This document shows positions 1 through 64,000 of a stretch of DNA of 64,000 bases, piece after piece. How positions within the stretch are numbered: position 1 is the first letter of the stretch; each line of letters starts with the position of its first letter. Source of the DNA: Patescibacteria group bacterium (GTDB taxonomy: Bacteria; Patescibacteriota; Microgenomatia; UBA1400; MFAQ01); assembly GCA_943355005.1 (NCBI GenBank), contig CALRDV010000002.1, positions 131,826 to 195,825 of the forward strand. Reading direction: 5' to 3'. Both the position numbers and the translations under genes were made by a program. Below the pieces are notes generated by a model. The model was not told the origin of the DNA. It saw nothing but the letters and a program-made list of their open reading frames with translations, and made no database searches.

Positions 1-988
1 CCCAATCTCTAAAAAGCTCTAACGCCACTTCTGCACATTCTTGATGAAATTTCTGAAAACTCTTCGAGCCAGAATCCATTTTCCTTGCAGTCGTGGTTAC
101 ATAATATTTAATTAGACTTGCCAGTACCATTTTATTGGTAATATATTTGTCGATTACCATTTTTCTCAGTTCTTGGTTTGCAGATTTCCCTAGTTGCTGC
201 AATATATTTACTCCCACCACAGCTCTGTCCCTATCTGCATAGCCCATTCTCAAAAATAAAGGATCGACAAAATATGCCTGTTTTTCTGAAAAGCAAATAT
301 TGGCAAAATTAAGATCGTGCATTGTCAAAACCTTATCTTCTTCATCAAAATCCTTCATTGTCTCCTCAACTATGACCTCGGCGAAATTTCTATTACCGGC
401 AAAATAAACCTCGCCATCTGAGTTTGTAAATCCACATTTCTTTTTGTCCCATGCATCAAAAAAGGGTTTATTCTTTTTAGACATTTCTTCCTTATTTAAT
501 TTTTTTGGATGCAATTCTTGTCCAAGCAAAGTCAACACCTCTCCTGAAATTTTCTCAATTTCATCTAAATCAATATCAGACACTTTCTTCGAATGCAACT
601 TTTCCAGTGCAACATCGAGTTTTTCTATTGTTTCTATATTCCAAGGACCACCCCAAGTAACATCGCTTAGATAATCAATTATCAGTATTTTTACTCCATC
701 TTCATCAATTAGTTTTTCATATCTTGGAAACAGTATCTCTGTCAAACCAACCTTCTCCAGAAACTGATATATTTCTGCTTCATACGCAACCAAACTGGCG
801 TCAACACTACTATTTCTAGAGTCTGCTACTTTCAAAAACAACCTCTTTCCCTCAGTTTCTAATAGGTATTTGGAGGCACCTGTAAAACCACCACCAATAA
901 CGGAAATTTTTACTCCATCTTCATTAATTTTCAAGACCCTGGACATTATTCCAAGAACTTTATTCTTTAGCTCAGTATCCATATCCAT
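1..988 (-). CDS. Phosphotransferase (APH/choline-kinase-like) family protein. The gene runs off the window start; only the N-terminal ~329 aa are in the window.
   Basis: Hand translation of the minus strand from the ATG at ~988: MDMDTELKNKVLGIMSRV...MHDLNFANICF...VDPLFLRMGYADRDRA. This resembles the HxDxxxxN catalytic loop and the D-containing motif of the aminoglycoside phosphotransferase / kinase-like fold. It is absent from the ORF track because the ORF is open at the window edge. Confidence 0.5.
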   Translation of the reverse strand, partial: MDMDTELKNKVLGIMSRVLKINEDGVKISVIGGGFTGASKYLLETEGKRLFLKVADSRNSSVDASLVAYEAEIYQFLEKVGLTEILFPRYEKLIDEDGVKILIIDYLSDVTWGGPWNIETIEKLDVALEKLHSKKVSDIDLDEIEKISGEVLTLLGQELHPKKLNKEEMSKKNKPFFDAWDKKKCGFTNSDGEVYFAGNRNFAEVIVEETMKDFDEEDKVLTMHDLNFANICFSEKQAYFVDPLFLRMGYADRDRAVVGVNILQQLGKSANQELRKMVIDKYITNKMVLASLIKYYVTTTARKMDSGSKSFQKFHQECAEVALELFRDW

Positions 989-1112
989 AAATCATACCAA
1001 ATCAAAAAGTTCGAAACCTATCCCGACCCCCTCTATTATAGTGATAAAATCGTGCCTAAAAATTTTTGCTCGCCCGCTGGGACGATTTTCGAACCTATTC
1101 AGCACAATAATA

Positions 1113-1793
1113 TTAAAAACCCTTATATTTATACAATTTTTTAGCATCTGGCTCGTAGATCCATATTATGTTTTCTTTCGGTCTATACAACAAATCCCAT
1201 CCTTCTCTTCCAGCAAGAGGAATCTTTATATCACCTACATGCCTCGTATCACCAACAGCGTTTGACGACGCACACACCTTTAGCATGTCTTTTATTTCTA
1301 AATCAGTTAATCCTAACAAAGTAGACCAGCTCAACTTTCTAGTTTTATCAGATATTTGCATATCACTACCAGACCCAACAATGTCTATCAACTGAGTCAC
1401 ACCTATACGATGAGTTCTTTCTATTCTCTTAAAAGGTAAGCCTCTTGCCGGTTCAGCAATTGTAATTACATCAAGATCATTTGTTTTTTGTAAAGCAAAT
1501 ACTGCACTAGCAGCTTCAGACCACAGTGATTCATGTATTAGAGTAATAATGCCAGATTGACGATTCCTCACAAGCGCCCCCGAACACTCTGAGAAATTAA
1601 CACTATAAATTGACTCACCTTTCGATGAAACTAAAACCGACTTTTCCGATCCAACGAGAAGACCATTAACTTCCTCTCTTGTAGCAAACGGTGGTGTATA
1701 TTTTTGAGTATCGAGTGACCACTCAAAGCCATCTCTAATTTCTAGTGGTTTCCTTTCAAATACTTCTTCTGTTACAAACTCACTTCCAAGCAT
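1113..1793 (-). CDS. Hypothetical protein
   Basis: 226-aa ORF from the track. I recognise no motif with confidence. Confidence 0.4.
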   Translation of the reverse strand: MLGSEFVTEEVFERKPLEIRDGFEWSLDTQKYTPPFATREEVNGLLVGSEKSVLVSSKGESIYSVNFSECSGALVRNRQSGIITLIHESLWSEAASAVFALQKTNDLDVITIAEPARGLPFKRIERTHRIGVTQLIDIVGSGSDMQISDKTRKLSWSTLLGLTDLEIKDMLKVCASSNAVGDTRHVGDIKIPLAGREGWDLLYRPKENIIWIYEPDAKKLYKYKGF

Positions 1794-1832
1794 AGTCTAA
1801 TATACCACAATACAATACTATAAGACTCTATG

Positions 1833-1905
1833 CTCCCCCGCCTGGACTCGAACCAGGGACATCCTCCTTAACAGGGAGGCGCTCTACCAACTGAGCTACA
1901 GGGGA
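1833..1905 (-). tRNA. tRNA-Asn (anticodon GTT)
   Basis: The reverse complement gives TCCCCTGTAGCTCAGTTGGTAGAGCGCCTCCCTGTTAAGGAGGATGTCCCTGGTTCGAGTCCAGGCGGGGGAG. It has a 7-bp acceptor stem, D-arm, anticodon loop CTGTTAA and T-arm GGTTCGAGTCC. Confidence 0.85.
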
Positions 1906-2014
1906 ATATGAACGAACATGGCTATTTTATCAAAACTAGCTACTCGAAGCAAGCCAAATCAGAATATCCCAATATCTAATTTGACAAGTTTGTCCAAAAA
2001 GACTAACTTTAGGT

Positions 2015-2443
2015 ATGGAATACCCAAAAGTAAGCCCTACCAAACGACCTCTTTGGTCTTGGATCCTTCTATATGTCCTAATCGGCAGCCTCATTTATGC
2101 TGGCTTCACTTATACATCTTCCAAGCAAAATCCGAGCACAACACCTACAAATACCGAAAGTTCTACCCCAGCAGAAAACATTAATATTGTTGTAAACAAC
2201 GACGGCTTTGATCCTCGAATAGTAGAGATAAAACCTGGGCAATCTATCACCTGGTCTAACCAAAGCGATGCAACTATTTCGATTGCCAGTGACCCTCACC
2301 CTACCCACACAGACTATCCCCCTTTAAACCTAGGTGCTATCAAAACAGGTGAGTCCAAATCACTTGCATTTCCTACCATCGGCGACTTTAAATACCACAA
2401 CCATCTTTCACCCAGCCAACGAGGAACAGTCACGGTGCAATAA
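2015..2443 (+). CDS. Membrane-anchored cupredoxin-like (plastocyanin/azurin-fold) domain protein
   Basis: N-terminal TM helix followed by a Thr/Ser/Pro-rich linker. The EIKPGQSITWSNQSD ... HPTH ... YHNH pattern is typical of small blue-copper/cupredoxin-like domains. Confidence 0.5.
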   Translation: MEYPKVSPTKRPLWSWILLYVLIGSLIYAGFTYTSSKQNPSTTPTNTESSTPAENINIVVNNDGFDPRIVEIKPGQSITWSNQSDATISIASDPHPTHTDYPPLNLGAIKTGESKSLAFPTIGDFKYHNHLSPSQRGTVTVQ

Positions 2444-2457
2444 TTTTCTGTAAACTT

Positions 2458-2811
2458 TTAAACCAACTTTCCCAGAACTACATTTAGAAGAGAAAGGACT
2501 ACTGCTCCAAGAAGTGCTGTTCCAAAACTATCCACCCTAAACCCAGGTACTATTCCACTCACAATCATTATCATAAAAGCATTAATCACAAAGGTAAACA
2601 ATCCCAAGGTCATAATATTTACCGGCAATGTCAAAAGAATCAAAATAGGTTTCAAAACAATAGACAAGACTCCCCAAACAATAGACACTACTGCTAAAGA
2701 CTGCAAATTTTCAATGTGTATCCCTGGCACAATATAAGCGGTTACATAAAAAGCCAGCGCATTGATGAGTAAGTTAATTAACATACCATATCTTATTCTC
2801 TTTTCTTCCAT
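2458..2811 (-). CDS. Phage holin family 4 / YvlD-like small membrane protein
   Basis: 117 aa with four hydrophobic segments. The N-terminal LINALAFYVTAYIVPGIHIE and central TLGLFTFVINAFMIMIV fit the YvlD/holin-IV-like family. Confidence 0.5.
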   Translation of the reverse strand: MEEKRIRYGMLINLLINALAFYVTAYIVPGIHIENLQSLAVVSIVWGVLSIVLKPILILLTLPVNIMTLGLFTFVINAFMIMIVSGIVPGFRVDSFGTALLGAVVLSLLNVVLGKLV

Positions 2812-2848
2812 ACTGTCAAATTAAACACTTGTATGTATATAATTCTTT

Positions 2849-3325
2849 ATGTCGGAAATTATAGATATTGGAGGCGCTGAAGACGAAAACTTCAGTTACG
2901 AGGACGGAGAGCTGGAAATCCTTGATTATGCGTATATAAAAGTTCGCGTAAAACTAAACGGCATTCAAGTCATTTCTGTTGTCGATAATGACAACAATCC
3001 ACTAGACAATAAAATATCTGCTGATAGTTTACTTATAGACGAAGTTCGCATGGACGCTTTAAGCGAGTATTTTTCTAATAATAACGTAAATTTTATTGGT
3101 GATCCATGGACCACTCCCGATCAGGAAGACTATCTCGGAAGTTTAGAAATTAATTGCCGGAGTTTAAACGAGGCATTAAAAAGCTCCAAAATCTGCATTA
3201 CCAAGATAAATGAATCAGGGACCTATTACTTCGAAGGATTGGATCAATTTGTCAAAGATTATATTGATAAACACTTCGATGATGAAAAATACCAACCTGA
3301 AGAGAGTGAAGATGAGGAAGAATAG
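2849..3325 (+). CDS. Hypothetical acidic protein
   Basis: 158-aa ORF with an extremely acidic C-terminus (EESEDEEE). It sits immediately upstream of tdk. Confidence 0.4.
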   Translation: MSEIIDIGGAEDENFSYEDGELEILDYAYIKVRVKLNGIQVISVVDNDNNPLDNKISADSLLIDEVRMDALSEYFSNNNVNFIGDPWTTPDQEDYLGSLEINCRSLNEALKSSKICITKINESGTYYFEGLDQFVKDYIDKHFDDEKYQPEESEDEEE

Positions 3326-3331
3326 CTTCAA

Positions 3332-3931
3332 ATGACCGAAAAACTCAAAGGCATCGCCGGTTCGATGTTTGCAGGCAAAACAGAAATGTTACTCAAAGAA
3401 ATTTCCCGTGCTGAGTATGCCGGAAAAAAAGTCCAAGTTTTTAAGCCCGCCATCGATACTCGCTGGGAAGCGGGCAGTATCTCCTCTCATTCCGGCGGCA
3501 GTCACGAAGCCACCCCGGTCAATAATTCCTACGAAATTATTGAATATTTAAATCCTGACACATATATGGTCGCTATCGACGAAATTCAATTTTTTGACGC
3601 CGGCATTATTGACGTAGTTCGCTTCCTTCTCGAAGAAGACATTAGGGTAATTTTTGCGGGATTATCACTGGACTTTAGAGCCGAACCATTTGGACCTATG
3701 CCGGAGCTCTTAGCTCTTTGCGACGATATAGATAGACCTACTGCCATATGCAATCAGAACATCGATGGACAAATCTGTGGTGAAGAAGCCACACGGACAC
3801 AAAGATTAATCAATGGCCGACCGGCCAACTACGACGACCCCATCGTCCTTATTGGTGCCTCACAAGAATATCAAGCCCGTTGCCCAAACCACCACAAAGT
3901 CCCCGGTAAACCTCAACCAAAGATAAAATAA
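3332..3931 (+). CDS. tdk: Thymidine kinase
   Basis: P-loop GSMFAGKTE, VAIDEIQFFD, and C-terminal Cys pairs (C..C ... C..H) matching the thymidine kinase zinc ribbon. Confidence 0.85.
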   Translation: MTEKLKGIAGSMFAGKTEMLLKEISRAEYAGKKVQVFKPAIDTRWEAGSISSHSGGSHEATPVNNSYEIIEYLNPDTYMVAIDEIQFFDAGIIDVVRFLLEEDIRVIFAGLSLDFRAEPFGPMPELLALCDDIDRPTAICNQNIDGQICGEEATRTQRLINGRPANYDDPIVLIGASQEYQARCPNHHKVPGKPQPKIK

Positions 3932-3932
3932 C

Positions 3933-5036
3933 CTACTCCAAATAATCCTGAAGTTTCCTTCTACGAGACGGATGTCTAAGTTTACGTAGCGCTTTACTTT
4001 CAATCTGTCTAATTCTTTCTCGAGTAACTCCAAATACTTTACCGACTTCTTCAAGTGTCAGAGGTTTACTTCCGTCCAATCCAAATCTCATTCTGAGAAC
4101 TTTACTTTCGCGTTCAGTCAGAGATCCAAGAGCTTCTTCCAGATTCTCATGCATGAGCTGTCTGGATGTAGCCTCGTATGGAGTCGCTTGTCTTTCGTCA
4201 GGAATAAAGTCCCCCAGTAATGAATCTTCATCATCTCCGATAGGAGTTTCCAGTGAAGTCGTCTTCTGAGCAATCTTTAAAATTTCACGGACCTTTTCCG
4301 GAGTGGTTTCCAGCTCTGCTGCGACCTCTTCATCGGTCGGCTCTCTGCCCAAGTCCTGCATTAATTTACGTTGTGTTCTGATCAATTTGTTGATCGTCTC
4401 CACCATGTGCACCGGAATACGGATAGTTCTGGCTTGGTCGGCAATAGCTCTAGTAATGGCCTGACGAATCCACCAAGTTGCATAAGTCGAAAATTTAAAA
4501 CCCTTCGTCCAATCATATTTTTCTACTGCCCGAATCAAACCCTTGTTACCCTCTTGAATCAAGTCCAGAAAACTCATCCCCCTTCCCATATATTTCTTGG
4601 CAATCGAAACCACAAGTCTGAGATTAGACTTAGTAAGCATGTCCTTAGCTCTTTTGTCTCCTCTTTCCACCTTCTGAGCCAAAGATATTTCTTCATCTCT
4701 TTTTAAGAGAGGAATTCTACCAATCTCTTTAAGATACATTCGGACCGGGTCATTTACCTCAGTGTCTTCCAATTTGGACAATGACTCTAGCTCTTTCTCT
4801 AGGTCACTAGAGGCAGCAGCTATTTCAGCATCCTGGCCGGCCAACACACTCTCAAACACATCAACATCAGCCTTAAAAAGCATTTCATACAAGTAATCCA
4901 AGTCGTTTACTTCGGTCTCAGGGTGAGGAAAATACTCCAAGATATCGTCTTGGGTTACAAATCCCTGTTCCTTACCTAAGGCTAAAATCTCTTTGATTTT
5001 TAGTTGAATGGATAGATCAGTCTTTTTATCGGCCAT
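3933..5036 (-). CDS. rpoD: RNA polymerase sigma factor RpoD (sigma-70 family)
   Basis: Regions 1.2-4.2 are recognisable: [65 protein letters not shown], and C-terminal [31 protein letters not shown]. Confidence 0.95.
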
Positions 5037-5073
5037 AATATTCTCTCCTATTTTAACACAGCTGAAGCCATAA

Positions 5074-6843
5074 TTACCCCAAGAGGACCATTATCTTGTT
5101 CTCTTCTCTATCCAGATCATTCAATTCCTGAGACAACTCTTCTTCTTTTGAGTCCGAACCTCCTGTTTTTACTGTTTTCAGCTCATCAATTAGTATTTTT
5201 CGCTTCTCCCTGATTACCTCCCTCAATAGCTGCACCGCCAAACTCAGAACATCCTTTTCTTCCGTCTCTCCTTCACCTTCTGCCATATAAGCATCTTCTA
5301 TGAGACCTTTGAGCTCTGCTGGAGCTTTTTCTACCAGCCTCGTCGCATCATTTTCATCAGTATCCAAAACCATAGCCAGAGCCTTTCCAAGTGCCCCAGG
5401 CAACTTTGTGTCTTTCACCCACGTCCTTATTTTGGATTTAGCACCTGGACAAATTAGTAAACCACCCACCAATCTCTTTGCTAATTTCTCCATTTTATTA
5501 TCAATTTGTTCGTTTTTATCCGGAACGTTCCTCAATTGATATTTTTCTACCGGACCCCTGCCAAATTTCATTCTCTCTATTTCTTGTTTCACCACCGAAG
5601 GTTCCACTCCAAGTTTTTCGGCCAGTTTTTTCGTCCAAACCTCTCTCACCACACTGTTCTCAATTTTTGCCAAAAATGGCACCACATCTTCTGTTACTTT
5701 TTTAATTCCCGATACTGTCGAGATATCATTTTTTTCCAAAGATTTCAGCATCACAAATTCATAAACATCAATAGCATTCTCCACCAACTCTCTCCATTTA
5801 TCTGGAAACTTTCTTGCGATTTCATCAGGATCTTTTCCTCCTTCAATATTTACCACCTTAATTTCCAAGCCTCGTTTCTCGGCAATATCTACTGCTCTCT
5901 TAATAGCAGCAATCCCTGCCTCATCAGCATCCAGAGATAAGTAGATTGTCTTGGCTAGCCTTGCTAACATTTCTATTTGATCTTCAGTCAGAGCCGTTCC
6001 TCCAACAGCCACTGTTTCAGACACCCCGGCGCCATAAGAACTTATTAGATCCATCTGTCCTTCCACCAAAATAGCTCTTTTCTTTTCTCTGATTGCTTGT
6101 CTTGCTTGGTAGAAGCCAAACAACATTCTACCTTTGTGATAGATTTCTGTTTCCGGTGAATTAAGATATTTTGGTTCACTCTCTTTTGCCAAGCTTGGCA
6201 GAATTCTCCCGGTAAAGCCCACCACTTTTCCACTTGCGTCCTGCAATGGGAACATTATTCTTCCCCGGAATTTATCATAATAACCTCCTCCGGTTCTTTT
6301 ACTTATTAGCCCTGCTTTCTCTAACAGCTCTTCGGAATATCCTTTTTTATTTACCAGATAGTTCATCAAATAGTCCCACCCGGGCATAGCATAGCCCAAA
6401 TTAAAAGTATCAATTAAATTGCTATTAATTTTTCTATCTTCCAAATATTTCCTGGCTTCTTCACCGGACTTCCCTTCGGTCAACAGCCAGTGGAAATATC
6501 TTGCCGCCAAATCCATAACCTCCAAAAGCTTTTGTTTATCATTAGGCACTTCAAATTTTCTGGAAACGAGTTTTACCCCTGCTTTTTCCGCCAGTCTCTC
6601 CAAAGCATCTCTAAAATCTATGCCTTCAATCTCCATCAAAAATTTGAATACATCGCCTCCGGCTCCACACCCAAAACATTTATAGAGTCGCATTTCTTCG
6701 TTTACCATAAATGACGGGGTCTTCTCGCTGTGAAAAGGACAAAGACCTTTTTGGTGCCTTCCTAATTTTTTGAGAGCCACATACTGACCAACCAGACCCA
6801 CAATATCGGTTTTTTGTTTTACTTCTTCGACTTGATCTTCCAT
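5074..6843 (-). CDS. dnaG: DNA primase DnaG
   Basis: CHC2 zinc finger ([11 protein letters not shown]...CFGCG) and a TOPRIM region ([11 protein letters not shown]...DADEAG). It lies directly upstream of rpoD in the conserved macromolecular synthesis operon arrangement. Confidence 0.93.
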
Positions 6844-6917
6844 CTTTGGGTTATATTAGTACAATTCCTCATTGATTGTACCAACTTGACCTTATGAGGG
6901 CAATTATTTTTCTTCTG

Positions 6918-7001
6918 CGGAGGAGGTGGGATTCGGACCCACGAGCGCCGGAGCGCACTCGCTTTCCAAGCGAGCGGAATAGACCACTATCCGACTCCTC
7001 C
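6918..7001 (-). tRNA. tRNA-Ser (anticodon GGA), type II with long variable arm
   Basis: The reverse complement is GGAGGAGTCGGATAGTGGTCTATTCCGCTCGCTTGGAAAGCGAGTGCGCTCCGGCGCTCGTGGGTCCGAATCCCACCTCCTCCG. It has anticodon loop TTGGAAA, a long variable arm and T-arm. Confidence 0.8.
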
Positions 7002-7042
7002 AAGTGAGCAAATGAAAAATTCCTTATTTTTCAGTTGCGAGC

Positions 7043-7066
7043 GCGGAGGTGTTGGATAACTACTGT
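7043..7066. repeat. Near-perfect 18-nt palindrome GGATAACTACTGTTATCC
   Basis: Seen directly in the sequence, downstream of tRNA-Ser(GGA). Its function is unknown; it could be a protein-binding site or part of a terminator. Confidence 0.4.
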
Positions 7067-7109
7067 TATCCGAACTCCTCACACAAACTAACACTCGAAC
7101 TTGTATATT

Positions 7110-7859
7110 TTACCTTAACTTGTCCAAGGCTGCGAGGAATTCACCGATTTCGTTAATGACCACAGTTCTCTCAGGCACCTCACCCTCCCTGTACACTGCC
7201 CAAGGACTAGGCATGTAGATTGTTCTCGACCCCAGTTCATCTCCTGGTTTGATATCCCCACTCAAACTATCTCCCACCACCAAACACCTTTCCGGCGCAA
7301 TTTCCATCGCATCCATTCCTCTTTTCCAATCAATCGATTTTTTGTGTCCATTCTCGTCCACAATCACCACAGTTTCGAAATAATTCCACAGACCAAGACT
7401 ATCTAGTTTGAAGTTCGTCCATTCCACATTCGCATGAGTCACTAGTACCATTTTGACTTTAGCTTTCTTCAAAACTTCCAGCGCCACCTTAGCCCCCTCC
7501 CGCATTCTAGGAACAATAGAGTAAATTCTCATTAACATATCTAAATTTTCCACAATCTCAGATTCACTTCCTTCGAATTCCTTTGCCAACTTCTCCACAA
7601 CTACCGCCCATCTTTTGGGGTTTACCCCCATCTTTTTATGTTCCTCATCATTTATGGGTTGTAATGCTCCCATAATTCTATCCTCTCCTACCCCAATCTT
7701 CTCAGCCACTTCCTCGGCATATTCCTGCATGCACTGAATGAATATTTCACTTGTGTAAATCAAGGTATCATCCAAATCGAAAAATACACCATCAACACCT
7801 AATCTTTTAAGTTTTTCTCCCACCGCGTCACAAACAGGATCGTTTTCCAGTTTAAACAT
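7110..7859 (-). CDS. HAD superfamily hydrolase
   Basis: N-terminal FFDLDDTLIY (HAD motif I) and downstream Asp-containing motifs (VVGDSLSGDI). Confidence 0.7.
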   Translation of the reverse strand: MFKLENDPVCDAVGEKLKRLGVDGVFFDLDDTLIYTSEIFIQCMQEYAEEVAEKIGVGEDRIMGALQPINDEEHKKMGVNPKRWAVVVEKLAKEFEGSESEIVENLDMLMRIYSIVPRMREGAKVALEVLKKAKVKMVLVTHANVEWTNFKLDSLGLWNYFETVVIVDENGHKKSIDWKRGMDAMEIAPERCLVVGDSLSGDIKPGDELGSRTIYMPSPWAVYREGEVPERTVVINEIGEFLAALDKLR

Positions 7860-7897
7860 GCCATATTCTACACCCAGAAACTAAAGAAAATTAATTG

Positions 7898-8060
7898 TGT
7901 ACCCGGTGCGATTCGAACGCACAACCTCGACCTGAGGGGTCTGAGATATTTTTAGAATTATCAATATCTCCCTTGAGGAGATATTGGTAATTAATTTGCA
8001 AAAATATCGAAGAATGCCGGAACCGATCTCGTAACGAGCTCGGTGAGGCGGGGGTGAAGG
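7898..8060 (-). pseudogene. tRNA-Arg-like 3' fragment fused to a degenerate copy of the hairpin repeat element (pseudo-tRNA / chimeric element)
   Basis: The ~31 nt GGTTGTGCGTTCGAATCGCACCGGGTACAC, equal to the T-arm plus 3' acceptor strand of the adjacent tRNA-Arg(CCG), is present. Upstream of it no D-arm or normal anticodon arm can be folded. Instead there is an 8-bp palindrome (ATATCTCC CTTGA GGAGATAT) and a hairpin, CCGAGCTCG-TTA-CGAGATCGG, homologous to the hairpin of the elements at 10489-10854. Confidence 0.45.
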
Positions 8061-8106
8061 TAAAGACGAAGTCTTTAATCCTGAACACAACTAAAAAAAC
8101 TATTTG

Positions 8107-8180
8107 TGTACCCGGTGCGATTCGAACGCACAACCACTTCCTTCGGAGGGAAGTACTCTATCCAGTTGAGCTACGGATAC
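8107..8180 (-). tRNA. tRNA-Arg (anticodon CCG)
   Basis: The reverse complement is GTATCCGTAGCTCAACTGGATAGAGTACTTCCCTCCGAAGGAAGTGGTTGTGCGTTCGAATCGCACCGGGTACA, with anticodon loop CTCCGAA. Confidence 0.8.
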
Positions 8181-8194
8181 ATACAGGTATTATC

Positions 8195-8524
8195 TCACTC
8201 CCCCTTTTTATTCCACACCCTTTTATTATTTATTTCCTCTTTCTCCCGGAACGCCTTCTCAGCATCTATGTTTAAATGGTTAGCCAAATCAATCACATAG
8301 CTAAATACATCAGCCCATTCATGATCTAACTCCATCTTCTCCGAATTATCATCAGTATGCATTTTGGTATATTGTCTCGCAGCTTTAGCGAGCTCTCCAA
8401 CTTCTTCAGAAAGATACATAAACAGTTCAGGGACCGTTGTGTCAGTAAAGTCTCTCTCAATCACCATCTCATTTATATACTCCTGATAATCTCCCAAAGA
8501 CGCTTTATCTTTAATTTTCTTCAT
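8195..8524 (-). CDS. MazG-like nucleotide pyrophosphohydrolase domain protein
   Basis: 109 aa with the EEVGELAKAARQY ... E..DV pattern of the all-alpha NTP-PPase (MazG) fold. Confidence 0.6.
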   Translation of the reverse strand: MKKIKDKASLGDYQEYINEMVIERDFTDTTVPELFMYLSEEVGELAKAARQYTKMHTDDNSEKMELDHEWADVFSYVIDLANHLNIDAEKAFREKEEINNKRVWNKKGE

Positions 8525-8568
8525 ACATCAAAAATTATTATATTTAGCCGGGTCTATCCACCGGTGGG

Positions 8569-8650
8569 CGGAGGATACAGGAGTCGAACCTGTTAGCCCA
8601 AAAGGGCATTGGTTTTCGAAACCAACGCATTACCGTCCTGCCCATCCTCC
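8569..8650 (-). tRNA. tRNA-Ser (anticodon CGA), type II
   Basis: The reverse complement is GGAGGATGGGCAGGACGGTAATGCGTTGGTTTCGAAAACCAATGCCCTTTTGGGCTAACAGGTTCGACTCCTGTATCCTCCG, with anticodon loop TTCGAAA and a long variable arm. Confidence 0.8.
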
Positions 8651-8693
8651 ATCGACTCGCCGTAGCTTTAGCAGAGGCGGTCATCGACATTTG

Positions 8694-8768
8694 TGAGCCC
8701 GGTGCGACTCGAACGCACGACCTCCTCCTTCGCAGGGAGGCGCTCTAATCCAACTGAGCTACGGACTC
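8694..8768 (-). tRNA. tRNA-Arg (anticodon GCG as read; could be ACG-type isoacceptor)
   Basis: The reverse complement is GAGTCCGTAGCTCAGTTGGATTAGAGCGCCTCCCTGCGAAGGAGGAGGTCGTGCGTTCGAGTCGCACCGGGCTCA, with anticodon loop CTGCGAA. Confidence 0.75.
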
Positions 8769-8806
8769 ATACGAGCTCTATTTTATCATCCTACGGGTCT
8801 TTCTCC

Positions 8807-9307
8807 TCATTCCAAGGGCATCTTCTCTCCCGCCCATTTCAAAGCTCTGTCTACCCAGGTCACAGCCGGCTCCTGGTATATCACCTTTTCTAACATCAAA
8901 TTCTTAATTTCATCCTCCTTTTTAGGATCAATTACCACCACCAAATGCCATGGAACGATAGATAGATTTATCCTCATGAGCCTAGTACCCCACTTAGTCT
9001 CAAACCAAAAATTAGTCATCTCTTCATACCTGTAAGTCTTCTCTGTCGATTTTAATCCCCAAGAAGTCAAAGCTGTTTTTATCATCTTCGGTTCAGTCTT
9101 GGCCATGGCCCAAAGCATGAATACAAGCGCCCAAATAACCACTACGGGCATCAGACCCTCAATAAAGTACATAATTATAGACACGAGGAAAGCAATCACG
9201 ATTACGGAACTGTAAAATTCTTTCGTCCAAACTTTATGAGGCCTATCATATGCCTCAAATTCCAAAAGTTCTTTTTCACTGAAATCTAAAGTGTCGGTTT
9301 TAGCCAC
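8807..9307 (-). CDS. Hypothetical membrane protein
   Basis: 166 aa with two central hydrophobic helices (VIVIAFLVSIIMYFIEGLMPVVVIWALVFMLWAM). Confidence 0.4.
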   Translation of the reverse strand: MAKTDTLDFSEKELLEFEAYDRPHKVWTKEFYSSVIVIAFLVSIIMYFIEGLMPVVVIWALVFMLWAMAKTEPKMIKTALTSWGLKSTEKTYRYEEMTNFWFETKWGTRLMRINLSIVPWHLVVVIDPKKEDEIKNLMLEKVIYQEPAVTWVDRALKWAGEKMPLE

Positions 9308-9329
9308 ATTTCATCTTAGCATAAGGCTC

Positions 9330-10085
9330 TCAAAGTAACTTAAATGAAAACTGTGCATCAGATATCACAGATTCGTTGTCCGGCCAAGTTACCATTGGAC
9401 CCGATGCAGTAGCCGCGTAACCATAACCTTTATTGACCGTAATTAAACTTCTACGCCTCATGTCGACCCCACCTACCACATAGTTTCCACCTATCAAATA
9501 ATAAGGTTGGCCTTTTAAGTAAAACAAAGAATCATTTTCAAATACAAAATCAGGAAAATCTTTTGATGTTTTATCTTTAATACTTTTAATTTGATCTGAC
9601 AAAGAACTCTCCTCAACGTTGCGTTTTTCCACAGTTAAGATTGTCGCATAATTAATATTTCCAATTGTTTTTGTAGTTGGATTCAGAAATATCACGATGG
9701 CTCCTGTTTTACCGGTTTCATCTAGCTGCCACCCTGACGGAGGAGTAATTTGAAAACCCTCTTTTTCATTTTTATAAATTCCTCCCCCAATTACACCACT
9801 TTCAGTTGATTGTGAATTGTTTAAGGTGACTACTTGGTTCTTGTTAGTACTAGTCTTTGTAGGCATCGTAATCTCTAGGTCAGGAGCCTCACCCGTCCCT
9901 CTTAGCATAACAATAATAATTAACAACACAACAGGACCAATCCCTAAATATACCAACCATCTCCATGGAATCTTTTTGGAAGGCACCTTTTCAGTTTCCG
10001 TATTCTTCTCTACAAATACCGGAATATCCACTAATACTTGCTGATTTTTTTCACCCTCTTTCTGAATTATATTTTCGAGCTCCAT
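9330..10085 (-). CDS. Hypothetical membrane-anchored protein
   Basis: 251 aa with an N-terminal TM helix (WRWLVYLGIGPVVLLIIIVML), then a Thr-rich linker and a globular domain. No motif recognised. Confidence 0.4.
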   Translation of the reverse strand: MELENIIQKEGEKNQQVLVDIPVFVEKNTETEKVPSKKIPWRWLVYLGIGPVVLLIIIVMLRGTGEAPDLEITMPTKTSTNKNQVVTLNNSQSTESGVIGGGIYKNEKEGFQITPPSGWQLDETGKTGAIVIFLNPTTKTIGNINYATILTVEKRNVEESSLSDQIKSIKDKTSKDFPDFVFENDSLFYLKGQPYYLIGGNYVVGGVDMRRRSLITVNKGYGYAATASGPMVTWPDNESVISDAQFSFKLL

Positions 10086-10127
10086 AACTTCAGTTTAAAC
10101 CATCTGGGCGGACCTGTCCGCCGGTAG

Positions 10128-10212
10128 GCGGAGGGGGCGGGATTCGAACCCGCGGTATCTTGCGATACGGAGGTTTAGTAAACCTCTGCACTCGACCACT
10201 ATGCGACCCCTC
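10128..10212 (-). tRNA. Type II (long variable arm) tRNA with atypical anticodon loop, reading ACU with a canonical 5-bp stem. Identity uncertain: Ser/Leu-like, or a pseudogene.
   Basis: The reverse complement is GGAGGGGTCGCATAGTGGTCGAGTGCAGAGGTTTACTAAACCTCCGTATCGCAAGATACCGCGGGTTCGAATCCCGCCCCCTCCG. Acceptor, D-arm, long variable arm and T-arm are good. The anticodon stem GAGGT/ACCTC encloses loop TTACTAA. Confidence 0.55.
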
Positions 10213-10217
10213 CACGG

Positions 10218-10299
10218 GCGGAGAGTACAGGGGTCGAACCTGTTAGGGCTTACGCCCATTAGTTTTCAAGACTAACGCATTACCGTCCTGCCCACTCTC
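10218..10299 (-). tRNA. tRNA-Ser (anticodon TGA), type II
   Basis: The reverse complement is GGAGAGTGGGCAGGACGGTAATGCGTTAGTCTTGAAAACTAATGGGCGTAAGCCCTAACAGGTTCGACCCCTGTACTCTCCG, with anticodon loop CTTGAAA. Confidence 0.8.
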
Positions 10300-10359
10300 C
10301 GTGTGTGCTTATTTTACCATTCCAAGTGCCTCTACTGGTAAAATAACTCTTGATCGTGA

Positions 10360-10441
10360 TGGAGGCGTCCGATAGTGGTTATTCGAGCGGGTTGCTAACC
10401 CGCGGCCCAAAAGGCCTCGTGGGTTCGAATCCCACCGCCTC
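10360..10441 (+). tRNA. tRNA-Ser (anticodon GCT), type II
   Basis: GGAGGCGTCCGATAGTGGTTATTCGAGCGGGTTGCTAACCCGCGGCCCAAAAGGCCTCGTGGGTTCGAATCCCACCGCCTCCG, with anticodon loop TTGCTAA. Confidence 0.8.
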
Positions 10442-10488
10442 CGCAAATTAAGTCTATTCGCCTTGCGCGAGTAGACTTAAATTTCGTT

Positions 10489-10592
10489 CGTGGGATTCGA
10501 ACAAGCCGGAACTAGTTTCGTAACGAACCTAGTGAGGCAGGTCTTGAGGCACCGAAGGTGACCGAAAGCGAATCCTTCTCCCACCGCCTCCG
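10489..10592 (+). repeat. tRNA-derived structured element, copy A (104 nt; possible small ncRNA)
   Basis: It starts with GTGGGATTCGAAC, the reverse complement of a T-arm. It ends with GCGAATCCTTCTCCCACCGCCTCCGC, whose last 14 nt are identical to the 3' end of tRNA-Ser(GCT), i.e. T-stem 3' strand + acceptor 3' strand + discriminator. It has an internal hairpin CTAG-T-TTCG-TAA-CGAA-C-CTAG and a duplicated heptamer TGAGGCA. It is followed by a strong bidirectional terminator. Confidence 0.6.
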
Positions 10593-10593
10593 C

Positions 10594-10637
10594 TAAAAAT
10601 AAATGTCCTCGCTTGTCGGGGACATTTATTTTTACCT
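10594..10637. terminator. Bidirectional rho-independent terminator
   Basis: A 14-bp perfect stem, AAAAATAAATGTCC / GGACATTTATTTTT, flanked by A-run and T-run. Confidence 0.7.
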
Positions 10638-10639
10638 TA

Positions 10640-10734
10640 AGTGGGATTCGAGTGACGGAGGCAAGCTCGTAACGATCTTGCCGAGTCCGGTACGAGCAAA
10701 ACTTCAGCAGAAGTTTATGCGAGAAAATCCCACC
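10640..10734 (+). repeat. tRNA-derived structured element, divergent copy C (~95 nt)
   Basis: It starts GTGGGATTCGAG and ends GCGAGAAAATCCCACCG followed by T7. It contains the conserved hairpin with compensatory substitutions (GGCAAG-C-TCG-TAA-CGA-T-CTTGCC) and a second 7-bp hairpin (AAACTTC AGCA GAAGTTT). Confidence 0.5.
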
Positions 10735-10750
10735 GATTTTTTTATTGCCA

Positions 10751-10854
10751 TGTGGGATTCGAACGAGTCGGAAGCAGTTTTGTAACAAACCTGCTGAGAC
10801 AGGTCCTGAGACACAGCAGGTGACCGAAGGCGAATCCTTCCCCCACCGCCTCCG
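10751..10854 (+). repeat. tRNA-derived structured element, copy B (104 nt)
   Basis: It is collinear with copy A at ~85% identity. The hairpin stems show compensatory changes (GCAG-T-TTTG-TAA-CAAA-C-CTGC). The duplicated heptamer is TGAGACA in both repeats, a concerted G-to-A change relative to copy A. The 3' end, CCCACCGCCTCCGC, is identical. Confidence 0.6.
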
Positions 10855-10915
10855 CAATAGAAAATTCTCGCGACACGTCCTTGCCTATTCTTTTTTTATT
10901 TGAGAAGATAAGTTA

Positions 10916-11704
10916 ATGAATTCTCGATCACAATTCTTCAAAAAGCTAGATATCTTCCTCCTAATTATTTTTCCAATATTTTCCGTCTTAATCTCACTTA
11001 CCTTAAAATCCAATTTTCTTACCTCCATTCTCTTGTTTTACGGACTTCCTTCGCTATGGTTATCACTAAGAACTCCAAACAGAGTAGCCAAAACTCTTAT
11101 TTTTACTTCCTTGCTTACACCCCCGTTTGGTCTTATTGTCGACTACATAGAAACAATTAATCACTCTTGGTTTATACCTCAGACCTCTTTCTCTTTTCGT
11201 GTTTTTGGAGTAATCCCAATCGAAGATCTAATTTGGGGTTTTTTTGTAGTTTACAGCACAATTATTTTTTACGAACATTTCCTAGATAAAGGGAAACATC
11301 AGCTCGTCGACAAGAGACTTAAGTTTCTTATATGGCCGTTATTTTCTGCATTGACAATATTTCTTGTCACATTAACTTCCAATCCAGACATCTTTATTTT
11401 CAAATACGCCTACCTGTGGCTCGGTTTACTTTTAGTATTTATTCCTTCCGTTACGTTTCTCTCTTTTTTTCCTCGCCTAATTTCAAAATATATCAAAACC
11501 GCCTCATATTTCTTTATTCTTTCCTTGTTGTTCGAGCTCACAGCACTTCAATTAAACCAGTGGACCTTCCCAGGAAACAACTTTATCGGCTGGGTACAAA
11601 TGTTTGGTTTTAAAATCCCCTTGGAAGAATTCTTCTTTTTCTTCATAATGACTTCTATCGGAATTCTCTCATATTACGAATTTTTCGACGACGACAGAAA
11701 ATAA
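10916..11704 (+). CDS. Polytopic membrane protein, hypothetical
   Basis: 262 aa with ~7 predicted TM segments. No catalytic motif recognised. Confidence 0.45.
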   Translation: MNSRSQFFKKLDIFLLIIFPIFSVLISLTLKSNFLTSILLFYGLPSLWLSLRTPNRVAKTLIFTSLLTPPFGLIVDYIETINHSWFIPQTSFSFRVFGVIPIEDLIWGFFVVYSTIIFYEHFLDKGKHQLVDKRLKFLIWPLFSALTIFLVTLTSNPDIFIFKYAYLWLGLLLVFIPSVTFLSFFPRLISKYIKTASYFFILSLLFELTALQLNQWTFPGNNFIGWVQMFGFKIPLEEFFFFFIMTSIGILSYYEFFDDDRK

Positions 11705-12502
11705 CTATCTCTTCTTAAATCCCAAAGACACTACAAAAATAGCCAAGGAAATTAGCACGATAGTTCCTCCTGTCGAAAGGTTCAAATAAAATGAGGTAAA
11801 AATTCCGGCCACCACCGAAAACAATGAAACCAGTTCCCCTATCAAGATTGTCACCCCAAAACTCTGTCGAAACTGCAAAGCCGTCACCACCGGAATTACC
11901 ATCAGAGCTGATATCAAGAGAACTCCTACGATTGGTATTGAAAGAGAAACCGTCAAAGCTGCCAATACTATTAGCCAAGTATTAATGGTTCTAGTGGGTA
12001 TTCCGCTTACTTGAGCCGACTCCTCATCGAAAGTTATGTAGACCAATTCCTTGTAAAACAAGAACAAAACTGTTGCCACCAATGCTCCTAGTATGCCAAT
12101 AATATAAAGATCGCTTTGGTTCACAGTTACAATCGAACCAAAGAGATAGTTGAGCAGGCCAACATTAAAGCCATGTGCCAAACTGATCAGCACAATAGCT
12201 AAAGCCAAGCTTCCGGACAAGAAGATAGCCAAAGCCGACTCTCCATAAACCTTCTTAGAAATTCTCAATCTCTCAATTACCACCGAAGAAAGGACCGTGG
12301 AAATCATTGCTGTCATAATCGGATTTACATTCAGCAGGAATCCAATAGCAATGCCAGCTAGAGATACATGTGCTAAGGTGTCAGCGATCAATGAATATCT
12401 TCGAAGCACCAAAAAGATTCCAATTAGTGGCGCAATCAAACCTATGATTACTCCAGCCACCAACCCTCTCAGGGCAAATCCGTATTGAAATATTTCAAGC
12501 AT
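11705..12502 (-). CDS. znuB: Metal (Zn/Mn) ABC transporter permease, ABC-3 family
   Basis: 265 aa, 8 TM. The ABC-3 signature region is LAHVSLAGIAIGFLL. The gene sits in an operon with an ATPase and an SBP. Confidence 0.8.
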   Translation of the reverse strand: MLEIFQYGFALRGLVAGVIIGLIAPLIGIFLVLRRYSLIADTLAHVSLAGIAIGFLLNVNPIMTAMISTVLSSVVIERLRISKKVYGESALAIFLSGSLALAIVLISLAHGFNVGLLNYLFGSIVTVNQSDLYIIGILGALVATVLFLFYKELVYITFDEESAQVSGIPTRTINTWLIVLAALTVSLSIPIVGVLLISALMVIPVVTALQFRQSFGVTILIGELVSLFSVVAGIFTSFYLNLSTGGTIVLISLAIFVVSLGFKKR

Positions 12503-13256
12503 GGTTGTGATGATGAATAAATTTTTTGTCCCCGTAAAGCTTTTCCATCTCGGATTTTACAAACTTCTTTGGGTTTTCGTCATAAGTTAAAGCTCTATTA
12601 ACGAAAGCTATCTCTGTAACTTCATTAACTACCGCTTCAATATCGTGCGAAATAAACACAAGTGTCAATTCCAGCTCATGATTTAGTTTTTTTAGTAAGT
12701 GATAGAACTGATCTTGAGCTTGTACATCCACTCCTGCCATCGGTTCATCCAGGAATATCACATCAGGCTGTCCCGCGAGAGCTCTAGCAATGAACACTCT
12801 TTGCTGTTGCCCTCCTGACAGATCTCCAATAATCCTATCTTTAAAATCGTACATTTCTACCTGTCTTAGAGAATCGCTAATAATTTTCTTGTCTTCTTTT
12901 CTCAGGTTCTTAAACAATCCAATTTTTCCAAACCTTCCCATAGCCACCACTTCATACACTGTTGCAGGAAAGTTAACGTCAAAATTAATCACCTTTTGTG
13001 GTACATACCCTACTCTAGTCCAATCCTTGAAGGTATGAATATCTTCACCAAACATCTTGACTACTCCCTTAGATGGTTTTAGTAACCCCAAAATAATTTT
13101 TATCAGCGTTGTTTTTCCTCCCCCGTTAGGACCAATCACCCCCAAATAATCACCTTTATGAATATTCAAACTAACTTTCTCCAATACAAGATCCTCATTG
13201 TAAGCAAAGCTCACTTCTTCAATTTCGATAATGTTTTGTGTGTGATCTACCGGCAT
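12495..13256 (-). CDS. znuC: Metal ABC transporter ATP-binding protein
   Basis: Walker A GVIGPNGGGKTTL, signature LSGGQQQRVFIARAL, Walker B VIFLDEP. Confidence 0.85.
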   Translation of the reverse strand: MPVDHTQNIIEIEEVSFAYNEDLVLEKVSLNIHKGDYLGVIGPNGGGKTTLIKIILGLLKPSKGVVKMFGEDIHTFKDWTRVGYVPQKVINFDVNFPATVYEVVAMGRFGKIGLFKNLRKEDKKIISDSLRQVEMYDFKDRIIGDLSGGQQQRVFIARALAGQPDVIFLDEPMAGVDVQAQDQFYHLLKKLNHELELTLVFISHDIEAVVNEVTEIAFVNRALTYDENPKKFVKSEMEKLYGDKKFIHHHNHA

Positions 13257-14170
13257 TCTAGTGCAATTTTTAAGTTTGCTAAATTTTCCTCCATTAAAGT
13301 TAAATAATTTTTCCCTTGCTTTGCATCATTATCACTTATTCCTTCAATCGGGTCTAATACTAAGGTTTTTGCCCCAATCTCTTCAGCTACTGTCTGAGCC
13401 AGCTTTGGACTTACCAATTTTTCAAAAAATATGTACTTCAGATTTTCTTTCTTCGCTAGATTAGAAATCTCTACAAGCTGTTTAGTAGATGGCTCCTCAT
13501 CCGGACTTATCCCGGATATCGAAATTTGTGTTAATCCGTACTCTCGTGTCAAATATCCAAACGCATCATGTGAAGTCACCACTTTGTGTTCCTTGCATTG
13601 CGACAATCCCACTTTAAAGTCCGCGGACAATTTATCCAACTTAGCCAAAATCACTGTTTGATTTTCCAGATAATATCTCGAATTTGATTCATCCATCCTA
13701 ATCAGCTCCATTGTTATCATTTCTACTTCTTTTTTAGCCAACTCTGGCGAAAGCCATACATGGGGATCATTATTCTCCATTAGTCCGGTAGCTAACTCAA
13801 CGACCTTAGCCCCGTCTTTTGCTATTTTTGTCGCCCAAGATTCAAAGCCACCACCATTTATAAAGACTAATTTGCTTTTTTGAATCTGCACCAAATCTCT
13901 GGCAGTCGGTTCGTAATCGTGTGGCTCAACTCCGGAAGGGGTAATGTTTATGACATTAACCTTATCTCCCCCAATTTCCTTGACAAAGAAATAAACCGGA
14001 TAAAACGAAGTCACCACTAACGGTTTTATTTCACTGTCATTGCGAGGCACTGAGTGCTGTGGCCCGCTGGTACCCGAAGGGGTGAATCCAGGATAAATAT
14101 CAATTAATCCCAAAACAGCTATCACAAAAATAAAAACCAATATTACCGTTAGAATCGTATTTCTCTTCAC
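13247..14170 (-). CDS. znuA: Metal ABC transporter substrate-binding protein (TroA/ZnuA, cluster 9 SBP). It carries an in-frame palindromic-repeat insertion after the signal anchor.
   Basis: An N-terminal signal anchor, a His/Asp-rich metal site (HDYEP, HVWLSPE) and the two-lobed SBP pattern. Residues TPSGTSGPQHSVPRNDSE are encoded by a copy of the dispersed repeat family, cattgcgag...ggcccgctggtacccgaaggggtgaatcc. Confidence 0.8.
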   Translation of the reverse strand: MKRNTILTVILVFIFVIAVLGLIDIYPGFTPSGTSGPQHSVPRNDSEIKPLVVTSFYPVYFFVKEIGGDKVNVINITPSGVEPHDYEPTARDLVQIQKSKLVFINGGGFESWATKIAKDGAKVVELATGLMENNDPHVWLSPELAKKEVEMITMELIRMDESNSRYYLENQTVILAKLDKLSADFKVGLSQCKEHKVVTSHDAFGYLTREYGLTQISISGISPDEEPSTKQLVEISNLAKKENLKYIFFEKLVSPKLAQTVAEEIGAKTLVLDPIEGISDNDAKQGKNYLTLMEENLANLKIALECR

Positions 14171-14188
14171 TGCTATTATTGTAATAGA

Positions 14189-14863
14189 TTAATGGGCCAA
14201 TGCCAGCCCCCACACAATTTCTACTCCGGCTTTCTTAAGGACTTTCGTGCATTCCCTCATGTCGGCACCACTGGTAAAAACATCATCCACTAGCAATACT
14301 TTTTTAGCTTTCAGTCTTCCGGACCATTCTTTGCCGACAGAAAACACCCCTTTTATGTTTTCCTCTCTTTCTTCCCTTGTCTTCATTAACACTTGTTGTT
14401 TTGTATTTTTGTTTCTCCTTAACACCCTCTCTATTTTGACACCTGGCATCTGAGATCCAATAACTTGCCCCAGCAATTCCGCTTGATTAAACCCCCGCCA
14501 ATTTTCCCGATAATAATACAATGGCACCGGAACCAGCAAATCAAAAACAATTCCTGTTTCAAACCTGAAATCTCTAAGAACTATACCCGCCAAATCCTTA
14601 TTAAACCCATATTTGATCCCATCCACCACTGCTCTCATGATCGGTTCCTTATATTCAAAAATGGCTATCAACCCATTCATTCCACTTGGTGAATCACACC
14701 TCGGATGAGTCCACCCCATAGGAGAACCTTCACCACACTCAGGACATATCTGGTCTATCGTGTCCAGTCTTTCCATACAATCCTTACACAAAAAGCTTCC
14801 TATTTCTTTGCACCCGACACATATCTTTGGGTATACAAAATCTATAATTGCCTCCAAAATCAT
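14189..14863 (-). CDS. comFC: ComF family protein (competence protein ComFC, PRTase-like)
   Basis: N-terminal Cys-rich zinc ribbon (CVGCKEIGSFLCKDC ... CPECG) and a C-terminal phosphoribosyltransferase motif, VLLVDDVFTSGADM. Confidence 0.8.
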   Translation of the reverse strand: MILEAIIDFVYPKICVGCKEIGSFLCKDCMERLDTIDQICPECGEGSPMGWTHPRCDSPSGMNGLIAIFEYKEPIMRAVVDGIKYGFNKDLAGIVLRDFRFETGIVFDLLVPVPLYYYRENWRGFNQAELLGQVIGSQMPGVKIERVLRRNKNTKQQVLMKTREEREENIKGVFSVGKEWSGRLKAKKVLLVDDVFTSGADMRECTKVLKKAGVEIVWGLALAH

Positions 14864-14889
14864 ATCTAATCTTAATGTAAAATAGCCTT

Positions 14890-15327
14890 GTGAGTGTCCA
14901 AAACAAAAAAGCCTATTTTGATTACGAAGTTATCGAACCTTACGAGGCGGGAATTGAGCTGACCGGAGCCGAAGTTAAGAGCGTTAGAGGTGGTGGTGCC
15001 AACTTTGCCGGCGCCAGAGTCCTCATCCGTGAAGACGGTGCCTACTTATCAGGCCTAAATATTCAGAAATACAAATTCGCCACCGATCCTGACTATAATC
15101 CCTCCCGTATCCGCAGGCTCCTCCTACACAGGAAAGAAATCGTGGCTATGAACACCAAAATGAGGTCGGCAGGTTTGACTTTAGTGCCTCTGAAGCTGTA
15201 TAATAAGGGCAGTCTCGTGAAGGTGCAAATCGCTCTAGTCCGAGGCAAGAAGAAGTTCGAAAAGAGAGAGTTGATTAAAAAAAGGGTCTCAAACCTGAGC
15301 ATAGCGAGACGTTTAAAAAACCAATAG
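14890..15327 (+). CDS. smpB: SsrA-binding protein SmpB
   Basis: Canonical SmpB sequence throughout (KKAYFDYEVIEPYEAGIELTGAEVKS ... RIRRLLLHRKEI ... LTLVPLKLYNKGSLVKVQIALVRGKK). Confidence 0.93.
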   Translation: MSVQNKKAYFDYEVIEPYEAGIELTGAEVKSVRGGGANFAGARVLIREDGAYLSGLNIQKYKFATDPDYNPSRIRRLLLHRKEIVAMNTKMRSAGLTLVPLKLYNKGSLVKVQIALVRGKKKFEKRELIKKRVSNLSIARRLKNQ

Positions 15328-15585
15328 ATGAAAGGACAAAAAATGGATCTGTTCTGGACTAAAATTATGCCCGAATGTGTTTCTAAGTACCCTTGGGCAG
15401 GTGAATTCACGGCTAAAATGAGCTTAAAGAAATTTCAAGAAGGTGTTAAAGCCAAAATTAAAGCTATGGACGAAAACGAATTTGACCTCTTCTTGGCCGC
15501 CGTTGTCATGCAAGCCAGTCGCGATCAAATGATGGGTGTTAACCTTACTGAAAAAATCGGTTTTCTCCGAGGTCTCCGCGCCTAA
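15328..15585 (+). CDS. Hypothetical small protein
   Basis: 85-aa ORF that starts 1 nt after the smpB stop. Confidence 0.35.
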   Translation: MKGQKMDLFWTKIMPECVSKYPWAGEFTAKMSLKKFQEGVKAKIKAMDENEFDLFLAAVVMQASRDQMMGVNLTEKIGFLRGLRA

Positions 15586-15694
15586 CACTCACCACCCAAC
15601 CACTGTCATTCCCGACCTGAGTGGGCCGCTGGTACCCGAAGGGGTAAATCCATAAAAGTTGACCTCTACGCTCATTCATGATATTATAAGACAT

Positions 15695-16109
15695 GGGGAC
15701 GACAGGATTCGATGGGATAGTACGTTTACAGTTGCAAGCCTCCTTTGGTAATAGGAGTCAAAAAGACCAAAAAATACTTGTCAATAAAGAAGACAAAATA
15801 CTTGGTTTCATCTCTAGTGGAGTTAAATCCCTTTTTGGTGAAGTCAAATCTTCCGCTCCCGTTTACGCTTTTGCCTAAATAGTAGCTTTGAAGACGTCTT
15901 GAGAGCCAGCGGATCCCGGGCTTCTCACAAGGCGAAAAAATACCGGATTGAATGCTTCAGGTTTGATTTAGGCCTGAGGACTAACTTTTCTAAATCGACC
16001 ATAAGGTGTTCTTGTTTGCCTGAAGCTTTATGGAAAATCGGCAAACTACGCTTGTAGACTCTGTAGGCTTAATATTTCAGACGAGAGTTCAATTCTCTCC
16101 GTCTCCACA
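15695..16109 (+). ncRNA. ssrA: tmRNA (SsrA), ~413 nt
   Basis: The 5' end GGGGACGACAGGATTCGATGGGA pairs with the 3' end CGTCTCC-A-CA to form a tRNA-like acceptor stem. The 3' T-arm is GAGAGTTCAATTCTCTC. The internal tag reading frame ends ...SSAPVYAFA followed by TAA TAG. It lies immediately downstream of smpB and is followed by a terminator hairpin. Confidence 0.8.
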
Positions 16110-16113
16110 TAAA

Positions 16114-16146
16114 ACAAAGACCCTTCCTTGTGAGGGGTCTTTGTTT
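16114..16146. terminator. Bidirectional terminator hairpin
   Basis: CAAAGACCC-TTCCTTGTGA-GGGGTCTTTG followed by TTT. It sits between the ssrA 3' end and the stop of the convergent 649-aa gene. Confidence 0.6.
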
Positions 16147-18094
16147 ATCTCACCACCCCTACTGTTCCTGCATACAATACCAACAATTGACCTTGTTCAT
16201 CAAATTCAATATCTCCGGCACCAATGAACCTACCTGATTTTAGGACCTGATTGCACACACCCGTATCCTTGAGACAAACAATTACATTTCCCGAGGTACT
16301 ATCAAGAAGAGCTAATTTTGTTCCATTCTGATCTACAGCAATTCTTTTTACTTTTAGATTCACCGGTAATCCACTTAGAGAGAACTGTTCTTTAGCTCCC
16401 CTTCTGAATCTATCCACTTGTCCATTAGAGGCTACTATCCAGATATCCGTATCCATAGCCATATCAACGGGCTCAAACGAAATAACCTGGTCTTGCTTCA
16501 ACCATCTTGTTCTGTCACCAAAACCATCCGCCACCCCGGCGTATTTATATATTTCTTTATTTCCCTGATCCAATACATACAAATTACTTCCAAACTTTCC
16601 TATAGCCACCGGCTTTGCCACTGCAGCATCAAATTTAATTAAGTCCGCTCCCGTCAAAGCATCTCTTACCCCTCCCGAACTTAACATCATAGGTTTACTG
16701 GCCTCTCCTGCTACATCTACCCATCCCAACCCCTCACCTTTTCCGGCCACGACTTTGATATCCTTTGTTTTGGAGTCTGCTGTTACCACCACCCCCATTA
16801 AAGAATCGAGTGACTGAAACTGCGACCCCTTAATAAGCCCCAACCTCTCTCCTTTAAAACCTTGTCTTACCAAATCAATTCTCAAAATCTCATCAACTTC
16901 ACTTTCTTTCTCTCCTGAAGCTGATGTCCAACCATCGTTAATCTTTTTTTCCAAATCCAACAAGTCTTTCTTATATTTACCGGATTCAAACTGGCTTCTA
17001 CCGGAACTAAATTCTGCCTTTACGTCTTCTATCAATTTCTTTGCCCCGGAAGGATTAATACTTATTAAATTTCCGGCCTCCTGAAGACTTTTTTCAATAG
17101 GATCGGAAAAACTTTGCCATTTTTTAAGTTCGGCAGTCTGCTTTATTTTTATGGACCCGGTTATCAAACTTACCAACAATAACACCAAGAATATGAGACC
17201 CAAAAGCATCGACCATTTTTTTCTTTTTACATTCTCTTTTCTGTCCACCAAACCCTTTTGTTTTACTTGACGGAAACCTATCCATTTATTTATCAATTTT
17301 TCCTTAAAACCCAAAGGTCCAACCAATCTGTCTTGAGCTAAATCAAAAGAAGGTCTATTCTCAGTCATTTCAGAATCTTCTTTTACATTGCCCGAAAAAT
17401 CCTCTTCAATATCTTTTATTTCAGATCCCAATTCAGCCACCGGTACCGTAACTTTAAAATTACTATTTTCTACAACTTCAAAATCTTTGTCTTCCATCCC
17501 CACCTCCATCAATTTACCAAAGTTAAAAATAAGCCCGGCAGCTGCATTACCCATATCCACAAGTTCTTTACTCCACTGAGAAATATCCACTTCCGTAGAT
17601 TTAGGTAGTTTATCAGACATCTGTTCGGGGAATATTCCAGAACAAATAACCAGTTTATCTCCCTCCTCCACCACCCCTTTTACCACCTTACCCGGAATTA
17701 AATTTTTTGAAAAATCAAACTCTTTTTCTTGTCTTACCAATGTCACCACTCCCTCACCCCATCTTGTAATTCTTATCTCACGTTTACCATCTCGAACATT
17801 TATCCACACCCACACTCCGGTCATGTCAGGGTATTTTTTCTGCCAACTGTTTCCAAAATCACTCAAATCACCCAAAGAGTCCAATTTATTGAAGTACTCC
17901 TCTACCCATCCCATCAATTCTGCATCGATTTCAGCCCAATCATCTCTCTTTTCTCCAAGTACAACTCCAAAAAGAGCTCCTTTGTTCTGCAATTCTTGAT
18001 CATCATACGGAATTCGTGCATAAATCTGTGCCCATCCATTTGAGCCTTCCTCGTTTACAATTCTCCAAAAAGATAGTCCTAAACCGGTATTCAT
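16145..18094 (-). CDS. Large hypothetical protein with a central TM helix
   Basis: 649 aa. The N-terminal ~270 aa is a soluble domain, there is a central hydrophobic helix (WSMLLGLIFLVLLLVSLITG), and the C-terminal ~330 aa is rich in G/V/D repeats and may be a beta-rich domain. Confidence 0.45.
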   Translation of the reverse strand: MNTGLGLSFWRIVNEEGSNGWAQIYARIPYDDQELQNKGALFGVVLGEKRDDWAEIDAELMGWVEEYFNKLDSLGDLSDFGNSWQKKYPDMTGVWVWINVRDGKREIRITRWGEGVVTLVRQEKEFDFSKNLIPGKVVKGVVEEGDKLVICSGIFPEQMSDKLPKSTEVDISQWSKELVDMGNAAAGLIFNFGKLMEVGMEDKDFEVVENSNFKVTVPVAELGSEIKDIEEDFSGNVKEDSEMTENRPSFDLAQDRLVGPLGFKEKLINKWIGFRQVKQKGLVDRKENVKRKKWSMLLGLIFLVLLLVSLITGSIKIKQTAELKKWQSFSDPIEKSLQEAGNLISINPSGAKKLIEDVKAEFSSGRSQFESGKYKKDLLDLEKKINDGWTSASGEKESEVDEILRIDLVRQGFKGERLGLIKGSQFQSLDSLMGVVVTADSKTKDIKVVAGKGEGLGWVDVAGEASKPMMLSSGGVRDALTGADLIKFDAAVAKPVAIGKFGSNLYVLDQGNKEIYKYAGVADGFGDRTRWLKQDQVISFEPVDMAMDTDIWIVASNGQVDRFRRGAKEQFSLSGLPVNLKVKRIAVDQNGTKLALLDSTSGNVIVCLKDTGVCNQVLKSGRFIGAGDIEFDEQGQLLVLYAGTVGVVR

Positions 18095-18115
18095 TGTTGG
18101 GCAGGTGTTCCTTTC

Positions 18116-18337
18116 CTAAGCTAATAGTACTATAACAGTCACAAAAAGAGACAGAAGAAAGTACCCCCAAGTTAGAACTTTCAAGCTTCCACCGATGGGA
18201 AAGTTAACTACATTGTTCATTAAGTTTTCTTGGCGCACCATTACAAAAGACAAAATCAGAACCAGAACCATCGATATCTTTACCATAACTCCGACTATCA
18301 AACTTAAATTTATGACTAGTCCGGGTATTATTTCCAT
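18116..18337 (-). CDS. Small membrane protein, hypothetical
   Basis: 73 aa with two hydrophobic helices. Confidence 0.3.
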   Translation of the reverse strand: MEIIPGLVINLSLIVGVMVKISMVLVLILSFVMVRQENLMNNVVNFPIGGSLKVLTWGYFLLSLFVTVIVLLA

Positions 18338-18343
18338 ATATTG

Positions 18344-19024
18344 TTATTCCTGATTATTTTGATCATCATGCTCTTCAATTAATTGTGAAATTACCGCCAC
18401 CACTTTGTCAGGGTAAGCTATAGACTCAAAAGTAAAAGCCGAAGATTCATCTCTCGCGTTCGGAACATTCTGTTTTGAGGCAGTTTCTACAATCACATCA
18501 CCGTAATTAAAGAAACTGGCAAGCATCCCTCTTTGAGAATAATTAACATCTTCAATTTTGTTCAGTTGACATACGTTGACATTTTTACTCAGTAGCCCCA
18601 CAAAATCAACATCTATTATTCTCTCATTTGTCACTATGTAAACATTGTAAAACCACATTAAAAAATTCTGCAGTCCGTAAAAAGCCAGAACCATATACCA
18701 AAGCATTGTCATACCAATCAGAGCATTTCCGTCCAACATTTTAATAAAAGGAAATTCTTTCCAAAACATCGGTATAAATAATGAAAAAGAAACTACTGTT
18801 ATCCACCCCAGATTCCTAATTATATGTTTCCTACCCAAAATTACGATTTTTTCATCTTCTTGTTGAGATTCAAACTTTGACCATTCAGGAATCGCCACCA
18901 AAGATCCCCACTGGCTACGAGGACATGATCCTAAAATCTTTTCCACATCATCAACCACATTCTCTGATTTCTTGGCTTTAAAAATCTCCGGCATACCTAA
19001 TTGTACCAAACACCACGTCGTCAT
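18344..19024 (-). CDS. YdbT/YdbS-like bacterial PH (bPH_2) domain membrane protein
   Basis: A two-TM hairpin (RNLGWITVVSFSLFIPMFW ... MLWYMVLAFYGL) followed by a domain containing IVTNERIIDVDF and ending GDVIVETAS, as in bPH_2. Confidence 0.55.
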   Translation of the reverse strand: MTTWCLVQLGMPEIFKAKKSENVVDDVEKILGSCPRSQWGSLVAIPEWSKFESQQEDEKIVILGRKHIIRNLGWITVVSFSLFIPMFWKEFPFIKMLDGNALIGMTMLWYMVLAFYGLQNFLMWFYNVYIVTNERIIDVDFVGLLSKNVNVCQLNKIEDVNYSQRGMLASFFNYGDVIVETASKQNVPNARDESSAFTFESIAYPDKVVAVISQLIEEHDDQNNQE

Positions 19025-19320
19025 TGCGAGACTCGACTTTAGGTCGGCCGTGGCAATCCCACACCACTGTCATTCCCGACCCGCTTCGCCATAGCTTCAG
19101 CGAGGCGAGCCTGAGTGGGCCGCTGGTACCCGAAGGGGGAAATCCCCCTCCACTCGTCATTGCGAGGAGTGAAACGACGTGGCAATCCCACACCACTGTC
19201 ATTCCCGACCTGATCGGGAATCTATATAGATAAATACCAATTTTTAACACCATGACTACTAGCACTTAGAGTTACGAGTGAGTACGGTTTTTGGCGGGCT
19301 TCGAAACGCGATAAAAAAAT
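19017..19320. repeat. Intergenic cluster of dispersed palindromic repeat elements (composite of at least four repeat types)
   Basis: Two copies of cgtcattgcgag-[hairpin]-gtggcaatccc, two copies of (cac)tgtcattcccgacc(tgatcgggaatc), one copy of gagtgggccgctggtacccgaagggggaaatcc, and one copy of agttacgagtgagtacggtttttggcgggcttcgaaac. The same units recur at more than 15 other places in the window. Confidence 0.8.
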
Positions 19321-19323
19321 TGA

Positions 19324-21078
19324 CTATTTTTTCTCAATATTAAACAATCCACTCTTCAGTGATATCTTCCCCGGCGCCCTCAAAGTAAATACTTTGTAAT
19401 ACTCTTGTCCAGAAACCTGGAAAGATCCTCTATTGGTTTGGAAAACAACATTAGCCGTCTGTCCATTATCTCCATAAGTGATACTTAGACTACTAACACT
19501 TGTAATCGCCCCGCCTTGACTATTTGCCTCATTCTTCATCTGTTCCATACTCCAAGGATCACCAGATTTATTAAAACAACCTACATAATCAATAGGCAAA
19601 ATGTGTTCTACCCCACTACCACTCCGATACACAATAATCGCGTTTAAGATATCCGACATCTCCGATTCATTTAGCCAAGGATGAGATCTCCCGCAGCTTT
19701 CCTTGTTTTCATTTCTATACCAAGCCTTATAAAACCACGGACTACCGGCAGTTTTTTCATAAGCTTGCGACGTCCACCCACTTCTCCCTGTCGGCGTATC
19801 CCAAAGCGAAGGAGTCGTATATCCCGCATAGTTATCTGTATAAGACTCTTGATACCCGCCTGATGTTGAAGCATACCAAGATTTAAATGGTTTTCCGTTG
19901 TTCATCATTACCCAGCCTCGAGTTGCATTTACAGCTTCTTCCCACTTCCCCCCCTTATTACTATTTTTATACACCTGGCATGCTTGAGTCGTACAGATTG
20001 CTCCTCCTCTGCCTTCATCTGTCCAAGCAAGAACGTAAGACCTCGCCGCTACGGCTTGTGCCTTCAGAGCTTCCATTCCTCCGTTATCCCCCCAACCACC
20101 GGGCATCTCATAAATTCTCTTGACATATGTTTCTATATCCATTCGTCCATACCCTTGGACACTTATTTGTTTCCCAGCATCATAATCTTTCTTGATAGAG
20201 ATACTTCCTCCGTAATAAGCATGAAGAATATCATCCGCGTTTTGTCCGGCCTTAGCTCTGCCATAAGCTCCATACTGACTCATTCCCTTAAAGTGAGGTG
20301 CCCCAAAAGAAAACGAGGCAAATGCAGGGGAAAATCCAGGGTTGTAATCCGGTCTGGAAGCAGGATCGTCTGCTAGAGGCACATCACCTACTGTTGTTTG
20401 AAAATTTCCTTGTTTCTCAGCCAGTAGTGATTGCTGCTGAGCCGACAAAGCTGCGATTTTCCCGGACAGATCTTTTTGGTATGCTTTCGCTTTGGCCACT
20501 TCTCCAAAGAAGAAGCTGTTCTGCTTATCCAGCTCTGTCTGAAGCTTAGCCAATTGTTCTTTCTGAGTCTCCAAGTTCTTTTTATCTATCTCAAGTTGGC
20601 CTATCTCAGTTACCAAATTTACTATTACAGCCTTATCCCTATCACTACTTTCTTGTCTATAGTTCAGCTCCAATCTGGCTTCACCCATGCTTGTTTTAGA
20701 TAACAGGCTCGCCCATAAAGGCTGTGACCTAAGCCGGATATACATTTCTCTTATCTTTGCAGACAAGACGACATATTGCGTCGAAACCTTCTCACCTCGA
20801 TCTTTTATACCCATTTCTGTTGCCTTAAGTTTCGTAACCGCTAGATTTATCTGTGATTGAATCGATTTAATCCTGGCATTTAGCTTCGTAATTTCCGCTT
20901 CGAGTGGCACCGTAGCATTCTTACTCGCCTGCAAAGAACTATTTAATTCTCCTATTTGAGCTCCCAAACAAGTAATTAGTTCATCCCCGCTTTTGCCATC
21001 GCAGCTAGTATCTGCCTTTACTAGTCCGGCAAAAACACTGAGCAAAACCACCATGATTAATAAATATCTCCACTTCAT
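19324..21078 (-). CDS. SpoIID/LytB domain protein with an N-terminal signal peptide and long coiled-coil region
   Basis: The C-terminal domain has the SpoIID/LytB signature (GMSQYGAYGRAKAGQNADDILHAYYGG, ALKAQAVAARSY). The N-terminal ~250 aa is coiled-coil. Confidence 0.7.
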   Translation of the reverse strand: MKWRYLLIMVVLLSVFAGLVKADTSCDGKSGDELITCLGAQIGELNSSLQASKNATVPLEAEITKLNARIKSIQSQINLAVTKLKATEMGIKDRGEKVSTQYVVLSAKIREMYIRLRSQPLWASLLSKTSMGEARLELNYRQESSDRDKAVIVNLVTEIGQLEIDKKNLETQKEQLAKLQTELDKQNSFFFGEVAKAKAYQKDLSGKIAALSAQQQSLLAEKQGNFQTTVGDVPLADDPASRPDYNPGFSPAFASFSFGAPHFKGMSQYGAYGRAKAGQNADDILHAYYGGSISIKKDYDAGKQISVQGYGRMDIETYVKRIYEMPGGWGDNGGMEALKAQAVAARSYVLAWTDEGRGGAICTTQACQVYKNSNKGGKWEEAVNATRGWVMMNNGKPFKSWYASTSGGYQESYTDNYAGYTTPSLWDTPTGRSGWTSQAYEKTAGSPWFYKAWYRNENKESCGRSHPWLNESEMSDILNAIIVYRSGSGVEHILPIDYVGCFNKSGDPWSMEQMKNEANSQGGAITSVSSLSITYGDNGQTANVVFQTNRGSFQVSGQEYYKVFTLRAPGKISLKSGLFNIEKK

Positions 21079-21098
21079 CTCTCTTAGTTTAACTCATC

Positions 21099-21524
21099 AT
21101 GATAAAATTACCTTGCATGAAATATCTTTCCCGGCTGCTCGCCGCCACACTTCTATCTTGGTTTTTGCTTTTTCCCACTCTTACACACGCTGCAAGTCTC
21201 AACCTTGTCTCTCCCAGAGGTAACTGTGGAAACAACGAAATTGATACTGCTCTTGGCTGTATTTCCACAGAAGTGGGAACGGGTCCAAACACCTTCTTCA
21301 GTTCCATTATTGGCATCGCAGTCGGACTCGGTGGAGGTCTTGCCCTCCTTCTTATGCTTTATGGGGTCTTTATCGTCACCACCTCTGCCGGCATTCCGGA
21401 CAAGCTCAAGGAAGGCCAAGAAATTATTACCTCCGCCATCTCAGGTCTTATTTTTATCCTTCTCTCCGTCTTTCTCCTCAATTTCATCGGTATCAAAGTT
21501 TTAAGCCTACCTGGTTTACAATAG
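21099..21524 (+). CDS. Small two-TM secreted/membrane protein, putative VirB2/TrbC-like T4SS pilin paralog
   Basis: A classical signal peptide (cleavage near THA-AS), a Cys-containing mature region, and then two hydrophobic helices separated by a short polar loop (IVTTSAGIPDKLKEGQEI). Confidence 0.4.
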   Translation: MIKLPCMKYLSRLLAATLLSWFLLFPTLTHAASLNLVSPRGNCGNNEIDTALGCISTEVGTGPNTFFSSIIGIAVGLGGGLALLLMLYGVFIVTTSAGIPDKLKEGQEIITSAISGLIFILLSVFLLNFIGIKVLSLPGLQ

Positions 21525-21528
21525 AAAT

Positions 21529-21873
21529 ATGTTAAATTTCACCAAACAGGTCTATGCAGCTGCCGGTGGCACAGGAGTTGATATTTCAAGTATGGACAGC
21601 CCCGTCAAAGCCTTGATTCCCAACAATGCCGACCTGGGCAAATTATTCTCTCAACCCCTCCTCCGTTTTGTCTTTGTCGCCGTCGGTCTGGTTTTTATGT
21701 TTAATCTGGTCATGGCCGGCTGGGACCTTATGCTTAGCTCCGGAGATCCAAAGAAAGTTGCCACAGCCACCACCAGAGTCACCAACGGTTTTATGGGAAT
21801 AATTATATCGATGACGGCATATGTAGTTGTCAAAATCATCCTGACATTCTTAGGTCTAGGTACCATCATTTAA
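21529..21873 (+). CDS. Putative VirB2/TrbC-like pilin paralog
   Basis: An N-terminal leader MLNFTKQVYAAAGG, a first TM helix, the loop SSGDPKKVATA, and a second TM helix. This is the same architecture and loop motif as the 24167-26784 array. Confidence 0.5.
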   Translation: MLNFTKQVYAAAGGTGVDISSMDSPVKALIPNNADLGKLFSQPLLRFVFVAVGLVFMFNLVMAGWDLMLSSGDPKKVATATTRVTNGFMGIIISMTAYVVVKIILTFLGLGTII

Positions 21874-21900
21874 CAATCTCTTGTTATAATTCAAAACTGA

Positions 21901-22611
21901 ATGGAACCTTCAATAAAACACATTGCAATCTTGATGGACGGCAATCGTCGTTGGGCCAAACAAAAAGGTATGGAGCCTTTCAAGGGGCACGAGTACGCCG
22001 CCAACCATACAATTGAACCCCTTATTGAAAAATGTGTCGATCTAGGCATTCCCTATGTTACCTTTTGGGCCTTCTCCACCGAAAACTGGAAAAGGGATGA
22101 AACTGAAGTCAATGAACTTTTGAGAATATTTCGTTTTGCTTTCGGTGGTTTAGCCACCAGATTTATCAAGAGAGGAGCAAAGCTTAAAATTTTGGGGGAT
22201 ATTTCCCGCTTCCCTAAAGATATTGTTGAAAAATCTATCGAGACCATGAATAAGTCTTCACAGAACCATGCCATCACCGTTTCTTTTGCTCTAAATTATG
22301 GTGGTCGTGATGAGATCCTCCGAGCCGTCAAAAAAATCATTCAAGAAAAACTTACCTCTGACAACGTAAATGAAGAAATTTTTTCAGCTCATCTAGACAC
22401 TTCTGGTATGCCAGACCCGGATATGATCATCCGTACCGGAGGTGAACAAAGAACCTCCGGTTATCTACCTTGGCAGTCCGCCTACTCCGAACTTTTCTTC
22501 ACCCCCACCTTATTTCCCGACTTCACTCCCAACAAACTCGAAGAAATTATCCGCGACTTCAGCCACAGAGATAGACGATTCGGCGGCGACTCCACTCCAA
22601 AGACGAAATAA
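21901..22611 (+). CDS. uppS: Isoprenyl transferase (undecaprenyl diphosphate synthase)
   Basis: HIAILMDGNRRWAKQKG near the N-terminus and the family-typical C-terminal region ending FSHRDRRFGG. Confidence 0.9.
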   Translation: MEPSIKHIAILMDGNRRWAKQKGMEPFKGHEYAANHTIEPLIEKCVDLGIPYVTFWAFSTENWKRDETEVNELLRIFRFAFGGLATRFIKRGAKLKILGDISRFPKDIVEKSIETMNKSSQNHAITVSFALNYGGRDEILRAVKKIIQEKLTSDNVNEEIFSAHLDTSGMPDPDMIIRTGGEQRTSGYLPWQSAYSELFFTPTLFPDFTPNKLEEIIRDFSHRDRRFGGDSTPKTK

Positions 22612-22899
22612 AATCTCATCAGTTGCTGAAACATCAAAACCTTTTCTTTCAAATCTTTGTCTTATTTGCTGATAGCTACCAGTCAAAGGTATCTCTCCTC
22701 CGGGATACTTATAAATATTTAATTCTCGGTGATTCATTCTTTCTCCCGTAAAGCGCATATTAACAGGCTGATTCCGCCAATTTCGTGGTATTTCCATAAA
22801 AACAATCCTAAAACAATCCCCCCACCAAACACTCTCACGATTGTCACTCAGGTAAAGCCGAACATTTGGTGCAGAAGACTAGCCAACAAACCGCACGGA

Positions 22900-22990
22900 A
22901 GCTGTACATAGGAGCCGAAGGGAATCCCGCTAATGCGGGACGAGATAGTTACGAGTGAGTACGGTTTTTGGCGGTCTTCGAACCAACAAG
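22900..22990. repeat. Dispersed repeat copy (agttacgagtgagtacggtttttggcggtcttcgaacc type plus flanking unit)
   Basis: Matches 19265-19315 at ~90% identity. Located between the uppS and polyprenyl synthetase genes. Confidence 0.6.
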
Positions 22991-22995
22991 TGAAG

Positions 22996-24078
22996 CTAGA
23001 CTTCCCTCTCCACCATATACAAAGCAATCCCCTCAAGATAATTCACAGCTTCCTCATTTAATCCTATTCCGTGGAGCTTGGCCACACTACCACTCGCTCG
23101 TTTTGCATAATTCCTAGCCACTTCCACCGAATATTTATAAGAACCGCTTTCTTTAATGGCCTTTTTCGCCACTTCTATTTCATTTTTATTGGCATCCAAT
23201 TTCCCCCAAACTCTCATCAAGTCAATTTTTTGCTCCTTAGATCCTATCTCCATTGTCTTGGACACCAACAAAGTAACCTTTCCTTGTAACAAGTCAGAAT
23301 TTGCCGACTTTCCTGTTTTTTCTTCATCTCCATATACTCCCAGTACATCGTCTTGAAGTTGAAATGCGATACCCGCATCTACCGAATAATCATGCAGGAC
23401 ATCCATCGTCTCACGATTTAGCCCGGAAAGAATTCCTCCTATCAATAGTGGGTTTTCATAAGTATAAATCGCTGTCTTTGCCCTATGAAGACTCATTACT
23501 TTCTCTTCGGACATGTCTCCAAGTTTTGGCAAACTCGTGTCATACGCTTGTCCATAAGCAGTATTAGTTATCCCTCTCAGAAATTGTTTCATTGCATTAT
23601 TTACCTTTTCCGAGTCAAAACCACTAGTCAAAAGCCTCTCAAAACCCAGGCATAAGACAGCATCTCCCACATTCACCGCCATACTATCTCCATAATGTTC
23701 ATCACCATTTGCAAAAAATACTTGAGTTGTCGGCAAACCCCTTCTCACCAAATCTCTATCCATAAAATCGTCATGCATTAATAATGCTGTGTGAACAAGT
23801 TCCACTGCCTCCGCAGCCCTCCAAACTCTTTCATCAGACTTTATTCCACCAAGTAAAAAGCTGTAATAAATAAATGATGCCCTAATTCTCTTGGCTTTTC
23901 TTAAATTGTGTTCCTTAGCGTGAAGCAACATCTTTCTTATCAATTCTTTTTGTGATTGATTGAATCCAAAATTACTGGCAATCTCTTCCTCCCAATACTT
24001 TTCCAGCCTAGAATCAGCCTCTTTGGCTAACAGCTCCAATCTAGCTTTTGCCCGTCTACCTAAGTCATTTGTTTCCAT
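22996..24078 (-). CDS. Polyprenyl synthetase family protein (trans-isoprenyl diphosphate synthase)
   Basis: First and second Asp-rich motifs (LMHDDFMDRD and FQLQDDVLGVYGDEEKTGKS). Confidence 0.85.
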   Translation of the reverse strand: METNDLGRRAKARLELLAKEADSRLEKYWEEEIASNFGFNQSQKELIRKMLLHAKEHNLRKAKRIRASFIYYSFLLGGIKSDERVWRAAEAVELVHTALLMHDDFMDRDLVRRGLPTTQVFFANGDEHYGDSMAVNVGDAVLCLGFERLLTSGFDSEKVNNAMKQFLRGITNTAYGQAYDTSLPKLGDMSEEKVMSLHRAKTAIYTYENPLLIGGILSGLNRETMDVLHDYSVDAGIAFQLQDDVLGVYGDEEKTGKSANSDLLQGKVTLLVSKTMEIGSKEQKIDLMRVWGKLDANKNEIEVAKKAIKESGSYKYSVEVARNYAKRASGSVAKLHGIGLNEEAVNYLEGIALYMVEREV

Positions 24079-24093
24079 GTCTCCAATTTTACT

Positions 24094-24113
24094 GTAAAAT
24101 GACAGTAATCCAT
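24094..24113. promoter_or_regulatory. Inverted repeat TTACTGTAAAATGACAGTAA in the divergent promoter region upstream of the pilin array
   Basis: Half-sites TTACTGT(A) / (T)GACAGTAA. The site is ~55 nt upstream of the first pilin ATG and ~20 nt upstream of the divergently transcribed polyprenyl synthetase gene. Confidence 0.35.
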
Positions 24114-24166
24114 AAATTAATAAGGATTACGTCATCCTCGACCTGATCGAGGATCCACAAATACAT

Positions 24167-24487
24167 ATGATTATTCGACCAGCCCTGGCAGCCTTAGAAC
24201 CTCTAGAAGGACTTTATGCCCCGGGAAAAGCCATGGGAGGTAGTGGGGCTACTCTATCCACTCTACTAAATCCGCTAATTTATAATTTCCTCATCATCTC
24301 CGGAATTCTTGCTTTCATTGTCATTATTTTCGCCGGTTTTAGCTACATCACCGCTTCAGGGGACAAAGGAAAAATTGAGATGTCCCAGAACATGCTAAAC
24401 TATGGCATACTAGGTTTAATTGTTGTTGTTTTGGCCTTTTTAATTACTCGAGTTATTGGAGCCGTCTTTGGCTTTAAATTCTTTTAA
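24167..24487 (+). CDS. VirB2/TrbC-like pilin paralog 1
   Basis: 106 aa: TM1 (LIYNFLIISGILAFIVIIFAGF), loop TASGDKGKIEMSQN, TM2 (ILGLIVVVLAFLITRVIG). Confidence 0.55.
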   Translation: MIIRPALAALEPLEGLYAPGKAMGGSGATLSTLLNPLIYNFLIISGILAFIVIIFAGFSYITASGDKGKIEMSQNMLNYGILGLIVVVLAFLITRVIGAVFGFKFF

Positions 24488-24493
24488 ATACTT

Positions 24494-24862
24494 ATGATAA
24501 ATAATTTAAAATATTTTACATCTACCGTCTACGCAGCAGCTGGTGATGTCGTAGGAATTATAGATCTACCGGTAGGTGTTCCAAAAGAAGTTGTTCAAAC
24601 TACAGATATTATATCTGCCCTCATCCGCTTTTTAATCGTTATTGCCGGACTTTTCTCTCTTTTTCAATTTATAACCGGAGGTATCGCTTTTATTTCCTCT
24701 GGTGGTGACAAAGGTAAAATCACAGAAGCCCAAAACAAAATTCAAATGAGTATTATTGGACTAGTCATTATTACTGCTAGTTTTATAATCATCGCTCTCG
24801 TCAGTAGAATACTTTTCGGATCTTTTACCGCCATACTCGCACCAAAATTACAATCAATCTAA
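24494..24862 (+). CDS. VirB2/TrbC-like pilin paralog 2
   Basis: Leader MINNLKYFTSTVYAAAGD, TM1, loop SSGGDKGKITEAQ, TM2. Confidence 0.55.
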   Translation: MINNLKYFTSTVYAAAGDVVGIIDLPVGVPKEVVQTTDIISALIRFLIVIAGLFSLFQFITGGIAFISSGGDKGKITEAQNKIQMSIIGLVIITASFIIIALVSRILFGSFTAILAPKLQSI

Positions 24863-24863
24863 A

Positions 24864-25232
24864 ATGTTTAAAATTATATCTCCCATCTATGCATCTAACC
24901 CTATTGATTTAGGAAAGGAAATAGAGGGGTCCGGAGTATACCAAACAGGCATAAGTTCTACTGTTCAAACCAGTTTTGGAGGTTTTATTTCTTCTGTTAT
25001 TACTACACTAACTGTTGTTGGTAGTCTAGCCTTCGTTGTTTACTTTACTGTCGCGGGACTAAAATGGATTAGCGCCGGCGGCGACAAGGGCAAAGTAGCC
25101 GAAGCTCAAACCCAAATGACCCAATCCGCCATCGGCCTAATCGCCATTGTAGCCTCTTACTTTATCATCGGCATTGTCGGTGCCGTCCTTGGTTTAGATA
25201 TTCTCAATCCATTTAAAGCGCTTAAATTTTAA
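24864..25232 (+). CDS. VirB2/TrbC-like pilin paralog 3
   Basis: Leader MFKIISPIYASNP, TM1, loop SAGGDKGKVAEAQ, TM2. It starts 2 nt after paralog 2. Confidence 0.55.
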   Translation: MFKIISPIYASNPIDLGKEIEGSGVYQTGISSTVQTSFGGFISSVITTLTVVGSLAFVVYFTVAGLKWISAGGDKGKVAEAQTQMTQSAIGLIAIVASYFIIGIVGAVLGLDILNPFKALKF

Positions 25233-25236
25233 TAAC

Positions 25237-25590
25237 ATGATCATACAAATAGCCCAACCTGCTCTAGCTGCCGATGAAATAGTAAACAATGCCATCTCTA
25301 GCAAAGTCACCAGTTTAGGTGCGGGTGGAGGTCTAGCTTTTTACATTGCCACTCTCTGGCAAACCGTAATCACCGTAGGAGGCATCGCCTTCATTATTTA
25401 TCTCGTTTGGGGTGGCATAGAGTATCTCACTTCAGGGGGTGACAAGGGTCGGATTGACGATGCTCAGAAAAAAATTACCAGTTCTGTAATCGGTATTGTG
25501 ATCCTTGTTGCTTCCTACTCCATCACCTATTTCATCCAACAGGTCTTCAAGATTAACATTCTCAAACCTGTATTTCCCAACGCACTATGA
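25237..25590 (+). CDS. VirB2/TrbC-like pilin paralog 4
   Basis: Leader MIIQIAQPALAADE, TM1, loop TSGGDKGRIDDAQ, TM2. Confidence 0.55.
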   Translation: MIIQIAQPALAADEIVNNAISSKVTSLGAGGGLAFYIATLWQTVITVGGIAFIIYLVWGGIEYLTSGGDKGRIDDAQKKITSSVIGIVILVASYSITYFIQQVFKINILKPVFPNAL

Positions 25591-25949
25591 TCACAAGTTT
25601 TATTCCCAAAGTATTCGCCGCCGCCGATATAGAACTCCCTATCGGCGACACTGTTACCAAAAATAACTTTTTTGGCTATACATGCATCGGCCATCTCGTT
25701 AGCAACTTAGTTAGCGCCGCTTTTATTATTTCAGGTATCGCTTTCTTTGTTATCTTGGTCATGGGTGGAGTCCAGTGGCTGGTCTCAGGTGGCGACAAGG
25801 GTAAAGTCGAAAGTGCTCAGAAAAGTATTTCTGCAGCTCTCATCGGTTTAGCTATAGTTGCCAGTAGTTACGCTGTTTATATCTTAGTTCTTGAGTTCTT
25901 CGGTATCAATCTCGACGCGCTCTGTACAGCTAACCCACTAGGAAATTGA
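25587..25949 (+). CDS. VirB2/TrbC-like pilin paralog 5
   Basis: Leader MITSFIPKVFAAADI, TM1, loop VSGGDKGKVESAQ, TM2. It overlaps paralog 4 by 4 nt. Confidence 0.55.
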   Translation: MITSFIPKVFAAADIELPIGDTVTKNNFFGYTCIGHLVSNLVSAAFIISGIAFFVILVMGGVQWLVSGGDKGKVESAQKSISAALIGLAIVASSYAVYILVLEFFGINLDALCTANPLGN

Positions 25950-26011
25950 CAAGACTAAAATCATATATAATAGTAAGTATTACGAATATCAATTATTAAA
26001 AAATAAAAAAT

Positions 26012-26353
26012 ATGTCCTTTATTTCCCAAGTCTACGCAGCTACCGGCCAACTAGGAGTTCCCCAACCAACGGGTATGAAAATCACCGATATCGGTGTTCT
26101 TATTAGTCGTGTCATTTCCGTCGCCTTTATTATTGCCGGCATCCTTACCTTCGCTTTCTTAGTCATGGGTGGTATCGAGTGGCTAACTTCAGGTGGAGAC
26201 AAAGGTAAAACCGAAAGCGCCAGAAACCGTATCACTGCCGCTATCGTCGGTCTTGCCATCGTCGCCGCATCATGGGCTCTAATGAAACTCATTGCCTACT
26301 TCTTCGGTGTCGACGTCTTCGAGGGAAACATCAATATCCCTAAACCTTACTAA
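26012..26353 (+). CDS. VirB2/TrbC-like pilin paralog 6
   Basis: Leader MSFISQVYAATGQ, TM1, loop TSGGDKGKTESAR, TM2. Confidence 0.55.
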   Translation: MSFISQVYAATGQLGVPQPTGMKITDIGVLISRVISVAFIIAGILTFAFLVMGGIEWLTSGGDKGKTESARNRITAAIVGLAIVAASWALMKLIAYFFGVDVFEGNINIPKPY

Positions 26354-26372
26354 GCATTTAGGATTAGAAAAT

Positions 26373-26402
26373 AAAAAATCCCGGTTACCCGGGTTTTTTT
26401 AT
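26373..26402 (+). terminator. Rho-independent terminator
   Basis: AAAAAATCCCGGTTACCCGGGTTTTTTTAT: a GC-rich 7-bp stem followed by T7. Confidence 0.7.
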
Positions 26403-26418
26403 AATATATAATCAAATC

Positions 26419-26784
26419 ATGTCATTCCAATTAGTTACACAAGCTTATGCTGCGAGCTGGGCTTCAATTGATCCAGCATGTGTCGGCTCACAAATTGGCT
26501 CTGTAGATGCCAGTGATGTCGTCACCATTGGTGGTATTAAATGTTTAATTGCTAACCTTCTTTCTCCCATTCCTGGACTCATCGCTCTAGTGGCTGTCGG
26601 TGTACTCATCATGGCAGGTATTCGTCTTATGTCTGCCGGAGCCGAGCCCAAAGCCATCGCCAGCGCTTGGAACATGTTCACTTACGCCATCATCGGTCTC
26701 ATTCTTCTTGCAGTAGTTTGGCTAGTTCTTGTAATAATCGAGAACTTCACCGGAGCTCAGGTAACCAAATTCGGAATCCCTTAA
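26419..26784 (+). CDS. VirB2/TrbC-like pilin paralog 7 (divergent)
   Basis: Leader MSFQLVTQAYAASWA, TM1 (LLSPIPGLIALVAVGVLIMAGI), loop SAGAEPKAIASAW, TM2. Its own promoter-like ATAATATATAAT box follows the upstream terminator. Confidence 0.5.
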   Translation: MSFQLVTQAYAASWASIDPACVGSQIGSVDASDVVTIGGIKCLIANLLSPIPGLIALVAVGVLIMAGIRLMSAGAEPKAIASAWNMFTYAIIGLILLAVVWLVLVIIENFTGAQVTKFGIP

Positions 26785-26824
26785 AAGCTATTCTCATTCT
26801 TACTTACCACGTATAATCATTTTA

Positions 26825-29800
26825 GTGAAGAAATCCTTTTTGATAGTTACCGTTACTTTCCTTCTGGCTCTAGTTCTGACTAGTATATCTTTGAATGCAA
26901 AAATAAGTTTTGCCGCCAACCCGGCACCGGAAGCAACACCAACAACAGACCCTAGTACTTCAACATCAGTTGCCGAACAAGCCAACCCCGGTCCACCGAT
27001 AGGTATTCCTTGTGGCAAAACCATGTGTCTCGATAATGAAGTCTGTGTTCAATACAAAGGTGATGTTGATATGCACTGTGCTCCTGCAGTTCCAACCCCT
27101 TCTATTTCAGGACCAACAACACCTACCCCCACCCCATCAGGTGTCATCACCCCCACCACTGCTCCCATTCCCGCTGCCCCTCTTCCTGACAAATGCCCGG
27201 AAGGTACAGGAGTATTTCCTCCAAACGGAAAATGCTACAGCAACATCAAGAGTACTCCCAAAGACCCCAATATTTATGACAAAACTTGTATCTATCAGCC
27301 AGTTGTCCAATACACCGATACTCGTAGTTACAACACCCCAAACAAACAATCCTTTGTTCAATGTGGAAAAGGTGACAGCCCTTTTGGACCTGGTCCTGGT
27401 GGAAAAGACCCAAATTGCGATGTTGCACTTCTAGTAAACACCGATGTCAAACAAGCCGAGCTTGGAAGCTACGGACCCAGTCTTCCTGCTGAATATGTCT
27501 ACTCTCCGGATTTTCTGGCTCAAAATTATCTCTACAATTCTTTATTCGGTCGACCCATGGACTTCTCCAATAGCGGTGAGAATAACGGTGAAGTTCCAAA
27601 CAGGGAAGCTTATCGTACATACTGGCGCCTTATGCCGGCTAGCAACCAAGCCAATCTACGCTCATTTATATTGAATATGGCGAACGATAATCAAATTGAT
27701 AATATCTTTTTTGATTTTACGGATACCAACGGTCTACAGAAAAAAACCGACTTTAAATCCCTCTATAAAGCTTTAGAAAAACAAGTCATCTTATTTTGGA
27801 AGTTCCCTTTCATTAGAGTTGGTTGCCTTATAACCTACCCTGTATGTCCTGAATATGCACAAGCCACAAGAGAATTAAAGCCAGTATTTCAAGATTTATT
27901 CGACACTGCACTTAGACTAGATCTTCCCTTAGCTACCCCCGCAATACAAGCATACAATCTGGCCATCGCAGCTTTTGATAAAGATCTTGACGGTCCATAT
28001 AATGCTTTCGTCCCTTTAGACTTCAACAGTGTTCGAAGTTATATCCTAAAAAAACCGGACGTAAAAGAAAACGATGCATATAAATTCTTCAAATATTTTG
28101 AGCCACTACCTAGATATAAACTCTACAATGTCTCATTCGAACACTTACCTTACGTTGGTGCTATCTACCAAGGATTGCTTTCTCCCAAATTCGGCATGTT
28201 ACCCGCACTTCAACCACAGTGGGTAGTTGATAAATATACTACTCCTGATGGTCTCTCAGACTACAGAATGGGAAACAAGCCCGAAGAACTACCGGAAGTT
28301 GCTATAGCTCACCAGGGATTTATAGATCAGCTAGAAGCCGAAGCCAAAGCAATAATCACCAGTCCTCTTGGGTGGATAGCTGATAAGATTTCAGGAATTT
28401 TCTCAGATGAAAAAACTCTAAAAAAAGGATACATCACAGCAGACAAAGACAAATATACCGATGATGAGCGCATTGGCGAAATCAGAGAGGTCTATACCAA
28501 CCCCGTAGGTTGTCCCCTTCCCCTTAGTTATCATGTCTTAGCTCCCAAAACAGCCGCCAAATCTGTTGACGATCACCATCAAGTAATTATTATTCCCGGA
28601 CAGAGACTTGCTTGGTTCTACACGCCGTCTTGTAGTAATCTCGGGGAAAAATGTTCAGTTGTAGGAGGTAAAACTGTTTGTGTTCCCGCCACTTGCACAG
28701 GAAAAGGTAAATACATTGAAGGAGATCAGTGCTGTGAACCAGCCTGGAGCGTCGAAGCCACCGAAGATGCCAAAGCTTTTGATGTCCTAAACAATCCCAA
28801 ACAGGCCGACATCAGAGAGGCTGTGGCCACCAATCCGGAATACTCCTTTTATACTATGATGTTGCCGGATGGTAAACAGAGTATTCCTGAAGCTTCCATT
28901 GATGCTCCGGTAGCTCATCACATTGCAGTCAAAACCCTGCCCAATGGTAAAGGTGAAGTTCTAAATGAATATGAACCTATAAACCGCATCAGCAATGGAG
29001 CCCAAGACTCAATACATTACCTTCAAAACTGCTGGACTGTCCCAGGGAGTCTTCAAAACTCACCCAGATGCAGTCTTACAATAGCCTCAGCTTCCGCATG
29101 CGCCGAACCCCCTGTTTTTACCCCAGATCCTAGCTGTAAAATTAAAAACAACACTCTCAAACTCCCAGACTCTTTAGTAAAAGCAATCGAAGCCGCAGCG
29201 ACCGCCTTCAAAGTTCCTCCTAGTTTAATTATTGGCTTATTCTATGGTGAAGGAGCTTTTAACCCTGGTTCCAAATACTTGCAAGAAGACTTTGTCTCCC
29301 AAAATCTTGCTGCGTGCACCGTAATCCCAGGTTGCAATCCTAGTGCAAATTCGATAAATTCCATTGTCCAGTATCCATCAATCTGGCTGAAACCATATGT
29401 AGACGCAGTCAAAGTCTTTGATCCGGCTCGAAAACCAAATTTATGTAATCTTTTGGATGGCATTTTTGCTATGACCAAAGGAATCGCTCAAACACAGTAT
29501 GGCAATCCTCTCTTTACCGGAAAAACTTGTTTCAATATTCCATTAAACAATGGCTCAGCCAAATCATCAGGCACCTGTTCTTGGGACGAAAGAAATGTCG
29601 AAACCGCTATTCGTGTTTGGGAACTAGGTACTACTTATTCCGAAGGCAATAGTTGTCTTACCAAGGCCGGGAGCTGTCTTACCGGTGGCGGTTACGCAGC
29701 ACAGTGTCCCACAGGAGGAGATACATGCGAAACCAAAGATAGGAGATATTCTCAAGCCAGTCATAACGGCTGTGTTTACGACATTTACAAAGAAAACTAA
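26825..29800 (+). CDS. Large secreted Cys-rich protein (~991 aa) with Pro/Thr-rich linker. Hypothetical, co-located with the pilin array.
   Basis: A signal peptide/anchor (LIVTVTFLLALVLTSISLNA) and a PT-rich low-complexity segment (PTPSISGPTTPTPTPSGVITPTTAPIPAAP). It has numerous Cys residues spread over the length and no ATPase or enzymatic motif I can recognise with confidence. Confidence 0.5.
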   Translation: MKKSFLIVTVTFLLALVLTSISLNAKISFAANPAPEATPTTDPSTSTSVAEQANPGPPIGIPCGKTMCLDNEVCVQYKGDVDMHCAPAVPTPSISGPTTPTPTPSGVITPTTAPIPAAPLPDKCPEGTGVFPPNGKCYSNIKSTPKDPNIYDKTCIYQPVVQYTDTRSYNTPNKQSFVQCGKGDSPFGPGPGGKDPNCDVALLVNTDVKQAELGSYGPSLPAEYVYSPDFLAQNYLYNSLFGRPMDFSNSGENNGEVPNREAYRTYWRLMPASNQANLRSFILNMANDNQIDNIFFDFTDTNGLQKKTDFKSLYKALEKQVILFWKFPFIRVGCLITYPVCPEYAQATRELKPVFQDLFDTALRLDLPLATPAIQAYNLAIAAFDKDLDGPYNAFVPLDFNSVRSYILKKPDVKENDAYKFFKYFEPLPRYKLYNVSFEHLPYVGAIYQGLLSPKFGMLPALQPQWVVDKYTTPDGLSDYRMGNKPEELPEVAIAHQGFIDQLEAEAKAIITSPLGWIADKISGIFSDEKTLKKGYITADKDKYTDDERIGEIREVYTNPVGCPLPLSYHVLAPKTAAKSVDDHHQVIIIPGQRLAWFYTPSCSNLGEKCSVVGGKTVCVPATCTGKGKYIEGDQCCEPAWSVEATEDAKAFDVLNNPKQADIREAVATNPEYSFYTMMLPDGKQSIPEASIDAPVAHHIAVKTLPNGKGEVLNEYEPINRISNGAQDSIHYLQNCWTVPGSLQNSPRCSLTIASASACAEPPVFTPDPSCKIKNNTLKLPDSLVKAIEAAATAFKVPPSLIIGLFYGEGAFNPGSKYLQEDFVSQNLAACTVIPGCNPSANSINSIVQYPSIWLKPYVDAVKVFDPARKPNLCNLLDGIFAMTKGIAQTQYGNPLFTGKTCFNIPLNNGSAKSSGTCSWDERNVETAIRVWELGTTYSEGNSCLTKAGSCLTGGGYAAQCPTGGDTCETKDRRYSQASHNGCVYDIYKEN

Positions 29801-29827
29801 TCTGCCTCTTTTCCTGTATAATTTTCA

Positions 29828-31570
29828 TTGACTATGCGACGACTTCAAAAACACCTCAGCCTCATTCTTTTGTTTATTTTTGTATCAATTTCAGTAACTC
29901 TTGCACCAATTACCAGCGCCGCCTCAGGCCCCACTCTCAAAGAAAATCTTTTTGGGCAAGACAACCTTAAAGCTCCCCAAGACTACATAAAGGAATATTG
30001 TGACAAAAGATCGGGTGACCTTATGAATTTAGAAACTTGGTACTCTGGAAAATGTTCTCCAGGAATAGATTCCATGAGTGGTGATGGTGTTGGATTTGCC
30101 GACATAGTGATACTACAGGGTTTGGAATGGTTGTATGGACCACAATACAGTTCTTTTTTAGACAGTCTTATAAAATCTCTAAAATTTATTGAGTCGATAA
30201 AGTCCAAAGCAATATCTGGAGAAATAAAACCAAGTGAAATTGCGTTTGTAGATATGGGTAACATAGGGCTGGTTGGTTCCCTTGGTCGTATAACTACCGG
30301 GCTGGCCAGTGTCAGACCTGCCAGTTCCATGGATTACTTAGCTTATGTCTCCACAAACCTAAAACAACACAAAATCATACCCGATACTTACGCAGCCGGT
30401 CCAGGATATGGATACTCAGCACTAGCACCAATCCTTCCACTCTGGAGAGCTTTTAGAAACATTTCATATCTTATGTTTGCTTTCGCTTTTGTTCTTTATG
30501 GAATGATGATTATGTTTAGAGTCAGAATCGATTCCAAAACCGCAGCTACTATTCAGCTCGCTATTCCAAAATTGATAGCTACTTTAATAATGATTACATT
30601 TTCTTACGCTATTGTTGGATTGCTTGTTGACCTCTCCACTGTGGCCACAGCTATGAGCATAAATATTCTAAAAGCAGGCGGTATTTTAACCTCCTCAGGA
30701 GTAGGAGAGTTCATTCCGCTTGTTGTAAGTGGCCAATCAATATTTGGAGCAATTGGCTCCTTCATTGTTAACACGATAGTAGCAATATTGGTTTCTCCAT
30801 TTATTTTTTTCAATCTTATGGTAGGCGGTTTACTAGGCATAGTTGTAGCCGGCGCAACAGCAATCGTTACAACCTTTGTTCCTTATATAAATGGTATTGG
30901 TCTATTCGTAGGATCACTAATCTTATTCGGAGTCATCATTTCATACGTAAGACTAATAGGTAAACTTTTCCAAGCTTTTATAAGCATTATCGTAAATCTT
31001 ATTTTCGCTCCGATAATATTACTCGGGAATCTATTACCAGGATCAACATCTTTTAGTGATTGGTTAAAAAGTATTTATGGTAATCTAGCTGTCTTCCCTG
31101 TTGCCTGCTTTTTCTTAACCCTTTCTTATGCTCTTATGTGTCAACCCATCCTATCTATTATTGGAAACTTTGGTAGCAGTATTCCCGGCATAAGCCGAGG
31201 ATTTCTTGAATCACTTTTAGGTGTCAACTCACTCTCAACACTAGGAAACATTTGGACACCACCGATGACGATACCTGGTGGAGGAGCAATAGTTAGTGCA
31301 GGAGGAGGCGGATTGGGTAATTTGACAGGTAGTGCTGGAAGCCTAATGCTTGCCACCATCGGCTTTGGACTACTACTTATGTCCAGTAAATATGTCGAAA
31401 TGGTTGAGAAAGCTCTCAAAACTCCTCCATTCCCATACGGAGCTGCCATTGGTGAAGCTCTAAAATCAGGACTAAAACAATCAACTGAACTTGCAAACAG
31501 GAGACCTGGTCCGTCTGTAGCAAAGGATACAGCAAATGTCTTAAACAAAGTGGTTGAGGTAACAAAATAA
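29828..31570 (+). CDS. Polytopic membrane protein, putative VirB6/TrbL-like T4SS channel component
   Basis: 580 aa: a signal anchor, a ~200-aa extracytoplasmic domain, then at least 7 TM helices (FAFAFVLYGMMIMF, LIATLIMITFSYAIVGLLV, FIVNTIVAILVSPFIFFNLMVGGLLGIVVAG, and others). The assignment rests mainly on topology and gene context. Confidence 0.4.
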   Translation: MTMRRLQKHLSLILLFIFVSISVTLAPITSAASGPTLKENLFGQDNLKAPQDYIKEYCDKRSGDLMNLETWYSGKCSPGIDSMSGDGVGFADIVILQGLEWLYGPQYSSFLDSLIKSLKFIESIKSKAISGEIKPSEIAFVDMGNIGLVGSLGRITTGLASVRPASSMDYLAYVSTNLKQHKIIPDTYAAGPGYGYSALAPILPLWRAFRNISYLMFAFAFVLYGMMIMFRVRIDSKTAATIQLAIPKLIATLIMITFSYAIVGLLVDLSTVATAMSINILKAGGILTSSGVGEFIPLVVSGQSIFGAIGSFIVNTIVAILVSPFIFFNLMVGGLLGIVVAGATAIVTTFVPYINGIGLFVGSLILFGVIISYVRLIGKLFQAFISIIVNLIFAPIILLGNLLPGSTSFSDWLKSIYGNLAVFPVACFFLTLSYALMCQPILSIIGNFGSSIPGISRGFLESLLGVNSLSTLGNIWTPPMTIPGGGAIVSAGGGGLGNLTGSAGSLMLATIGFGLLLMSSKYVEMVEKALKTPPFPYGAAIGEALKSGLKQSTELANRRPGPSVAKDTANVLNKVVEVTK

Positions 31571-31689
31571 AATTAAGATTTTCTTCTATACATATCTTGT
31601 TTTCCTATATATCAGTCACCGTATCCTTGAATTCCCAGTCATAAAGATGATAAAAAAACATCTTTATAAACACTTTTCCAAGCCACAAG

Positions 31690-34566
31690 CTAGAAGGTTC
31701 TTCTAGAATTTAGGTAGTCTTTTAACATATCTGCTCCCGGAACTGCATCCGAAATACGGTCGACTATGCTTCGAGCCACTTTTTCACCTGGAGTAAATAC
31801 CACATCAGCTGTTTTTAAGAGAGGGTTTGTAGAATGTCGAATTAATGGACCACCTTGATATTCAGGTAATTCGATTGCCTTTAAATCCCTGGTTTCATCG
31901 TCAATTTTCTTTTGATCATTTTCACCAAAGATCATTCCTCCATCATTAGCGTGTCGCTTGAAGGTCTTTAAAGAATCTACTCTAGCCTTGCCTACCCAAG
32001 CCTTTAACTGATCATAGTATTCTGGAGCCATCAACACATCTGCTGCTTTACCGGCATATCCACCAAAGACGATCATCAGATCAGCCAGTTTCGAAGGTAA
32101 TAAAAATTTTGGCTTATCTCTAGTTTGAGTTGATAAATCCCGGACGTTCAACGGATTATATATACTTAATTCCCAAAGCACGTTTAAACTCTCGTCGAAC
32201 ACTTGTTTATCCGCATCTTTCTTTTTTATCACCCCCAAATCCACCAAAGTATTTAGACTGGTTCTAATATCCGAGAGAAGAACTTGTGCTTTTGGTATTG
32301 CCGAAATTTTATCGGTTTCCGCACCTAGTGCCCCTATTCCAACCGTGATTGCAGTTCTGACTTTATCTCCTGCTTTAAAAGTATTATAGGCATCCATTTC
32401 TGGATGGTTTTTAACCCAGACTGGGTCAGTTAGCTCAGTTGCTTGCAAGAATTCTCCACTCATAGCTCTTTCGTAGTACAGGGCACGCTCTTTAACATCT
32501 TTTCCTTGAGCATCAATCCCTACTTTCCCCGGAACGCGCAGAGCAGAGTTCGCCAAAACTTTAACTTCGTCTGAAAAAGGAACAAACCCTTCAGTTTCTA
32601 TTTTTTTCTTATAGACTTCCAACACTCTTCGAGACCCTGTATAAACTTTCAACTTTACTGCCGCAGCTCTCGATTCTGAAAATTTAAATAATCCATTTAG
32701 ATAATGCTTCCATGTATAGTTTCCTTCTTCCTTGTACGCTTGAAATAGTTGCCAAGCCAAATCTCGAGCATCTTCTCCATATATCGTACCAATCATTTCC
32801 ATAGCTCTAGCTCTATCAGCTGATAGGTATTCAGGGTGAAAGATGTTTTGATCTCGACCTACAAATTGATTTAATCGAGCGTCCCATGGACCGCCAGGAT
32901 CTTTTACATTATTTCCTAACTTTAACAGAACCGAGAAAGCAGCATCAACCTTTTTTGTTGTTGCACCCTCAGCCTCTCCCAAGGAATCTATAGATCTTAA
33001 AAAATCATAAGTTTCATTCAGTATTATCGAAGGACTTGCTGGATTTGATTCGTTCCCCTTCATGTCGCTAATAAACTTTTTCAACCCTTCTGAACTTTCA
33101 TAAGATTTATATGTTTCTTCTTGTATTTGCAACCGTCTTAAATTTACTCTAGCGGAGATTTCTGCTTCCACTTCATTCTTAATTTTCTCTCTCTTTCTTA
33201 AGTCTCCTCCCTCAAGTGAAGTAGGGAAGAGATATACTCCTCCCCCTTTCGAGGTATCTAATCCCATTTCTCTAGAAATTTCTAGAATTAAAGCTTTTTC
33301 GATATCACTCAGTGAAAGTTGAGATTCTTTATCAGTTAATCTTATAATTTCTCGAACTCGTTTACGCATTTCTCGTTTAAAACCAAGTTCGTCGTTAGGA
33401 ATTTCAACAGAACCGGTTTTAACCTCTTTGATCCCAAGAGAAGCATATGCCCTATCTAGGGTGGCCAAATCAGAGGTTAAATTGTTATTTATCCAAGCTC
33501 TTACCAAATTATTCCGTTCTTCGCCAGGATCTTTAGATAGTATCCAATCGATTCCCACACTATTAGTTGCCTCCGTAGCTCTTGGAGTGGGAGTCGGCTC
33601 AGGTGTAGGAGTGGGAATGGGTTCAGGTGCTGCAGTAGGACCATCACCCTCGAATTTCACCCCAAGACTCCTAAGATAATCAGCAGCTACATCCTTACTA
33701 ATCCATCCAATATTGCTTCCATCGCGTCTTCTTCTCGGTTCGAAAGTTTGATCTACATAACCTGCTGCTTCTCTAAGTCGCTGCCTTTCCCATACACCAT
33801 CAGGAGAATCTTCGAGCACAGTATCTCGCAAGTTGACTCCTTGAATCCTTAACTTTTCGACCAACTGTTCTCTTTCGACAGCCGTCATCTCCCCCCCAAT
33901 TTGCTTCAAGTCATCCAATATACTTTGATTATCCTCACCATTTTCAGCTCCACCAACAACCACACCCTCCAGAGGCTTACCGTCACCCTCCTCTTCCCCG
34001 AGAAGTCTGTCAAAATGTGCTCTTAATTCTACTTGATTCTTGTATCTTGATTCATATCTATGATCGGGGTCATCTTCACCTTTAACTGAAATCCATTCCG
34101 CGGAAATAGAACCATCATCTTTAAATTTCTCATATCTAGGTTCATTTTGCCAAGAAGTGTCAGTCTCTGCCGTAACAAGTTCGATTGATTTATCTAACAA
34201 ATCAGGCTCTTTGACTTCGGGGATAACCATATTCACCTTTGCTTGTTCAAAAAGTATGTCTAGCTTTTCTTTCCCTACTCCTAAACCCTCAAGTTCAGCT
34301 AAAACATGTAAACCTTCGCCTTCCAAAGAAGTCAATCCTTCTGACAATGCTACAAGTTTCTCTATGGTTTCAACTTCTAGAACCCCGAGTCCATATGACT
34401 CGGCAAGTTTTTTAAAAATCTCTTCATCCTTATTCCAACCCCACCCATCAGCAGCAAACTTAAGGTCAGCCGCAAAAGTTTCCCCATATCCGGGGTCAGA
34501 CTCATCTGGATGAAAAGAATCATCTTTCCATGATTCTGTGCGTGATGTGATAGTTTCTTTCTCCAT
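31690..34566 (-). CDS. Large hypothetical acidic protein (958 aa)
   Basis: No TM segment, an internal PTPTPEPTPTP linker, and no recognisable catalytic motif. Confidence 0.45.
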   Translation of the reverse strand: MEKETITSRTESWKDDSFHPDESDPGYGETFAADLKFAADGWGWNKDEEIFKKLAESYGLGVLEVETIEKLVALSEGLTSLEGEGLHVLAELEGLGVGKEKLDILFEQAKVNMVIPEVKEPDLLDKSIELVTAETDTSWQNEPRYEKFKDDGSISAEWISVKGEDDPDHRYESRYKNQVELRAHFDRLLGEEEGDGKPLEGVVVGGAENGEDNQSILDDLKQIGGEMTAVEREQLVEKLRIQGVNLRDTVLEDSPDGVWERQRLREAAGYVDQTFEPRRRRDGSNIGWISKDVAADYLRSLGVKFEGDGPTAAPEPIPTPTPEPTPTPRATEATNSVGIDWILSKDPGEERNNLVRAWINNNLTSDLATLDRAYASLGIKEVKTGSVEIPNDELGFKREMRKRVREIIRLTDKESQLSLSDIEKALILEISREMGLDTSKGGGVYLFPTSLEGGDLRKREKIKNEVEAEISARVNLRRLQIQEETYKSYESSEGLKKFISDMKGNESNPASPSIILNETYDFLRSIDSLGEAEGATTKKVDAAFSVLLKLGNNVKDPGGPWDARLNQFVGRDQNIFHPEYLSADRARAMEMIGTIYGEDARDLAWQLFQAYKEEGNYTWKHYLNGLFKFSESRAAAVKLKVYTGSRRVLEVYKKKIETEGFVPFSDEVKVLANSALRVPGKVGIDAQGKDVKERALYYERAMSGEFLQATELTDPVWVKNHPEMDAYNTFKAGDKVRTAITVGIGALGAETDKISAIPKAQVLLSDIRTSLNTLVDLGVIKKKDADKQVFDESLNVLWELSIYNPLNVRDLSTQTRDKPKFLLPSKLADLMIVFGGYAGKAADVLMAPEYYDQLKAWVGKARVDSLKTFKRHANDGGMIFGENDQKKIDDETRDLKAIELPEYQGGPLIRHSTNPLLKTADVVFTPGEKVARSIVDRISDAVPGADMLKDYLNSRRTF

Positions 34567-34622
34567 ATAATCGAATTACTTAACCAATTATACCAAAATT
34601 ACAGCCTCAACACTCCTCCCCA

Positions 34623-36224
34623 TTAGAGCTTAGTAACATCAATTCCGGCGTCCTGAAGACGTTTCACTACAATTTTATAGCTTTCGGTATTACAAAATGC
34701 AGGTATTATTGCCAATTTAAGGTCAAAATTCATTCCTGCATATTCCAAAAGCTCACGCCCTTCTAGTATGGGGTAGTTTTCAATCACAGGAGCTTCTGGT
34801 TCTGATTCTTCGGGACCACTCGCAATTCCAACACCGTTTAAATAAATCAAAGCTTCTGATTTACTCTTATAAAATTCATTCTTTTTCAGCTTTGGATCCC
34901 ACAAAAACTCTGCGGCGGCGGCAACGAATTCTCTATTCCTAAATCTTTCTATCTCTCCGGGAGAATCCTGAGTCAAAGACATCCTTGGGAGATTAATTCC
35001 CATTTTTCTCATTTTATCTACAACTTCCCATCTATTTTTTCTTTGCTCTGGAGTTAAGGATTCATCAAAAAAAGTAGCGTTTTTCAAATCACCAACGATT
35101 TCAGGATACCAAATAAGTTTCCTTTCTCCGGTCTCTACTTTTTCGATTCTCCCTCCGGCGACATCAACTTCTTGATCTTTCAATATTTTGCTTTCCGCCG
35201 AATCTTCCTCAACCTTTTGAGCCTTCACATTTTCTACTTCTTCGACAAACACCTCCTTTCTTCTTCTCGCCTCTCTCAAGAGATTAAGGTTTATACCTGA
35301 TTTATGTAGTGCTGAATCCATATCTTCCCATTCCTTTGGTTCATCTATTTTTATTTTCAAGAAATCATCTATTTCCTTAAGTATTTTCTTGCCTCCCTTA
35401 TAATCTCTCGACGATTTTTCGGTCACTGGAGGCAACCAACGAATACCGTTTTTTTTGCTTCTATTCTTAACGTCTATCCAAATCTCATTCGAATACTCCT
35501 TATCTGGATATATTACTCTCAAATCAGAAACCAAATGCTCCGTATAGTACTTAATCAAATCCTCCTCAGATACTACTTCTTTTTTTTCAGCTATATTCTT
35601 TTTTCTTTCAACTGCTTCCGTTAACCCCAAAATTCCCATATCTATTGGAAGAACCGTTTTAGTTTCTTTCTTCCAATTTAACAATCCTGCGTCTGGTTGG
35701 GTTTTTTCTGGTAAATCCATATCTATCTGACTGACCACTCTTGCGCGTTCAATTCTCCTTTTCACTTTACCAGGTATTTCGTCAACAACCTCATCTTGAA
35801 TCTCATCTTCCCGCCTCTCTTCTTTTTCACCACTACTTTTTTTAACAATCCCTTCAATTACATCTTTCTTCCAGTTCAAAATCGTAAAATCATCAGGAAT
35901 GTTACCATCTCCTCGTATTATTTCTCTGAGCTGCTTAATTTGATCCCTGAATTCTTCATAAGCAACGCCATTAGTAAAATTCAAAATCTCCCCTTTCTTT
36001 TTAATCGCGACAACCACTATTCCCAGCTCAGAAAAATCATACAAATCTCTCAAATTATTATAAGCATCCACTGTCGCCTGCCTCTGCACCAGATCTTTCA
36101 TATCATCCATCACTTTAAACTCCGTCAAACCTCCAATTTTGAGCAAACTACGATAAACATCAACTTTCTTCCGCACTTCATGCTCAGGCGTTATTTTCCC
36201 TTTATCATCATAATCGAATGGCAT
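34623..36224 (-). CDS. Hypothetical protein (533 aa)
   Basis: A charged, Lys/Glu-rich ORF with no recognised motif. It is convergent or divergent with the neighbouring T4SS-like genes. Confidence 0.45.
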   Translation of the reverse strand: MPFDYDDKGKITPEHEVRKKVDVYRSLLKIGGLTEFKVMDDMKDLVQRQATVDAYNNLRDLYDFSELGIVVVAIKKKGEILNFTNGVAYEEFRDQIKQLREIIRGDGNIPDDFTILNWKKDVIEGIVKKSSGEKEERREDEIQDEVVDEIPGKVKRRIERARVVSQIDMDLPEKTQPDAGLLNWKKETKTVLPIDMGILGLTEAVERKKNIAEKKEVVSEEDLIKYYTEHLVSDLRVIYPDKEYSNEIWIDVKNRSKKNGIRWLPPVTEKSSRDYKGGKKILKEIDDFLKIKIDEPKEWEDMDSALHKSGINLNLLREARRRKEVFVEEVENVKAQKVEEDSAESKILKDQEVDVAGGRIEKVETGERKLIWYPEIVGDLKNATFFDESLTPEQRKNRWEVVDKMRKMGINLPRMSLTQDSPGEIERFRNREFVAAAAEFLWDPKLKKNEFYKSKSEALIYLNGVGIASGPEESEPEAPVIENYPILEGRELLEYAGMNFDLKLAIIPAFCNTESYKIVVKRLQDAGIDVTKL

Positions 36225-36369
36225 ATTACTCTCATCTTATCATTTTCAACCCCCCTCAAACAAGTTCAAAACACCCATCCTTTTTCCGAGGGCAAACATC
36301 AAAATAGAGTATATCACTCTTTAAAGATAGACTTGATTTGCCCGTCTTTTTATCCCACAATTTACTTTC

Positions 36370-38055
36370 ATGAAGTATATATTTGTTTCCGGTGGAGTTG
36401 TTAGTGGATTAGGTAAAGGTATCACCTCCTCCAGTATCGGCACACTCCTTCAATCTCAGAGTTTAAAGGTATCCATAATGAAGATCGATATGTATCTAAA
36501 TATCGACGCCGGCACCATCCGTCCCCAGGAACACGGAGAGGTATTTGTCACTGAAGACGGTCTTGAAACAGATCAAGATCTCGGCAACTATGAAAGATTT
36601 TTAGGAATATCTCTAAGAAGAGAAAATTACATGACCGCCGGACAAGTATACAAATCAGTTATCGACCGCGAACGTGCTTTTGGTTACGAAGGAGAAGATG
36701 TTGAAGCTGTTCCTCATGTAACCGACGAAATCATAAACCGTATAACCAACTCCGGCAAAATAAATAACGCTGACATTGTCATTATCGAGCTGGGTGGCAC
36801 TGTCGGCGAATATCAGAATGGTATTTTCTTTGAAGCCAGCCGCATCCTCAAACTTAGAAACCCCAAAGATGTTCTCCAAGTCCATGTTACATATGTACCT
36901 TTCATCAAAACCATAGGCGAGCTGAAAAGCAAACCAGCTCAGCAATCAGTCCAGCTTCTTAACGGTATGGGTATTCAGCCGGACTTTGTAGTCATTCGAA
37001 GCGAACTGCCTATCGACCAAAAGCGGAAGGAAAAAATTGCTGTTTTTAGCAATCTAAATCAACAAGACATTATTAGCAATCCGGATATTCAAAGTATTTA
37101 CAGTCTACCGATGCTCTTCGAAGATCAAAGCTTTGCCGAGAAAATTATCAAAAAGCTAAGTCTTAAGAAAAGAAAAAATTCCTCAGGATTATTAGCTTGG
37201 AAAAAATTCGAGACTGCCCACCAAACATCGAAGAAGAAAATAAAAATTGCCTTAGTCGGCAAATACTTTACTACCGGTGATTACAAGCTGACCGATTCTT
37301 ATGTCTCCGTCATCGAAGCTATCAAACAAGCCGCTTGGACTCAAAGCTTAGATCCGGAACTGGAATGGATAGATAGTACCGAATTTGAAAGAGGAAATAT
37401 TAGCCTAAAAGAGTTCGCCGGCATTATTGTTCCTCAGGGTTGGGGTCACCGAGGAGTAGAAGGAAAACTGATGGCAGTCAAATACGCCAGAGAAAACAAA
37501 ATCCCCTATCTTGGTTTATGTTTTGGTATGCAGATGGCTACCATTGAATTCGCCCGCAATGTTTTGAAATTAAAAAATGCCAACTCTACCGAGGTGGATT
37601 CTAAAACCAAATACCCGGTCGTCCACGTCATGCCGGAGCAAGCCGAATATCTAAAGAAGAAACAATATGGCGGTACGATCCGTCTGGGATCCTGGCCTTG
37701 TCTTTTAAAGCCCGGCTCCACACTGTCAAAAATCTATGAAAAATATAGTATCAACCCAGACTCGCCTTGGTTAACAGACCGAAATATAAATGACACTTCC
37801 AAAAATAAAGCCCAACTCGTTTTCGAACGCCACCGCCACCGCTATGAATTCAATAACGAATATCGGGAAGTTTTCGAAAAAGCTGGTTTTGTTATCTCCG
37901 GTACTTCCCCTGATGGCAAACTTGTGGAAGCTATCGAGCTAAAAAATCATCCTTTCTTTATTGGTACTCAATTCCATCCGGAATATATTGCAAGACCTCT
38001 GACTCCACATCCCATCTTCATGGCTTTTATCCAGGCCTCTTCAAAGAAGAAATAA
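36370..38055 (+). CDS. pyrG: CTP synthase
   Basis: N-terminal KYIFVSGGVVSGLGKGITSSSIG, and a glutamine amidotransferase domain (GLCFGMQMATIEFARN ... H..YE). Confidence 0.95.
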   Translation: MKYIFVSGGVVSGLGKGITSSSIGTLLQSQSLKVSIMKIDMYLNIDAGTIRPQEHGEVFVTEDGLETDQDLGNYERFLGISLRRENYMTAGQVYKSVIDRERAFGYEGEDVEAVPHVTDEIINRITNSGKINNADIVIIELGGTVGEYQNGIFFEASRILKLRNPKDVLQVHVTYVPFIKTIGELKSKPAQQSVQLLNGMGIQPDFVVIRSELPIDQKRKEKIAVFSNLNQQDIISNPDIQSIYSLPMLFEDQSFAEKIIKKLSLKKRKNSSGLLAWKKFETAHQTSKKKIKIALVGKYFTTGDYKLTDSYVSVIEAIKQAAWTQSLDPELEWIDSTEFERGNISLKEFAGIIVPQGWGHRGVEGKLMAVKYARENKIPYLGLCFGMQMATIEFARNVLKLKNANSTEVDSKTKYPVVHVMPEQAEYLKKKQYGGTIRLGSWPCLLKPGSTLSKIYEKYSINPDSPWLTDRNINDTSKNKAQLVFERHRHRYEFNNEYREVFEKAGFVISGTSPDGKLVEAIELKNHPFFIGTQFHPEYIARPLTPHPIFMAFIQASSKKK

Positions 38056-38080
38056 CACGATATACTTAAGGTAGTTCTCT

Positions 38081-39136
38081 ATGGCTATTCAACAGCATCC
38101 ACTACCACAGGACATTAGCTCCTATCGCTTCCGCCTAATTGGCGATATGACTATCAAGCAGTTTGCCTCTCTTGGCATCTGTATTGTTTTAGCCATTATT
38201 GCGTACAGTATGCCCCTCCCTTTCTTTTTTAAATACCCTTTAGCCTTTATGTTTATCGTACTAGGCGTAGGTATGGCTTTTGTCCCCGTTCAAGGACGTT
38301 CTCTGGATGTTTGGATTCTTGCTTTTATCCGTTCCATTTATTCTCCGACTCAATATACATGGAAACGTTCTGAAGAAACTGTTTCAAATGAAATGTCTAT
38401 GAAGAGTAATGGAGTGGGTACTCAAGCAGTTACAAACGCCAGAATCGAACTCACCCAAGCTCCCGCTTCAGTCCCCAATACTCCATCTGTCTCCATCACC
38501 CCTCCTGCATCAGAGCCAAAAACAGAAGAGAGACTCGAAATAACTCCTCCACCATCCGTCATTGCGAACCCGCCTTCAGAGGGTGTGGCAATCCAGGCTA
38601 CAAATCAAACCGAAGTCCCAGTTCCTGAATTAGGAAAAATTATAACTTCCTTAGCCCCAGTAATACCTACCGAGCCGGAAAAACCCACCCAACCAATAAC
38701 ACTTACTGTCATTCCGGGCTTGACCCGGAATCCATCTGGTACATCAGACGCCCAATCGACACCATCCGTCATTGCGAGAGACCTACCCGCTGTGGAAGGA
38801 GCACGGCAATCTAGTTTACCAGCCACCCCATCAACTAACCCTCCCCAGCAAACCCAGCTCCCCATCCCCTACACCCCCACTACCCCAAACACTCTCGTTG
38901 GACTTACGTTGTCTCCGGAAGGTAAAATTTTGGACGGGGTCATGGTAGAAATTCAGAGAAACGGTCTAACTTCCAGAGCCACCAAAAGTAACAAACTTGG
39001 CCAATTTATGTTCGCCAGACCTTTGGAAAATGGCTTGTATCAAATCCTCGCCGAAAAAGATTCTTTTACCTTTTCACCATACTCTTTAGATCTTACCGGC
39101 ACTATTATCCGACCTCTTAAAATCCAAGCACAATAA
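38081..39136 (+). CDS. PrgI/VirB3-like membrane protein with C-terminal carboxypeptidase-regulatory-like domain. It contains in-frame palindromic repeat insertions.
   Basis: The N-terminus (YRFRLIGDMTIKQFASLGICIVLAIIAYSMP ... AFMFIVLGVGMAFVP) has the two-TM PrgI-like pattern. The C-terminus (LTLSPEGKILDGVMVEIQRNGLTSRATKSNKLGQFMFARPLENGLYQILAEKDSFTF) resembles a CarboxypepD_reg beta-sandwich. The central Pro/Thr linker includes VIPGLTRNPSGTS and PSVIARDLP, which are encoded by copies of the dispersed repeats. Confidence 0.45.
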   Translation: MAIQQHPLPQDISSYRFRLIGDMTIKQFASLGICIVLAIIAYSMPLPFFFKYPLAFMFIVLGVGMAFVPVQGRSLDVWILAFIRSIYSPTQYTWKRSEETVSNEMSMKSNGVGTQAVTNARIELTQAPASVPNTPSVSITPPASEPKTEERLEITPPPSVIANPPSEGVAIQATNQTEVPVPELGKIITSLAPVIPTEPEKPTQPITLTVIPGLTRNPSGTSDAQSTPSVIARDLPAVEGARQSSLPATPSTNPPQQTQLPIPYTPTTPNTLVGLTLSPEGKILDGVMVEIQRNGLTSRATKSNKLGQFMFARPLENGLYQILAEKDSFTFSPYSLDLTGTIIRPLKIQAQ

Positions 39137-39138
39137 TC

Positions 39139-39789
39139 ATGGCAGACAACGTTAAATCCTCCACCCAAGAAAGCCTCGATATTTACACTATCAAAAACCA
39201 TTTGGTTTTTCTCAAAGATGGTTCTTGTTCTCTGGTACTAAAAACTACCGCTATCAACTTCAATTTATTATCTGAAGAAGAACAAGACGCCACTATTTAT
39301 GGCTACGCCGGATTACTCAACTCTCTCTCATTTTCTATTCAAATCCTTGTTCGATCTCAACGAAAGAATATTTCCGATTATATAAATCTTCTGGATACCC
39401 GTATTCAAAGTACTCCTTCCCAAAAAGTCAAAGAACAGCTTCTTTCCTATCGTCAATTTGTAAAATCTCTAGTTAAAGAAAATCGCGTTTTGGAGAAAAA
39501 GTTCTATATTATTATTTCTTTCTCTGCTGTTGAGCTTGGAGTTACTAAATCAACCTTTAATCCGTTTGCCAAAACTCCCCAAAAACCTCCTTTTGATATC
39601 GAATATATTGAAGAAAAAGCCTCCATGGCTCTCTATCCTCGACGCGACCACATCATCCGACAATTTGCCAGAATTGGTCTCAAGGCAAGCCAACTCACCA
39701 CCAGCGAACTCGTCACACTCTTCTATACTATTTACAATCCTGGTAGCGTCACCCAACAAATCACTCCGGGTAAATCCGTCGCCTCCTAA
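39139..39789 (+). CDS. Hypothetical protein, possibly a separately encoded VirB4 N-terminal-like domain
   Basis: 216 aa, translationally coupled with both neighbours. Weak resemblance to T4SS ATPase N-terminal domains (LVFLKDGSCSLVLKTTAINFNLLSEEEQDA). Confidence 0.35.
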   Translation: MADNVKSSTQESLDIYTIKNHLVFLKDGSCSLVLKTTAINFNLLSEEEQDATIYGYAGLLNSLSFSIQILVRSQRKNISDYINLLDTRIQSTPSQKVKEQLLSYRQFVKSLVKENRVLEKKFYIIISFSAVELGVTKSTFNPFAKTPQKPPFDIEYIEEKASMALYPRRDHIIRQFARIGLKASQLTTSELVTLFYTIYNPGSVTQQITPGKSVAS

Positions 39790-39818
39790 ATCTTCTTTTC
39801 TTAAGTTATACTTAAAGC

Positions 39819-41693
39819 ATGGCTCTGAATCTATTTTCTCTTGGCAAAAAAGCCGCTCCGACAACAGCTGTTGAATCAACGGTACCAGCCAACACGCCTC
39901 CTCATAACTCCAACACTTCGGGGTTAAAGTCCACCGCTTCTAGCCAGTCAGTTCAAGATATTATTGCTCCATCGGCTGTCGAAGTAGATTTTTCTTTTAT
40001 CAAAATAGATGATAACTACGTCCGAACTCTTTTTGTCACTGGCTACCCGCGTTACGTTTCGGCTAATTGGCTCTCCCCCCTGATCAATTTCAACCACTCC
40101 TTGGATATTTCCATGTTTGTTTACCCCTCCGACTCCAAAGATACTTTAGATAGTCTCAGGCGACGCATTGCCGAAATGGAAGCAGAAATAAATACTGATA
40201 TCGAACGAGGTCGTATCCCCCGCGCTGCCACCGAAGCCGGATTAGAAGACGCCAAGGTTCTCCAATCTCAACTTGTTAAAGGAGCAGAAAGATTTTTTCA
40301 ATTCTCTTTGTATATCAGCATCTCCGGAGACTCAGTCAAAGAGCTAGACACTGTTACTGCTCAAGTTCAATCCATGTTGGCTTCCCTCCTTATCATCAGC
40401 AAGGTCGCCTCTTTATCTATGGAGGATGCTTTCAAAACCACTTTGCCGTATTGCAAAGATAAATTAATGTTAACTCGGAACATGGATACCACAGCCCTCT
40501 CTACTACTTTTCCATTTACATCTTCTGAACTCTCTGATAATCAAGGTATTCTTTACGGCGTCAACGCTCATAATGATTCTCTCGTAATTTTTGATCGCTT
40601 CTCTCTTGAGAATGCCAATATGCTCATACTCGCCACTTCCGGTGCCGGTAAGTCTTATGCAGTAAAGCTCGAAATTCTTCGTTCTCTTATGTTCGACTGC
40701 CAAGTTATTATTCTAGACCCGGAAAACGAATACGAAATGGTCACCAAATCTGTCGGTGGCAACTATCTCTCTTTCTCCACCGGTGCTACTCACAAAATTA
40801 ACCCCTTCCAAATCGCCAGACCACAAGATAGCAGTGAAGATGAGATGGGTTACAAATATCTTTTCCTTATGTCGCTTCTAAAAATCATGATTGGTGTCAT
40901 GGATCCTATTGAAGAAGCCACTATGAACCGCGCTTTAGTTCTCACTTATCGTCAGAAGGGCATTTCGGAAGATCCAACTACTCACATTCTGGAGGCACCC
41001 AGAATGGAAGATCTTTATCGTGCTCTTATCGGCATGGAAGAAAGTGTTTCCAAGACTTTAGCTGCCAGACTAGAAAGATATGTCATGGGTGGTGTAAAAG
41101 GTATTTTTGATCAGCAAAGCAATATCGACATCAATGCTCCCGTCACCGTTTTTACTTTAAGGGACACTGCCGACGAAATTCGCCCTATTATCATGTTTAT
41201 GATTCTAGACTTTGTTTGGAACCAAGTCCGCAAAGACTTACGCAAAAGAATTCTCGTTGTCGATGAGGCTTGGTACCTCATGAGATACGAAGATTCCGCC
41301 AAAATTCTTCAGGGTTTTGTCAAACGCGCACGTAAATATTACTTTGGTGTATCTATCATTTCTCAGAACGTCGACGACTTTCTTGGTTCAGCTTACGGCA
41401 AAGCTATTATTACCAACTCTGCCCTCAAACTCCTCCTTAAACAATCCTCAGCTGCCATCAATCAGATCTCTGAAGTCTTCTATCTCTCTCAAGGAGAGAA
41501 ACAACTTCTTCTCTCTGCTGGCCAAGGTGAAGGTATTTTCTTCGCCGGTATGAATCACGTAGCTATCAAAATTATTTCCTCTGCCGACGAACATGCACTT
41601 GCTACCAGTAAACCGGCCGAAATTCTCGAAGCCAGAAAGAAAGAAAAAGAAGCTCGAGAAGCTGAAATCGCAGCCGATAAAGCCAACACCTAA
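39819..41693 (+). CDS. VirB4/TrbE/CagE-family T4SS ATPase
   Basis: Walker A NMLILATSGAGKSYAV, Walker B RILVVDEAWYLM, and an N-terminal YVRTLFVTGYPRYVSANWL segment typical of the VirB4 family. 624 aa. Confidence 0.75.
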   Translation: MALNLFSLGKKAAPTTAVESTVPANTPPHNSNTSGLKSTASSQSVQDIIAPSAVEVDFSFIKIDDNYVRTLFVTGYPRYVSANWLSPLINFNHSLDISMFVYPSDSKDTLDSLRRRIAEMEAEINTDIERGRIPRAATEAGLEDAKVLQSQLVKGAERFFQFSLYISISGDSVKELDTVTAQVQSMLASLLIISKVASLSMEDAFKTTLPYCKDKLMLTRNMDTTALSTTFPFTSSELSDNQGILYGVNAHNDSLVIFDRFSLENANMLILATSGAGKSYAVKLEILRSLMFDCQVIILDPENEYEMVTKSVGGNYLSFSTGATHKINPFQIARPQDSSEDEMGYKYLFLMSLLKIMIGVMDPIEEATMNRALVLTYRQKGISEDPTTHILEAPRMEDLYRALIGMEESVSKTLAARLERYVMGGVKGIFDQQSNIDINAPVTVFTLRDTADEIRPIIMFMILDFVWNQVRKDLRKRILVVDEAWYLMRYEDSAKILQGFVKRARKYYFGVSIISQNVDDFLGSAYGKAIITNSALKLLLKQSSAAINQISEVFYLSQGEKQLLLSAGQGEGIFFAGMNHVAIKIISSADEHALATSKPAEILEARKKEKEAREAEIAADKANT

Positions 41694-41695
41694 CC

Positions 41696-44695
41696 ATGGC
41701 TAACTACGAAAAAGAAATTAAGGAAGCAGTTGGAGTCCTTGATTATCTCGATAGAAAAATCGATTACAACGAGGAACCAGAAGCCGCAAAATGGTTATCT
41801 TCTGGATTCTTTTACTACAAAGAATACTTTCGTTTAAACAAAAATCCAGAGTTCAAATTTGACCAAAAAGTCGAAAATTACGATTCTTTTCAAAAGAATG
41901 TAGAAAAACCAGTCTTCAACAAGATTATTCAATTTTATATTTCTCTACAGAATCTTCCGGATGAAGTTTATCGTAATGTTCCAATTCGTTTTTTAGGAGA
42001 ACCAGAATTAGTTAGTGATGGCAGAGTAAAGATAAAAATTCATTTTAATGAAATATTTGTCAGAGGGTTACTCTCAGACATTCCCAGCTATCTCGAACTA
42101 GATACAGGGTCTATTTCCAATATTGATGATGTCTTAAAAGTCGGAGATATTAAGACTCCAGACAATATAAAAGTAATAACCAGTGAAAATGAAATTATAG
42201 TTTCCCTTACAGACCTCCAAGAAAAGGAAACTCCTACTACAGTATCAACAACCGATGAAAAAATAAGTGAAGAAGAGGTAGCTGATACGAAAGAATTAAC
42301 AGAGCAGGCTAACCTTGAAGAAGAATCGATAAAACCCAAAGAACTGAATGTTGGCGATGCTGGAAGTGTCCCTCCCGAAATAGAAAGTCTTGTTGGTGAA
42401 TACAAAAAGAATCTTAATCGTTTAAATGAGCAAGAGATCAAAGATAATCATCAAAAATCCGTTGCAGAACAAGTAAAAATCGCAATTGAACACTCAAATC
42501 GACGAGAATTAATATTGGCGAACCGGCGAGAACGAGAAGCAAAGGGTGAAAAATTTCAAGACCCGGACCAGGTAATTGTTAGTTATGGCTCTCCTAAGGA
42601 CAACACTAAAGAGGATGCTCTTCAACTATCCTTTAATGCAATTGAACGAACGGCGACACTTTACAGTGGTTTCAAAACACTTCCTAAAAACATACAAAAA
42701 CAAATAGTCTTTCAGGCAGTAGAACTAAATACTATTGGAATTTTCGATTTGGATGCCGCTATTCAAACAGCTTCATACCAATTAGGAATTAAGGGTATAA
42801 CCTCACCTTTTGTCTCAAGTATCTTCGAAGAAATAGATCACGAGGACAACTTTTTAAAAGAAACCGAATCAAAACTTCATCAAAATGAAAAATCAATCGA
42901 TTTCTTGAAGTCTAAAAACACTCTTACCGAATCAGAACGACAGTCTCTTATTAAACTAATCAAGGAAAACGGAGATCTTTCGACAAACCTTGGAAAAATC
43001 CCCACAAATTTTAATAGTTTTCTTTTATCCAATGAAGACAAATTTAAAGAATATTCCAAAATCATAGACCACAAAGATGCTGATCCTAAAGACGTTCTAG
43101 ACCTAAAAGAAAACACTTTAGATGCCAACAAAAAGATACTATCTATCCAAAAAAACTTACTTCTTAACGGTATCCAACCTAAAACATTCACAGATTTAGA
43201 TAAAATTAATGGTCTCGCTGAAGCCATTCAAAAGGATTTAAAAGTTCTAAATAAAAACGCTACTTATGAAGGATCATATTCCGCAGCTGTTGTCGGAATG
43301 GCTCCTGGAGGCTCCGGCGAAGCCCTTGTAATTCTAAATTTTTCCAAAGGATTAACAGGTGAAACTCTTCGCAAAGCAGAGGCCTTTGCTTTAGCAAATC
43401 CAAAATCAGCTACAGCTATATTTTTAAGGAACAACACTAAGACCGTTGAGATTGCTCGAAGTTACATTAGAAAAATAGAAAATTCCCCTCTAGGAAAAGA
43501 AATTCTACCCGCTATAGGGAAAGCCAATTTTATTATTAGTGCAGTAACAAACCCCGTTGGAGCCTTAAAAAGCTGGGCCGGCAAAAAAGCCGGCGAACAA
43601 TTGGCTATCCGCATTTCGGAAAAAATTGGAAATGAAGTACTCAAAAATGCGGCAAATACCCTACTTACTCAAGGAATGAAGGGGGGGGTAAAAAAACTAG
43701 CATCAGAAGCGGCTACCAAAATGGCCGCTAAAGTTGCCACTTGGGCAGCGGTCAAACTCGGTATAAGTCTTTCAGCTGAATCCCTAAACGCTATCATGCC
43801 TGGTCTTGGAGTAATTGTGGATATTGTCATCCAAGCAATCATATGGGTTGCTGAAAAAACAATCGGTCAAGTTAAGAAAAATTTAGATTCTCTATGGAGA
43901 GAGATGGGCTGGGGAGAAGAATTCCGCACGCGAGATATCATAGTTCCTGTAGTAGCAGTCGTCGCAACAGCAACCACCTTCGTCATCGCCAAAGGTTTTA
44001 TTATAAAAAAAGCGACCCAAATAGCGGCCATCTCAGCTGTCAAGATACTCCTTTCCGCAGGAGGTTTTATTCTTGCTTATGTCATGTTCGCCTACCTTGT
44101 TGCTCCAATTCTATCCACTTTAGTCCAGTTCGACAGTCTCGAAAAAGTCGAGTACCCATCTGCAACATCAAACGAACCGGCTATTCCGGGGTGTCCGTCT
44201 CGATGGCCTGTCACAGGTTCATTCAGAATCACTCAAGGACCGGGTGGTAAATATTCACATTACAGCTCCGGATACGACCAATCTGTAGATATTGCTGCCC
44301 CATCAGGTACAACTGTATTTAGCACCTCAGATGGAATTGTCAGTTTTGCCGCCGTCTCCGGACCATATTTAAATACAAATGTTGTTTTTGTTGACTCTAA
44401 ATTACCAGACGGAAAGTCTTTTCAAGTTATCTATGCTCACTTAAGTTTTATGAAAGTACACAAAAACGACAAAGTTAAAGTTGGAGATATAATTGGATCT
44501 TCAGGTACAGCCGGCTCCGGAGCTCACTTACACTATGAGTACAAGGGGATTAAGTACAATCAGTGTCCGGCCGGAAACTTAAAATTAGCCGAAAACTGCG
44601 ATTCCCACTCAGTTCCGGGAGCAGGCTTCAGATGTGTACCCGACGTCGGCACCTTCTTATATACTAATGGTGGAGCTGGAATAGTAGGGCATTAA
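41696..44695 (+). CDS. Large (999 aa) membrane-associated protein with C-terminal M23 (LytM) peptidase domain, a putative T4SS-associated cell-wall hydrolase (VirB1 analog)
   Basis: The C-terminus has YDQSVDIAAPSGTTVFSTSDGIVSF ... YAHLSFMKVHKNDKVKVGDIIGSSGTAGSGAHLHYEY (HxxxD / HxH M23 metallopeptidase signature). There is a long coiled-coil/charged middle and TM helices around residues 740-790. Confidence 0.65.
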   Translation: MANYEKEIKEAVGVLDYLDRKIDYNEEPEAAKWLSSGFFYYKEYFRLNKNPEFKFDQKVENYDSFQKNVEKPVFNKIIQFYISLQNLPDEVYRNVPIRFLGEPELVSDGRVKIKIHFNEIFVRGLLSDIPSYLELDTGSISNIDDVLKVGDIKTPDNIKVITSENEIIVSLTDLQEKETPTTVSTTDEKISEEEVADTKELTEQANLEEESIKPKELNVGDAGSVPPEIESLVGEYKKNLNRLNEQEIKDNHQKSVAEQVKIAIEHSNRRELILANRREREAKGEKFQDPDQVIVSYGSPKDNTKEDALQLSFNAIERTATLYSGFKTLPKNIQKQIVFQAVELNTIGIFDLDAAIQTASYQLGIKGITSPFVSSIFEEIDHEDNFLKETESKLHQNEKSIDFLKSKNTLTESERQSLIKLIKENGDLSTNLGKIPTNFNSFLLSNEDKFKEYSKIIDHKDADPKDVLDLKENTLDANKKILSIQKNLLLNGIQPKTFTDLDKINGLAEAIQKDLKVLNKNATYEGSYSAAVVGMAPGGSGEALVILNFSKGLTGETLRKAEAFALANPKSATAIFLRNNTKTVEIARSYIRKIENSPLGKEILPAIGKANFIISAVTNPVGALKSWAGKKAGEQLAIRISEKIGNEVLKNAANTLLTQGMKGGVKKLASEAATKMAAKVATWAAVKLGISLSAESLNAIMPGLGVIVDIVIQAIIWVAEKTIGQVKKNLDSLWREMGWGEEFRTRDIIVPVVAVVATATTFVIAKGFIIKKATQIAAISAVKILLSAGGFILAYVMFAYLVAPILSTLVQFDSLEKVEYPSATSNEPAIPGCPSRWPVTGSFRITQGPGGKYSHYSSGYDQSVDIAAPSGTTVFSTSDGIVSFAAVSGPYLNTNVVFVDSKLPDGKSFQVIYAHLSFMKVHKNDKVKVGDIIGSSGTAGSGAHLHYEYKGIKYNQCPAGNLKLAENCDSHSVPGAGFRCVPDVGTFLYTNGGAGIVGH

Positions 44696-44697
44696 TT

Positions 44698-45720
44698 ATG
44701 AAAAACTTAAAAGAATTTTTCCAAAAAATTACTCAATCCCCAAAAATACTTGTACTTGTAGGTATTTTTCTGTTTTTCTTCATCATCGTACTTATAATTC
44801 TTTTTAGCGGTAAACCTACGGAAAAAGATGCCACTTCCATTACTCCAACACCTACACCGGTGGTCGGAATTATTACCATGGAGGAACCTGTCCCCACCCC
44901 AACGCTTAAAATTGTCTGGACTACTCAAGATTTAAATGTCCCAGAGACTATGGACATATTCTCTATTAAAAATCCTCTAATAAATCAAAAAACAGGCGAT
45001 CTTTTGGCTCAAAAGCTTGGATTCGAATCAAGCAACGAACAAGAATCTATCAGTGAAAATCTCCGGATCTGGTCAAAAGGCTCCGCTTCCATCATTCTCA
45101 ATTTTGAAGACAATTTACTTCAATACTCCGCAGGAACATTACCTCAACTAGCAGTACAAAACGTTACTGACGATACCTATTTTGTTACGGCCAGAAATTA
45201 CTCTCAGAATGTCTTTGGAATTGGTACAGCTCAGGGATTAATAAACCACAGTGTTACGTATTTAGATGAACACGACGCCCCCATTAGTTCGGATAAGGCA
45301 GTGGTCATTAGGGTTTCTTTTTACCAGTCGGTAAATGTTTTACCTGTAGCCACCATTTCACAATCAGGTGCAGTTTTCACCCTTTATCTAGACAAAAAAC
45401 TATCACTCCTAAGTATGTCCGTCAAAAATGCCTACTCAGAATTATCTTCGCTTGGCAAATTCAAGACAACGCCCCTAGTTGATTTAATAAGCAACTCGGA
45501 TTCCATGGCATTAAGAATAAATGCTTCCAGTAATCAAGATATCAGTTCAGAAATGGTGTCTTCAAAAACAATTACTTTTAATCAGGCTTCAGCCCAAACT
45601 GCCTATCTCTCAAAAGAAAATCAGTTAATACCAGTATATCTATTAAGTGGCACTGTTAGAGCCGGTATCGTTCAAAATCAACCTGGTCTATACATCCTCC
45701 CCATTATTCTTCCACAATAG
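44698..45720 (+). CDS. Membrane-anchored hypothetical protein, candidate VirB8-like component
   Basis: 340 aa: an N-terminal TM anchor (ILVLVGIFLFFFIIVLIILF), a PT linker, then a globular domain. The assignment is by position after the M23 protein and by the bitopic topology only. Confidence 0.3.
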   Translation: MKNLKEFFQKITQSPKILVLVGIFLFFFIIVLIILFSGKPTEKDATSITPTPTPVVGIITMEEPVPTPTLKIVWTTQDLNVPETMDIFSIKNPLINQKTGDLLAQKLGFESSNEQESISENLRIWSKGSASIILNFEDNLLQYSAGTLPQLAVQNVTDDTYFVTARNYSQNVFGIGTAQGLINHSVTYLDEHDAPISSDKAVVIRVSFYQSVNVLPVATISQSGAVFTLYLDKKLSLLSMSVKNAYSELSSLGKFKTTPLVDLISNSDSMALRINASSNQDISSEMVSSKTITFNQASAQTAYLSKENQLIPVYLLSGTVRAGIVQNQPGLYILPIILPQ

Positions 45721-45767
45721 AACTAATCGTTTTTTAGACTAAATATAAAATCTAAAATTAAAAATAT

Positions 45768-46880
45768 TTAAGTCTGTGTCCTCACCGGCATTACTACTTG
45801 TACCCAGCCATCATCATCTTCACGCTTAAACACACTTGGCTTCAATTCACCTTCCGTCTCCCAAACCACTCTCTCAGAATTATTCACCCCCAAGTAATCT
45901 AGCAAATACCTGGCGTTAAAAGCTACAGTTAATCCGTCGCCTTCAACTTCAGTTTCCAACTCTGTAGAATTACTACCTAGTTGACTACTTTCTGCCTTCA
46001 CAATTAGTTTTTCTTCATCAATAGACATTTTTACAATATTTGCATTATCCCGCGCAAACAAATTGGCCCTCTTGACCGCTTCCAATAGCTCTTCTCGGTT
46101 AAACACCGCCTTAGTTGAATAAGTATTCGGCATGATTTGTTGATAGGGTGGAAACTCCCCTGCAATCAGTCGAGATGAAACTTCCAAATCGGCAATAGTA
46201 AAAATTACTTGTTGGTTCTCTTTATCAAATTCAATTCCAAAACTATCCTCCCCTGTCTCGGCTAATACTTTTGAGATTTCTTGTAGAGATCTGGCCGGCA
46301 GAATAAATCTGGTATTTTTTTCTATCGTCGTTTTAACCACACTTAGTTTGTCTACACTAAGTCTGTATCCATCCGTCGCGGCCAAAATAGTTTTATTTTC
46401 ATCCAGTTCCCAAAGTACCCCAGTTAACACCGGTCTAGTATCATCTCTGGCAGCCGAAATACAAACTCTATCCATCTTCTGGCGAAATTCTCCACTCTTC
46501 AAAGTAATCTGTACTTTCTTGGCTCTAGGAATACTTGGATAGTCTTCCACACCTTGTCCTACCACTTCGGCATTGATTCCCTTAGCTGACACAGTCAATG
46601 TGTTTTTATCCGAAGAAAGAGTTACATTCCCGACAGGTAAACTGGAAACCAGTTCTCCAAAAAGTTTGGCTGGTACCACCATCTCACCCTCTTCGTCGAT
46701 CTTGGCCGGCAACTTCACCCAGAAACTTACTTCCAAGTCGGTCGAGACCAAGTTTACTTCATTTTTAGTTACTTTCAAAAGTACTCCTGAAAGAATCGGC
46801 AACTGAGGCCTTGCCCCAATTCCCCTATTTACGATTCCCAAATATTTCTTTAAATCTGTTGCTTGGACTGTTATCTTCAT
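45768..46880 (-). CDS. dnaN: DNA polymerase III beta subunit (sliding clamp)
   Basis: 370 aa: MKITVQATDLKKYLGIVNRGIGARPQLPILSGVLLKV, a three-domain clamp pattern. Confidence 0.9.
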   Translation of the reverse strand: MKITVQATDLKKYLGIVNRGIGARPQLPILSGVLLKVTKNEVNLVSTDLEVSFWVKLPAKIDEEGEMVVPAKLFGELVSSLPVGNVTLSSDKNTLTVSAKGINAEVVGQGVEDYPSIPRAKKVQITLKSGEFRQKMDRVCISAARDDTRPVLTGVLWELDENKTILAATDGYRLSVDKLSVVKTTIEKNTRFILPARSLQEISKVLAETGEDSFGIEFDKENQQVIFTIADLEVSSRLIAGEFPPYQQIMPNTYSTKAVFNREELLEAVKRANLFARDNANIVKMSIDEEKLIVKAESSQLGSNSTELETEVEGDGLTVAFNARYLLDYLGVNNSERVVWETEGELKPSVFKREDDDGWVQVVMPVRTQT

Positions 46881-46983
46881 TCTTTAAATATTGTATATGT
46901 ATTCTTTTAATTAAATGCTTCTTGTTTGCTTACTAATATATTATTTATCTTAAATAAATATAGTAGTTATTAGTAATAGGTGA

Positions 46984-47229
46984 CGTGGATAAGTGGAGAC
47001 TAGCTTCAGCACGTGCCTGTTTTTCGTGTTACTAAGTTTTTATCGACTCATACATCCATCCTTTTGTCTCTTTGTCTCAGAATCTACTCACAAAAATAAA
47101 CTAACAACTCTATATTCTTGTGGATTCTTTTCTGGATAACTTGGCGACTTGTCCACCTACTTTTAAAATTTTAAAGACTTCTGCACACTTTGAATAGATA
47201 TCCACAGCACGTGGATAACTTGTGGATAT
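46984..47229. promoter_or_regulatory. oriC-like DnaA-box cluster between dnaA and dnaN, with adjacent AT-rich unwinding region (~46881-46980)
   Basis: Matches to TTATCCACA or its complement: CGTGGATAA (~46984), TGTGGATTC (~47119), CTGGATAAC (~47132), TTGTCCACC (~47149), ATATCCACA (~47198), CGTGGATAA (~47210), TGTGGATAT (~47221). There is another box, CTATCCACA, at ~48672 upstream of dnaA. Confidence 0.65.
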
Positions 47230-48681
47230 TTACGTGTATAACGCTTGTTTTAGTGCATTAACTTTTCGCCTGATATCCACGTTTTCTTCTATCTGCACTT
47301 TCATTTTTTCGACCGCGTGCATTACTGTTGTATGATCTCTCCCGCCCATCAGTTCGGCAACTTCGGTCAAATTTAGGTCGAGGATATCTCTCAAGATATA
47401 CATCGTAATGTGTCTAGCTACCACCAAGTCCGCTTTTCTACTGGTACCCAAAAGATCTTTATTTCGGAAATCAAAGTATTTGGCGACGGTAGAAATTACT
47501 TTGAGTGGTCTGACTTTAATATCCTTCACTGTGCTTGATGGTAGTCCTAGGTTCTTCTGTACCATTTCTTTGGTCAGCACTACCCCGTCCAAGTTTGCTG
47601 TTGCCGCCAACTGTCCAAAAGTTCCCTCCAGTTCTCTGGCATTCGTAGGGAAGCTGGTAGCCATAAGCTCAAACGCGCCATCGTCAACATCCACTTTAAG
47701 ATCAAGTGCTCTCTGTTTGAGTATTGCGAGTCTCATTTCATAATCAGGTAAGCCAATATCCACCATCATTCCTCCGAGGAATCTACTACGGAGCCTTGCT
47801 TCCAATCCCACAATCTCTTGGGGCTTGCGATCGCTCGTCATAATTATTTGTACTTGCCTATTCGTCAATTCATTGAAAGTGTGGAAGAACTCTTCTTGTG
47901 TTGAATCTTTTCCTCCAAAAAACTGTACATCGTCGACGAGAAGAGCTCCCACTTGGCGATACTTCTTCTTAAAAGCGTCAACAAGTTTAGATTTAAAAGA
48001 ACCGACCAGGTCGTTGGTAAACTGTTCGCTGGTAATGCACATAATTTTTCCAACTCCTTTTTTGACCAGTTCGTGCCCTACTGCATGCATCAAGTGAGTC
48101 TTCCCTACTCCAACCCCTCCATATATAAATAGAGGATTATGTCTCGTCCCGGGGAAATCTACCACTGCCTTGCCGGCAGCGAAAGCCAACCTATTCGAAC
48201 TTCCGACCATATAAGATTCAAAGTGATATCTGGGATTAAGATTTGTGTTGGTAGACTTGCTATCTTCTTGTGGTGCGAAGAGACCGATGTTTGTCTCATT
48301 AGGTTTTGCGCTTTCAAAATCCTTTTTCGGGTATTTTGTCTCTTTGTTTTGCTCTATTACAAGCAGTGCAATGTCACATCTTTTTCCTGAAATTTTCTCA
48401 GCAGACTGCTTTATGATGCTGTAATACTTGGTTTCAACTGTGTGACTCAGAAATGCCGACGGAGTTACTAGTTCAAGGAGTAGTCTTTCTTCATCAATGG
48501 AAGTAATAGAACGTAAATAACAAGGCTTGATAAAGCCCGCAAAACTTGCCGGAGTCATAGATACACCAAGCTCTCCGCAAATACTATGCCATAATTTCTC
48601 ACTGTCCATACCGTCATTCTCAACACTTATCCACATTTTTACAACCCCCAATTTACCCAAAAAGACTACTACTATCCACAT
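47230..48681 (-). CDS. dnaA: Chromosomal replication initiator DnaA. The true start is probably the internal ATG at ~48609.
   Basis: AAA+ Walker A GGVGVGKTHLMHAVG, Walker B LLVDDVQF, and the C-terminal DNA-binding domain (ADLVVARHITMYILRDILDLNLTEVAELMGGRDHTTVMHAVEKM). The first 24 codons of the track ORF overlap a DnaA box. Confidence 0.9.
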   Translation of the reverse strand: MWIVVVFLGKLGVVKMWISVENDGMDSEKLWHSICGELGVSMTPASFAGFIKPCYLRSITSIDEERLLLELVTPSAFLSHTVETKYYSIIKQSAEKISGKRCDIALLVIEQNKETKYPKKDFESAKPNETNIGLFAPQEDSKSTNTNLNPRYHFESYMVGSSNRLAFAAGKAVVDFPGTRHNPLFIYGGVGVGKTHLMHAVGHELVKKGVGKIMCITSEQFTNDLVGSFKSKLVDAFKKKYRQVGALLVDDVQFFGGKDSTQEEFFHTFNELTNRQVQIIMTSDRKPQEIVGLEARLRSRFLGGMMVDIGLPDYEMRLAILKQRALDLKVDVDDGAFELMATSFPTNARELEGTFGQLAATANLDGVVLTKEMVQKNLGLPSSTVKDIKVRPLKVISTVAKYFDFRNKDLLGTSRKADLVVARHITMYILRDILDLNLTEVAELMGGRDHTTVMHAVEKMKVQIEENVDIRRKVNALKQALYT

Positions 48682-48755
48682 CAGTTCTCTTCCGTTGCTT
48701 TTCTAGGGTATAATACTAAACAGTCACGTGATTCTCACGCAACAAACAAAACCCT

Positions 48756-48893
48756 ATGCCAAAAAGAGTATACCAACCAAAAAAAGTCAAACGTATTAGA
48801 AAGCACGGTTTTCGTATCAAGATGGCCTCAGCTGGTGGTCGAAACGTAATCAAACGTCGCCGAGCCAAAGGTAGAACCAAGTTAGCCCTCTAA
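48756..48893 (+). CDS. rpmH: 50S ribosomal protein L34
   Basis: Hand translation gives [45 protein letters not shown], which matches the L34 consensus (...THGFRARM...GR.V...RR.KGR..L). The stop appears to overlap the rnpA ATG (TAATG). It is too short for the supplied ORF track. Coordinates are +/-1. Confidence 0.7.
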
Positions 48894-49240
48894 TGCCTCT
48901 TCCGGCCATAAACCGGCTTCCCCTTCGATTTGAAAGAGATCGCCTTACACGTGAGGGTCGTTCATTCCACACCCGTCACTTTACCCTCGTCACCGCACCC
49001 TTTGACTCGCCAGAGCTGAAAGCGACGGCGAGCCGCTTCTCCATCCTCCTCTCGAAAAAAACCGCCCGCCTAGCCGTCGACCGCAATCTCATTAAACGCC
49101 GTACCTCCGCCATCCTGGCCCAAATACTCCTCTCCTTCCCTCCGGCCGATTACCTAATCATCCCCAAACGCTCCGTTCTGGACACCCCCCTCCCCGAACT
49201 TCTCTCCGACCTCTCCACTGCCATCCCCAAACTCAGATAA
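48893..49240 (+). CDS. rnpA: Ribonuclease P protein component
   Basis: 115 aa, basic, with LLSKKTARLAVDRNLIKRR (the RnpA RNR-like motif). It is in the conserved rpmH-rnpA order. The gene is conspicuously GC-rich (~57%) relative to its surroundings. Confidence 0.8.
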   Translation: MPLPAINRLPLRFERDRLTREGRSFHTRHFTLVTAPFDSPELKATASRFSILLSKKTARLAVDRNLIKRRTSAILAQILLSFPPADYLIIPKRSVLDTPLPELLSDLSTAIPKLR

Positions 49241-49242
49241 TG

Positions 49243-49277
49243 TTGTCATTCCCGACCCGATCGGGAATCCATTCTCT
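49243..49277. repeat. Dispersed palindromic repeat copy (gtcattcccgacccgatcgggaatcc)
   Basis: Located immediately after the rnpA stop codon. Stem TTCCCGA/TCGGGAA. Confidence 0.7.
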
Positions 49278-49365
49278 CTATTCACCCCATAACTATACTT
49301 TTGCTTGATTTACAGCTACAATCCCCTCAGAAAGTATCCGCACGTTTAAAAAGGAGAAAAACCAA

Positions 49366-49887
49366 ATGTCCGACTCAAATTGGATTACTGACGCAATTGA
49401 AAAAGGAAAAAGCAAAAAGAATAAGTCCGACGAACTTAGAAAACAAATAGAAGTTCAAAAACAACTAGACAAAAAGAGAAAAATCGAAGAAAGTAAAACA
49501 CTATTTTGGATGGTCTGTGGAAAAAGTTATTCTGAAATAGAGAATCTATTGTCGAATAGGTCTGGGTTGAACATTACAACTTACCGTGGTGAAATTGTGA
49601 GTCATGTACATACACCTATAGTCACCTCATACTATGATGAAGTCCATGTCGACAATGAAGGAGGATCCGTTTACCAACATGCATGTACATATGGGGTAAC
49701 TTGGACAATTAACTTTCACGATAAACAGATGGAATTTTCTTTAGTTGTGAAAAGATACACAAATACTAAAATGGTATTATTTGTGATACCTTTTGAAGAA
49801 GTAAAATACACCCCATCTACAAACGTAGAAAAGGTTAAAAAAATGATCGAGGATTGGCTCATCGAGATTTATTCCGAACAAAAATAA
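49366..49887 (+). CDS. Hypothetical protein
   Basis: 173-aa ORF with a good RBS (AAAAAGGAGAAAAACCAAATG) and a rho-independent terminator just downstream (ACAGGGCCGAGACCCTGTTTTTTT). Confidence 0.5.
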   Translation: MSDSNWITDAIEKGKSKKNKSDELRKQIEVQKQLDKKRKIEESKTLFWMVCGKSYSEIENLLSNRSGLNITTYRGEIVSHVHTPIVTSYYDEVHVDNEGGSVYQHACTYGVTWTINFHDKQMEFSLVVKRYTNTKMVLFVIPFEEVKYTPSTNVEKVKKMIEDWLIEIYSEQK

Positions 49888-49944
49888 CCACCGAACAGGG
49901 CCGAGACCCTGTTTTTTTATACAAAAAAGCAGGGTCTCCCCTGC

Positions 49945-50280
49945 TTAAAATTCTAAATCAACAATTAATTTCTTATTCAAGATACTATTTGTTTTAACTT
50001 CAATATAAAGTTTTGCTCGGGCAATCTTAAGCTCAAAATCAAGCTGTGCAATCGACACTGCCATATCAACAATCTCTTGCGGTACATCTACTGTTCCTAG
50101 TAAAGCATAATCTTCTTGATCAAGATTAAAGCCGGTAAATGCGTAAACTTGCTTGTCGACGACATTGATACATAATCTACCCAGCTCCTCAATTATCAAC
50201 CTTCGCATTAATCTTCCTCCCCCGCGACCAAAGTCCAAAACACTATCCGGAACCCTCTGACTAATTAGTTTAGCTTTCAT
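49945..50280 (-). CDS. Hypothetical protein (111 aa)
   Basis: ORF with its own terminator hairpin on the minus strand (AAGCAGGGGAGACCCTGCTTTTTT). No motif recognised. Confidence 0.4.
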   Translation of the reverse strand: MKAKLISQRVPDSVLDFGRGGGRLMRRLIIEELGRLCINVVDKQVYAFTGFNLDQEDYALLGTVDVPQEIVDMAVSIAQLDFELKIARAKLYIEVKTNSILNKKLIVDLEF

Positions 50281-50330
50281 GATAGCTCCTTTTAAAGTCC
50301 TAAGTCTTGCCCCTATTCTATCAGAATCAA

Positions 50331-50930
50331 TTATTTTATAGACGAGTTTAAAATCTTCGCCATTTCCTCTATTACTTGCTCCCCACTCTCATACTTAATT
50401 CCTTTAATCCCAAATTCTTTAGATGCTTCCAAATTATCCTCAGAATCATCTACATATATACATTCCTCACCTTTCAAATCGTTCTCAATCAGCAAGTTTT
50501 GAAAAGCCATTGGATCCGGTTTTACAAATCCTGTTTCCCAGGAAAAATAAGACTTATCAACTACTTCAAATAGCTCCGGAAAATATTTTCTGTAATACTC
50601 AGTCCTCTCCTTAAAATTATTTGAAAGGGTAAAAACCTTAAATCCACCATCTCTTAAAGATCTGGCATAATTACACATCTGATCGTTTATAGACTCACCA
50701 GAGAAGTAAAATTCAAAAAACTCATCCAATCTCATACCGACCAAATTCAATAAAGGTGTCCAGACCTCTTCACCTTTGCGGACAGTGTTCCTTACCTCCT
50801 TAAGGATTGGCTTCATCACCCCAAGAATCTCCTCTAAGGATTTATCTGATTTTTCCGCCAGTCTTTCACTGAGGTTTTTACTTAGTAGGAAGACTCCATT
50901 CAAATCAAAGATTACTGCTTTTATGGGCAT
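50331..50930 (-). CDS. HAD superfamily hydrolase
   Basis: N-terminal VIFDLNGVF (motif I) and a C-terminal YVDDSEDNLEASKEFGI (motif IV region). Confidence 0.65.
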   Translation of the reverse strand: MPIKAVIFDLNGVFLLSKNLSERLAEKSDKSLEEILGVMKPILKEVRNTVRKGEEVWTPLLNLVGMRLDEFFEFYFSGESINDQMCNYARSLRDGGFKVFTLSNNFKERTEYYRKYFPELFEVVDKSYFSWETGFVKPDPMAFQNLLIENDLKGEECIYVDDSEDNLEASKEFGIKGIKYESGEQVIEEMAKILNSSIK

Positions 50931-50966
50931 ACGGCTAATTTTATCAGTTCGAGATATAATTCAACC

Positions 50967-51197
50967 GTGATTTCCTTCTACCAAAAATACATTTCTCCTT
51001 ACTACCACGCCCTAGGTCATGCCCTTTTTGGGGATACTTTTGCTTGTCGTTTCTCTCCTACTTGTTCCGAGTACTCCAGACAAGCCTATTCTTCATATGG
51101 TATTATTGTCGGGACAAAACTCTCCGTCAGTCGCTTCCTCCGATGTCAACCTTTTAGTAAAGGCGGACTAGACCCACTACCTGCTAAAATCAAATAA
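50967..51197 (+). CDS. yidD: Membrane protein insertion efficiency factor YidD
   Basis: 76 aa: YQKYISPYY ... CRFSPTCSEYSRQA ... G..KG..RLLRCHP-like pattern. Confidence 0.8.
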   Translation: MISFYQKYISPYYHALGHALFGDTFACRFSPTCSEYSRQAYSSYGIIVGTKLSVSRFLRCQPFSKGGLDPLPAKIK

Positions 51198-51199
51198 CT

Positions 51200-51937
51200 A
51201 TGCTCGCACCACTAAACAACCTTCTCTATCAATCTCTCGTCTTTTTCTATCATCTCTTTGGTGGTAATTTGGGCTTACCTATCATTGCTATTACTCTCAT
51301 CACAAAGTTAGTTCTCCTTCCTTTAGTTCTTCCGTCCATGAAATCAGCCAAGAAGATGCAAGATCTAAAGCCACATCTAGATAAACTAAAATCTAAACAT
51401 ACAGACAAGAAAGATCTCCAGACAGCACAAATGGCTCTTTACAAAGAGCACGGTATCAATCCTGCTGCCGGATGTCTCCCTCAAATTGTTCAGATTATCA
51501 TTCTCATTGCCCTCTACGGAGTCTTTATAGACTTTATTAAACAGCCTTCTATTGGCGGTGTAGTGGTTAATCCGCATTTCTTATATTTAGATCTTACAAA
51601 ACCTGACCATACCTATATCATGCCGGTACTTGCAGGATTAACTCAGCTAATCTTCTCTCTTATGATGCAGTCAGGGGTTGAATCACATGTTGTCAATCCA
51701 AAAAATAAAGAAGAGAAGAAAAAAGAAGAAGATAACTTGGAAATGGCAGCCAGTATGCAACAGCAGATGATCTACATGATGCCTCTAATGACTGTCCTTA
51801 TTTCACTCAACTTCCAATCTGGTCTTATCCTCTACTGGGTTGCTTCCACCGTTTTCTCCATTATTCAGCAGTACTACTTCTCCGGTCTAGGCGGTCTCAA
51901 ACCCGTCCTACTTAAACTAAAGATTATTAAACAATAA
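51200..51937 (+). CDS. yidC: Membrane protein insertase YidC/Oxa1 family (short Gram-positive type)
   Basis: 245 aa, 5 TM: IITKLVLLPL, QMALYKEHGINPAAGCLPQIVQIIILIALY, PLMTVLISLNFQSGLILYWVASTVFSIIQQ. Confidence 0.8.
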   Translation: MLAPLNNLLYQSLVFFYHLFGGNLGLPIIAITLITKLVLLPLVLPSMKSAKKMQDLKPHLDKLKSKHTDKKDLQTAQMALYKEHGINPAAGCLPQIVQIIILIALYGVFIDFIKQPSIGGVVVNPHFLYLDLTKPDHTYIMPVLAGLTQLIFSLMMQSGVESHVVNPKNKEEKKKEEDNLEMAASMQQQMIYMMPLMTVLISLNFQSGLILYWVASTVFSIIQQYYFSGLGGLKPVLLKLKIIKQ

Positions 51938-51942
51938 TAAAA

Positions 51943-52404
51943 ATGGACCAATCAAAAGTAACCGAAATACTTTCTAATGTCTTAACTCAGCTGGAGTTAA
52001 AAGATGAACAAATTAAAATTGAAGTCGCCGACGAAGATAATATCAGTATCTTGCTTACTCCTTCCACGGACGCTGCCGGTATTTTTGTTGGTCACCACGG
52101 TGAAGGTCTCGCTTCTCTTCGGATGATTTTCTCACTCATGATCTACCAGCGATTTGGTGTCTGGCCCAAACTTCATCTAAATGTAAATGACTACCAAGAG
52201 CGTCGAGAAGACTCTCTCAAAGAACTGGCTCAAAATGCAGCCGATCGCGCCATCTCTCTACAGAAAGAAATCATTCTTCCTAATCTCAGTTCCTATGAGC
52301 GACGAATAATTCACCTATTCTTGGAAGAAGTTCCGGGTGTCCGCACCGAATCCCGAGGTGAAGCCCCCTATCGCCAGATGGTAATCATCCCCACGGCAGA
52401 ATAA
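51943..52404 (+). CDS. jag: Jag/KhpB-like RNA-binding protein (KH + R3H domains)
   Basis: The C-terminal LSSYERRIIHLFLEEVPGVRTESRGEAPYRQMVIIP is the R3H motif region. It sits in the conserved position after yidC. Confidence 0.7.
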   Translation: MDQSKVTEILSNVLTQLELKDEQIKIEVADEDNISILLTPSTDAAGIFVGHHGEGLASLRMIFSLMIYQRFGVWPKLHLNVNDYQERREDSLKELAQNAADRAISLQKEIILPNLSSYERRIIHLFLEEVPGVRTESRGEAPYRQMVIIPTAE

Positions 52405-52601
52405 TAATAAAAATTCTCAATAAGTACGTTCATGTACTTTGCTGAAATCATATGAGTAATTTTTTTTCGAACAAATCCGTCGCAGTGCGTCGTAAATCTG
52501 TTTTGAATTCAATGAAATAGTGGCGAGTGCGGCACACTCTTGACGTGTGCGGTTTGAGACCACGTAGATGAGAAATAGATTTACAGCAACCGACGTTCCC
52601 T

Positions 52602-53789
52602 GTGAGAAAAAGATTTGCGAACATGAAAGAACGAAGTACAATCGTCATAGTGTTTTCAACCATCCTTCTAAATCTAATAGTATTCTTCCTCCCCACACAG
52701 TTGGGTATACATTTTTGGCCGGATTTCTCCCGCGCCGCCGGCATCAAGGTGGATTATCTCTCCCCCACTTTATATTTCACAGACCTCCTTCTTATTTCAT
52801 ACATCATCGCTAGTTTCTCAAAACTACTAACCTGGTCGAAGAAAAACATCAAAGTTCTACTAATATTTTTGCTGTTTATCTCTTTCAATTCTATCTTTGG
52901 CATCTCCACTCTCAACACACTGTTTTGGTGGCTTAGACTTTCACTGTACCTGGCTCTCTTTGTCGCTTTTCGTCAAAATAAAATCACCTGGTCGCAAATC
53001 AAAAATCCTCTTATCGTCTCTACTGCGCTAGTGGTTGTCTTGCAAGCAATTCAGACATATCTTCAACACTCCCTAGGCGGACCCTTATATTTGCTAGGTG
53101 AAAGAACATTTAACACATCCACCACAGGGCTGGCACGGATGAATTTGTTCGGTCTCGACTTTGTCCGTTCACCTGCCACATTCTCACATCCGAACTCCTT
53201 ATCAGGCTATCTGCTGATGGTCTACTGTCTTCTGGATTTTTACAAATCCCCTCTCTGGCAGCGACTAATAGTCTTTCTTGGTCTAATTCTTACTTTTTCA
53301 AAAGCTTCTTTATTAGCCTTTCTTTTGACAATCAGCTTTCACATAAATTCAGTGATGTTAATAAACCTCACTATTGTGTTTTCTTTTTTACAGCCTTTTC
53401 TGCCTGCTATCCCCAGTGCAGTTCAATTTATCTCTGATCGTCTCTTTTTACTTCTTCCGGCAAAAAACATAATTTATGGTTCATCATTGCTTGGAGTAGG
53501 ACTTGGAAACTTCATCCCGGCTCTCGTCTCTTATATTCCTGGGTCATTTCTGATACCTGAGAAGTTACAGCCGGTTCACAACTTACTTCTCTTGCTCATA
53601 TCAGAGATTGGCTTTGTAGGCCTCACTCTCCTTCTGATTATCATTAAGACTAATATAAAAAGAGTTAACAAACAGAGATTTTTGGTAATTTTGGCCATTG
53701 TTCTAATTACAGGTATTTTTGATCATTATTGGTGGACCCTTCCCCAAAACAAAATAATCTTCCTTCTCGCCACCGCCATTATGCTTTAG
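52602..53789 (+). CDS. Polytopic membrane protein, O-antigen ligase/polymerase (Wzy_C)-like
   Basis: 395 aa with ~11 TM segments and a large loop. The membrane topology is typical of the family. Motif-level confidence is modest. Confidence 0.45.
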   Translation: MRKRFANMKERSTIVIVFSTILLNLIVFFLPTQLGIHFWPDFSRAAGIKVDYLSPTLYFTDLLLISYIIASFSKLLTWSKKNIKVLLIFLLFISFNSIFGISTLNTLFWWLRLSLYLALFVAFRQNKITWSQIKNPLIVSTALVVVLQAIQTYLQHSLGGPLYLLGERTFNTSTTGLARMNLFGLDFVRSPATFSHPNSLSGYLLMVYCLLDFYKSPLWQRLIVFLGLILTFSKASLLAFLLTISFHINSVMLINLTIVFSFLQPFLPAIPSAVQFISDRLFLLLPAKNIIYGSSLLGVGLGNFIPALVSYIPGSFLIPEKLQPVHNLLLLLISEIGFVGLTLLLIIIKTNIKRVNKQRFLVILAIVLITGIFDHYWWTLPQNKIIFLLATAIML

Positions 53790-53792
53790 AAT

Positions 53793-54233
53793 ATGGCTAT
53801 GTCGAAAACAATTGAACTCCTCGAAATAAACACTGATGGTGGCTCACGTGGTAATCCGGGTCAGGCGGCTATTGGTGTGATTGCAGTTTCTGGTGGACAA
53901 AAAGTATTTTCACTTTCCGAAAGAATTGGAGAAACTACGAATAATGTAGCTGAATATACTGCAGTACTTCGAGCTCTCGAGACTATAGAGGAAAAAGAAA
54001 TTTACACCGAAAAGATTCGCTTTATTTTAGATTCGGAATTAATCCTAAAACAAATTACCGGCGCTTACAAAGTTAAACAGCCGCACCTACAAGTCCTTCG
54101 TAAAAAAATAGTGGACCTAATCAAAAAGTTACGCGATTCTGGACAGATAAAGTTAATGTCATTTGTGAATGTACTGCGTGAGAAAAACAAAGAAGCTGAC
54201 AAGCTTGTAAATGACGCTCTCGATAACCAATAG
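53793..54233 (+). CDS. rnhA: Ribonuclease HI
   Basis: INTDGGSRGNPGQAAIGV ... NNVAEYTAVLRALE ... D..NKEADKL, the RNase H catalytic DEDD pattern. Confidence 0.85.
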   Translation: MAMSKTIELLEINTDGGSRGNPGQAAIGVIAVSGGQKVFSLSERIGETTNNVAEYTAVLRALETIEEKEIYTEKIRFILDSELILKQITGAYKVKQPHLQVLRKKIVDLIKKLRDSGQIKLMSFVNVLREKNKEADKLVNDALDNQ

Positions 54234-54242
54234 AAATTTCAA

Positions 54243-54282
54243 ATTCGTCTTGTCATTCCGGGCTTGACCCGGAATCCATCCC
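54243..54282. repeat. Dispersed palindromic repeat copy (gtcattccgggcttgacccggaatcc variant)
   Basis: Immediately after the rnhA stop. The stem has compensatory substitutions (TTCCGGG/CCCGGAA) relative to the TTCCCGA/TCGGGAA variant. Confidence 0.7.
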
Positions 54283-54490
54283 AAAAATACCTGATATTTT
54301 CTAAGTAATAATTTATGTGGATAAGTCTAATCGAAGCTATGCCTAAATTTTCACATGTAGAATGTACATACAGAAAAGAAAATATAGTGTGCGTAGAAGA
54401 AATTTTGAACAAGCCTAAAAATATATAGAGAAACTGTACGAACAGTAGAGTCTTAAAAAGTAAAAAGAGTAAATCCTCTATACTAAATTA

Positions 54491-57214
54491 ATGTCAGCCG
54501 GAACTACTAAATTTGCTCTTTGGAGTAACAACTCTTATCTTGAGGATGCTTTTTTAGGAGAAACTTCTTTGGAGGATATTAAGTTTCTGGAGTATCGGGA
54601 ATCTAATTCCCTTCCATATGTGCTCATATTAATTGATCTAATGGAAGACTTAAGTAACATTAGTCAGAAGCTAATCAATTTTTACAAACATGTTCGTGAA
54701 AACAATCAAAAACTTACTGTATTGCTTCTTCATGGAGAAAATATAGATACCGAAAAGAATATATATTTCGAGGAATTGTTAAATAAAATTTCCGACGGCA
54801 AACCGTTACACCGATTAGTAATAACCAAAGATTTGTTTCAATCCGCTCTTATAACTTCTGATACTTACATTGAGAAATATATACTTGAGGCTATATCAAA
54901 TCGCAAAGTTAATATCTCTGCCAAAGGTGAAAATCAATACTTCCCTATTACTTTTCCTGACCTAATCAACAGTTTAAAAAAAATCTTCTTTTTAAATGCT
55001 ACTTCAGGTAAAACATTTTGGATTCTGGGTGATCCTGTTACAGACTTAGAAATCGCCTACCTGGTCAAGAAAAATTTAGAAGATACTGAGGGTCAGGAAT
55101 TTGAGATAGATTCCTCTGGAGAAAATATAAAAAACTCCGTAGATATGAACTCCTTGGGAAATCAGTCCAGAGCTCTATTAAATTGGGAACCAAAAGACGA
55201 TTTTAATTTAATTCTTAAAGATGCAATAAAAAGACTTGGGGAGGATAGATCACTTCTTATAACCAGGTTGCATCATGTCAAGGAACAAAATAAGTACCCT
55301 CAAGCCAAAAAGATTGGTGTGTTATTTGAAAATATTGGTCAATTTATAAATAAAATAAAACCTAAAAATAGGAATAAAAAAACAATAGAATCAGGTAGGG
55401 AACTAATAAAAATATTTTTTGAGTACACTGTAGCAATCGCTTGTTTAATATATCTCACGGTCTCTTTGGCATTTATCTCTTTTACAGGCTTATCTCTTCA
55501 AGCATTGGAAGGTAGTGTTGCCAATTTAAGAAAAGGGGATATTGCTGGATCGGTGAAAGAATTAAACAATTCCACAAAATACTTAGTAATAGGAGAAAAC
55601 AGCTATTCCTTTGTATCACCGATAATTGCCTTAATTGCTCCTGATTTTCACTTAAAAAATTACAACCTATTTATCTTTCTTCATTATTCTCAGACAAGTT
55701 TGACAAATTTACAACAAACTTACAATTTGGCAGAAAAGATCTATCAGACAATAGGAGATACAACCCCAAAGCAGTTTTACTCCGACTCAAGCCTTGCGCT
55801 GAGGTCTAACCTGGGACAGCTCTATGAAAATCTAAATCAAATAGATTTACTTACTAAGTCAGGCAAATTACCTAAAATCTTGGAAGAAAAGCTGAATAGT
55901 AGTAATGAGTTCAAAAATCTGAATAAAATTGAGCAACAAGTGACAGATTTACTCAAAACAGCCGAACTGATTCCGTCAATGCTGGCAGGGGACTCGGCCA
56001 AAAACATTGTAGTACTCTTTCAAAATAGTTTTGAAATACGACCCACGGGAGGAGCTATTGACTATGTCTTATCTTTGGTGATTGATAATGGTCGAATAGT
56101 GTCTAGAAAAATATATCGTAGTGACGAAATAGATGCACTATCGGCAGGCGTCGTTTCAGCACCTCCACTTGTTCGTCTCTATACGGGTATTGAAGATTGG
56201 AAAATGAGAGATTTAAACTTCAATCCAGACTTTCCACAAACATCTGGCAACCTATCCTGGTTCATTGAGAAAAATCTAAAATTCAAGCCGGACATCATAC
56301 TCGGAGTAACGGAAAATCTATTTGTCAGTCTGCTAATTGAAAACCAAGGAATTCTTCTAAATGGCCAAAATATTACATCTGATACTCTTACGTCTGAAAT
56401 GTCAAAAATCTCACCGAGTCCCCTTTACCATAAGTTAATAGATTATTATCTCGATAGGATAATAGACCACAAACTTACCTTGGTATCCTTGGGTAGGGTG
56501 GTTGCTTCACTATCTCAAAACAATCAGATGTTGTTTTGGACGGCAGATACAAACATTGAGAAAGTAATAATTAGTCAGTCATATTCCGGCTCAATCTTTC
56601 CTCATTCCTGTATTGGAGGTCTCTCGTCTACCAAAAATTGTTTAAGTGAGACAACTTACTTTAATGAATCCAATTTTTCATTAGTGCCTTTAGGTTCCAA
56701 ACTTCAAAGAAAAATTAGGCATACTGTCACTTTGGAACAGAACAGTGTCAAACATGAATATAGAGTTGAATATCAGTTTAATTCTCAAGTGTCTGATATA
56801 AATCGCGACTTGAATGAAGTAATCCAGATTTATGGACCACAAAATTCGGTCTTAAATAAAGTAGTTTTGGACGACAAGAATATATCTCTAGCTGGAGTAT
56901 TAAATCAGCAGGATAACTTGCTTGAACGTTTTCAAATCCCCTTGAGTATGTCCTTCAATCAACCTCACACTTTGATAATCCAATTTACTTCTCTTGTTTC
57001 TCAGCCGAATGTTCTACCTTTCTCTTACTCCCTAACAGAATATCACCAGACAGGATTCACTGTCGAGGATACTGAGTTAGTCTTAAACTATCCTGAATCG
57101 GCAAAACCTAGTGTGATTTCAGCACCAGTAACTATGGGGCCGAATAGTCTAAACCTAGTGCTGCCTGCCAAAACTACAACTTTTGGAGTGAGTTTGACCA
57201 CCTCCAATCAATAA
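54491..57214 (+). CDS. Large membrane-anchored hypothetical protein (907 aa), possibly DUF4012-like
   Basis: A soluble N-terminal ~300 aa, a TM helix (FFEYTVAIACLIYLTVSLAFISF), and a large C-terminal domain containing FEIRPTGGAIDYVLSLVIDNGRIV. The family assignment is tentative. Confidence 0.4.
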   Translation: MSAGTTKFALWSNNSYLEDAFLGETSLEDIKFLEYRESNSLPYVLILIDLMEDLSNISQKLINFYKHVRENNQKLTVLLLHGENIDTEKNIYFEELLNKISDGKPLHRLVITKDLFQSALITSDTYIEKYILEAISNRKVNISAKGENQYFPITFPDLINSLKKIFFLNATSGKTFWILGDPVTDLEIAYLVKKNLEDTEGQEFEIDSSGENIKNSVDMNSLGNQSRALLNWEPKDDFNLILKDAIKRLGEDRSLLITRLHHVKEQNKYPQAKKIGVLFENIGQFINKIKPKNRNKKTIESGRELIKIFFEYTVAIACLIYLTVSLAFISFTGLSLQALEGSVANLRKGDIAGSVKELNNSTKYLVIGENSYSFVSPIIALIAPDFHLKNYNLFIFLHYSQTSLTNLQQTYNLAEKIYQTIGDTTPKQFYSDSSLALRSNLGQLYENLNQIDLLTKSGKLPKILEEKLNSSNEFKNLNKIEQQVTDLLKTAELIPSMLAGDSAKNIVVLFQNSFEIRPTGGAIDYVLSLVIDNGRIVSRKIYRSDEIDALSAGVVSAPPLVRLYTGIEDWKMRDLNFNPDFPQTSGNLSWFIEKNLKFKPDIILGVTENLFVSLLIENQGILLNGQNITSDTLTSEMSKISPSPLYHKLIDYYLDRIIDHKLTLVSLGRVVASLSQNNQMLFWTADTNIEKVIISQSYSGSIFPHSCIGGLSSTKNCLSETTYFNESNFSLVPLGSKLQRKIRHTVTLEQNSVKHEYRVEYQFNSQVSDINRDLNEVIQIYGPQNSVLNKVVLDDKNISLAGVLNQQDNLLERFQIPLSMSFNQPHTLIIQFTSLVSQPNVLPFSYSLTEYHQTGFTVEDTELVLNYPESAKPSVISAPVTMGPNSLNLVLPAKTTTFGVSLTTSNQ

Positions 57215-57257
57215 AAGTCATTTCGAAAATTGTTAGTGGGTTGAGAACAGAGGCTGG

Positions 57258-57944
57258 TTGGGTTACAATACCGTCATGAACAAATACATCCTTAAAGCAG
57301 AGAAGCGTGTCCTTCTTGGTAGTAAAGTTAAGAAACTTAGGCGTTTGGGGACTATTCCGGCTAACGTTTTTGGACACACCATCGTAAGTCAGGCCATCCA
57401 AGTTTCGGAAGTTGAATTTAATCGTGTATACAAGCAAGCCGGCGAAACCAGTCTTATTTGGATCAAGATTGAAGGTGAAGACAAAGAAAGACCCACCTTA
57501 GTTAAGGCCCTTACAAACAATCCAATTACCGGTCAGAAATACCACATCGATTTTCACCAGGTGAATCTAAAGGAAAAAGTTACTGCGAACATCCCTGTCG
57601 AGTTAGTGGGGGAAGCTCAGATGGTCAAAGATGGTCAAGCTATTATTGATCTCAACCTTCATGAAATTGAAGTTGAAGCACTCCCCACAGATTTACCAGA
57701 GAGTATCGATTTTGACATCTCTCTTCTTAAAGAAATTGGTGATTCCCTCAAAGTTGGTGATGTTAAGTTGTCATCCGAAGTTACTGTTCTAACCGATTCT
57801 GAGATGACCGTCGTCGCTCTTGGAGCTTTACAGAAAGAGGAAGCTCCTCTGGAAACCGAAGTCTCCGAAGATGTTACCGGAGCCGTCGAAGGCGCTGAGG
57901 GTGAAACCAAAGAAGGTGATAAAGCAGAAGCCAAAACTGAATAA
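57258..57944 (+). CDS. rplY: 50S ribosomal protein L25 / general stress protein Ctc
   Basis: The N-terminal beta-barrel domain (LGSKVKKLRRLGTIPANVFGH ... VEFNRVYKQAGETSLIWIKIEG ... VKALTNNPITGQKYHIDFHQV) and an acidic C-terminal tail. Confidence 0.85.
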   Translation: MGYNTVMNKYILKAEKRVLLGSKVKKLRRLGTIPANVFGHTIVSQAIQVSEVEFNRVYKQAGETSLIWIKIEGEDKERPTLVKALTNNPITGQKYHIDFHQVNLKEKVTANIPVELVGEAQMVKDGQAIIDLNLHEIEVEALPTDLPESIDFDISLLKEIGDSLKVGDVKLSSEVTVLTDSEMTVVALGALQKEEAPLETEVSEDVTGAVEGAEGETKEGDKAEAKTE

Positions 57945-57946
57945 AC

Positions 57947-57995
57947 AACCGTCATTGCGAGGCTCGACTTTAGGTCGGCCGTGGCAATCCAGGGT
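57947..57995. repeat. Dispersed palindromic repeat copy (cgtcattgcgaggctcgactttaggtcggccgtggcaatcc)
   Basis: Near-identical to the copy at 19017-19062. It is followed by a bidirectional terminator hairpin (AACAGCCACT-TGA-GTGGCTGTTTTTTG) at ~58008-58035. Confidence 0.7.
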
Positions 57996-58073
57996 TTAAT
58001 TCAACAAAACAGCCACTTGAGTGGCTGTTTTTTGTTGTTCTATCTTGAAGGAGTCTCTTCGTTAAAATCCGGT

Positions 58074-60221
58074 TTATTCTTTCGGCCAATTTGCGGATAT
58101 TAACAGCCCTTCCTGGGGGAACACTTCCTTCCACGCCGACTCTGTCACAAAAGGGACAAAAGGGTGAAGCATTATTAAGAAAGACTTGTAGCCGTTTTTA
58201 AGAAGTTCAAGTGATACTTTCCCAGATTTGCAATTCTCGATAGATTCATCACAGAACCAGTGCCAAAACTCATTATAAACAGACTCCGCTGCCAGACCTA
58301 CCTTGTTAGCTTCCAATAATCTAGTTAACTCCTTTTGAACCTCTTGTAGTTTAGTTTTAAAATTCTCATTGCCTTCTCCTGTAAATTCGTCATTGCGAGG
58401 AGCGGAGTGACGTGGCAATCTCACTCCATCCACAATTTCCTGACCTTCACTCTTGGAATCGCCTTCTCTAGGGGTTTCCATCTCTGTAATAAATCTTCCG
58501 GCGTTCCAGATTTTGTTTCCAAAATTTCTCATTCCTCGAACTTTATTTTCCCCTGTATTACTATCTTGCCCCGGAGTTGTGCTCATCACCAATGCCATTC
58601 GAAGCGAGTCGGCACCATATTTATCTGTAAGTTCAAGTGGGTTGATTACATTACCAATACTCTTGCTCATCTTTCTGCCTTGCTCGTCTCTCACCAATCC
58701 GTGCAAATAAACGCATTTGAAAGGAGACTTGCCTGTCATATATATTCCTAACAACATCATCCTCATTACCCAGAAGGGGAGAATATCATAAGCTGTCTCC
58801 ATGACGTCAGTGGGGTAGTATACGTCGAAGTCTCCTTGCTTACTTGTCTTGAGTGTCACCACTGGCCACTGTCCGGAAGAGAACCACGTGTCAAAAGTAT
58901 CTGTTTCTTGAGTGTATCCTTTGCCCGGGCTCATTTCACTCACCACAAATTCTGTTTTAGTCTCATCTTTGTACCAAACCGGCATTCTAATTCCCCATAC
59001 GATTTGTCTGCTTACATTCCAATCTCTAAGATTGCTCAACCAATGTCTTAAGATTTTGTCGTGCCCGGATCCCATAACTACGGACTCTTCGGTATCTAGA
59101 GATTTCAGGGCATTTTCAGCCAAGGTCTTAACCTTTATAAAGAATTGTTTCATTGGCAAAGGTTCAATTGTTCGATGACAGCGATAACAAGTGCCCACAC
59201 TGTGCGTATATGGCTTTGTCTCTATTAGAGCGCTGCCTAAGTCGGTAACTATCTTTTCTCTGGCTTCACTTACATTCATACCTTCATAAAGCCCTGCATT
59301 GGCCGTCATTTTCCCTTTTGTTCCAATTACCTGGTGATTCAAAACAATCTCATCCATATTCCAACCTTGTCGCACAGCCACATCCCAATCGTTCTGGTCG
59401 TGTGTTGGTGTAATTTTTACGGCTCCGGTGCCGAACTCCATATCCACCATTGCATCTCCGACAATAGGGATTTCCCTGCCCACCAGTGGTAGTGTTACTT
59501 TCTCCCCAATTAAATTTTTGTATCTTGGGTCTTCCGGATTTACAGCCACAGCCACATCTCCAAGCATTGTTTCAGGCCTTGTGGTGGCTACCGAGAGCTT
59601 TCCGTAATTAATCTTGTATATCTTATCTTCTCTCTCCTCGTGGTCCACCTCAAGTTCGGAATATGCCGTTCCACACTTCGTACAGAAATTTACCAGCCTG
59701 ACTCCACGATAGATCAATCCATCTTCATGCAGTTTTATAAAAGTCTTGGTTACTTCCTTTACAATTTCCGGGTCGAGCGTAAATTTGTATCTACTCCAAT
59801 CTGCACTGGCTCCCAATTTCTTCACTTGGTCGATAGCAACTCCGGAATTTTCGTGTACATAATCCCAAATCATTTTGTAGAGAGTGTCTCTGTCAAAATC
59901 AAATCTACTTTTTCCTTGCTTGGCTAATTTTTTCTCAAACACAAACTGAGTTTCAATCCCTGCATGATCTGTACCCGGCAGCCAAAGAACTGCTTCACCC
60001 TTCATCCTATGAAAGCGTACCAAGATGTCCTCTATAGTTACGAACATTGCATGACCAACGTGTAAGGGGTCATTCGCGTTAGGAGGAGGCATAATTACAG
60101 TAAATGGTTTTTGACCCGTTTTTTTTACATCATCTCCCGACGGTGGGGTAAAAGCTCCACTCTTTTCCCACTCAGCATAAATCTCTGCTTCGGTTTCTTT
60201 GTGCTCGTAATTTTTATTCAT
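58074..60221 (-). CDS. valS: Valyl-tRNA synthetase (short form) with an in-frame palindromic repeat insertion near the C-terminus
   Basis: PPPNANDPLHVGHAMFVTIEDILVRFHRMKGEAVLWLPGTDHAGIETQ (HIGH region, ValRS-like), and KMSKSIGNVI. The residues GVRLPRHSAPRNDEF near the C-terminus are encoded by a copy of cgtcattgcgaggagcggagtgacgtggcaatc (~58385-58430). Confidence 0.8.
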   Translation of the reverse strand: MNKNYEHKETEAEIYAEWEKSGAFTPPSGDDVKKTGQKPFTVIMPPPNANDPLHVGHAMFVTIEDILVRFHRMKGEAVLWLPGTDHAGIETQFVFEKKLAKQGKSRFDFDRDTLYKMIWDYVHENSGVAIDQVKKLGASADWSRYKFTLDPEIVKEVTKTFIKLHEDGLIYRGVRLVNFCTKCGTAYSELEVDHEEREDKIYKINYGKLSVATTRPETMLGDVAVAVNPEDPRYKNLIGEKVTLPLVGREIPIVGDAMVDMEFGTGAVKITPTHDQNDWDVAVRQGWNMDEIVLNHQVIGTKGKMTANAGLYEGMNVSEAREKIVTDLGSALIETKPYTHSVGTCYRCHRTIEPLPMKQFFIKVKTLAENALKSLDTEESVVMGSGHDKILRHWLSNLRDWNVSRQIVWGIRMPVWYKDETKTEFVVSEMSPGKGYTQETDTFDTWFSSGQWPVVTLKTSKQGDFDVYYPTDVMETAYDILPFWVMRMMLLGIYMTGKSPFKCVYLHGLVRDEQGRKMSKSIGNVINPLELTDKYGADSLRMALVMSTTPGQDSNTGENKVRGMRNFGNKIWNAGRFITEMETPREGDSKSEGQEIVDGVRLPRHSAPRNDEFTGEGNENFKTKLQEVQKELTRLLEANKVGLAAESVYNEFWHWFCDESIENCKSGKVSLELLKNGYKSFLIMLHPFVPFVTESAWKEVFPQEGLLISANWPKE

Positions 60222-60228
60222 ATTTATA

Positions 60229-60310
60229 TCGTCATTCCCGACCTGATCGGGAATCTATATAGATCGTCATTGCGAGTTTCGGTATTCCGAACCGCGGCAA
60301 TCCAGGTTAA
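60229..60310. repeat. Two adjacent dispersed palindromic repeat copies upstream of valS
   Basis: gtcattcccgacctgatcgggaatc followed by cgtcattgcgagtttcggtattccgaaccgcggcaatcc. A third copy is at ~60415-60450, and a perfect 12-bp inverted repeat (CCCTCGTCAATC...GATTGACGAGGG) is at ~60322-60362. Confidence 0.7.
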
Positions 60311-60557
60311 TAATTTAAAAAACCCTCGTCAATCTCCATTATAAAGGGGATTGACGAGGGCCAATTAGGCGGTACCACCTCGCATTATACTTAATTCGTT
60401 TGGGTTCTACTTCCATTGTCATTCCCGACCTGATCGGGAATCCATAAATAGTTTCCTCCCTAGCTCAGAGGTGACTAATCTCTTCATCGCTCTCTTGCTA
60501 ATTCTATCACAATCGAATAAAATAACCCATAGAGTTTGAACAAAAGGAGATATTAAT

Positions 60558-60803
60558 ATGTCCTCTAATCTTTTGATTGTCTTACTACTTGCTTTTGTAG
60601 TTCTTTCAAACATTTTTTCCGTTAAACAACCACATAGGCCGACTTGGGTAGACTATTTCTACTTCATTGTCTTTCTTGCCATGGCTGTATATTCTTTTTC
60701 TACAGTGAAGACATTGTTCCTTATTTTTGGATATACAATTGCAGCTTTTTCGGAATTCTACTATCACAATCTATTTGTAAACTTCAACAAAAAACAGAAA
60801 TGA
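60558..60803 (+). CDS. Small membrane protein, hypothetical
   Basis: 81 aa, two TM helices, with a strong RBS (AAAGGAGATATTAATATG). Confidence 0.45.
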   Translation: MSSNLLIVLLLAFVVLSNIFSVKQPHRPTWVDYFYFIVFLAMAVYSFSTVKTLFLIFGYTIAAFSEFYYHNLFVNFNKKQK

Positions 60804-60849
60804 TACCATCACTCCCATCTTATTTGATGGGAGTTTTTAGTGGAGAAAA

Positions 60850-61947
60850 TTAAACCACTCCCAAACTAGGATCAGGCTTCAAATCCAACCCTGTTTCCTC
60901 AGGCCTTAGAATTGCCGCGGCCCCCACCATCGCCGCATTATCTCCACAATACTTCAGTTCAGGCACGAAGAAATTGATTCCATATTTTTCAACTTCATTT
61001 CTTAAAGCCTCTCTTAGTTTCTTGTTTGCCGCCACTCCTCCGGCGAGCAATACACTTCTTGGTTGATACTTCTCTACGGCGAGCATTGTCTTCTTTACTA
61101 GAACCTCGGTCACTGCCTCACTAAACTCCCTCGCCAACAGATTCCTTTTAAGTTCGTCATTCCGAGCGACCGGCACACCGTGACGGGAGTCGAGGAATCT
61201 CACTCCACCTTTTACGTCATTCCGGGCTTGACCCGGAATCCAGGTTTTAAAATCTTCACTCTCCACCATTCGAGCAATCGCCGCCTTAATTCCCGAAAAA
61301 CTCATATCCAAACGTGGGTCATGGATCAGTGGTCTTGGAAGTTTAAATACATTTTTATTTTTATTCCATTCTTCTTCAGTGATTTTACTCGCCGCCTTAT
61401 CCATCTCCGGCCCACCCGGATAGGGCAGACCCAGTATTCTGGCTGCTTTATCGTAAACCTCACCAGCAGCATCATCCCGAGTTCCCCCAATCCACGTCCA
61501 TTTTGTAAGGCTTTCCAAAAGAATCAAATCTGTGTGTCCACCACTTACCACAAGTCCCACCGCCGGCAATTCCGGCACATTATTCTCCCCAATCCAGTTC
61601 GCCAACACATGTGCAGTCATATGGTTTACTCTTAGCAGAGGTTTCTTCCATGACCAAGCCAAAACCTTTGCCGTCTCGACACCAATTAACAAACTTCCCA
61701 TCAAACCCGGACCATAACTCACCGCAACAGCATCTACTTCGGTGTCTACTAGGGCTTCGATAATTACGGGGATAATACTTCTGATTTGCTCACGTGCCGC
61801 CACTTCAGGTACGATTCCACCATATTTCTGATGCATTTCCATTGAACTGGCCACGATATTCTTAATTACTCTCACTCCATCACCAAAATTCTCCACTACA
61901 GCCGCAGCAGTTTCATCACAGGTACTTTCAATAGCCAAAACTTTCAT
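60850..61947 (-). CDS. tsaD: tRNA N6-adenosine threonylcarbamoyltransferase TsaD (Kae1/YgjD family) with an in-frame ~30-aa palindromic repeat insertion
   Basis: MKVLAIESTCDETAAAVV ... GGHT ... and the C-terminal GGVAANKKLRE. Residues IPGQARNDVKGGVRFLDSRHGVPVARNDE are encoded by tandem repeat copies at ~61150-61255 (gtcattccgagcgaccggcacaccgtgacgggagtcgaggaatc + gtcattccgggcttgacccggaatcc). Confidence 0.85.
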   Translation of the reverse strand: MKVLAIESTCDETAAAVVENFGDGVRVIKNIVASSMEMHQKYGGIVPEVAAREQIRSIIPVIIEALVDTEVDAVAVSYGPGLMGSLLIGVETAKVLAWSWKKPLLRVNHMTAHVLANWIGENNVPELPAVGLVVSGGHTDLILLESLTKWTWIGGTRDDAAGEVYDKAARILGLPYPGGPEMDKAASKITEEEWNKNKNVFKLPRPLIHDPRLDMSFSGIKAAIARMVESEDFKTWIPGQARNDVKGGVRFLDSRHGVPVARNDELKRNLLAREFSEAVTEVLVKKTMLAVEKYQPRSVLLAGGVAANKKLREALRNEVEKYGINFFVPELKYCGDNAAMVGAAAILRPEETGLDLKPDPSLGVV

Positions 61948-61956
61948 TCTCCTATT

Positions 61957-63684
61957 TTACCTCGAAGCAGCTTCTCCCGTGCCTCTCATGTAAATTGCTT
62001 GCCATGGCTGGTAGTTACTAACGAAAGTTTTTTCATAAATACTTTCCCCATTTTTTTCTACTTTGTAATCAAAAGAGACCTTCGCCCCCCAAGCTGCCCA
62101 ATCAATCTGTTTTATTGTCCCGGCAGGAAGAGTAGGGTCGTCAACATACATAGTAGCCGGTGGTGCTGATTGGTTAGAAATTCTTGGTTTGGAAACTGTT
62201 GATTTTCTACCATCACTCGTTCCATAAATATCCACTTTCATAGATAAATTTTTGGTATCTACGGTTTCTTGAATCAAAATATAGTTGCCCGTATCGTTCA
62301 AAAATTTGAAGTCAGCACTTGGATAAAAAACAGTCGCATCAATTCCGGGGGGACTATCTTGCTCATAATAACCCACTCGGTAGGCATGGGCCTTTCGCTC
62401 AGTAATTGGAAGTCCGGCGTTCAGTGCCGCTCTAAAAGTAGTTGTTGAGACTTGGCAAACCCCTCCGCCATCACCGAGGACTGTTCTGCCACCACTGATA
62501 ATATATGCGCTTTGGTAACCGGTAGCTCTTGAAATATCTCCAATCGTGTTAATAAAAGAAAACTCCTCACCAGGTGCTACCAGTGTTCCATTTACTCTTG
62601 AAGCAGCTAGATTTACATTAAATACTCTTCCTGGGATCGAGTGAAAAAAGGTGGATTTACCTGAGCCGATGAGTTCTTTGATACCTAAATTGTTTATGTC
62701 TCCTGTTTTGACTTTTGGATAGGCGAGAATTACCGGAATTTCGAATTGTGCATCTTCACCTTCAGCTAAGTAGCTAGCTAGACCGGTTCTCAATTTTGGG
62801 ATATCTATAGTGGCTCCGACAACTTCAGGTTTGAATTCATTTACCTTATTCTCTTCAAAAATAAATACGGCATCTTTTGGCTCCACTTCGACCGATGTTT
62901 TGATATTCGCCACCAAGGCTTCAAAACTTTCTTGATCAATTGGATCACTAACCAAACCAAACAGATTAATCAATTCACTCGAGCTTAATTTTCTCTCAAA
63001 ATCTCTAAAGTGAAGTTTGGGTTGTTTGTTTTGCCATTTTTCTAGACTGGTAATTGCATTTTTTACAAGGTCTGGGTTTTCTTTTGTCTCTACTACGGTA
63101 GTAGGGACTTGGATTACATGAATTCCGGGTAGTCCAAATTCTTTAACAATTTGGTTATTCAAAAGGTCAGTGTTTATTTCTTCGCCATTTTTCCCGGGGA
63201 CTAGCTTAAAATTGTCTCCCTCCTTAATTATCTTAGGCCAGCTTGGCTTTTGGTTTATAGAATCAGAAATTTGACCAATCATATCCGCAAGCTCATCTTT
63301 GCTATAGCTTACAGGTACTTCGATAATCCTTCCATCTATAAGAGTTTTTATCTCTTCAGAGATTTGTGTCAGAATATTTCCATTTCTTCCAACTCCCATA
63401 GCCTGGTCCACTGCCCAAGCCAAATCATATGTGGTTTTTATGCCGTCGAGGTTCGTAATTTTCTTCCCTTTATACTCCAGTGTAATTTTGCTTGGCTGGG
63501 CACCGAAGTAATTGTTAGTTAATTTAAGCCCGGATACTCTGTCCATACCTGTCATATCCAAGCCTGCGATATAAACCTTTGGAAGTATTAGATTTCTAAA
63601 AGCCAGTCTAAAACCGGTATAAATAGTAATCACCACCAAAAAGATGATAATAAGTGAGCTTAATATGTATTTTAATTTTCGCAT
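61957..63684 (-). CDS. VanW family protein (membrane-anchored)
   Basis: An N-terminal TM helix, and the C-terminal VanW signature GDGGGVCQVSTTTFRAALNAGLPITERKAH. Confidence 0.7.
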   Translation of the reverse strand: MRKLKYILSSLIIIFLVVITIYTGFRLAFRNLILPKVYIAGLDMTGMDRVSGLKLTNNYFGAQPSKITLEYKGKKITNLDGIKTTYDLAWAVDQAMGVGRNGNILTQISEEIKTLIDGRIIEVPVSYSKDELADMIGQISDSINQKPSWPKIIKEGDNFKLVPGKNGEEINTDLLNNQIVKEFGLPGIHVIQVPTTVVETKENPDLVKNAITSLEKWQNKQPKLHFRDFERKLSSSELINLFGLVSDPIDQESFEALVANIKTSVEVEPKDAVFIFEENKVNEFKPEVVGATIDIPKLRTGLASYLAEGEDAQFEIPVILAYPKVKTGDINNLGIKELIGSGKSTFFHSIPGRVFNVNLAASRVNGTLVAPGEEFSFINTIGDISRATGYQSAYIISGGRTVLGDGGGVCQVSTTTFRAALNAGLPITERKAHAYRVGYYEQDSPPGIDATVFYPSADFKFLNDTGNYILIQETVDTKNLSMKVDIYGTSDGRKSTVSKPRISNQSAPPATMYVDDPTLPAGTIKQIDWAAWGAKVSFDYKVEKNGESIYEKTFVSNYQPWQAIYMRGTGEAASR

Positions 63685-63749
63685 TCTTGGTATACTTTAA
63701 CTGTAATCAGTTCTCTCTGCTTATACATTTTAACTTGACTACTTAACTT

Positions 63750-64000
63750 ATGGATAATCAATTTCCTCTTCCCGGCCCATCTTCCACACTACCGGAACCA
63801 TCTTTAGTACCTCAAGCTACAGAAATTTCTCCTTTACCAAACCCGGAGGAGGCTGCTCCACCACCTCCCGGATATATACCACCGGCATCAGTGAACCCAC
63901 CCACCATTAAATCATCTCCTTTCAAAATTATCGGACCAATTCTCATTGGTTTAGTTGTTGTTGGACTAATTGCCTTTATTTTGTTCAAGCTACTTGCTAA
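63750..64000 (+). CDS. Pro-rich membrane protein, partial (runs off window end)
   Basis: Hand translation gives MDNQFPLPGPSSTLPEPSLVPQATEISPLPNPEEAAPPPPGYIPPASVNPPTIKSSPFKIIGPILIGLVVVGLIAFILFKLLA... The ORF is open to the window edge, so it is absent from the track. Confidence 0.4.
   Translation, partial: MDNQFPLPGPSSTLPEPSLVPQATEISPLPNPEEAAPPPPGYIPPASVNPPTIKSSPFKIIGPILIGLVVVGLIAFILFKLLA

Follow-up and report, generated by a model that had tools for sequence, protein, structure and literature searches.

Oriented hairpin repeats with the features of Ssn-related motifs in a Collierbacteria-like bacterium of the candidate phyla radiation

The DNA between positions 19020 and 19305 of the 64,000-nucleotide stretch analysed here (the window) is crowded with short repeats that recur elsewhere in the same sequence, raising the question of what kind of element they represent and how they came to lie where they do. 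The repeats that a first-pass annotation had reported here are all present: an R2 copy at 19020-19059 (GTCATTGCGAG…GGCAATCC), the 5' end of which overlaps the earliest ATG available to the ORF at 18344-19024, a long R1/R3 copy of the long R3 subtype at 19069-19145 (GTCATTCCCGACC…GGGGGAAATCC), previously read as a partial R1 followed by R3, a second R2 copy at 19156-19188, an R1 copy at 19198-19223 (GTCATTCCCGACCTGATCGGGAATC) and R4 at 19270-19305. In pattern searches judged against dinucleotide-preserving shuffles, the window yielded 7 matches to R1 with 0.02 expected, and 6 matches to R2 and 3 to R3 with 0 expected for either. A search with the 5' end that the family members have in common recovered 19 copies at 12 loci, all on the + strand, against about zero in shuffled sequence. 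Thus a real, dispersed and modular palindromic family exists, as had been proposed, but its four unit types do not survive as such. A single hairpin-repeat family, whose ends are fixed as GTCATT(C/G)C … G(G/C)AATC(C/T), comprises R1, R2 and R3 as its subtypes, while R4 is an unrelated repeat with two copies. R3, rather than being a unit in its own right, makes up the 3' portion of a long variant of the form GTCATTCCCGACC…GGGG(G/T)AAATCC.

Each repeat unit is a single hairpin of 26-77 nt and all 19 copies read GTC-AT…AT-C. GTC stands directly before the palindrome and C directly after it, which provides the repeats with a directional signature. When folded as DNA, R1 (consensus (C/T)GTCATTCCCGACCTGATCGGGAATCC) forms an 8-bp stem closed by a 5-nt loop (-7.4 to -8.5 kcal/mol, z -2.7 to -4.3), and the R1 copy of the 19-kb cluster displays this same geometry. 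R2 and R3 combine a weaker 5-bp outer stem, ATTGC/GCAAT in R2, with a variable inner hairpin (z -0.4 to -1.8). Among nine distinct R1 variants 100% of cells pair, with changes on both sides in four of the eight base pairs; these include two of the three innermost pairs, none of which was used in choosing the sequences. The DNA folds and the nine pairing variants bear out the earlier suggestion that the hairpin is conserved through compensatory changes. The copies are arranged in clusters and mosaics.

Twelve of the 19 copies are accounted for by the cluster described above and by further sites outside coding sequences. Three copies closely follow genes: the R1 at 49245-49270 starts 5 nt beyond the stop codon of rnpA, the R1 at 54252-54277 starts 19 nt after the RNase H gene (rnhA) and the R2 at 57951-57990 starts 7 nt after the L25 gene (rplY), between the convergent rplY and valS. 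The position at gene ends noted by the first-pass annotation holds for these three copies, but seven others are located inside ORFs, and the copy said to follow the ORF at 15328, a long R3 subtype at 15605-15651, is actually intergenic, with smpB ending 278 nt before it and the tmRNA gene (15695-16110) beginning 44 nt after it. Between divergent genes, at 24131-24156, lies a variant of R1 (GTCATCCTCGACCTGATCGAGGATCC) whose stem has undergone compensatory changes. An adjacent pair, R1 at 60231-60256 and R2 at 60266-60303, lies just upstream of the valS start codon, and a further R1 at 60418-60443 is intergenic between valS and tsaD. A comF-family gene adjoins one of the repeat copies.

The seven remaining copies (37%) are inserted in frame inside four genes, a placement that had escaped the first-pass annotation. 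The ORF of a ZnuA-like substrate-binding protein (13247-14170, minus strand) carries a copy at 14036-14089 that joins an R2-type 5' end to an R3-type 3' part and encodes …PGFTPSGTSGPQHSVPRND…, a stretch that links the membrane anchor to the folded domain. Three copies are found in a PrgI-like ORF (38081-39136, + strand): an R2 at 38558-38594, within a Pro/Thr-rich linker and encoding SVIANPPSEGVAIQ, an R1 with a GGG/CCC stem at 38708-38733, encoding VIPGLTRNP, and an R2 at 38768-38812, encoding SVIARDLPAVEGARQS. In valS (58074-60221, minus strand) the R2 at 58389-58421 encodes …VRLPRHSAPRNDEF…, a 14-aa insert missing from an orthologue that is 79% identical; the DNA alignment is too diverged to define the boundary of the insertion target site. 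In tsaD (60850-61947, minus strand) a long R1-like copy at 61156-61200 and an R1 at 61216-61241 together encode IPGQARNDVKGGVRFLDSRHGVPVARND at residues ~236-264, which fall in a low-confidence loop of the predicted structure (pLDDT <50 at residues 236-262). TsaD orthologues contain 0, 1 or 2 repeat-encoded inserts, and at the same tsaD site the stem subtypes differ between species. These differences among TsaD and ValS orthologues speak for mobility or turnover of the repeats. Essential proteins tolerate the repeats, whose hairpin form is preserved there. Core-gene lengths range from 335 to 376 aa for TsaD, 690 to 750 aa for ValS and 574 to 631 aa for LepA, and the repeats, through the spurious ORFs and core-gene length variation to which they give rise, matter to annotators of genomes of the candidate phyla radiation (CPR).

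The combination of a palindrome with an oriented GTC/C flank is that of the Neisseria NTS, which belongs to the Ssn-related motifs (SRMs), a class described in 2025 (Chenal et al. 2025, Nat Commun 16:2388, PMC11893778). In Neisseria and Wolbachia, small single-domain GIY-YIG nucleases (Ssn family, cd10448) recognise SRMs only as forward-strand single-stranded DNA, with the cleavage site a few nucleotides upstream of the motif; SsnA, of 94 aa, binds NTS as single-stranded DNA and cuts just upstream of it (PMC11893778). The critical positions of NTS are the three bases before the palindrome, required for cleavage, and the C after it, required for binding, and the activity of Neisseria SsnA is lost when the palindrome sequence is changed with its structure preserved (PMC11893778). 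The nuclease gene is itself flanked by the repeats in the arrangement NTS-ssnA-NTS, and SRMs are spread across many phyla (PMC11893778). That survey covered 17,718 RefSeq genomes and names Wolbachia, Rickettsia, Neisseria and Sphingomonas as repeat-rich genera, and the function of Ssn and the repeats outside Neisseria is called open by PMC11893778 itself.

The ends of R1 are identical to those of the published NTS consensus, CGTCATTCCCGCGMAVGCGGGAATCYRG (PMC11893778), in both cases CGTCATTCCCG…CGGGAATCC, although the inner stem and loop differ; the likeness of R2 and R3 is limited to GTCATT… and …AATCC. The critical positions of NTS, and with them the GTC/C oriented flank, are kept in 19 of the 19 window copies. 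R1 behaves as an inverted repeat of 20-50 nt that forms a hairpin in single-stranded DNA, as judged from its fold and its compensatory changes, and its ends agree with the NTS consensus. The two systems also have in common that their hairpins are directional, occur in many copies, form clusters and mosaics and cross phylum borders: the 25-mers of the window recur in at least 120 loci from metagenome-assembled genomes (MAGs) of many phyla, with a G+C content of 30 to 68%, so that the family is not confined to this region. The degenerate SRM search string, HGTCWYN(0-2)YYVSBRHN(0-5)WNVSBRGN(0-2)RNCYNB, which was hand-built from 29 genomes (PMC11893778), has 0 literal matches on both strands of the window because the stem/loop geometry of R1 is offset by one base; this zero count was considered as evidence against SRM membership and set aside as a geometry artefact. 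On the strength of these motif features the window repeats can be assigned to the SRM class. They are thus of a known kind, and the window places the system in a CPR bacterium. The window repeats differ from the described members in adding the R2 subtype, with its variable inner hairpin, and the long R3. Their host, an organism close to Candidatus Collierbacteria, belongs to the CPR/Patescibacteria, a lineage unmentioned in the main text of PMC11893778, and neither in-frame copies of the kind found here nor the strict co-orientation of the window copies on the C-rich strand was found in that main text. In N. meningitidis 2% of the copies lie inside genes (PMC11893778), against 37% in the window.

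In other bacteria the same repeats are associated with GIY-YIG genes. At locus L040 two inverted copies of the R1 variant GTCATTCCGGGCTTGACCCGGAATC enclose a single-domain GIY-YIG gene (PF01541, E 4e-16) and, similarly, R2-type repeats in inverted orientation stand on either side of a GIY-YIG gene (PF01541, E 5e-17) at L143, while the GIY-YIG gene at L106 is broken by a stop codon. A hint from the same clade comes from the Collierbacteria contig L164, the LepA of which is 83-89% identical to named Collierbacteria proteins: a GIY-YIG N-terminus (…CIYIMSNEYNTTIYIGVTSN), truncated where the contig ends, directly adjoins an R2 repeat of the subtype present at position 60266 of the window. This piece, the only candidate of the clade, is a 24-residue fragment with an HMM E value of 0.04. 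A search by tblastn with GIY-YIG sequences, and then with an HMM of those sequences and three real hits, detected genes only at L040, L106 and L143 and the fragment at L164, and returned no GIY-YIG ORF in the 64-kb window or in ~100 kb of syntenic DNA of relatives. Since SsnA lost activity on a changed palindrome, and several stem variants coexist in the window with the R2 and R3 subtypes, a single enzyme may be unable to act on every window copy, or many of the copies may be relics.

A strong strand bias is observed in the window and in CPR-like loci. The 19 window copies share the + strand whatever the gene direction, and the GC skew of this strand is negative throughout (C-rich). In relatives most copies are also found on the C-rich strand. 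Across the CPR-like loci, window included, 106 copies lie on the C-rich strand vs 13, whereas 68 have the same orientation as the genes and 51 the opposite one. In the metagenome loci, where the skew takes both signs, the C-rich strand is favoured 19 to 2 (p = 2e-4). Thus, repeat orientation tracks the compositional strand of the chromosome and not gene direction. A general link between orientation and GC skew was nevertheless rejected, as the cross-phylum R1 sample gave 6 loci vs 15, a tendency that is if anything reversed and is not significant. A Mu-like IMG/VR contig contains 21 co-oriented copies in 7.4 kb. In the window the GC skew does not switch at 45.8-48.7 kb, where dnaA and dnaN lie together with clustered DnaA boxes, so that taking the leading-strand template to be the C-rich strand is an assumption.

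The window repeats are probably best explained as NTS-like SRMs of a Collierbacteria-like genome in which at least one Ssn gene would lie, or would have lain until recently, at a site beyond the window, with a product that would cleave the window copies. The hairpins would have multiplied from copies flanking the Ssn genes and would survive where the harm is small, in intergenic gaps and, in frame, in the loops and linkers of proteins. The uniform placement on the C-rich strand is most simply put down to selection against self-cleavage at replication forks, which would keep the cleavable form there if, as is presumed, this strand serves as the leading-strand template and is the one least exposed as single-stranded DNA; an insertion mechanism restricted to one template strand would lead to the same outcome. 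More tentatively, the bias, which also appears in some repeat-dense phage contigs, might be the footprint that a single-stranded-DNA nuclease leaves on its own chromosome, either through avoidance of self-cleavage at forks or through replication-coupled, strand-specific insertion, with the in-gene hairpins kept perfect by compensatory change or gene conversion. Such change or conversion in essential genes is suggested by the stem subtypes that differ at the same tsaD site between species. If this tentative reading were true, repeat orientation would be a direct read-out of Ssn activity in vivo and of replication direction in uncultured bacteria. The orientation is the trace expected of a single-stranded-DNA nuclease acting on one strand and could therefore link its biochemistry to replication, transformation or repair. 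The setting is the CPR, tiny, uncultured and DNA-scavenging bacteria with competence genes. A comparable case is offered by the attC sites of integrons, hairpins that are functional only as single-stranded DNA of one strand and whose chromosomal orientation is biased in relation to replication, limiting exposure of the active strand. Unlike the window repeats, attC sites are recombined by a tyrosine integrase, differ in sequence, belong to a cassette context and do not occur scattered within genes.

Two other explanations would have the repeats moved by a transposase. The first-pass annotation had labelled them MITE-like and had named the Rickettsia palindromic elements (RPEs) as their closest analogue, which corresponds to autonomous selfish elements mobilised by a transposase, with no link to Ssn, whose copies within proteins are tolerated junk. 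RPEs occur as in-frame insertions in protein genes, including housekeeping genes, where they are tolerated as surface loops, and the palindromic window repeats share this property in tsaD, valS and the ZnuA-like and PrgI-like genes; the variable presence of the insert among orthologues and the low-confidence loop of TsaD fit the published behaviour of RPEs and of Coxiella MITEs. However, RPEs reportedly measure ~100-150 bp and are restricted to one genus in the account of Ogata et al. from 2000, whereas the units in the window span 26-77 nt, bear the NTS signature and, in a Collierbacteria-like host, share a 25-mer with bacteria of many phyla, a comparison drawn from size, signature and host range. 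MITEs possess the terminal inverted repeats of a parent IS together with target-site duplications, and typically extend over 50-500 bp. Neither feature of this architecture was seen in the single hairpins of the window, the flanks of which display no consistent direct duplication by eye, and the ORFs submitted to Pfam or NCBIfam yielded no transposase or insertion sequence. The NTS-identical ends, and the GIY-YIG genes that the same repeats flank elsewhere, also argue against selfish elements of this type, which we regard as unlikely. The MITE label is thus dropped, and of the RPE analogy the in-frame copies remain; the closest analogue is NTS/dRS3/SRM, with the R1 ends common to both. A REP/RAYT-type system (REPINs), in which a domesticated Y1 transposase of the IS200/IS605-like kind moves hairpins in the form of single-stranded DNA, would account for short hairpins with a conserved 5' flank in clusters and mosaics (compare REP/BIME), for an enzyme gene between inverted copies and, in general, for a biology of single-stranded DNA. 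Work on IS608 is said to have shown that such transposition is coupled to replication and hence tied to a strand, which fits an orientation linked to the compositional strand. In contrast, the conserved flank in the window is GTC(A) and not the GTAG of REPs, the genes flanked by the repeats encode GIY-YIG proteins and not RAYTs, and no RAYT gene or Y1 transposase domain was found among the window ORFs scanned. Moreover, if the forward strand were the active one, IS200/IS605-like insertion would direct it to the lagging-strand template (G-rich), the opposite of what is observed, and REP/RAYT mobilisation therefore appears highly improbable.

An action at the RNA level, whether in transcription termination, in the stabilisation of mRNA by hairpins or in processing at the ends of genes, is suggested by the R1 and R2 copies that start 5-19 nt after the + strand stop codons of rnpA, rnhA and rplY in sense orientation. 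Yet the hairpins are not followed by a T-run, a scan of 18900-19400 disclosed no terminator-like site, and Rfam gave no match. The copies keep to one DNA strand irrespective of gene direction (the 68 vs 51 given above), seven are enclosed in coding sequences and others lie upstream of genes, which leaves an RNA-level role very improbable. The repeats could also be target sites for site-specific mobile elements, such as IS110/IS1111-type elements or the recombinases of filamentous phages, as dRS3 is for the Nf prophages of Neisseria. dRS3 is cited as the target of a phage recombinase in PMC11893778, and the Mu-like contig with its co-oriented copies points in the same direction. However, none of the window copies is split or bordered by an integrase, an IS110-type gene or a prophage, and service as a target is a use of the repeats that accounts for neither their origin nor their orientation; we give this explanation very little credence. 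The reading as NTS-like SRMs with an Ssn gene elsewhere in the genome is the one retained.

R4 recurs, as had been claimed, but with two copies only (2 pattern matches vs 0 in dinucleotide-preserving shuffles), and the claim of a palindromic unit fails, since R4 forms no hairpin or other significant fold and lies outside the SRM family. It is absent from the fetched loci L001-L246 and displays no terminator signal and no convincing promoter signal. The first copy has no Rfam match, while the second was covered only by a gathering-threshold scan. R4 is a 36-nt direct repeat on the + strand: two different minus-strand genes have their stop codons close to the copies, 18 nt from the end of the one at 19270-19305 and 13 nt from the end of the second and last, at 22947-22982, which is identical to the first at 35 of 36 nt.

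The segment at 19017-19320 reads as the first-pass annotation had described it, with an R2 unit (19020-19059), a long unit combining an R1-like start with an R3 end (19069-19145), a second R2 (19156-19188) and an R1 (19198-19223), all on the + strand, followed 46 nt beyond R1 by R4 (19270-19305). Pattern searches of the window returned seven matches to R1 against 0.02 expected, and six, three and two matches to R2, R3 and R4, respectively, against 0 expected in each case; these counts are far above chance. The four unit types originally proposed are reduced to a single family, R1-R3, which shares the frame GTCATT(C/G)C … G(G/C)AATC(C/T), and a separate two-copy repeat, R4. All instances of the 5' end that they have in common amount to 19 family members at 12 loci of the window, all 19 on the + strand. 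R1 spans 26 nt, its 8-bp stem closing a 5-nt loop, with a DNA fold ranging from -7.4 to -8.5 kcal/mol (z -2.7 to -4.3). R2 keeps only the 5-bp outer stem ATTGC/GCAAT, which encloses a variable inner hairpin. R3 does not stand as a unit of its own, as it corresponds to the 3' portion of a long variant that is also present in relatives. The compensatory changes claimed for the R1 stem are real: in nine distinct variants from the window and related contigs pairing is maintained in every cell, and four of the eight pairs are changed on both sides. The three innermost pairs, which played no part in finding the sequences, are canonical in 18 of 18 cells (six distinct sequences), with the stem types CGA/TCG, GGG/CCC and GGA/TCC. 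A real, modular, dispersed and hairpin-conserving family is confirmed by these observations.

R4 is a 36-nt direct repeat whose second copy lies at 22947-22982, with 35 of 36 nt identical; each copy ends at a distance of 13-18 nt from a minus-strand gene's stop codon. Its inclusion in the family is withdrawn, since there are only two copies, the sequence forms no hairpin and folds no better than shuffles, and no copies occur in the comparison loci L001-L246. The first copy has no Rfam match.

The closest known system is NTS/SRM-Ssn, published in 2025 (PMC11893778), which replaces the Rickettsia palindromic element (RPE) system as nearest analogue, while the RPE-like intrusion into genes is retained. 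The Neisseria Transformation Sequence (NTS), CGTCATTCCCGCGMAVGCGGGAATCYRG, encloses ATTCCC-N8-GGGAAT, the repeat described earlier as dRS3 (Chenal et al. 2025, PMC11893778). SsnA, a 94-aa single-domain GIY-YIG protein (cd10448), binds the NTS exclusively when it is single-stranded and exclusively on its forward strand, cutting a few nucleotides upstream; cleavage depends critically on the three bases before the palindrome, and binding on the C that follows it (PMC11893778). The generalised repeats, termed Ssn-related motifs (SRMs), are found across phyla and typically flank ssn genes (PMC11893778). At its two ends, CGTCATTCCCG and CGGGAATCC, window R1 agrees with the NTS, from which it departs only in the inner stem and loop. 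In 19 of 19 window copies the palindrome is preceded by GTC and followed by C. The published hand-built degenerate SRM string has no literal match in the window because the stem/loop geometry is offset by one base; we treat this as a failed literal test and see in it no evidence against homology. The main text of Chenal et al. 2025 (PMC11893778) does not describe the repeat family in this lineage.

A scan of one genome per species located the R1 pattern at 120 loci or more. The matches listed include metagenome-assembled genomes of Campylobacterota, Bacteroidales, Dehalococcoidia, Nitrospirota, beta-, gamma-, alpha- and delta-proteobacteria, Patescibacteria, Treponema, Fibrobacter and Pirellulales, with a G+C content of 30 to 68%. 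In a Flavobacteriales metagenome-assembled genome (L040) an inverted pair of the exact window variant GTCATTCCGGGCTTGACCCGGAATC lies on both sides of a PF01541 GIY-YIG gene, and in locus L143 an inverted pair of R2-type repeats, GTCATTGCGAG…GCAATC, surrounds another. Both main subtypes therefore occur in the published NTS-ssnA-NTS arrangement. A third GIY-YIG gene copy, in L106, is interrupted by a stop codon. The association of the repeats with GIY-YIG genes is thus re-observed here, the motif class and the enzyme being known from the literature. The 64-kb window contains no GIY-YIG ORF. A Collierbacteria contig (L164), whose LepA is 83-89% identical to named Candidatus Collierbacteria proteins, ends inside an apparent GIY-YIG N-terminus immediately adjacent to an R2 repeat of the subtype at window position 60266; this fragment hints, suggestively only, at a GIY-YIG gene beside the repeat in the same clade. 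We infer an active Ssn in the genome of the window.

Seven of the 19 copies fall within ORFs and keep the reading frame open, so that 37% of window copies lie within genes against only 2% of NTS copies in N. meningitidis (PMC11893778). Two of them, in tsaD, encode IPGQARNDVKGGVRFLDSRHGVPVARND (residues ~236-264), one in valS encodes VRLPRHSAPRNDEF, one is placed between the membrane anchor and the folded domain of a ZnuA-like binding protein, and three form part of a Pro/Thr-rich linker in a PrgI-like protein. The window TsaD is most similar to proteins of Candidatus Collierbacteria (Microgenomates, CPR), with identities of 80% or less. Across 26 aligned TsaD orthologues there are zero, one or two inserts, the single insert (…WIPDQVGND…) being the reverse-strand reading of R1 and a second hot spot lying after 'NWI'. 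At the DNA level the stem subtype at the same tsaD site differs by species, with GGG/CCC in the window, CGA/TCG in L123, GGA/TCC in L125 and the long R3 type in L124, reflecting either repeated hits at the site or homogenisation from copies elsewhere. Intact tsaD copies form a perfect palindrome within coding sequence, and the L126 copy looks degenerate. In the AlphaFold model of the window protein, residues 236-262 have pLDDT < 50 and lie between two helices, the core being confident; in this prediction that is the appearance expected of a tolerated loop insertion. The ValS insert is missing in a 79%-identical orthologue, and LepA of relatives carries one copy too. The N-terminal extension of a relative's ValS (L126 11316-11380, MVHNDGGGGSFLHFCRNDDKN) resembles a translation of the hairpin repeat, and the first ATG of window ORF 18344-19024 is the reverse complement of GTCAT; the repeats may create new start regions. 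Worth following up are how often copies sit in frame within essential genes and how strictly they keep to the C-rich strand.

Every 2-kb bin of the window has negative GC skew, under + and - strand gene blocks alike, and the + strand that carries every copy is the C-rich strand. At the syntenic loci of four relatives, which were read in the opposite orientation and have positive skew, our tally of convincing copies in the scan listing places 5/5 (L124), about 9/10 (L125), 4/4 (L126) and 1/1 (L123) on the C-rich strand, and a second region, around lepA, gives 3/3 (L247) and 8/10 (L249). Metagenome contigs found by an R2 16-mer, with skew size > 0.1 of both signs and many of them Collierbacteria-like in G+C and skew, hold 53 copies on the C-rich strand against 12 on the other (locus majority 19 vs 2, p = 2e-4). 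Pooling the CPR-like loci, window included, gives 106 against 13, whereas 68 copies point the same way as the gene that they overlap or lie nearest to and 51 the opposite way; the bias therefore tracks the compositional strand and not transcription. Among IMG/VR contigs that match the R1 pattern, the C-rich strand is favoured at 16 loci against 0 (repeats masked). In one Mu-like contig (L298/L270, IMGVR_UViG_3300003667_000196) there are 21 R1-type hairpins within 7.4 kb, every one of them on that strand. The cross-phylum genome sample did not follow the rule (6 loci vs 15, not significant), which is therefore not universal. The Mu-like contig also includes a composite 83-nt unit, and its ORFs resemble, by sequence alone, a MuB-type ATPase, a lysozyme and a transposase C-terminus; together with the similar L263 (15 copies in 8.5 kb) it holds the densest arrays found. 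In a relative, a few hairpin pairs are inverted tail to tail with ~10 nt spacing (L125 17444-17515; L249 1151-1222 and 18703-18775); their partners are the only G-rich-strand copies in these loci, and in both L249 pairs the opposite-facing one is a distinct variant, GTCATCGCGAG…GGCGATCC.

It is chiefly the lagging-strand template that is exposed as single-stranded DNA, and by the usual reading of GC skew this is the G-rich strand. Under a nuclease that cuts the hairpin on its forward strand alone, selection would then favour forward copies that lie on the C-rich strand, and the observed placement agrees with selection against forward-strand cleavage. Strand-specific, replication-coupled insertion would likewise produce an orientation bias; in the IS200/IS605 model the active strand is on the lagging-strand template, and the repeat placement is of reverse polarity if it is the forward strand that is active. 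The interval 45768-49240 looks like a replication-origin neighbourhood, with dnaN (45768-46880, minus), five DnaA-box-like 9-mers of at most one mismatch (46984-47229), dnaA (47230-48681, minus) and rnpA (48893-49240, plus). GC skew does not change sign around these genes, remaining at -0.1 to -0.33 on either side, so that either the origin is elsewhere or skew is no clean replication signal.

The in-frame behaviour agrees with RPE- or MITE-type elements, an identity that is nevertheless unlikely given the size and host range of the repeats, the NTS signature that they bear, and the fact that terminal repeats and duplications are apparently absent. Among the ORFs scanned there is no transposase. 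That the hairpins are terminators is very improbable, as they lack a T-run and an Rfam match, a terminator scan of 18900-19400 found no sites, and their orientation is independent of gene direction. A REP/RAYT system, although similar in concept, is likewise very improbable, the repeat flank being GTC instead of GTAG and the flanked genes GIY-YIG. Use as targets by IS110-type elements or phage recombinases is possible as a secondary role; the window contains no such element.

Other features of the window include a tRNA cluster (6917-10869) of five tRNA-Ser and two tRNA-Arg genes, one tRNA-Ser (10127-10213) having anticodon ACT by ARAGORN; tRNA-like repeat fragments at 7893-7951, 8012-8052, 10490-10607 and 10752-10869 receive no tRNA call from ARAGORN or Rfam. 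A type IV secretion-like gene set (21099-26784, 8807-9307 and 38081-41693) comprises nine small ORFs, at least five of which match the PF18895 pilin family, with VirB3-like and PrgI-like ORFs and a TraG/VirB4-like P-loop ATPase. The hairpin at 14036 has a comF-family gene (14189-14863) beside it. For the tmRNA gene (15695-16110, Rfam 111 bits) ARAGORN predicts a tag peptide of unusual length, 32 aa, and a hairpin repeat is located 44 nt upstream of it, just ahead of a putative promoter, TTGACC / TATTAT, recognised by eye.

Follow-up and report, generated by a model that had tools for sequence, protein, structure and literature searches.

When a patescibacterial genome carries a T4SS-like gene cluster with an array of pilin-like genes and with neither a relaxase nor a coupling protein beside it, the question arises whether the cluster belongs to a conjugative element or is a secretion apparatus put to another use. 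We addressed this question for a stretch of 64,000 nucleotides, referred to below as the window. The window contains VirB4, TrsD, PrgI, pilin and M23 peptidase genes in a conserved chromosomal order, and no conjugation genes were found in it. The locus is very probably a chromosomal, non-conjugative T4SS of Candidatus Collierbacteria (CPR) that was derived from monoderm conjugation machinery of the MPF_FATA / CD1110 type. Non-conjugative, origin-proximal patescibacterial T4SSs of this kind were already described in 2023-2025, and the interpretation given in an initial annotation of the window is supported and is the same as the published one (Wang 2023 (Cell), PMC10633639; Quinonero-Coronel 2025, PMC12102498; 2025 FEMS review, PMC12857230). 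All ORFs of that annotation were recovered in place.

The pilin array

The pilin genes occur in two groups on the same strand.

21099-21524, + strand: pilin-like paralog 1, 141 aa; PF18895 22.4 bits, E 1.3e-4, below the gathering score
21529-21873, + strand: pilin-like paralog 2, 114 aa; PF18895 26.0 bits, below the gathering score; NF045849 E 2e-4
24167-24487, + strand: pilin paralog 3, 106 aa; PF18895 39.4 bits
24494-24862, + strand: pilin paralog 4, 122 aa; PF18895 20.5 bits, below the gathering score
24864-25232, + strand: pilin paralog 5, 122 aa; PF18895 29.3 bits
25237-25590, + strand: pilin paralog 6, 117 aa; PF18895 33.1 bits
25587-25949, + strand: pilin paralog 7, 120 aa; PF18895 32.8 bits
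26012-26353, + strand: pilin paralog 8, 113 aa, candidate major pilin; PF18895 35.6 bits
26380-26393, + strand: terminator-like G+C-rich hairpin CCCGGTTACCCGGG followed by T7; consensus scan only
26419-26784, + strand: pilin paralog 9, 121 aa, 2 Cys; PF18895 35.7 bits

In a Pfam scan each of the nine small two-TM ORFs matched PF18895 (T4SS_pilin). The gathering score of 26.6 bits is exceeded in six cases and narrowly missed by the three ORFs starting at 21099, 21529 and 24494, whose E values are 1e-4 to 1e-5. This bears out their earlier description as nine pilin-like paralogs. Paralog 4 could be aligned with the other paralogs, including the loop motif GGDKGK. The paralogs are divergent, with 14-28% identity to paralog 1, which itself possesses a classical signal peptide of ~31 aa, three Cys residues and two TM segments. 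Pilin 8 is likely the major subunit. It is usually the best-conserved paralog among the Collierbacteria relatives (67-82% in most loci), and a consensus scan placed a promoter-like site (25946-25974) before it and the terminator-like hairpin after it. The hairpin CCCGGTTACCCGGG may act as an attenuator.

Instead of a pilus, the pilin-like proteins could form a short stalk embedded in the membrane or wall, or line a channel, with the paralogs as structural variants in one complex. The same may hold for pilin-like proteins of the Mbov_0395 type in the ICEs of wall-less mycoplasmas, and seven of the nine paralogs resemble this family of monoderm conjugative elements, with sub-threshold matches to the NCBIfam model NF045849 (Mbov_0395 family pilin-like conjugal transfer protein). 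Two genes of this type are present in the Pontibacillus cassette described below, and no pili are known from Gram-positive T4SSs (PMC12857230). On the other hand, the occurrence of nine divergent paralogs with variable extracellular N-terminal segments suggests surface exposure and diversification, the bracketing of one paralog by promoter-like and terminator-like signals is often seen for major pilins, and reviewers of the field favor a pilus (PMC12857230). A stalk or channel lining is possible, if rather unlikely.

ATPase core, membrane proteins and cell-wall proteins

Three consecutive genes encode the core of the system.

38081-39136, + strand: PrgI/VirB3-like protein, 351 aa; PF12666 33.4 bits over residues 8-91
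39139-39789, + strand: TrsD-like protein, 216 aa, free-standing homologue of the VirB4 N-terminal domain; NF041427 TrsD/TraD E 2.4e-6
39819-41693, + strand: VirB4 ATPase, 624 aa, monoderm CD1110 / MPF_FATA type; NF045971 355 bits, PF19044 92 bits

The score of the ATPase exceeds the cut-off of 325 bits for NF045971 (VirB4-like, CD1110 family), and the protein matches PDB entry 4AG5 with an E value of 1e-45. Both the Walker A motif (ATSGAGKS, residues 272-279) and the Walker B motif (ILVVDEAW, at residue 478) are intact and as read before, which confirms the call of a VirB4/TrbE ATPase. Its identity is 80-92% to proteins of Candidatus Collierbacteria, the closest relatives, 41-57% to those of other sampled CPR lineages, and at most 35% to any plasmid VirB4 (best of more than 5000 plasmid records). 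By identity, the protein appears to group with patescibacterial rather than plasmid or ICE VirB4s.

The PrgI/VirB3-like protein was correctly annotated as such, its PF12666 score being above the cut-off of 27 bits. Its features are two TM segments, a linker rich in Pro and Thr and a beta-rich C-terminal segment, and in relatives it is conserved over its full length. The TrsD-like ORF had been regarded as a possible split VirB4 N-domain. Its homology to this domain was upheld, since it aligns to positions 13-134 of the CD1110 model, in the N-terminal part of VirB4 models, but the ORF represents the known TrsD family and not a broken gene. The match to NF041427 is below the family cut-off, the precomputed Pfam family is PF26593 (TraC-like), and the protein is 30% identical to the equivalent Pontibacillus ORF. 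As a separate observation, the VirB4 P-loop holds an intein in six relatives.

Neither the Helicobacter pylori ComB T4SS nor the archaeal Ced system is known to have a relaxase or a coupling protein, and the locus could, like these, be a DNA-uptake machine. Its VirB4 weakly matches the DNA-import models CedB and CedD (61 and 21 bits), comFC is present in the same window (14189-14863), and DNA import would be useful because CPR bacteria cannot make nucleotides. However, the cut-offs of the CedB and CedD models, 700 and 600, are missed by far and the scores reflect the common ATPase fold, and ComB-type outer components are absent. Furthermore, transformation of Ca. Southlakia epibionticum depends on ComEC and, according to a review, on type IV pili (PMC12857230); deletion of comEC leaves viability unaffected, yet the T4SS is essential (PMC10633639; PMC12857230). 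Of the two roles suggested in the initial annotation, cell-cell attachment and DNA uptake, the latter is the weaker in view of the Southlakia ComEC data (PMC12857230), and we consider a DNA-uptake machine highly unlikely. The remaining large genes of the locus encode membrane, cell-wall and antisense-encoded soluble proteins.

26825-29800, + strand: 991-aa secreted Cys-rich protein; signal peptide, 32 Cys
29828-31570, + strand: 580-aa polytopic membrane protein in the VirB6 position; hydrophobic segment at the N-terminus and, in addition, at least 7 TM segments
31690-34566, − strand: 958-aa soluble, acidic, Cys-free protein; lineage-restricted family
34623-36224, − strand: 533-aa soluble, highly charged protein; second lineage-restricted antisense family
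41696-44695, + strand: 999-aa protein with M23 peptidase at the C-terminal end; PF01551 62.6 bits, PF14693 45.5 bits
44698-45720, + strand: 340-aa bitopic protein in the VirB8 position; one TM segment, residues 17-35

In relatives the gene for the 580-aa protein always has the ~990-aa gene on one side and prgI on the other. The protein had been described as VirB6/TrbL-like; it is indeed polytopic and encoded inside the T4SS cluster, but all profile and HMM tests of homology were negative. No match to VirB6, TrbL or PrgH was found in Pfam, NCBIfam or a PDB profile search, nor in Pfam scans of 24 orthologues taken singly. The best 120 of the 235 matches (E <= 0.001) in a profile search of 5.8 billion proteins were all unannotated, and comparison with the Pontibacillus polytopic protein by hhalign gave a probability of 7.5%. 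The VirB6 label is one of topology and position only. The 340-aa protein is conserved 3′ of the M23 gene in 15 relatives with 20-46% identity. As a candidate VirB8-like protein it has the expected bitopic architecture with a single TM segment, but VirB8 homology was not found: there was no Pfam match, hhalign against the Pontibacillus bitopic protein was negative, and a 20-sequence profile searched against the PDB returned no VirB8-like chain and only an unrelated aminotransferase (E 0.003). An AF2 model based on 7 usable homologues reached a pLDDT of only 43, too low for the model to be of use. This label likewise denotes topology and position. From the minimal T4SS inventory proposed for the locus, VirB3, VirB4 and the M23 hydrolase as VirB1 analogue are retained; homology behind the VirB6 and VirB8 labels was not confirmed.

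The M23 domain of the 999-aa protein, the VirB1 analogue, covers residues 862-950, in line with the earlier description of a protein ending in such a peptidase. The domain is extracellular and is preceded by a ~700-aa cytoplasmic N-terminal region and three TM segments. The N-terminal region includes a bL25 C-domain-like module (residues 58-180); PDB matches were to ShyA and bL25, and identity to the bL25 encoded in the window itself is 32%. The HLH motif and a preceding YAHL are present in the peptidase, and the first motif reads D-Q-S-V-D, not H-x-x-x-D. Because the first His of HxxxD is off its canonical spacing, the peptidase may be catalytically altered.

The 991-aa protein is Cys-rich and secreted, as noted before. 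Its core (~residues 120-750) was modeled confidently; this core gave no HMM or PDB sequence match, and no fold match below E 1 was obtained with Foldseek against PDB and BFVD. The C-terminal domain (~residues 780-990) is predicted to be lysozyme-like or lytic-transglycosylase-like, which we regard as probable.

The 958-aa and 533-aa proteins are large, soluble and Cys-free members of fast-evolving families. Of 24 related loci in which the interval is seen, 21 encode a member of the 958-aa family immediately after the VirB6-like gene, on the opposite strand, and the family has only 28 cluster representatives among 1.84 billion proteins. Homologues of the 533-aa protein occur at the equivalent place in nine related loci, and relatives carry one to three antisense genes of this kind between the VirB6-like gene and prgI. 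Neither the two proteins nor their orthologues matched a Pfam, NCBIfam or PHROG family. Since they have no family match and no P-loop, the possibility that a cryptic T4CP or relaxase is among them was rejected. The two families might be dedicated T4SS parts, either translocated into the host bacterium as substrates or effectors or acting as a cytoplasmic recruitment module in place of a VirD4-type coupling protein, a suggestion that we regard as unlikely.

Chromosomal setting

The locus is interleaved with and flanked by genes of other function.

19324-21078, − strand: SpoIID-domain secreted protein, 584 aa; PF08486 59.7 bits
21901-22611, + strand: uppS (undecaprenyl-diphosphate synthase); PF01255 244.9 bits
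22996-24078, − strand: polyprenyl synthetase; PF00348 172.8 bits
36370-38055, + strand: pyrG (CTP synthase); PF06418 343 bits
45768-48681, − strand: dnaN and dnaA (Pfam DnaN and DnaA), then rnpA-yidD-yidC-jag

The Pfam matches agree with the annotation of uppS, polyprenyl synthetase and pyrG as interleaved housekeeping genes. The SpoIID-domain gene, which possibly encodes an accessory cell-wall enzyme, is a conserved neighbor upstream of the first pilin pair and has an equivalent position in the related loci L072 and L073. In the same two loci uppS, which starts 27 nt past pilin 2 on the same strand, keeps its position, and the polyprenyl synthetase gene is again found between the two pilin groups. 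pyrG precedes prgI on the same strand at a distance of 25 nt; among the sampled relatives only L028 has pyrG at this place. dnaN begins 48 nt beyond the last T4SS gene, and dnaN and dnaA adjoin the T4SS in relatives too.

The complete order in L072 and L073 is 650-aa gene, DUF5657, bPH, SpoIID, two pilins, uppS, polyprenyl synthetase, seven pilins, ~990-aa gene, polytopic ~600-aa gene, antisense genes, PrgI, TrsD, VirB4 and M23, and in loci centered on virB4 the bitopic gene, dnaN and dnaA come next. Comparison with CPR genomes recovered the gene order from more than 20 related loci, and in Candidatus Collierbacteria genomes it lies beside dnaN-dnaA. Across Collierbacteria ~30 kb of this order, including uppS, polyprenyl synthetase, dnaN and dnaA, is kept with 50-92% protein identity. 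The recurrence of this order beside dnaN-dnaA indicates that the locus is vertically inherited and chromosomal and therefore not an ICE.

No relaxase, VirD4 or integrase family was matched in Pfam scans of 36 ORFs, which comprise every large unassigned ORF and most others of the 64-kb window, or in NCBIfam scans of 10 of these, and no Walker A motif was found in the eight large proteins checked besides VirB4. The reported lack of a coupling protein and relaxase in the window thus stands. The G+C content is uniform across the window (0.38-0.44). No tRNA or repeat signature flanks the locus; all tRNAs of the window are at or before 10.4 kb, so that over 5 kb separate the nearest one from the locus downstream of it, and a tmRNA is at 15.7-16.1 kb. 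The synteny kept from SpoIID to dnaA in relatives, the uniform G+C, the lack of an adjacent tRNA and of integrase, relaxase or T4CP matches, and the Collierbacteria VirB4s as nearest homologues together agree with the annotation of a chromosomally fixed, repurposed, non-conjugative Gram-positive-type T4SS.

That the locus is instead an ICE or a decayed remnant of one, with a relaxase or coupling protein outside the window or too divergent, might be proposed because VirB4, TrsD, PrgI and the hydrolase are homologous to conjugation proteins of Gram-positive plasmids and ICEs, 109 relaxases are known among 3,035 patescibacterial genomes, and T4CP homologues are common elsewhere in such genomes (PMC12102498), the search here covering the 64-kb window. 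This was rejected as extremely improbable on the grounds of synteny, with the same chromosomal site occupied in the relatives sampled, of composition, of the missing integrase and tRNA flank, and of the lack of a second P-loop in the large proteins checked.

Related systems and proposed function

Among the closest known counterparts of the chromosomal T4SS described here is that of Ca. Southlakia epibionticum ML1 (SEML1_0006-0019), which is also chromosomal, origin-proximal and of the Gram-positive type (PMC10633639). Both have a divergent VirB2-like pilin array, PrgI, TrsD, VirB4 and peptidoglycan hydrolases after virB4, and both lack a recognizable relaxase or coupling protein in the cluster. 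Epibiotic growth of Southlakia requires the T4SS, the pilin array included, and this is the only organism for which such a requirement is known (PMC10633639). Southlakia belongs to the Saccharimonadia, whereas the present locus is from the Microgenomatia, and its VirB4 is only 41-44% identical to that of Saccharibacteria-labeled loci. There are six pilins in Southlakia as opposed to 2 + 7 here, and only here are uppS and polyprenyl synthetase placed between the pilin groups and are the ~990-aa Cys-rich protein and the antisense 958-aa and 533-aa genes present.

The survey of 3,035 Patescibacteria genomes by Quinonero-Coronel et al. described a monophyletic VirB4 clade with TrsD, PrgI, proximity to dnaA and almost no relaxases, and pilin arrays of 2-11 genes that are enriched in Microgenomatia (PMC12102498). 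The locus resembles the Microgenomatia type of this survey in its VirB4 clade, TrsD as the commonest partner, PrgI, pilin arrays, dnaA/dnaN/rnpA proximity, lack of a relaxase and scarcity of detectable VirB6 and VirB8. Nothing essential is different; the ~990-aa, antisense and bitopic genes are unannotated grey genes there. The 2025 review treats the same patescibacterial T4SS (PMC12857230).

A cassette with the same order was found on the megaplasmid of the Firmicute Pontibacillus sp. ALD_SL1 (NZ_CP062975): two pilin-like genes, polytopic, small two-TM PrgI-like, TrsD-like, VirB4, ~1000-aa M23 and bitopic genes. Its VirB4 is 35% identical and its pilins are detectably related (BLAST E down to 1e-8), but the pilin genes number only two, a ~990-aa Cys-rich protein is missing, and its polytopic and bitopic proteins have no detectable sequence similarity to those of the locus. 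Whereas the survey suggests that the pilins may be co-opted from diderm systems (PMC12102498), the pilin-like genes of Pontibacillus are inside a monoderm CD1110-type cluster, which argues that the system inherited its pilins from its monoderm ancestor.

Other known systems share parts of the arrangement. The mycoplasma ICE versions (Mbov_0395-0397-type) carry a T4CP and conjugate (PMC12857230). In the Trs system of Staphylococcus pGO1/pSK41, too, a free-standing TrsD, homologous to the VirB4 N-domain, is encoded immediately before VirB4 (TrsE), TrsC is VirB3-like and TrsG is a wall hydrolase (PMC12102498), but this system is plasmid-borne and conjugative, has a relaxase and T4CP and no pilins, and its hydrolase has SLT and CHAP domains instead of M23. 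Tandem amplification and divergence of pilin genes in the non-conjugative T4SS of a host-associated bacterium is also known from the VirB2 arrays of Bartonella, Anaplasma and Rickettsia (PMC12102498). Those systems, however, are diderm MPF_T types with an outer-membrane core complex and VirD4, and act on eukaryotic host cells.

From these components a working model can be proposed. The PrgI/VirB3-like protein with its two TM segments would keep the VirB4 ATPase and its free-standing TrsD-like N-domain partner at the membrane, on top of a channel built from the 580-aa polytopic protein, probably together with the 340-aa bitopic protein. Local opening of the peptidoglycan would be due to the M23 peptidase anchored in the membrane and probably to the lysozyme-like end of the 991-aa protein. 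VirB4 would pull the VirB2-like two-TM pilins from the membrane and drive their polymerization into a wall-spanning or extracellular filament or conduit; of the nine paralogs, pilin 8 is likely the major subunit. Because neither a relaxase nor a coupling ATPase was found with the locus, and because its synteny beside dnaN-dnaA is fixed, it is not a conjugation module. Most likely it would mediate contact-dependent exchange with the host bacterium, by protein export or by uptake of host molecules, a role extrapolated from the Tn-seq essentiality in Ca. Southlakia epibionticum.

The window contributes one further well-preserved Microgenomatia example of this T4SS. Small additions are the 991-aa protein with its unmatched core fold and probable lysozyme-like end, the two antisense families, the Pontibacillus gene order and the VirB4 P-loop inteins. 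The candidate major pilin, the ~990-aa secreted protein, the two antisense families and the Firmicute cassette offer handles for later work. The patescibacterial T4SS is one of a small number of machines that CPR bacteria are known to need for their epibiotic lifestyle, a significance for which credit is due to the published work.

Gene layout and pilin paralogs

The T4SS locus of the window consists of three gene groups, all on the plus strand, with intergenic gaps within the groups of -4 to 65 nt. Immediately past the third group lie dnaN and dnaA (minus strand), then rnpA, yidD, yidC and jag.

Genes of the T4SS locus (window coordinates)
21099-21524, 21529-21873 and 21901-22611, plus: group 1, pilin 1, pilin 2 and uppS
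22996-24078, minus (antisense): polyprenyl synthetase, after group 1
24167-26784, plus: group 2, seven tandem pilin genes
26825-29800, plus: group 2, 991-aa protein
29828-31570, plus: group 2, 580-aa polytopic protein
31690-36224, minus (antisense): 958-aa and 533-aa genes, after group 2
36370-38055, plus: group 3, pyrG
38081-39136, plus: group 3, prgI
39139-39789, plus: group 3, trsD-like gene
39819-41693, plus: group 3, virB4
41696-44695, plus: group 3, 999-aa M23 protein
44698-45720, plus: group 3, 340-aa bitopic protein

The nine small ORFs that the initial annotation had taken for pilin-like paralogs all matched Pfam PF18895 (T4SS_pilin); six exceeded the gathering score of 26.6 bits and three narrowly missed it. 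Sub-threshold matches to NCBIfam NF045849 (Mbov_0395 family, pilin-like conjugal transfer proteins) were found for seven of the nine. The layout is of the VirB2 type: the N-terminal segment varies, and TM1 and TM2 follow, joined by a short basic loop with the consensus SGGDKGK. Among the pilins of Collierbacteria relatives, it was usually pilin 8 (counted in window order) that was best conserved, at 67-82% in most loci. A promoter-like site precedes it and a strong hairpin resembling a terminator follows it; from these features we infer that it is the candidate major subunit.

Six pilins (2, 4, 5, 7, 8 and 9) begin with a short conserved leader of ~9-17 aa, M-x-(L/F)-(I/V)-(P/S)-Q-(V/A)-(Y/F)-A-(A/S), which is also kept in orthologues (related loci L006-L046) and is not long enough for a classical Sec signal peptide. 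Pilins 3 and 6 have a looser version, P-A-L-A-A, and pilin 1 carries a normal ~31-aa signal peptide instead. Judged from its sequence, the short motif may be a processing site.

Predicted energy centre, M23 protein and other proteins of the locus

The PrgI match of the PrgI/VirB3-like protein exceeded the threshold. The adjacent 216-aa ORF, initially read as a possible split VirB4 N-domain, is no broken VirB4 fragment; it is a member of the TrsD/TraC-like family, whose proteins are homologous to that domain. VirB4 itself passed the curated cut-off of the CD1110 family (355 vs 325 bits), matched the solved Thermoanaerobacter VirB4 domain 4AG5 (E 1e-45) and contains the Walker A and B motifs precisely as first given. 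By homology, VirB4, TrsD and PrgI would form a membrane-associated energy centre.

The Walker A motif of virB4 is itself interrupted in six related genomes, in each case by an in-frame insertion of about 460-570 aa:
L041, 1970-5554
L042, 2945-6253
L043, 1233-4826
L045, 7466-11041
L050, 226-3456
L063, 5253-8846
The junctions (...ATSGAGK / S-[LV]-[AST]-Y...FVHN / SYAVK...) show the intein hallmarks Ser1, C-terminal His-Asn and Ser+1, and the L041 insertion has Pfam matches to Intein_splicing, LAGLIDADG_3 and Hom_end. The VirB4 of the window has no intein.

An M23 peptidase domain forms the end of the 999-aa protein, as annotated. Because three TM segments precede this domain, the first ~700 residues should be cytoplasmic and the peptidase outside. 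The N-terminus of the protein (residues 1-200; 41696-42300) contains a module resembling the bL25/TL5 C-terminal domain (Pfam, 45.5 bits) and 32% identical to the C-domain of ribosomal bL25 from the same genome (gene 57258-57944). Since M23 orthologues of relatives can be aligned only from about residue 208 onward, this extension of roughly 200 aa appears to be specific to the source genome.

The labels VirB6-like and VirB8-like agree with topology and position, and the homology searches gave no match in their support. The 580-aa protein is polytopic and occupies the VirB6 position. No Pfam annotation was found for it or for 24 orthologues scanned singly, nor for any of the best 120 of the 235 homologues matched by the family profile; a PDB profile search gave no match, nor did hhalign with the corresponding protein of Pontibacillus. 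Bitopic in topology, the 340-aa protein is conserved 3' of the M23 gene (20-46% identity); profile searches matched nothing. It evolves fast, with only seven usable homologues among 5.8 billion proteins, and its AF2 model (pLDDT 43) was unusable. Both labels are plausible analogies and not shown memberships, in agreement with the published observation that Microgenomatia have scarcely any detectable VirB6 or VirB8 (PMC12102498).

As proposed, the 991-aa protein is Cys-rich (32 Cys) and secreted, having a signal peptide. All 42 homologues lack annotation and are similarly long, about 1000 aa; an AF2 model from their alignment reached pLDDT 70 overall (pTM 0.65), and most of residues ~120-750 scored above 80. 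Two long relatives have an extra 188-aa gene, absent from the window, between the ~990-aa and VirB6-like genes (L072:12955-13521, L073:13011-13577); in L073 three small extra ORFs are inserted there, including an AbiEii-like gene (faint match).

The antisense 958-aa and 533-aa genes represent two families conserved at precisely the same site in Collierbacteria; homologues of the 958-aa protein occur in 21 related loci and those of the 533-aa protein in 9. Both proteins are soluble and unannotated, and the families are lineage-restricted and have no known domain; a search of 1.84 billion proteins yielded only 28 cluster representatives of the 958-aa family. Across 24 related loci, the antisense interval between the VirB6-like gene and prgI holds one to three large genes in nearly all Collierbacteria relatives, encoding soluble, highly charged, Cys-poor proteins of about 380-1070 aa.

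Chromosomal context

The window is part of a 255-kb metagenome contig in ENA (ERZ27280309, k141_1878606). With one genome per species, VirB4 was 80-92% identical to relatives in Candidatus Collierbacteria (Microgenomatia/OP11) and 41-57% identical to other sampled CPR lineages; the best match among >5000 plasmid records reached only 35%. Gene order proved conserved when 69 related loci, and two long relatives around the ~990-aa gene (L072 and L073), were examined by tblastn and ORF comparison. The long relatives read 650-aa unknown(-), DUF5657(-), bPH(-), SpoIID(-), pilin, pilin, uppS, polyprenyl synthetase(-), seven pilins, ~990-aa protein, polytopic ~600-aa protein, 1-3 large antisense genes, PrgI, TrsD, VirB4 and M23 protein, and virB4-centred loci extend this with the bitopic ~340-aa protein, dnaN(-) and dnaA(-). 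Among the housekeeping genes described as interleaved, uppS and polyprenyl synthetase are conserved in place, and the position of pyrG is the sole local peculiarity, common only to L028 among the sampled relatives. The G+C content is even across the window (0.38-0.44) and no tRNA bordering the locus was found. Together with the conserved order, this identifies a chromosomal, vertically inherited locus and not an island.

As first noted, relaxase and VirD4-like families had no match in any scanned window ORF, and the same was true of FtsK-like and integrase families. Besides VirB4, the other large proteins checked lack a P-loop.

A four-gene block immediately 5' of pilin 1 (16145-21078, minus), kept in relatives, encodes a 649-aa unknown, a 73-aa protein whose orthologues carry DUF5657, and bPH-domain and SpoIID-domain proteins. 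As SpoIID is a peptidoglycan-remodelling domain, a functional link between this block and the T4SS is possible. A 166-aa ORF (8807-9307, minus), about 29 kb upstream of the cluster, gave a near-threshold VirB3 match (PF05101, 23.4 vs cut-off 23.9 bits) and a faint TrbD match, which may mark a second VirB3-like protein or be due to chance. A tmRNA gene (15695-16110, plus; Rfam 111 bits) has an unusually long ARAGORN-predicted tag of 32 residues ending in PVYAFA. Three tRNA-Ser genes cluster at 10127-10444, one with a predicted ACT anticodon; A at position 34 is unusual in bacterial tRNA-Ser. The GC skew was negative in all 2-kb bins (1-64000), including on both sides of dnaA-dnaN, and no inversion marks an origin in the window despite the classical oriC gene neighbourhood.

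Relation to known systems and possible role

In Ca. Southlakia epibionticum the T4SS is essential, includes an essential pilin series, lacks coupling protein and relaxase and is nearest to Gram-positive conjugative systems (Wang et al. 2023, PMC10633639). A survey of 3,035 genomes placed the VirB4 clade as monophyletic inside MPF_FATA; PrgI was reported too, and TrsD was the partner seen most often. Pilin arrays numbered 441, comprised 2-11 genes and showed enrichment in Microgenomatia and Saccharimonadia; there were almost no relaxases, and the loci were close to dnaA, dnaN and rnpA (Quinonero-Coronel et al. 2025, PMC12102498). A 2025 review treats the patescibacterial systems as an acknowledged new branch of the T4SS superfamily (PMC12857230). 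The overall interpretation of the initial annotation, a chromosomally fixed, repurposed pilus or secretion apparatus, is supported and coincides with these three accounts; it is correct but amounts to the rediscovery of a known system.

On the megaplasmid of Pontibacillus sp. ALD_SL1 (NZ_CP062975, 351-362 kb; L071) a pilin-to-M23 cassette is ordered as in the CPR locus: two pilin-like proteins, a polytopic 779-aa, a two-TM 116-aa and a TrsD-like 274-aa protein, VirB4, a 1050-aa M23 protein and a bitopic 364-aa protein. The pilin-to-hydrolase cassette is thus present in a monoderm outside CPR, which argues that the pilins come from an ancestral monoderm system and not from diderm T4SSs. The megaplasmid is typed as non-mobilizable; the cassette adjoins flagellar genes, and its surroundings (±12 kb) contain no annotated relaxase.

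In the VirB2/VirB4 paradigm the pilin is extracted from the membrane by VirB4. By extension, the nine pilins would be polymerised into a filament or conduit, passing through a channel built by the polytopic and bitopic proteins, and the M23 domain and a probable lysozyme-like domain of the 991-aa protein would clear peptidoglycan. Conjugation is unlikely because relaxase and T4CP are absent from the scanned window ORFs and the position of the locus at the origin is fixed. DNA uptake, also suggested initially, is disfavoured by analogy with Southlakia, where deletion of comEC ends competence and leaves viability unaffected, yet the T4SS is essential (PMC12857230). The best current reading is a putative role of this T4SS in contact-dependent exchange with a host cell.

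What the first reader, a model, noticed from the sequence alone, without database searches (positions are those of the whole stretch)
24167..26784. Tandem array of seven divergent pilin-like paralogs with a conserved loop motif and a conserved short N-terminal leader ending in YAAA/FAAA
Seven consecutive ORFs of 106-122 aa share one architecture. There is a short N-terminal leader, a first hydrophobic helix, a polar loop with the near-invariant motif (S/T/A)(S/A)GGDKGK(I/V/T)xxAQ, and a second hydrophobic helix. The most divergent copy has SAGAEPKAIASAW instead. The two pilin-like ORFs at 21099-21873 have related loops, SAGIPDKLKEGQ and SSGDPKKVATA.

The N-termini upstream of the motif are the most variable parts, as expected for surface-exposed segments under diversifying selection. 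Six of the genes begin with a 10-15 aa leader ending in V/I-Y/F-A-A/S-A/T/N: VYAAAGD, IYASNPI, PALAADE, VFAAADI, VYAATGQ, AYAASWA. The ORF at 21529 has VYAAAGG. This leader is too short to be a canonical Sec signal peptide. It suggests a dedicated leader-processing step. Some genes overlap or abut by 2-4 nt, which implies translational coupling.
Basis: seen in the sequence. Interest (0 to 1): 0.8.

Follow-up and report, generated by a model that had tools for sequence, protein, structure and literature searches.

The report
Pilin gene array of CPR secretion system

Summary
Seven back-to-back ORFs (24167-26784, +) and two more (21099-21873) encode 106-141 aa proteins with two transmembrane helices. 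All nine hit Pfam PF18895 (T4SS_pilin). The window looks like a Ca. Collierbacteria (Microgenomates/CPR) chromosome near dnaA, and it also carries PrgI/VirB3-like, TrsD-like, VirB4 and M23 hydrolase genes.

The kind is already published. 441 VirB2-like arrays of 2-11 genes, about 25% identical, were reported in Patescibacteria, mostly Microgenomates and Saccharibacteria. A related array is essential in Southlakia.

Three points go beyond the papers I read:
- The nine paralogs are ancient, position-specific orthogroups. Their order is kept in 63 of 71 related loci. This argues against a recently amplified variation array.
- The short YAA leader has the same position and motif as the cleavage region of ordinary signal peptides. 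Orthologs carry a full Sec signal, a 6-13 aa stump or no leader, all ending at the same A-x-A|A/Q site before the same mature N-terminus. A dedicated processing enzyme is not needed.
- Elsewhere in CPR, 2-16 pilin modules are fused into one protein.

Diversifying selection is not shown. Sequence homology to VirB2/TrbC or F-pilin was not detected. Cleavage and pilus formation are inferred, not shown.

The parts
21099..21524 (+). W1: pilin-like paralog with a full-length Sec-type signal peptide (MIKLPCMKYLSRLLAATLLSWFLLFPTLTHA|AS) and a Cys-containing N-terminal domain
   Evidence: PF18895 E=1.3e-4, 22.4 bits, below the 26.6 cut-off. Two TM segments. Orthologs sit at the same position in Collierbacteria loci.
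21529..21873 (+). W2: pilin-like paralog; short leader MLNFTKQVYA|AAGG
   Evidence: PF18895 26.0 bits; two TM segments; collinear orthologs.
24131..24154 (+). 8-bp hairpin element GTC-ATCCTCGA-CCTGA-TCGAGGAT, 13 nt upstream of the W3 start codon; its right arm holds the only Shine-Dalgarno-like GAGGA in the array
   Evidence: One of 5 copies in the window (shuffles expect 0.01). This copy carries two compensatory stem changes. Function unknown.
24167..24487 (+). W3: first gene of the tandem array; leader MIIRPALA|A; loop TASGDKGK
   Evidence: PF18895 E=6.4e-10, 39.4 bits. 100% identical to database protein P0051, from a 255-kb contig.
24494..24862 (+). W4: leader MINNLKYFTSTVYA|AAGD; loop SSGGDKGK
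   Evidence: PF18895 20.5 bits, below the cut-off. Membership rests on the alignment and on collinear orthologs of 53-74% identity. The in-frame stop lies 2 codons upstream of the ATG.
24864..25232 (+). W5: leader MFKIISPIYA|SNPI; loop SAGGDKGK
   Evidence: PF18895 E=9.2e-7; identical to P0001.
25237..25590 (+). W6: leader MIIQIAQPALA|ADEIVNNAIS; loop TSGGDKGR; overlaps W7 by 4 nt (ATGA)
   Evidence: PF18895 E=5.9e-8. Orthologs begin MIKPAFA|ANEIVNNALS, MLLA|QNEIINKALS or leaderless MPNEIINKAIS.
25587..25949 (+). W7: leader MITSFIPKVFA|AADI; loop VSGGDKGK; one conserved Cys in the N-terminal tail and one in the C-terminal tail
   Evidence: PF18895 E=7.1e-8. 51% identical to W8. The Cys pair is kept in nearly all listed orthologs.
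25946..25974 (+). Promoter-like site TTGACA-17-AATAGT in the 62-nt spacer before W8
   Evidence: Consensus scan only; not evidence of function.
26012..26353 (+). W8: most conserved paralog and candidate major subunit (an inference); leader MSFISQVYA|ATGQ; loop TSGGDKGK
   Evidence: PF18895 E=1e-8. Orthologs are 67-92% identical in Collierbacteria. Lowest pN of all paralogs. Leader codons 2-9 have pN 0.14 against pS 0.63. AlphaFold model shows a helical hairpin, pLDDT 73.
26380..26403 (+). Terminator-like hairpin CCCGGTTACCCGGG followed by a T-run, just after W8
   Evidence: and visible in the sequence.
26419..26784 (+). W9: most divergent copy; leader MSFQLVTQAYA|ASWA; loop SAGAEPKA; conserved Trp and Cys residues in the N-terminal tail
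   Evidence: PF18895 E=9.1e-9. Leaderless orthologs start MQWGAEC or MPWSSEC, that is, at the predicted mature N-terminus.
26825..29800 (+). 991-aa secreted protein with an ordinary signal peptide (…KISFA|ANP); family unknown; follows the array
   Evidence: No Pfam, NCBIfam or PDB sequence hit. A large ORF follows the array in many related loci.
29828..31570 (+). 580-aa polytopic membrane protein; position fits a VirB6-like channel subunit, but this is unverified
   Evidence: Hydrophobic sequence. No family hit. The VirB6-like role is inferred from position only.
38081..39136 (+). PrgI (VirB3-like) protein
   Evidence: PF12666 PrgI E=6.6e-8.
39139..39789 (+). TrsD-like protein / N-terminal piece of VirB4
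   Evidence: NF041427 TrsD E=2.4e-6; matches residues 113-234 of the Mbov_0397 VirB4 model.
39819..41693 (+). VirB4-like ATPase of the monoderm conjugation type
   Evidence: NF045971 CD1110 family, 355 bits against a cut-off of 325. PF19044 and PF12846 hits.
41696..44695 (+). 999-aa M23 peptidoglycan endopeptidase, the candidate cell-wall hydrolase of the system
   Evidence: PF01551 E=4e-17.

Best explanation
This is the pilin gene set of the chromosomal, origin-proximal, monoderm-type type IV secretion system of a Ca. Collierbacteria-like CPR bacterium.

- **The proteins.** Nine ancient, non-redundant paralogs of Pfam family PF18895 (two upstream plus seven in tandem) each encode a small hairpin of two transmembrane helices. 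The helices are joined by a short loop carrying Lys/Arg (GGDKGK). The N-tail and C-tail face outward.
- **Topology and assembly (inferred).** The hairpins insert into the cell membrane. The VirB4/PrgI machine encoded 11-15 kb downstream then assembles them, together rather than as alternatives, into a heteromeric pilus-like or conduit structure used in the epibiotic lifestyle.
- **The leader.** The 8-14 aa leader M-x(1-5)-[LFI]-[IV]-x-x-[AV]-[YLF]-A|A is a shortened Sec-type signal peptide. It has lost most of its n-region and h-region. It has kept the c-region and the signal peptidase I (A-x-A) site.
- **Processing (inferred).** The general signal peptidase removes the leader, not a dedicated enzyme. 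The first transmembrane helix, not the leader, drives translocation of the short N-tail.
For: **Family and context**
- All nine ORFs hit PF18895, six above the gathering score.
- Each has two TM segments. The AlphaFold model is a hairpin.
- PrgI, TrsD-like, VirB4 (CD1110 family) and M23 hydrolase genes lie in the window. dnaN and dnaA are about 20 kb away.
- Close homologs come from Collierbacteria MAGs.
- The published description of Patescibacteria VirB2-like arrays matches: 2-11 genes, about 25% identity, abundant in Microgenomates (PMC12102498). The pilin cluster in Southlakia is essential.

**Ancient, non-redundant paralogs**
- Orthologs are 42-92% identical, against 20-29% between paralogs. 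The exception is W7/W8 at 51%.
- The exact order W1..W9 is found in 17 of 30 loci with at least 9 pilin ORFs. W4<W5<W6<W8 is kept in 63 of 71 loci, against 7.5% after shuffling.
- Fused proteins with 2-16 modules exist.

**Leader**
- The motif is exclusive to W2-W9 among the window's ORFs.
- Pooled over 149 Collierbacteria orthologs, position -1 is Ala in 77%, -3 is A/V in 69%, and -2 is Y/L/F in 75%.
- Conservation is at the peptide level: W8 leader pN 0.14 against pS 0.63.
- Among 60 anchored W8-type orthologs, about 24 have canonical 22-28 aa signals (for example MKKLATLANSAALTLALATPALA|QNIGVG) and 35 have 6-13 aa stumps (MSLISQVYA|AAGTIGV, MLLSPVFA|QAKIEI). Both end at the same A-x-A|Q/A site before the same mature sequence.
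- Leaderless orthologs start at that same point (W6, W7-like and W9 groups).
- Other secreted proteins in the window have normal-length signals with the same style of site.
Against: - No experiment here shows cleavage, a pilus or the topology.
- A leader whose hydrophobic part is only 4-7 residues cannot span a membrane. It may therefore be a poor signal peptidase I substrate.
- The loop charge bias is modest: 26 positive and 21 negative residues in the loops, against 11 and 24 in the N-tails.
- The signal peptidase gene is not in the window, so its presence in this genome was not checked.
- Fold searches returned only generic helical hairpins.
- Profile comparisons found no homology to proven pilins VirB2/TrbC or TraA. 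'Pilin' therefore rests on the Pfam family name, the architecture and the genomic context.
- The 580-aa neighbour could not be confirmed as VirB6.
- Collinearity in distant Microgenomates is only partial: W3 and W7 are not resolved by best hits.
Confidence: 0.7

Rival explanations
1. The array is a variation device. The paralogs are interchangeable alternative pilins, used one or a few at a time. Their exposed N-termini are under diversifying selection to match different host strains or to evade recognition, as proposed for Bartonella and Anaplasma VirB2 paralogs and suggested for CPR in PMC12102498.
For: - Paralogs differ most in the N-terminal tail.
- That tail evolves about twice as fast as the core among orthologs: pN 0.33-0.38 against 0.17-0.21.
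- W8 and W9 have their own spacers. W8 has a promoter-like site and a terminator, so differential expression is possible.
- The published suggestion is quoted.
Against: - Each paralog has a position-specific ortholog of 42-92% identity in every complete Collierbacteria locus, and the order is kept in 63 of 71 loci. The copies are therefore old and individually maintained, not recently amplified or homogenised.
- pN stays below pS in every region.
- Fusions of several modules into one polypeptide imply joint use.
- The pilin cluster is reported essential in Southlakia.
Confidence: 0.15
2. The short leader is recognised by a dedicated enzyme, for example a TraF-like or S26-like pilin peptidase that also cyclises the pilin, or a prepilin-type peptidase.
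For: - The leader is too short for Sec targeting.
- It is confined to these proteins.
- It is under purifying selection in W8.
- From my own knowledge: T- and P-type pilins are processed by more than one enzyme, and cyclic pilins exist. An H-pilus paper on this was listed but not read.
Against: - No peptidase domain other than M23 was found among the window's ORFs.
- The site matches the general -3/-1 rule.
- The site aligns with the cleavage site of ordinary Sec signals in orthologs.
- There is no Gly at -1 or Glu at +5, as type IV prepilins have.
- Leaderless orthologs exist, so the leader is dispensable.
Confidence: 0.08
3. The leader is not removed at all. The conserved hydrophobic-x-x-YAA segment stays as the N-terminus of the mature protein, for example as a small interfacial anchor or packing element. 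Alternatively it is conserved for translation initiation.
For: - A 6-13 aa leader cannot place the site in the signal peptidase active site in the usual way.
- Some stumps are only 4-6 aa, such as MLLA|Q and MFALLA|Q.
- No Shine-Dalgarno sequences precede the genes, so the 5' coding region might matter for initiation.
Against: - In orthologs with full-length signals the same motif lies upstream of the cut and would be discarded. It therefore cannot be a required part of the mature protein there.
- Synonymous sites in the W8 leader vary freely (pS 0.63), so conservation is not at the RNA level.
- Leaderless orthologs begin at the predicted +1 position.
Confidence: 0.2
4. The proteins are not subunits of an extracellular filament. 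They are membrane-embedded hairpins that form a heteromeric ring or channel within the secretion machine, comparable in build to rotor c-rings, where hairpins are also found fused.
For: - Poly-hairpin fusions of 2-16 modules behind a single signal peptide are hard to fit into a helical pilus.
- The set of paralogs is fixed and ordered.
- No homology to proven pilins was detected.
- Gram-positive-type T4SSs normally lack pili, as the literature quoted states.
Against: - The architecture matches conjugative pilins in outline: a leader ending in A-x-A|Q/A and two hydrophobic helices.
- The N-tails are conserved within orthogroups but vary between them, and carry Cys residues. This suggests exposed, interacting surfaces.
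- Nothing in the data tests localisation.
Confidence: 0.2

Closest known systems
VirB2-like pilin arrays of Patescibacteria T4SS (Quinonero-Coronel et al. 2025, PMC12102498; the essential Southlakia epibionticum pilin cluster, Wang et al. 2023, PMC10633639; the TM7x 'secreted protein array', McLean et al. 2020, PMC7427843)
   Same: - Same Pfam family (PF18895).
- Tandem divergent copies of about 25% identity.
- Same companions (VirB4, TrsD, PrgI).
- Chromosomal and near dnaA.
- Taxon is Microgenomates, where such arrays were reported as especially abundant.
   Different: - Here the layout is fixed at 2+7, with uppS and a polyprenyl synthase gene in between.
- The leaders are 8-14 aa stumps rather than the predicted Sec signals described for TM7x.
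- The published papers I read do not discuss position-specific orthology, leader truncation or fused modules.
- Nothing here is experimentally tested.
Mbov_0395 family pilin-like conjugal transfer protein of Mycoplasma ICEs (NCBIfam NF045849)
   Same: - Small two-helix membrane protein of a monoderm VirB4 system.
- Seven of the nine paralogs give sub-threshold hits, E from 2.5e-6 to 1.6e-2.
- The neighbouring VirB4 and TrsD-like proteins also match the Mycoplasma ICE models.
   Different: - Scores of 15-27 bits lie below the 40-bit cut-off, so the paralogs are not members of that equivalog.
- From my own knowledge, not tested here: ICEs are mobile elements with a relaxase, and I expect them to carry a single such gene rather than nine.
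VirB2/TrbC conjugative pilins of diderm T4SS (Pfam PF04956; Agrobacterium T-pilin)
   Same: - General build: a leader ending in A-x-A|Q (VirB2 alignment: PAAA|Q, PAFA|Q).
- Two hydrophobic helices, and a small size of about 70 aa for the mature protein.
   Different: - No detectable sequence homology: Pfam E=0.24 at best and hhalign probability 0.2%.
- VirB2 leaders run about 40-50 aa.
- From my own knowledge: VirB2 and TrbC are cyclised and work in a double-membrane envelope.
F-pilin TraA (PF05513)
   Same: Two-helix pilin made as a precursor and cut at A-M-A|A. The only hhalign match was VYAA to AMAA at that site. It spans 4 columns and is not significant.
   Different: - No homology detected.
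- The leader is 51 aa.
- From my own knowledge: F-pilin is N-acetylated and needs TraQ and TraX.
VirB2 paralog arrays of Bartonella and Anaplasma (as cited in PMC12102498)
   Same: Several divergent pilin genes lie side by side in a T4SS locus.
   Different: Those arrays are interpreted as antigenic or host-range variation. Here the copies are old, ordered orthogroups kept across a whole class.

Membership tests
Pfam PF18895 T4SS_pilin | Score at or above the curated gathering cut-off (26.6 bits) | tested here: met
   W3 39.4, W5 29.3, W6 33.1, W7 32.8, W8 35.6 and W9 35.7 bits. W4 (20.5), W1 (22.4) and W2 (26.0) fall just below but have E <= 5e-4. Database copies carry a precomputed PF18895 hit.
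Pfam PF18895 T4SS_pilin | About 70-residue hairpin of two hydrophobic helices | tested here: met
   Exactly two hydrophobic 19-mers in each protein. AlphaFold helices 24-59 and 64-98, with pLDDT 82-93 in the core.
Patescibacteria VirB2-like pilin array (PMC12102498) | 2-11 pilin genes in tandem or separated by non-pilin genes, with low mutual identity (mean about 25%, maximum 54%) | tested here: met
   7 + 2 genes; 20-29% identity to W3; W7/W8 51%.
Patescibacteria VirB2-like pilin array (PMC12102498) | Encoded near virB4 and other MPF_FATA-type components, without a relaxase | tested here: met
   PrgI, TrsD-like, VirB4 (CD1110 family) and M23 hydrolase lie 11-15 kb downstream. No relaxase or coupling-protein domain was found among the window ORFs scanned. 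The rest of the genome was not seen.
VirB2/TrbC pilins (Pfam PF04956) | Significant match to the family profile or to family members | tested here: not met
   Best Pfam E=0.24 (W6 only). hhalign of a 42-sequence alignment against 7 annotated VirB2/TrbC proteins gave probability 0.2%.
VirB2/TrbC pilins (Pfam PF04956) | Long (about 35-50 aa) signal peptide removed by signal peptidase I, followed by head-to-tail cyclisation | not testable with these tools
   Leaders of W2-W9 are 8-14 aa, so the length criterion is not met. Processing and cyclisation need protein chemistry.
NCBIfam NF045849 Mbov_0395 pilin-like conjugal transfer protein | Score at or above 40 bits | tested here: not met
   The best score is 27.1 bits, for W3.
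Sec-type signal peptide cleaved by signal peptidase I | Positively charged n-region and a hydrophobic h-region of at least 7-8 residues or more | tested here: not met
   W2-W9 have at most 4-7 partly hydrophobic residues before the site, and the highest 8-residue hydropathy is 0.85-1.55. W1 and the neighbouring secreted proteins do have full signals.
Sec-type signal peptide cleaved by signal peptidase I | Small or neutral residues at -3 and -1 (the A-x-A rule), aligned with the cleavage region of full-length signals in orthologs | tested here: met
   Position -1 is Ala in 77% and -3 is A/V in 69% of 149 orthologs. The site aligns with ...TPALA|Q and ...TPAFA|V in long-leader orthologs.
Sec-type signal peptide cleaved by signal peptidase I | Actual cleavage at that site | not testable with these tools
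   Needs N-terminal sequencing or mass spectrometry.
Type IV pilus prepilins (class III signal peptides) | Gly at -1, a hydrophobic helix starting at +1, and Glu at +5 | tested here: not met
   Position -1 is Ala. A polar tail of 21-35 aa follows the site before the first helix.

The most novel reading that the evidence does not exclude
The nine hairpin proteins are obligate partners of one heteromeric structure with a fixed composition, a mixed pilus or a membrane ring. Two lines of evidence point this way: their class-wide conserved gene order, and the fusion of 2-16 modules into single proteins in other CPR lineages. They reach the membrane without a functional Sec signal. Their signal peptides have repeatedly decayed to stumps or to nothing, while the cleavage site is kept wherever a stump remains. 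That would make this family a natural series showing how a cleavable signal peptide becomes dispensable for small hairpin proteins. It would also be a secretion-system 'pilus' built on a different principle from the homopolymeric VirB2 or TraA pili.
Probability: 0.3. Interest if true: 0.55.

Novelty: new member of a known kind. Interest (0 to 1): 0.3.

Why it matters
[quoted passage not shown] Its pilin cluster is the feature that sets it apart from Gram-positive conjugation systems. What the many pilin copies are for is still open.

**What this locus adds.**
- The copies are old and ordered, each individually conserved, and elsewhere they are even fused. This favours a heteromeric assembly over host-range variation, and the idea can be tested in Southlakia.
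- The leader series (full signal, stump, none) gives a simple experimental handle on how these proteins are inserted and processed.

**Limits.** The array itself, its family and its context are already in the literature and in Pfam. The finding is mainly a well-behaved new example.

Tried and rejected
- **PDB sequence search** with the paralog profile returned nothing relevant.
- **hhalign** against F TraA and against seven VirB2/TrbC proteins fetched from plasmids found no homology.
- **The search for related loci with all nine paralogs** failed because no stretch was conserved enough. It was repeated with five.
- **All-against-all BLAST** timed out and was replaced by window-against-all.
- **A heuristic three-way leader classifier** over all 596 pilin ORFs was noisy, because the TM1 start was misplaced and longest-ORF extensions interfered. 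I use it only for examples and rely on the anchored W8 set.
- **dN/dS.** Synonymous sites are saturated (pS about 0.7), so only relative pN is meaningful. An earlier unaligned N-tail figure is invalid and is not used.
- **Pfam, NCBIfam and PDB searches** of the 991-, 580-, 958-, 533- and 340-aa neighbours gave nothing.
- **Considered and rejected:**
  - An alternative genetic code or missed upstream starts as the cause of the short leaders.
  - A type IV prepilin signal (motif absent).
  - Mere chance for the leader motif.

Full report
**1. What is in the sequence**

The seven ORFs lie exactly at the stated coordinates, all on the + strand, and encode 106-122 aa. I call them W3-W9. The two ORFs at 21099-21873 are W1 and W2. 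The spacings within the array are 6, 1, 4, -4, 62 and 65 nt, so W3-W7 are tightly packed. W8 and W9 each follow an AT-rich spacer. A TTGACA-17-AATAGT site precedes W8, and a GC hairpin with a T-run follows it.

The nine proteins align with 20-29% identity to W3. They share the loop (S/T/A)(S/A)GGDKG(K/R), with minor deviations. Each has exactly two hydrophobic 19-mers.

The leader motif is present in all of W2-W9. [AVI][YFLHM]A[AS] ending at residues 6-16 occurs in 8 of the window's 76 ORFs of at least 100 aa, and those 8 are W2-W9. The N-termini cannot be longer. W4 and W8 have in-frame stops 2 and 4 codons upstream, and the others have no start codon further up.

**2. Family and surroundings**

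All nine proteins hit Pfam PF18895 (T4SS_pilin), six of them above the curated cut-off. Seven give sub-threshold hits to the Mycoplasma ICE pilin-like family NF045849.

The window also encodes:
- a PrgI/VirB3-like protein (38081-39136);
- a TrsD-like protein (39139-39789);
- a VirB4 ATPase of the CD1110 family (39819-41693, 355 bits against a cut-off of 325);
- a 999-aa M23 peptidoglycan hydrolase.

Directly after the array come a 991-aa secreted protein and a 580-aa polytopic membrane protein. Neither hits any family, so the VirB6-like role of the latter is only a guess from its position.

dnaN, dnaA, rnpA and yidC lie at 45.8-52 kb, so the system sits next to the replication origin genes. 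Close homologs and syntenic loci come from Ca. Collierbacteria and other Microgenomates MAGs. W3 is identical to a database protein from a 255-kb contig.

**3. What is already known**

- Quinonero-Coronel et al. (PMC12102498) searched 3,035 Patescibacteria genomes with PF18895 and PF04956, among other profiles. [quoted passage not shown] Mean identity was 25% and the maximum 54%. The arrays were often near virB4 and near dnaA.
- Wang et al. 2023 found the pilin series in the Southlakia T4SS cluster to be essential.
- McLean et al. 2020 had described the same array in TM7x as small proteins with Sec signal peptides.

So the array, its family and its context are a known kind. This locus is a new example from the lineage where such arrays are commonest.

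**4. The paralogs are old and ordered**

I fetched 80 related loci, called ORFs and searched them with an HMM of the nine paralogs. The loci hold on average 7.6 pilin ORFs and at most 11. The '2 upstream + 7 tandem' layout recurs.

I assigned each ORF to its best window paralog.
- The order W1 W2 … W3-W9 appears in every complete Collierbacteria locus. Ortholog identity is 42-92%, against 20-29% between paralogs.
- The exact order holds in 17 of 30 loci with at least nine pilin ORFs.
- W4<W5<W6<W8 is kept in 63 of 71 loci with at least six, against 7.5% after shuffling labels.
- In distant Microgenomates, W3 and W7 are not resolved by best hit.

The copies therefore predate much of the Microgenomates radiation and are individually maintained. 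The papers I read do not address this.

**5. The leader**

Pooled over 149 Collierbacteria orthologs of W2-W9, the consensus is [L/F/I][I/V][K/S/P][Q/S/P/T][A/V][Y/L/F]A|A. Position -1 is Ala in 77% and -3 is A/V in 69%. This is the -3/-1 pattern of signal peptidase I sites (established knowledge).

In W8 the leader is conserved at the peptide level while synonymous sites vary freely: pN 0.14 against pS 0.63 over codons 2-9 in 19 genomes.

The decisive comparison is across lineages. Among 60 W8-type orthologs that could be anchored on the conserved KITDIG motif:
- about 24 have an ordinary signal peptide, for example MKKLATLANSAALTLALATPALA|QNIGVG… or MKKFAPLASLAGLAAAITPAFA|VDGV…;
- 35 have a 6-13 aa stump, for example MSLISQVYA|AAGTIGV…, MFALLA|QSRP… or MLLSPVFA|QAKIEI…;
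- both classes have the same A-x-A|Q/A site and the same distance to the anchor.

Other orthogroups show all three states.
- The W7-like group has MKKILTRLSTFTFLLLTSTPVALA|AGGSFAINVDD, MNFTNFQLVPQAHA|QAGSFSVNVGD and the leaderless MAPGSFSVNISD.
- W6 has MIIQIAQPALA|ADEIVNNAIS, MIKPAFA|ANEIVNNALS, MLLA|QNEIINKALS and the leaderless MPNEIINKAIS.
- W9 has MSFQLVSQAYA|A..W..C against the leaderless MQWGAEC.

What is conserved is the mature N-terminus. The leader is a signal peptide that has lost its n-region and h-region to varying degrees and kept its c-region. W1 and the neighbouring secreted proteins of this genome have normal-length signals ending in the same style of site: THA|A, SFA|A, TSA|A.

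No peptidase other than M23 was found among the window's ORFs. Cleavage by the general signal peptidase is therefore the economical inference, but it is not shown. A stump this short may be a poor substrate. Translocation of the 21-35 aa N-tail is then presumably driven by the first transmembrane helix. yidC is present in the window, which is noted but proves nothing.

**6. Selection**

In codon alignments of Collierbacteria orthologs the non-synonymous differences per region are:

| Region | pN |
|---|---|
| Leader | 0.38 |
| N-tail | 0.33 |
| TM1 | 0.21 |
| Loop | 0.19 |
| TM2 | 0.17 |
| C-tail | 0.21 |

Synonymous differences are saturated at about 0.7. The outward-facing N-terminal part evolves about twice as fast as the core but shows no excess of non-synonymous change. 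With saturated dS, positive selection at individual sites can be neither shown nor excluded. W8 is the most constrained paralog. It also has its own promoter-like site and terminator, so I suggest, as an inference only, that it is the major subunit.

**7. Relation to proven pilins**

The AlphaFold model of W8 is a helical hairpin (helices 24-59 and 64-98) with a disordered N-terminus. It was built from 42 sequences and has pLDDT 73 overall and 82-93 in the core.

- The profile finds nothing in PDB sequences.
- hhalign against F TraA aligns only VYAA with AMAA, the TraA cleavage site. The match spans 4 columns and is not significant.
- hhalign against seven annotated VirB2/TrbC proteins taken from plasmids gives probability 0.2%.
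- The VirB2 alignment does show the same style of leader end, PAAA|Q and PAFA|Q.

So these proteins work like, and are built like, conjugative pilins. Membership is shown only for PF18895, not for VirB2/TrbC.

**8. Fused modules**

A full HMMER search of 1.84 billion representatives found 88,796 proteins at E <= 1e-3. The top 150 all carry 2-16 pilin modules in one polypeptide.

The sequences are continuous, without Met-leader restarts. P0121, for example, has one ordinary signal peptide followed by six hairpins. It lies inside a pilin array on its contig, and the DNA translates to it. Another fused protein comes from Ca. Andersenbacteria.

Fusion implies that several hairpins act together. 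That fits a heteromeric assembly. It also raises the question of whether the structure is a filament at all.

**9. Verdict**

The pilin-family reading is right at the level of PF18895 and of the CPR type IV secretion system.

The most likely mechanism is as follows. The nine ancient, non-redundant hairpin proteins insert N-out/C-out. The general signal peptidase trims them at a vestigial A-x-A site. The VirB4 machine then co-assembles them into a heteromeric pilus-like or channel structure. Shown here: family, context, orthology, and the leader's position and motif match to signal peptides. Inferred: topology, cleavage, assembly and role.

The locus is a new member of a known kind. Three modest points may be new: ordered orthogroups, decaying signal peptides and fused modules.

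Noticed in passing
window 19198-19221, 24131-24154, 49245-49268, 60231-60254, 60418-60441 (all + strand): A small hairpin element, GTC-ATTCCCGA-CCTGA-TCGGGAAT, occurs five times in intergenic DNA, where shuffles expect 0.01. The copy 13 nt upstream of the first array gene has two compensatory stem changes (ATCCTCGA…TCGAGGAT), so the hairpin itself seems to be selected. Among the 89 fetched loci it appears only once, in L018 at 10390-10413 between the W8 and W9 orthologs.
   Followed up: partly
window 19049-19081 and 19178-19210: A perfect 33-nt direct repeat with 129-nt spacing lies in the spacer between the bPH-domain gene and the SpoIID-like gene. Its 3' end overlaps the hairpin element above. 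Rfam has no match there.
   Followed up: partly
proteins P0121-P0270; locus L082 1777-3435: Many family members elsewhere in CPR are single polypeptides with 2-16 pilin hairpin modules. P0150, for example, is 1775 aa with 16 modules. P0121 has one signal peptide plus 6 modules and lies within an array of single pilins.
   Followed up: partly
window 25587-25949 (W7), 26419-26784 (W9), 21099-21524 (W1): W7 orthologs keep one Cys in the N-terminal tail (FFGYTCIGH) and one in the C-terminal tail (LDALCTxNPLG). Both tails are predicted to face outward, so a disulfide could tie them together, loosely recalling cyclic pilins. W9 and W1 keep Cys pairs within the N-terminal tail. This was not tested.
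   Followed up: no
window 6917-10444: A dense tRNA cluster holds five tRNA-Ser and two tRNA-Arg genes. A 166-aa ORF inside it (8807-9307, minus strand) gives a borderline VirB3 hit: PF05101, 23.4 bits against a cut-off of 23.9. It would be a second VirB3-like gene, far from the main cluster.
   Followed up: no
window 15695-16110 and 14890-15327: A tmRNA encodes an unusually long predicted tag of 32 aa ending in …APVYAFA. smpB lies next to it.
   Followed up: no
window 41696-44695: The 999-aa M23 hydrolase of the T4SS cluster carries, near its N-terminus (residues 94-172), a domain matching the C-terminal domain of ribosomal protein bL25/TL5 (PF14693, E=1e-11). The genuine bL25 gene is at 57258-57944.
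   Followed up: no
window 39139-41693: VirB4 appears split. A 216-aa TrsD-like ORF matches the N-terminal part of monoderm VirB4 models, and the 624-aa ATPase follows 29 nt later.
   Followed up: no
window 24140-26420 (upstream of each array gene): None of W4-W9 has a recognisable Shine-Dalgarno sequence in the 25 nt before its ATG. The only GAGGA lies in the hairpin before W3.
   Followed up: no
whole window: GC skew is negative in every 2-kb bin, ranging from about -0.005 to -0.41. The cumulative skew falls steadily with no sign change around dnaA and dnaN at 46-49 kb, and it flattens only at 54-58 kb.
   Followed up: no
loci L033, L035, L040, L043, L051-L053, L055: In several Woesebacteria-like loci, the large ORF of about 900-985 aa that follows the array also scores against the pilin HMM. 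This suggests a pilin-like module fused to the big downstream protein. The window's 991-aa protein does not score.
   Followed up: no
window 2458-2811 (minus) and 53793-54233: A holin-family protein (PF04020, E=4e-32) and an RNase H / RVT_3 protein are encoded in the window. Neither has an evident link to the array.
   Followed up: no
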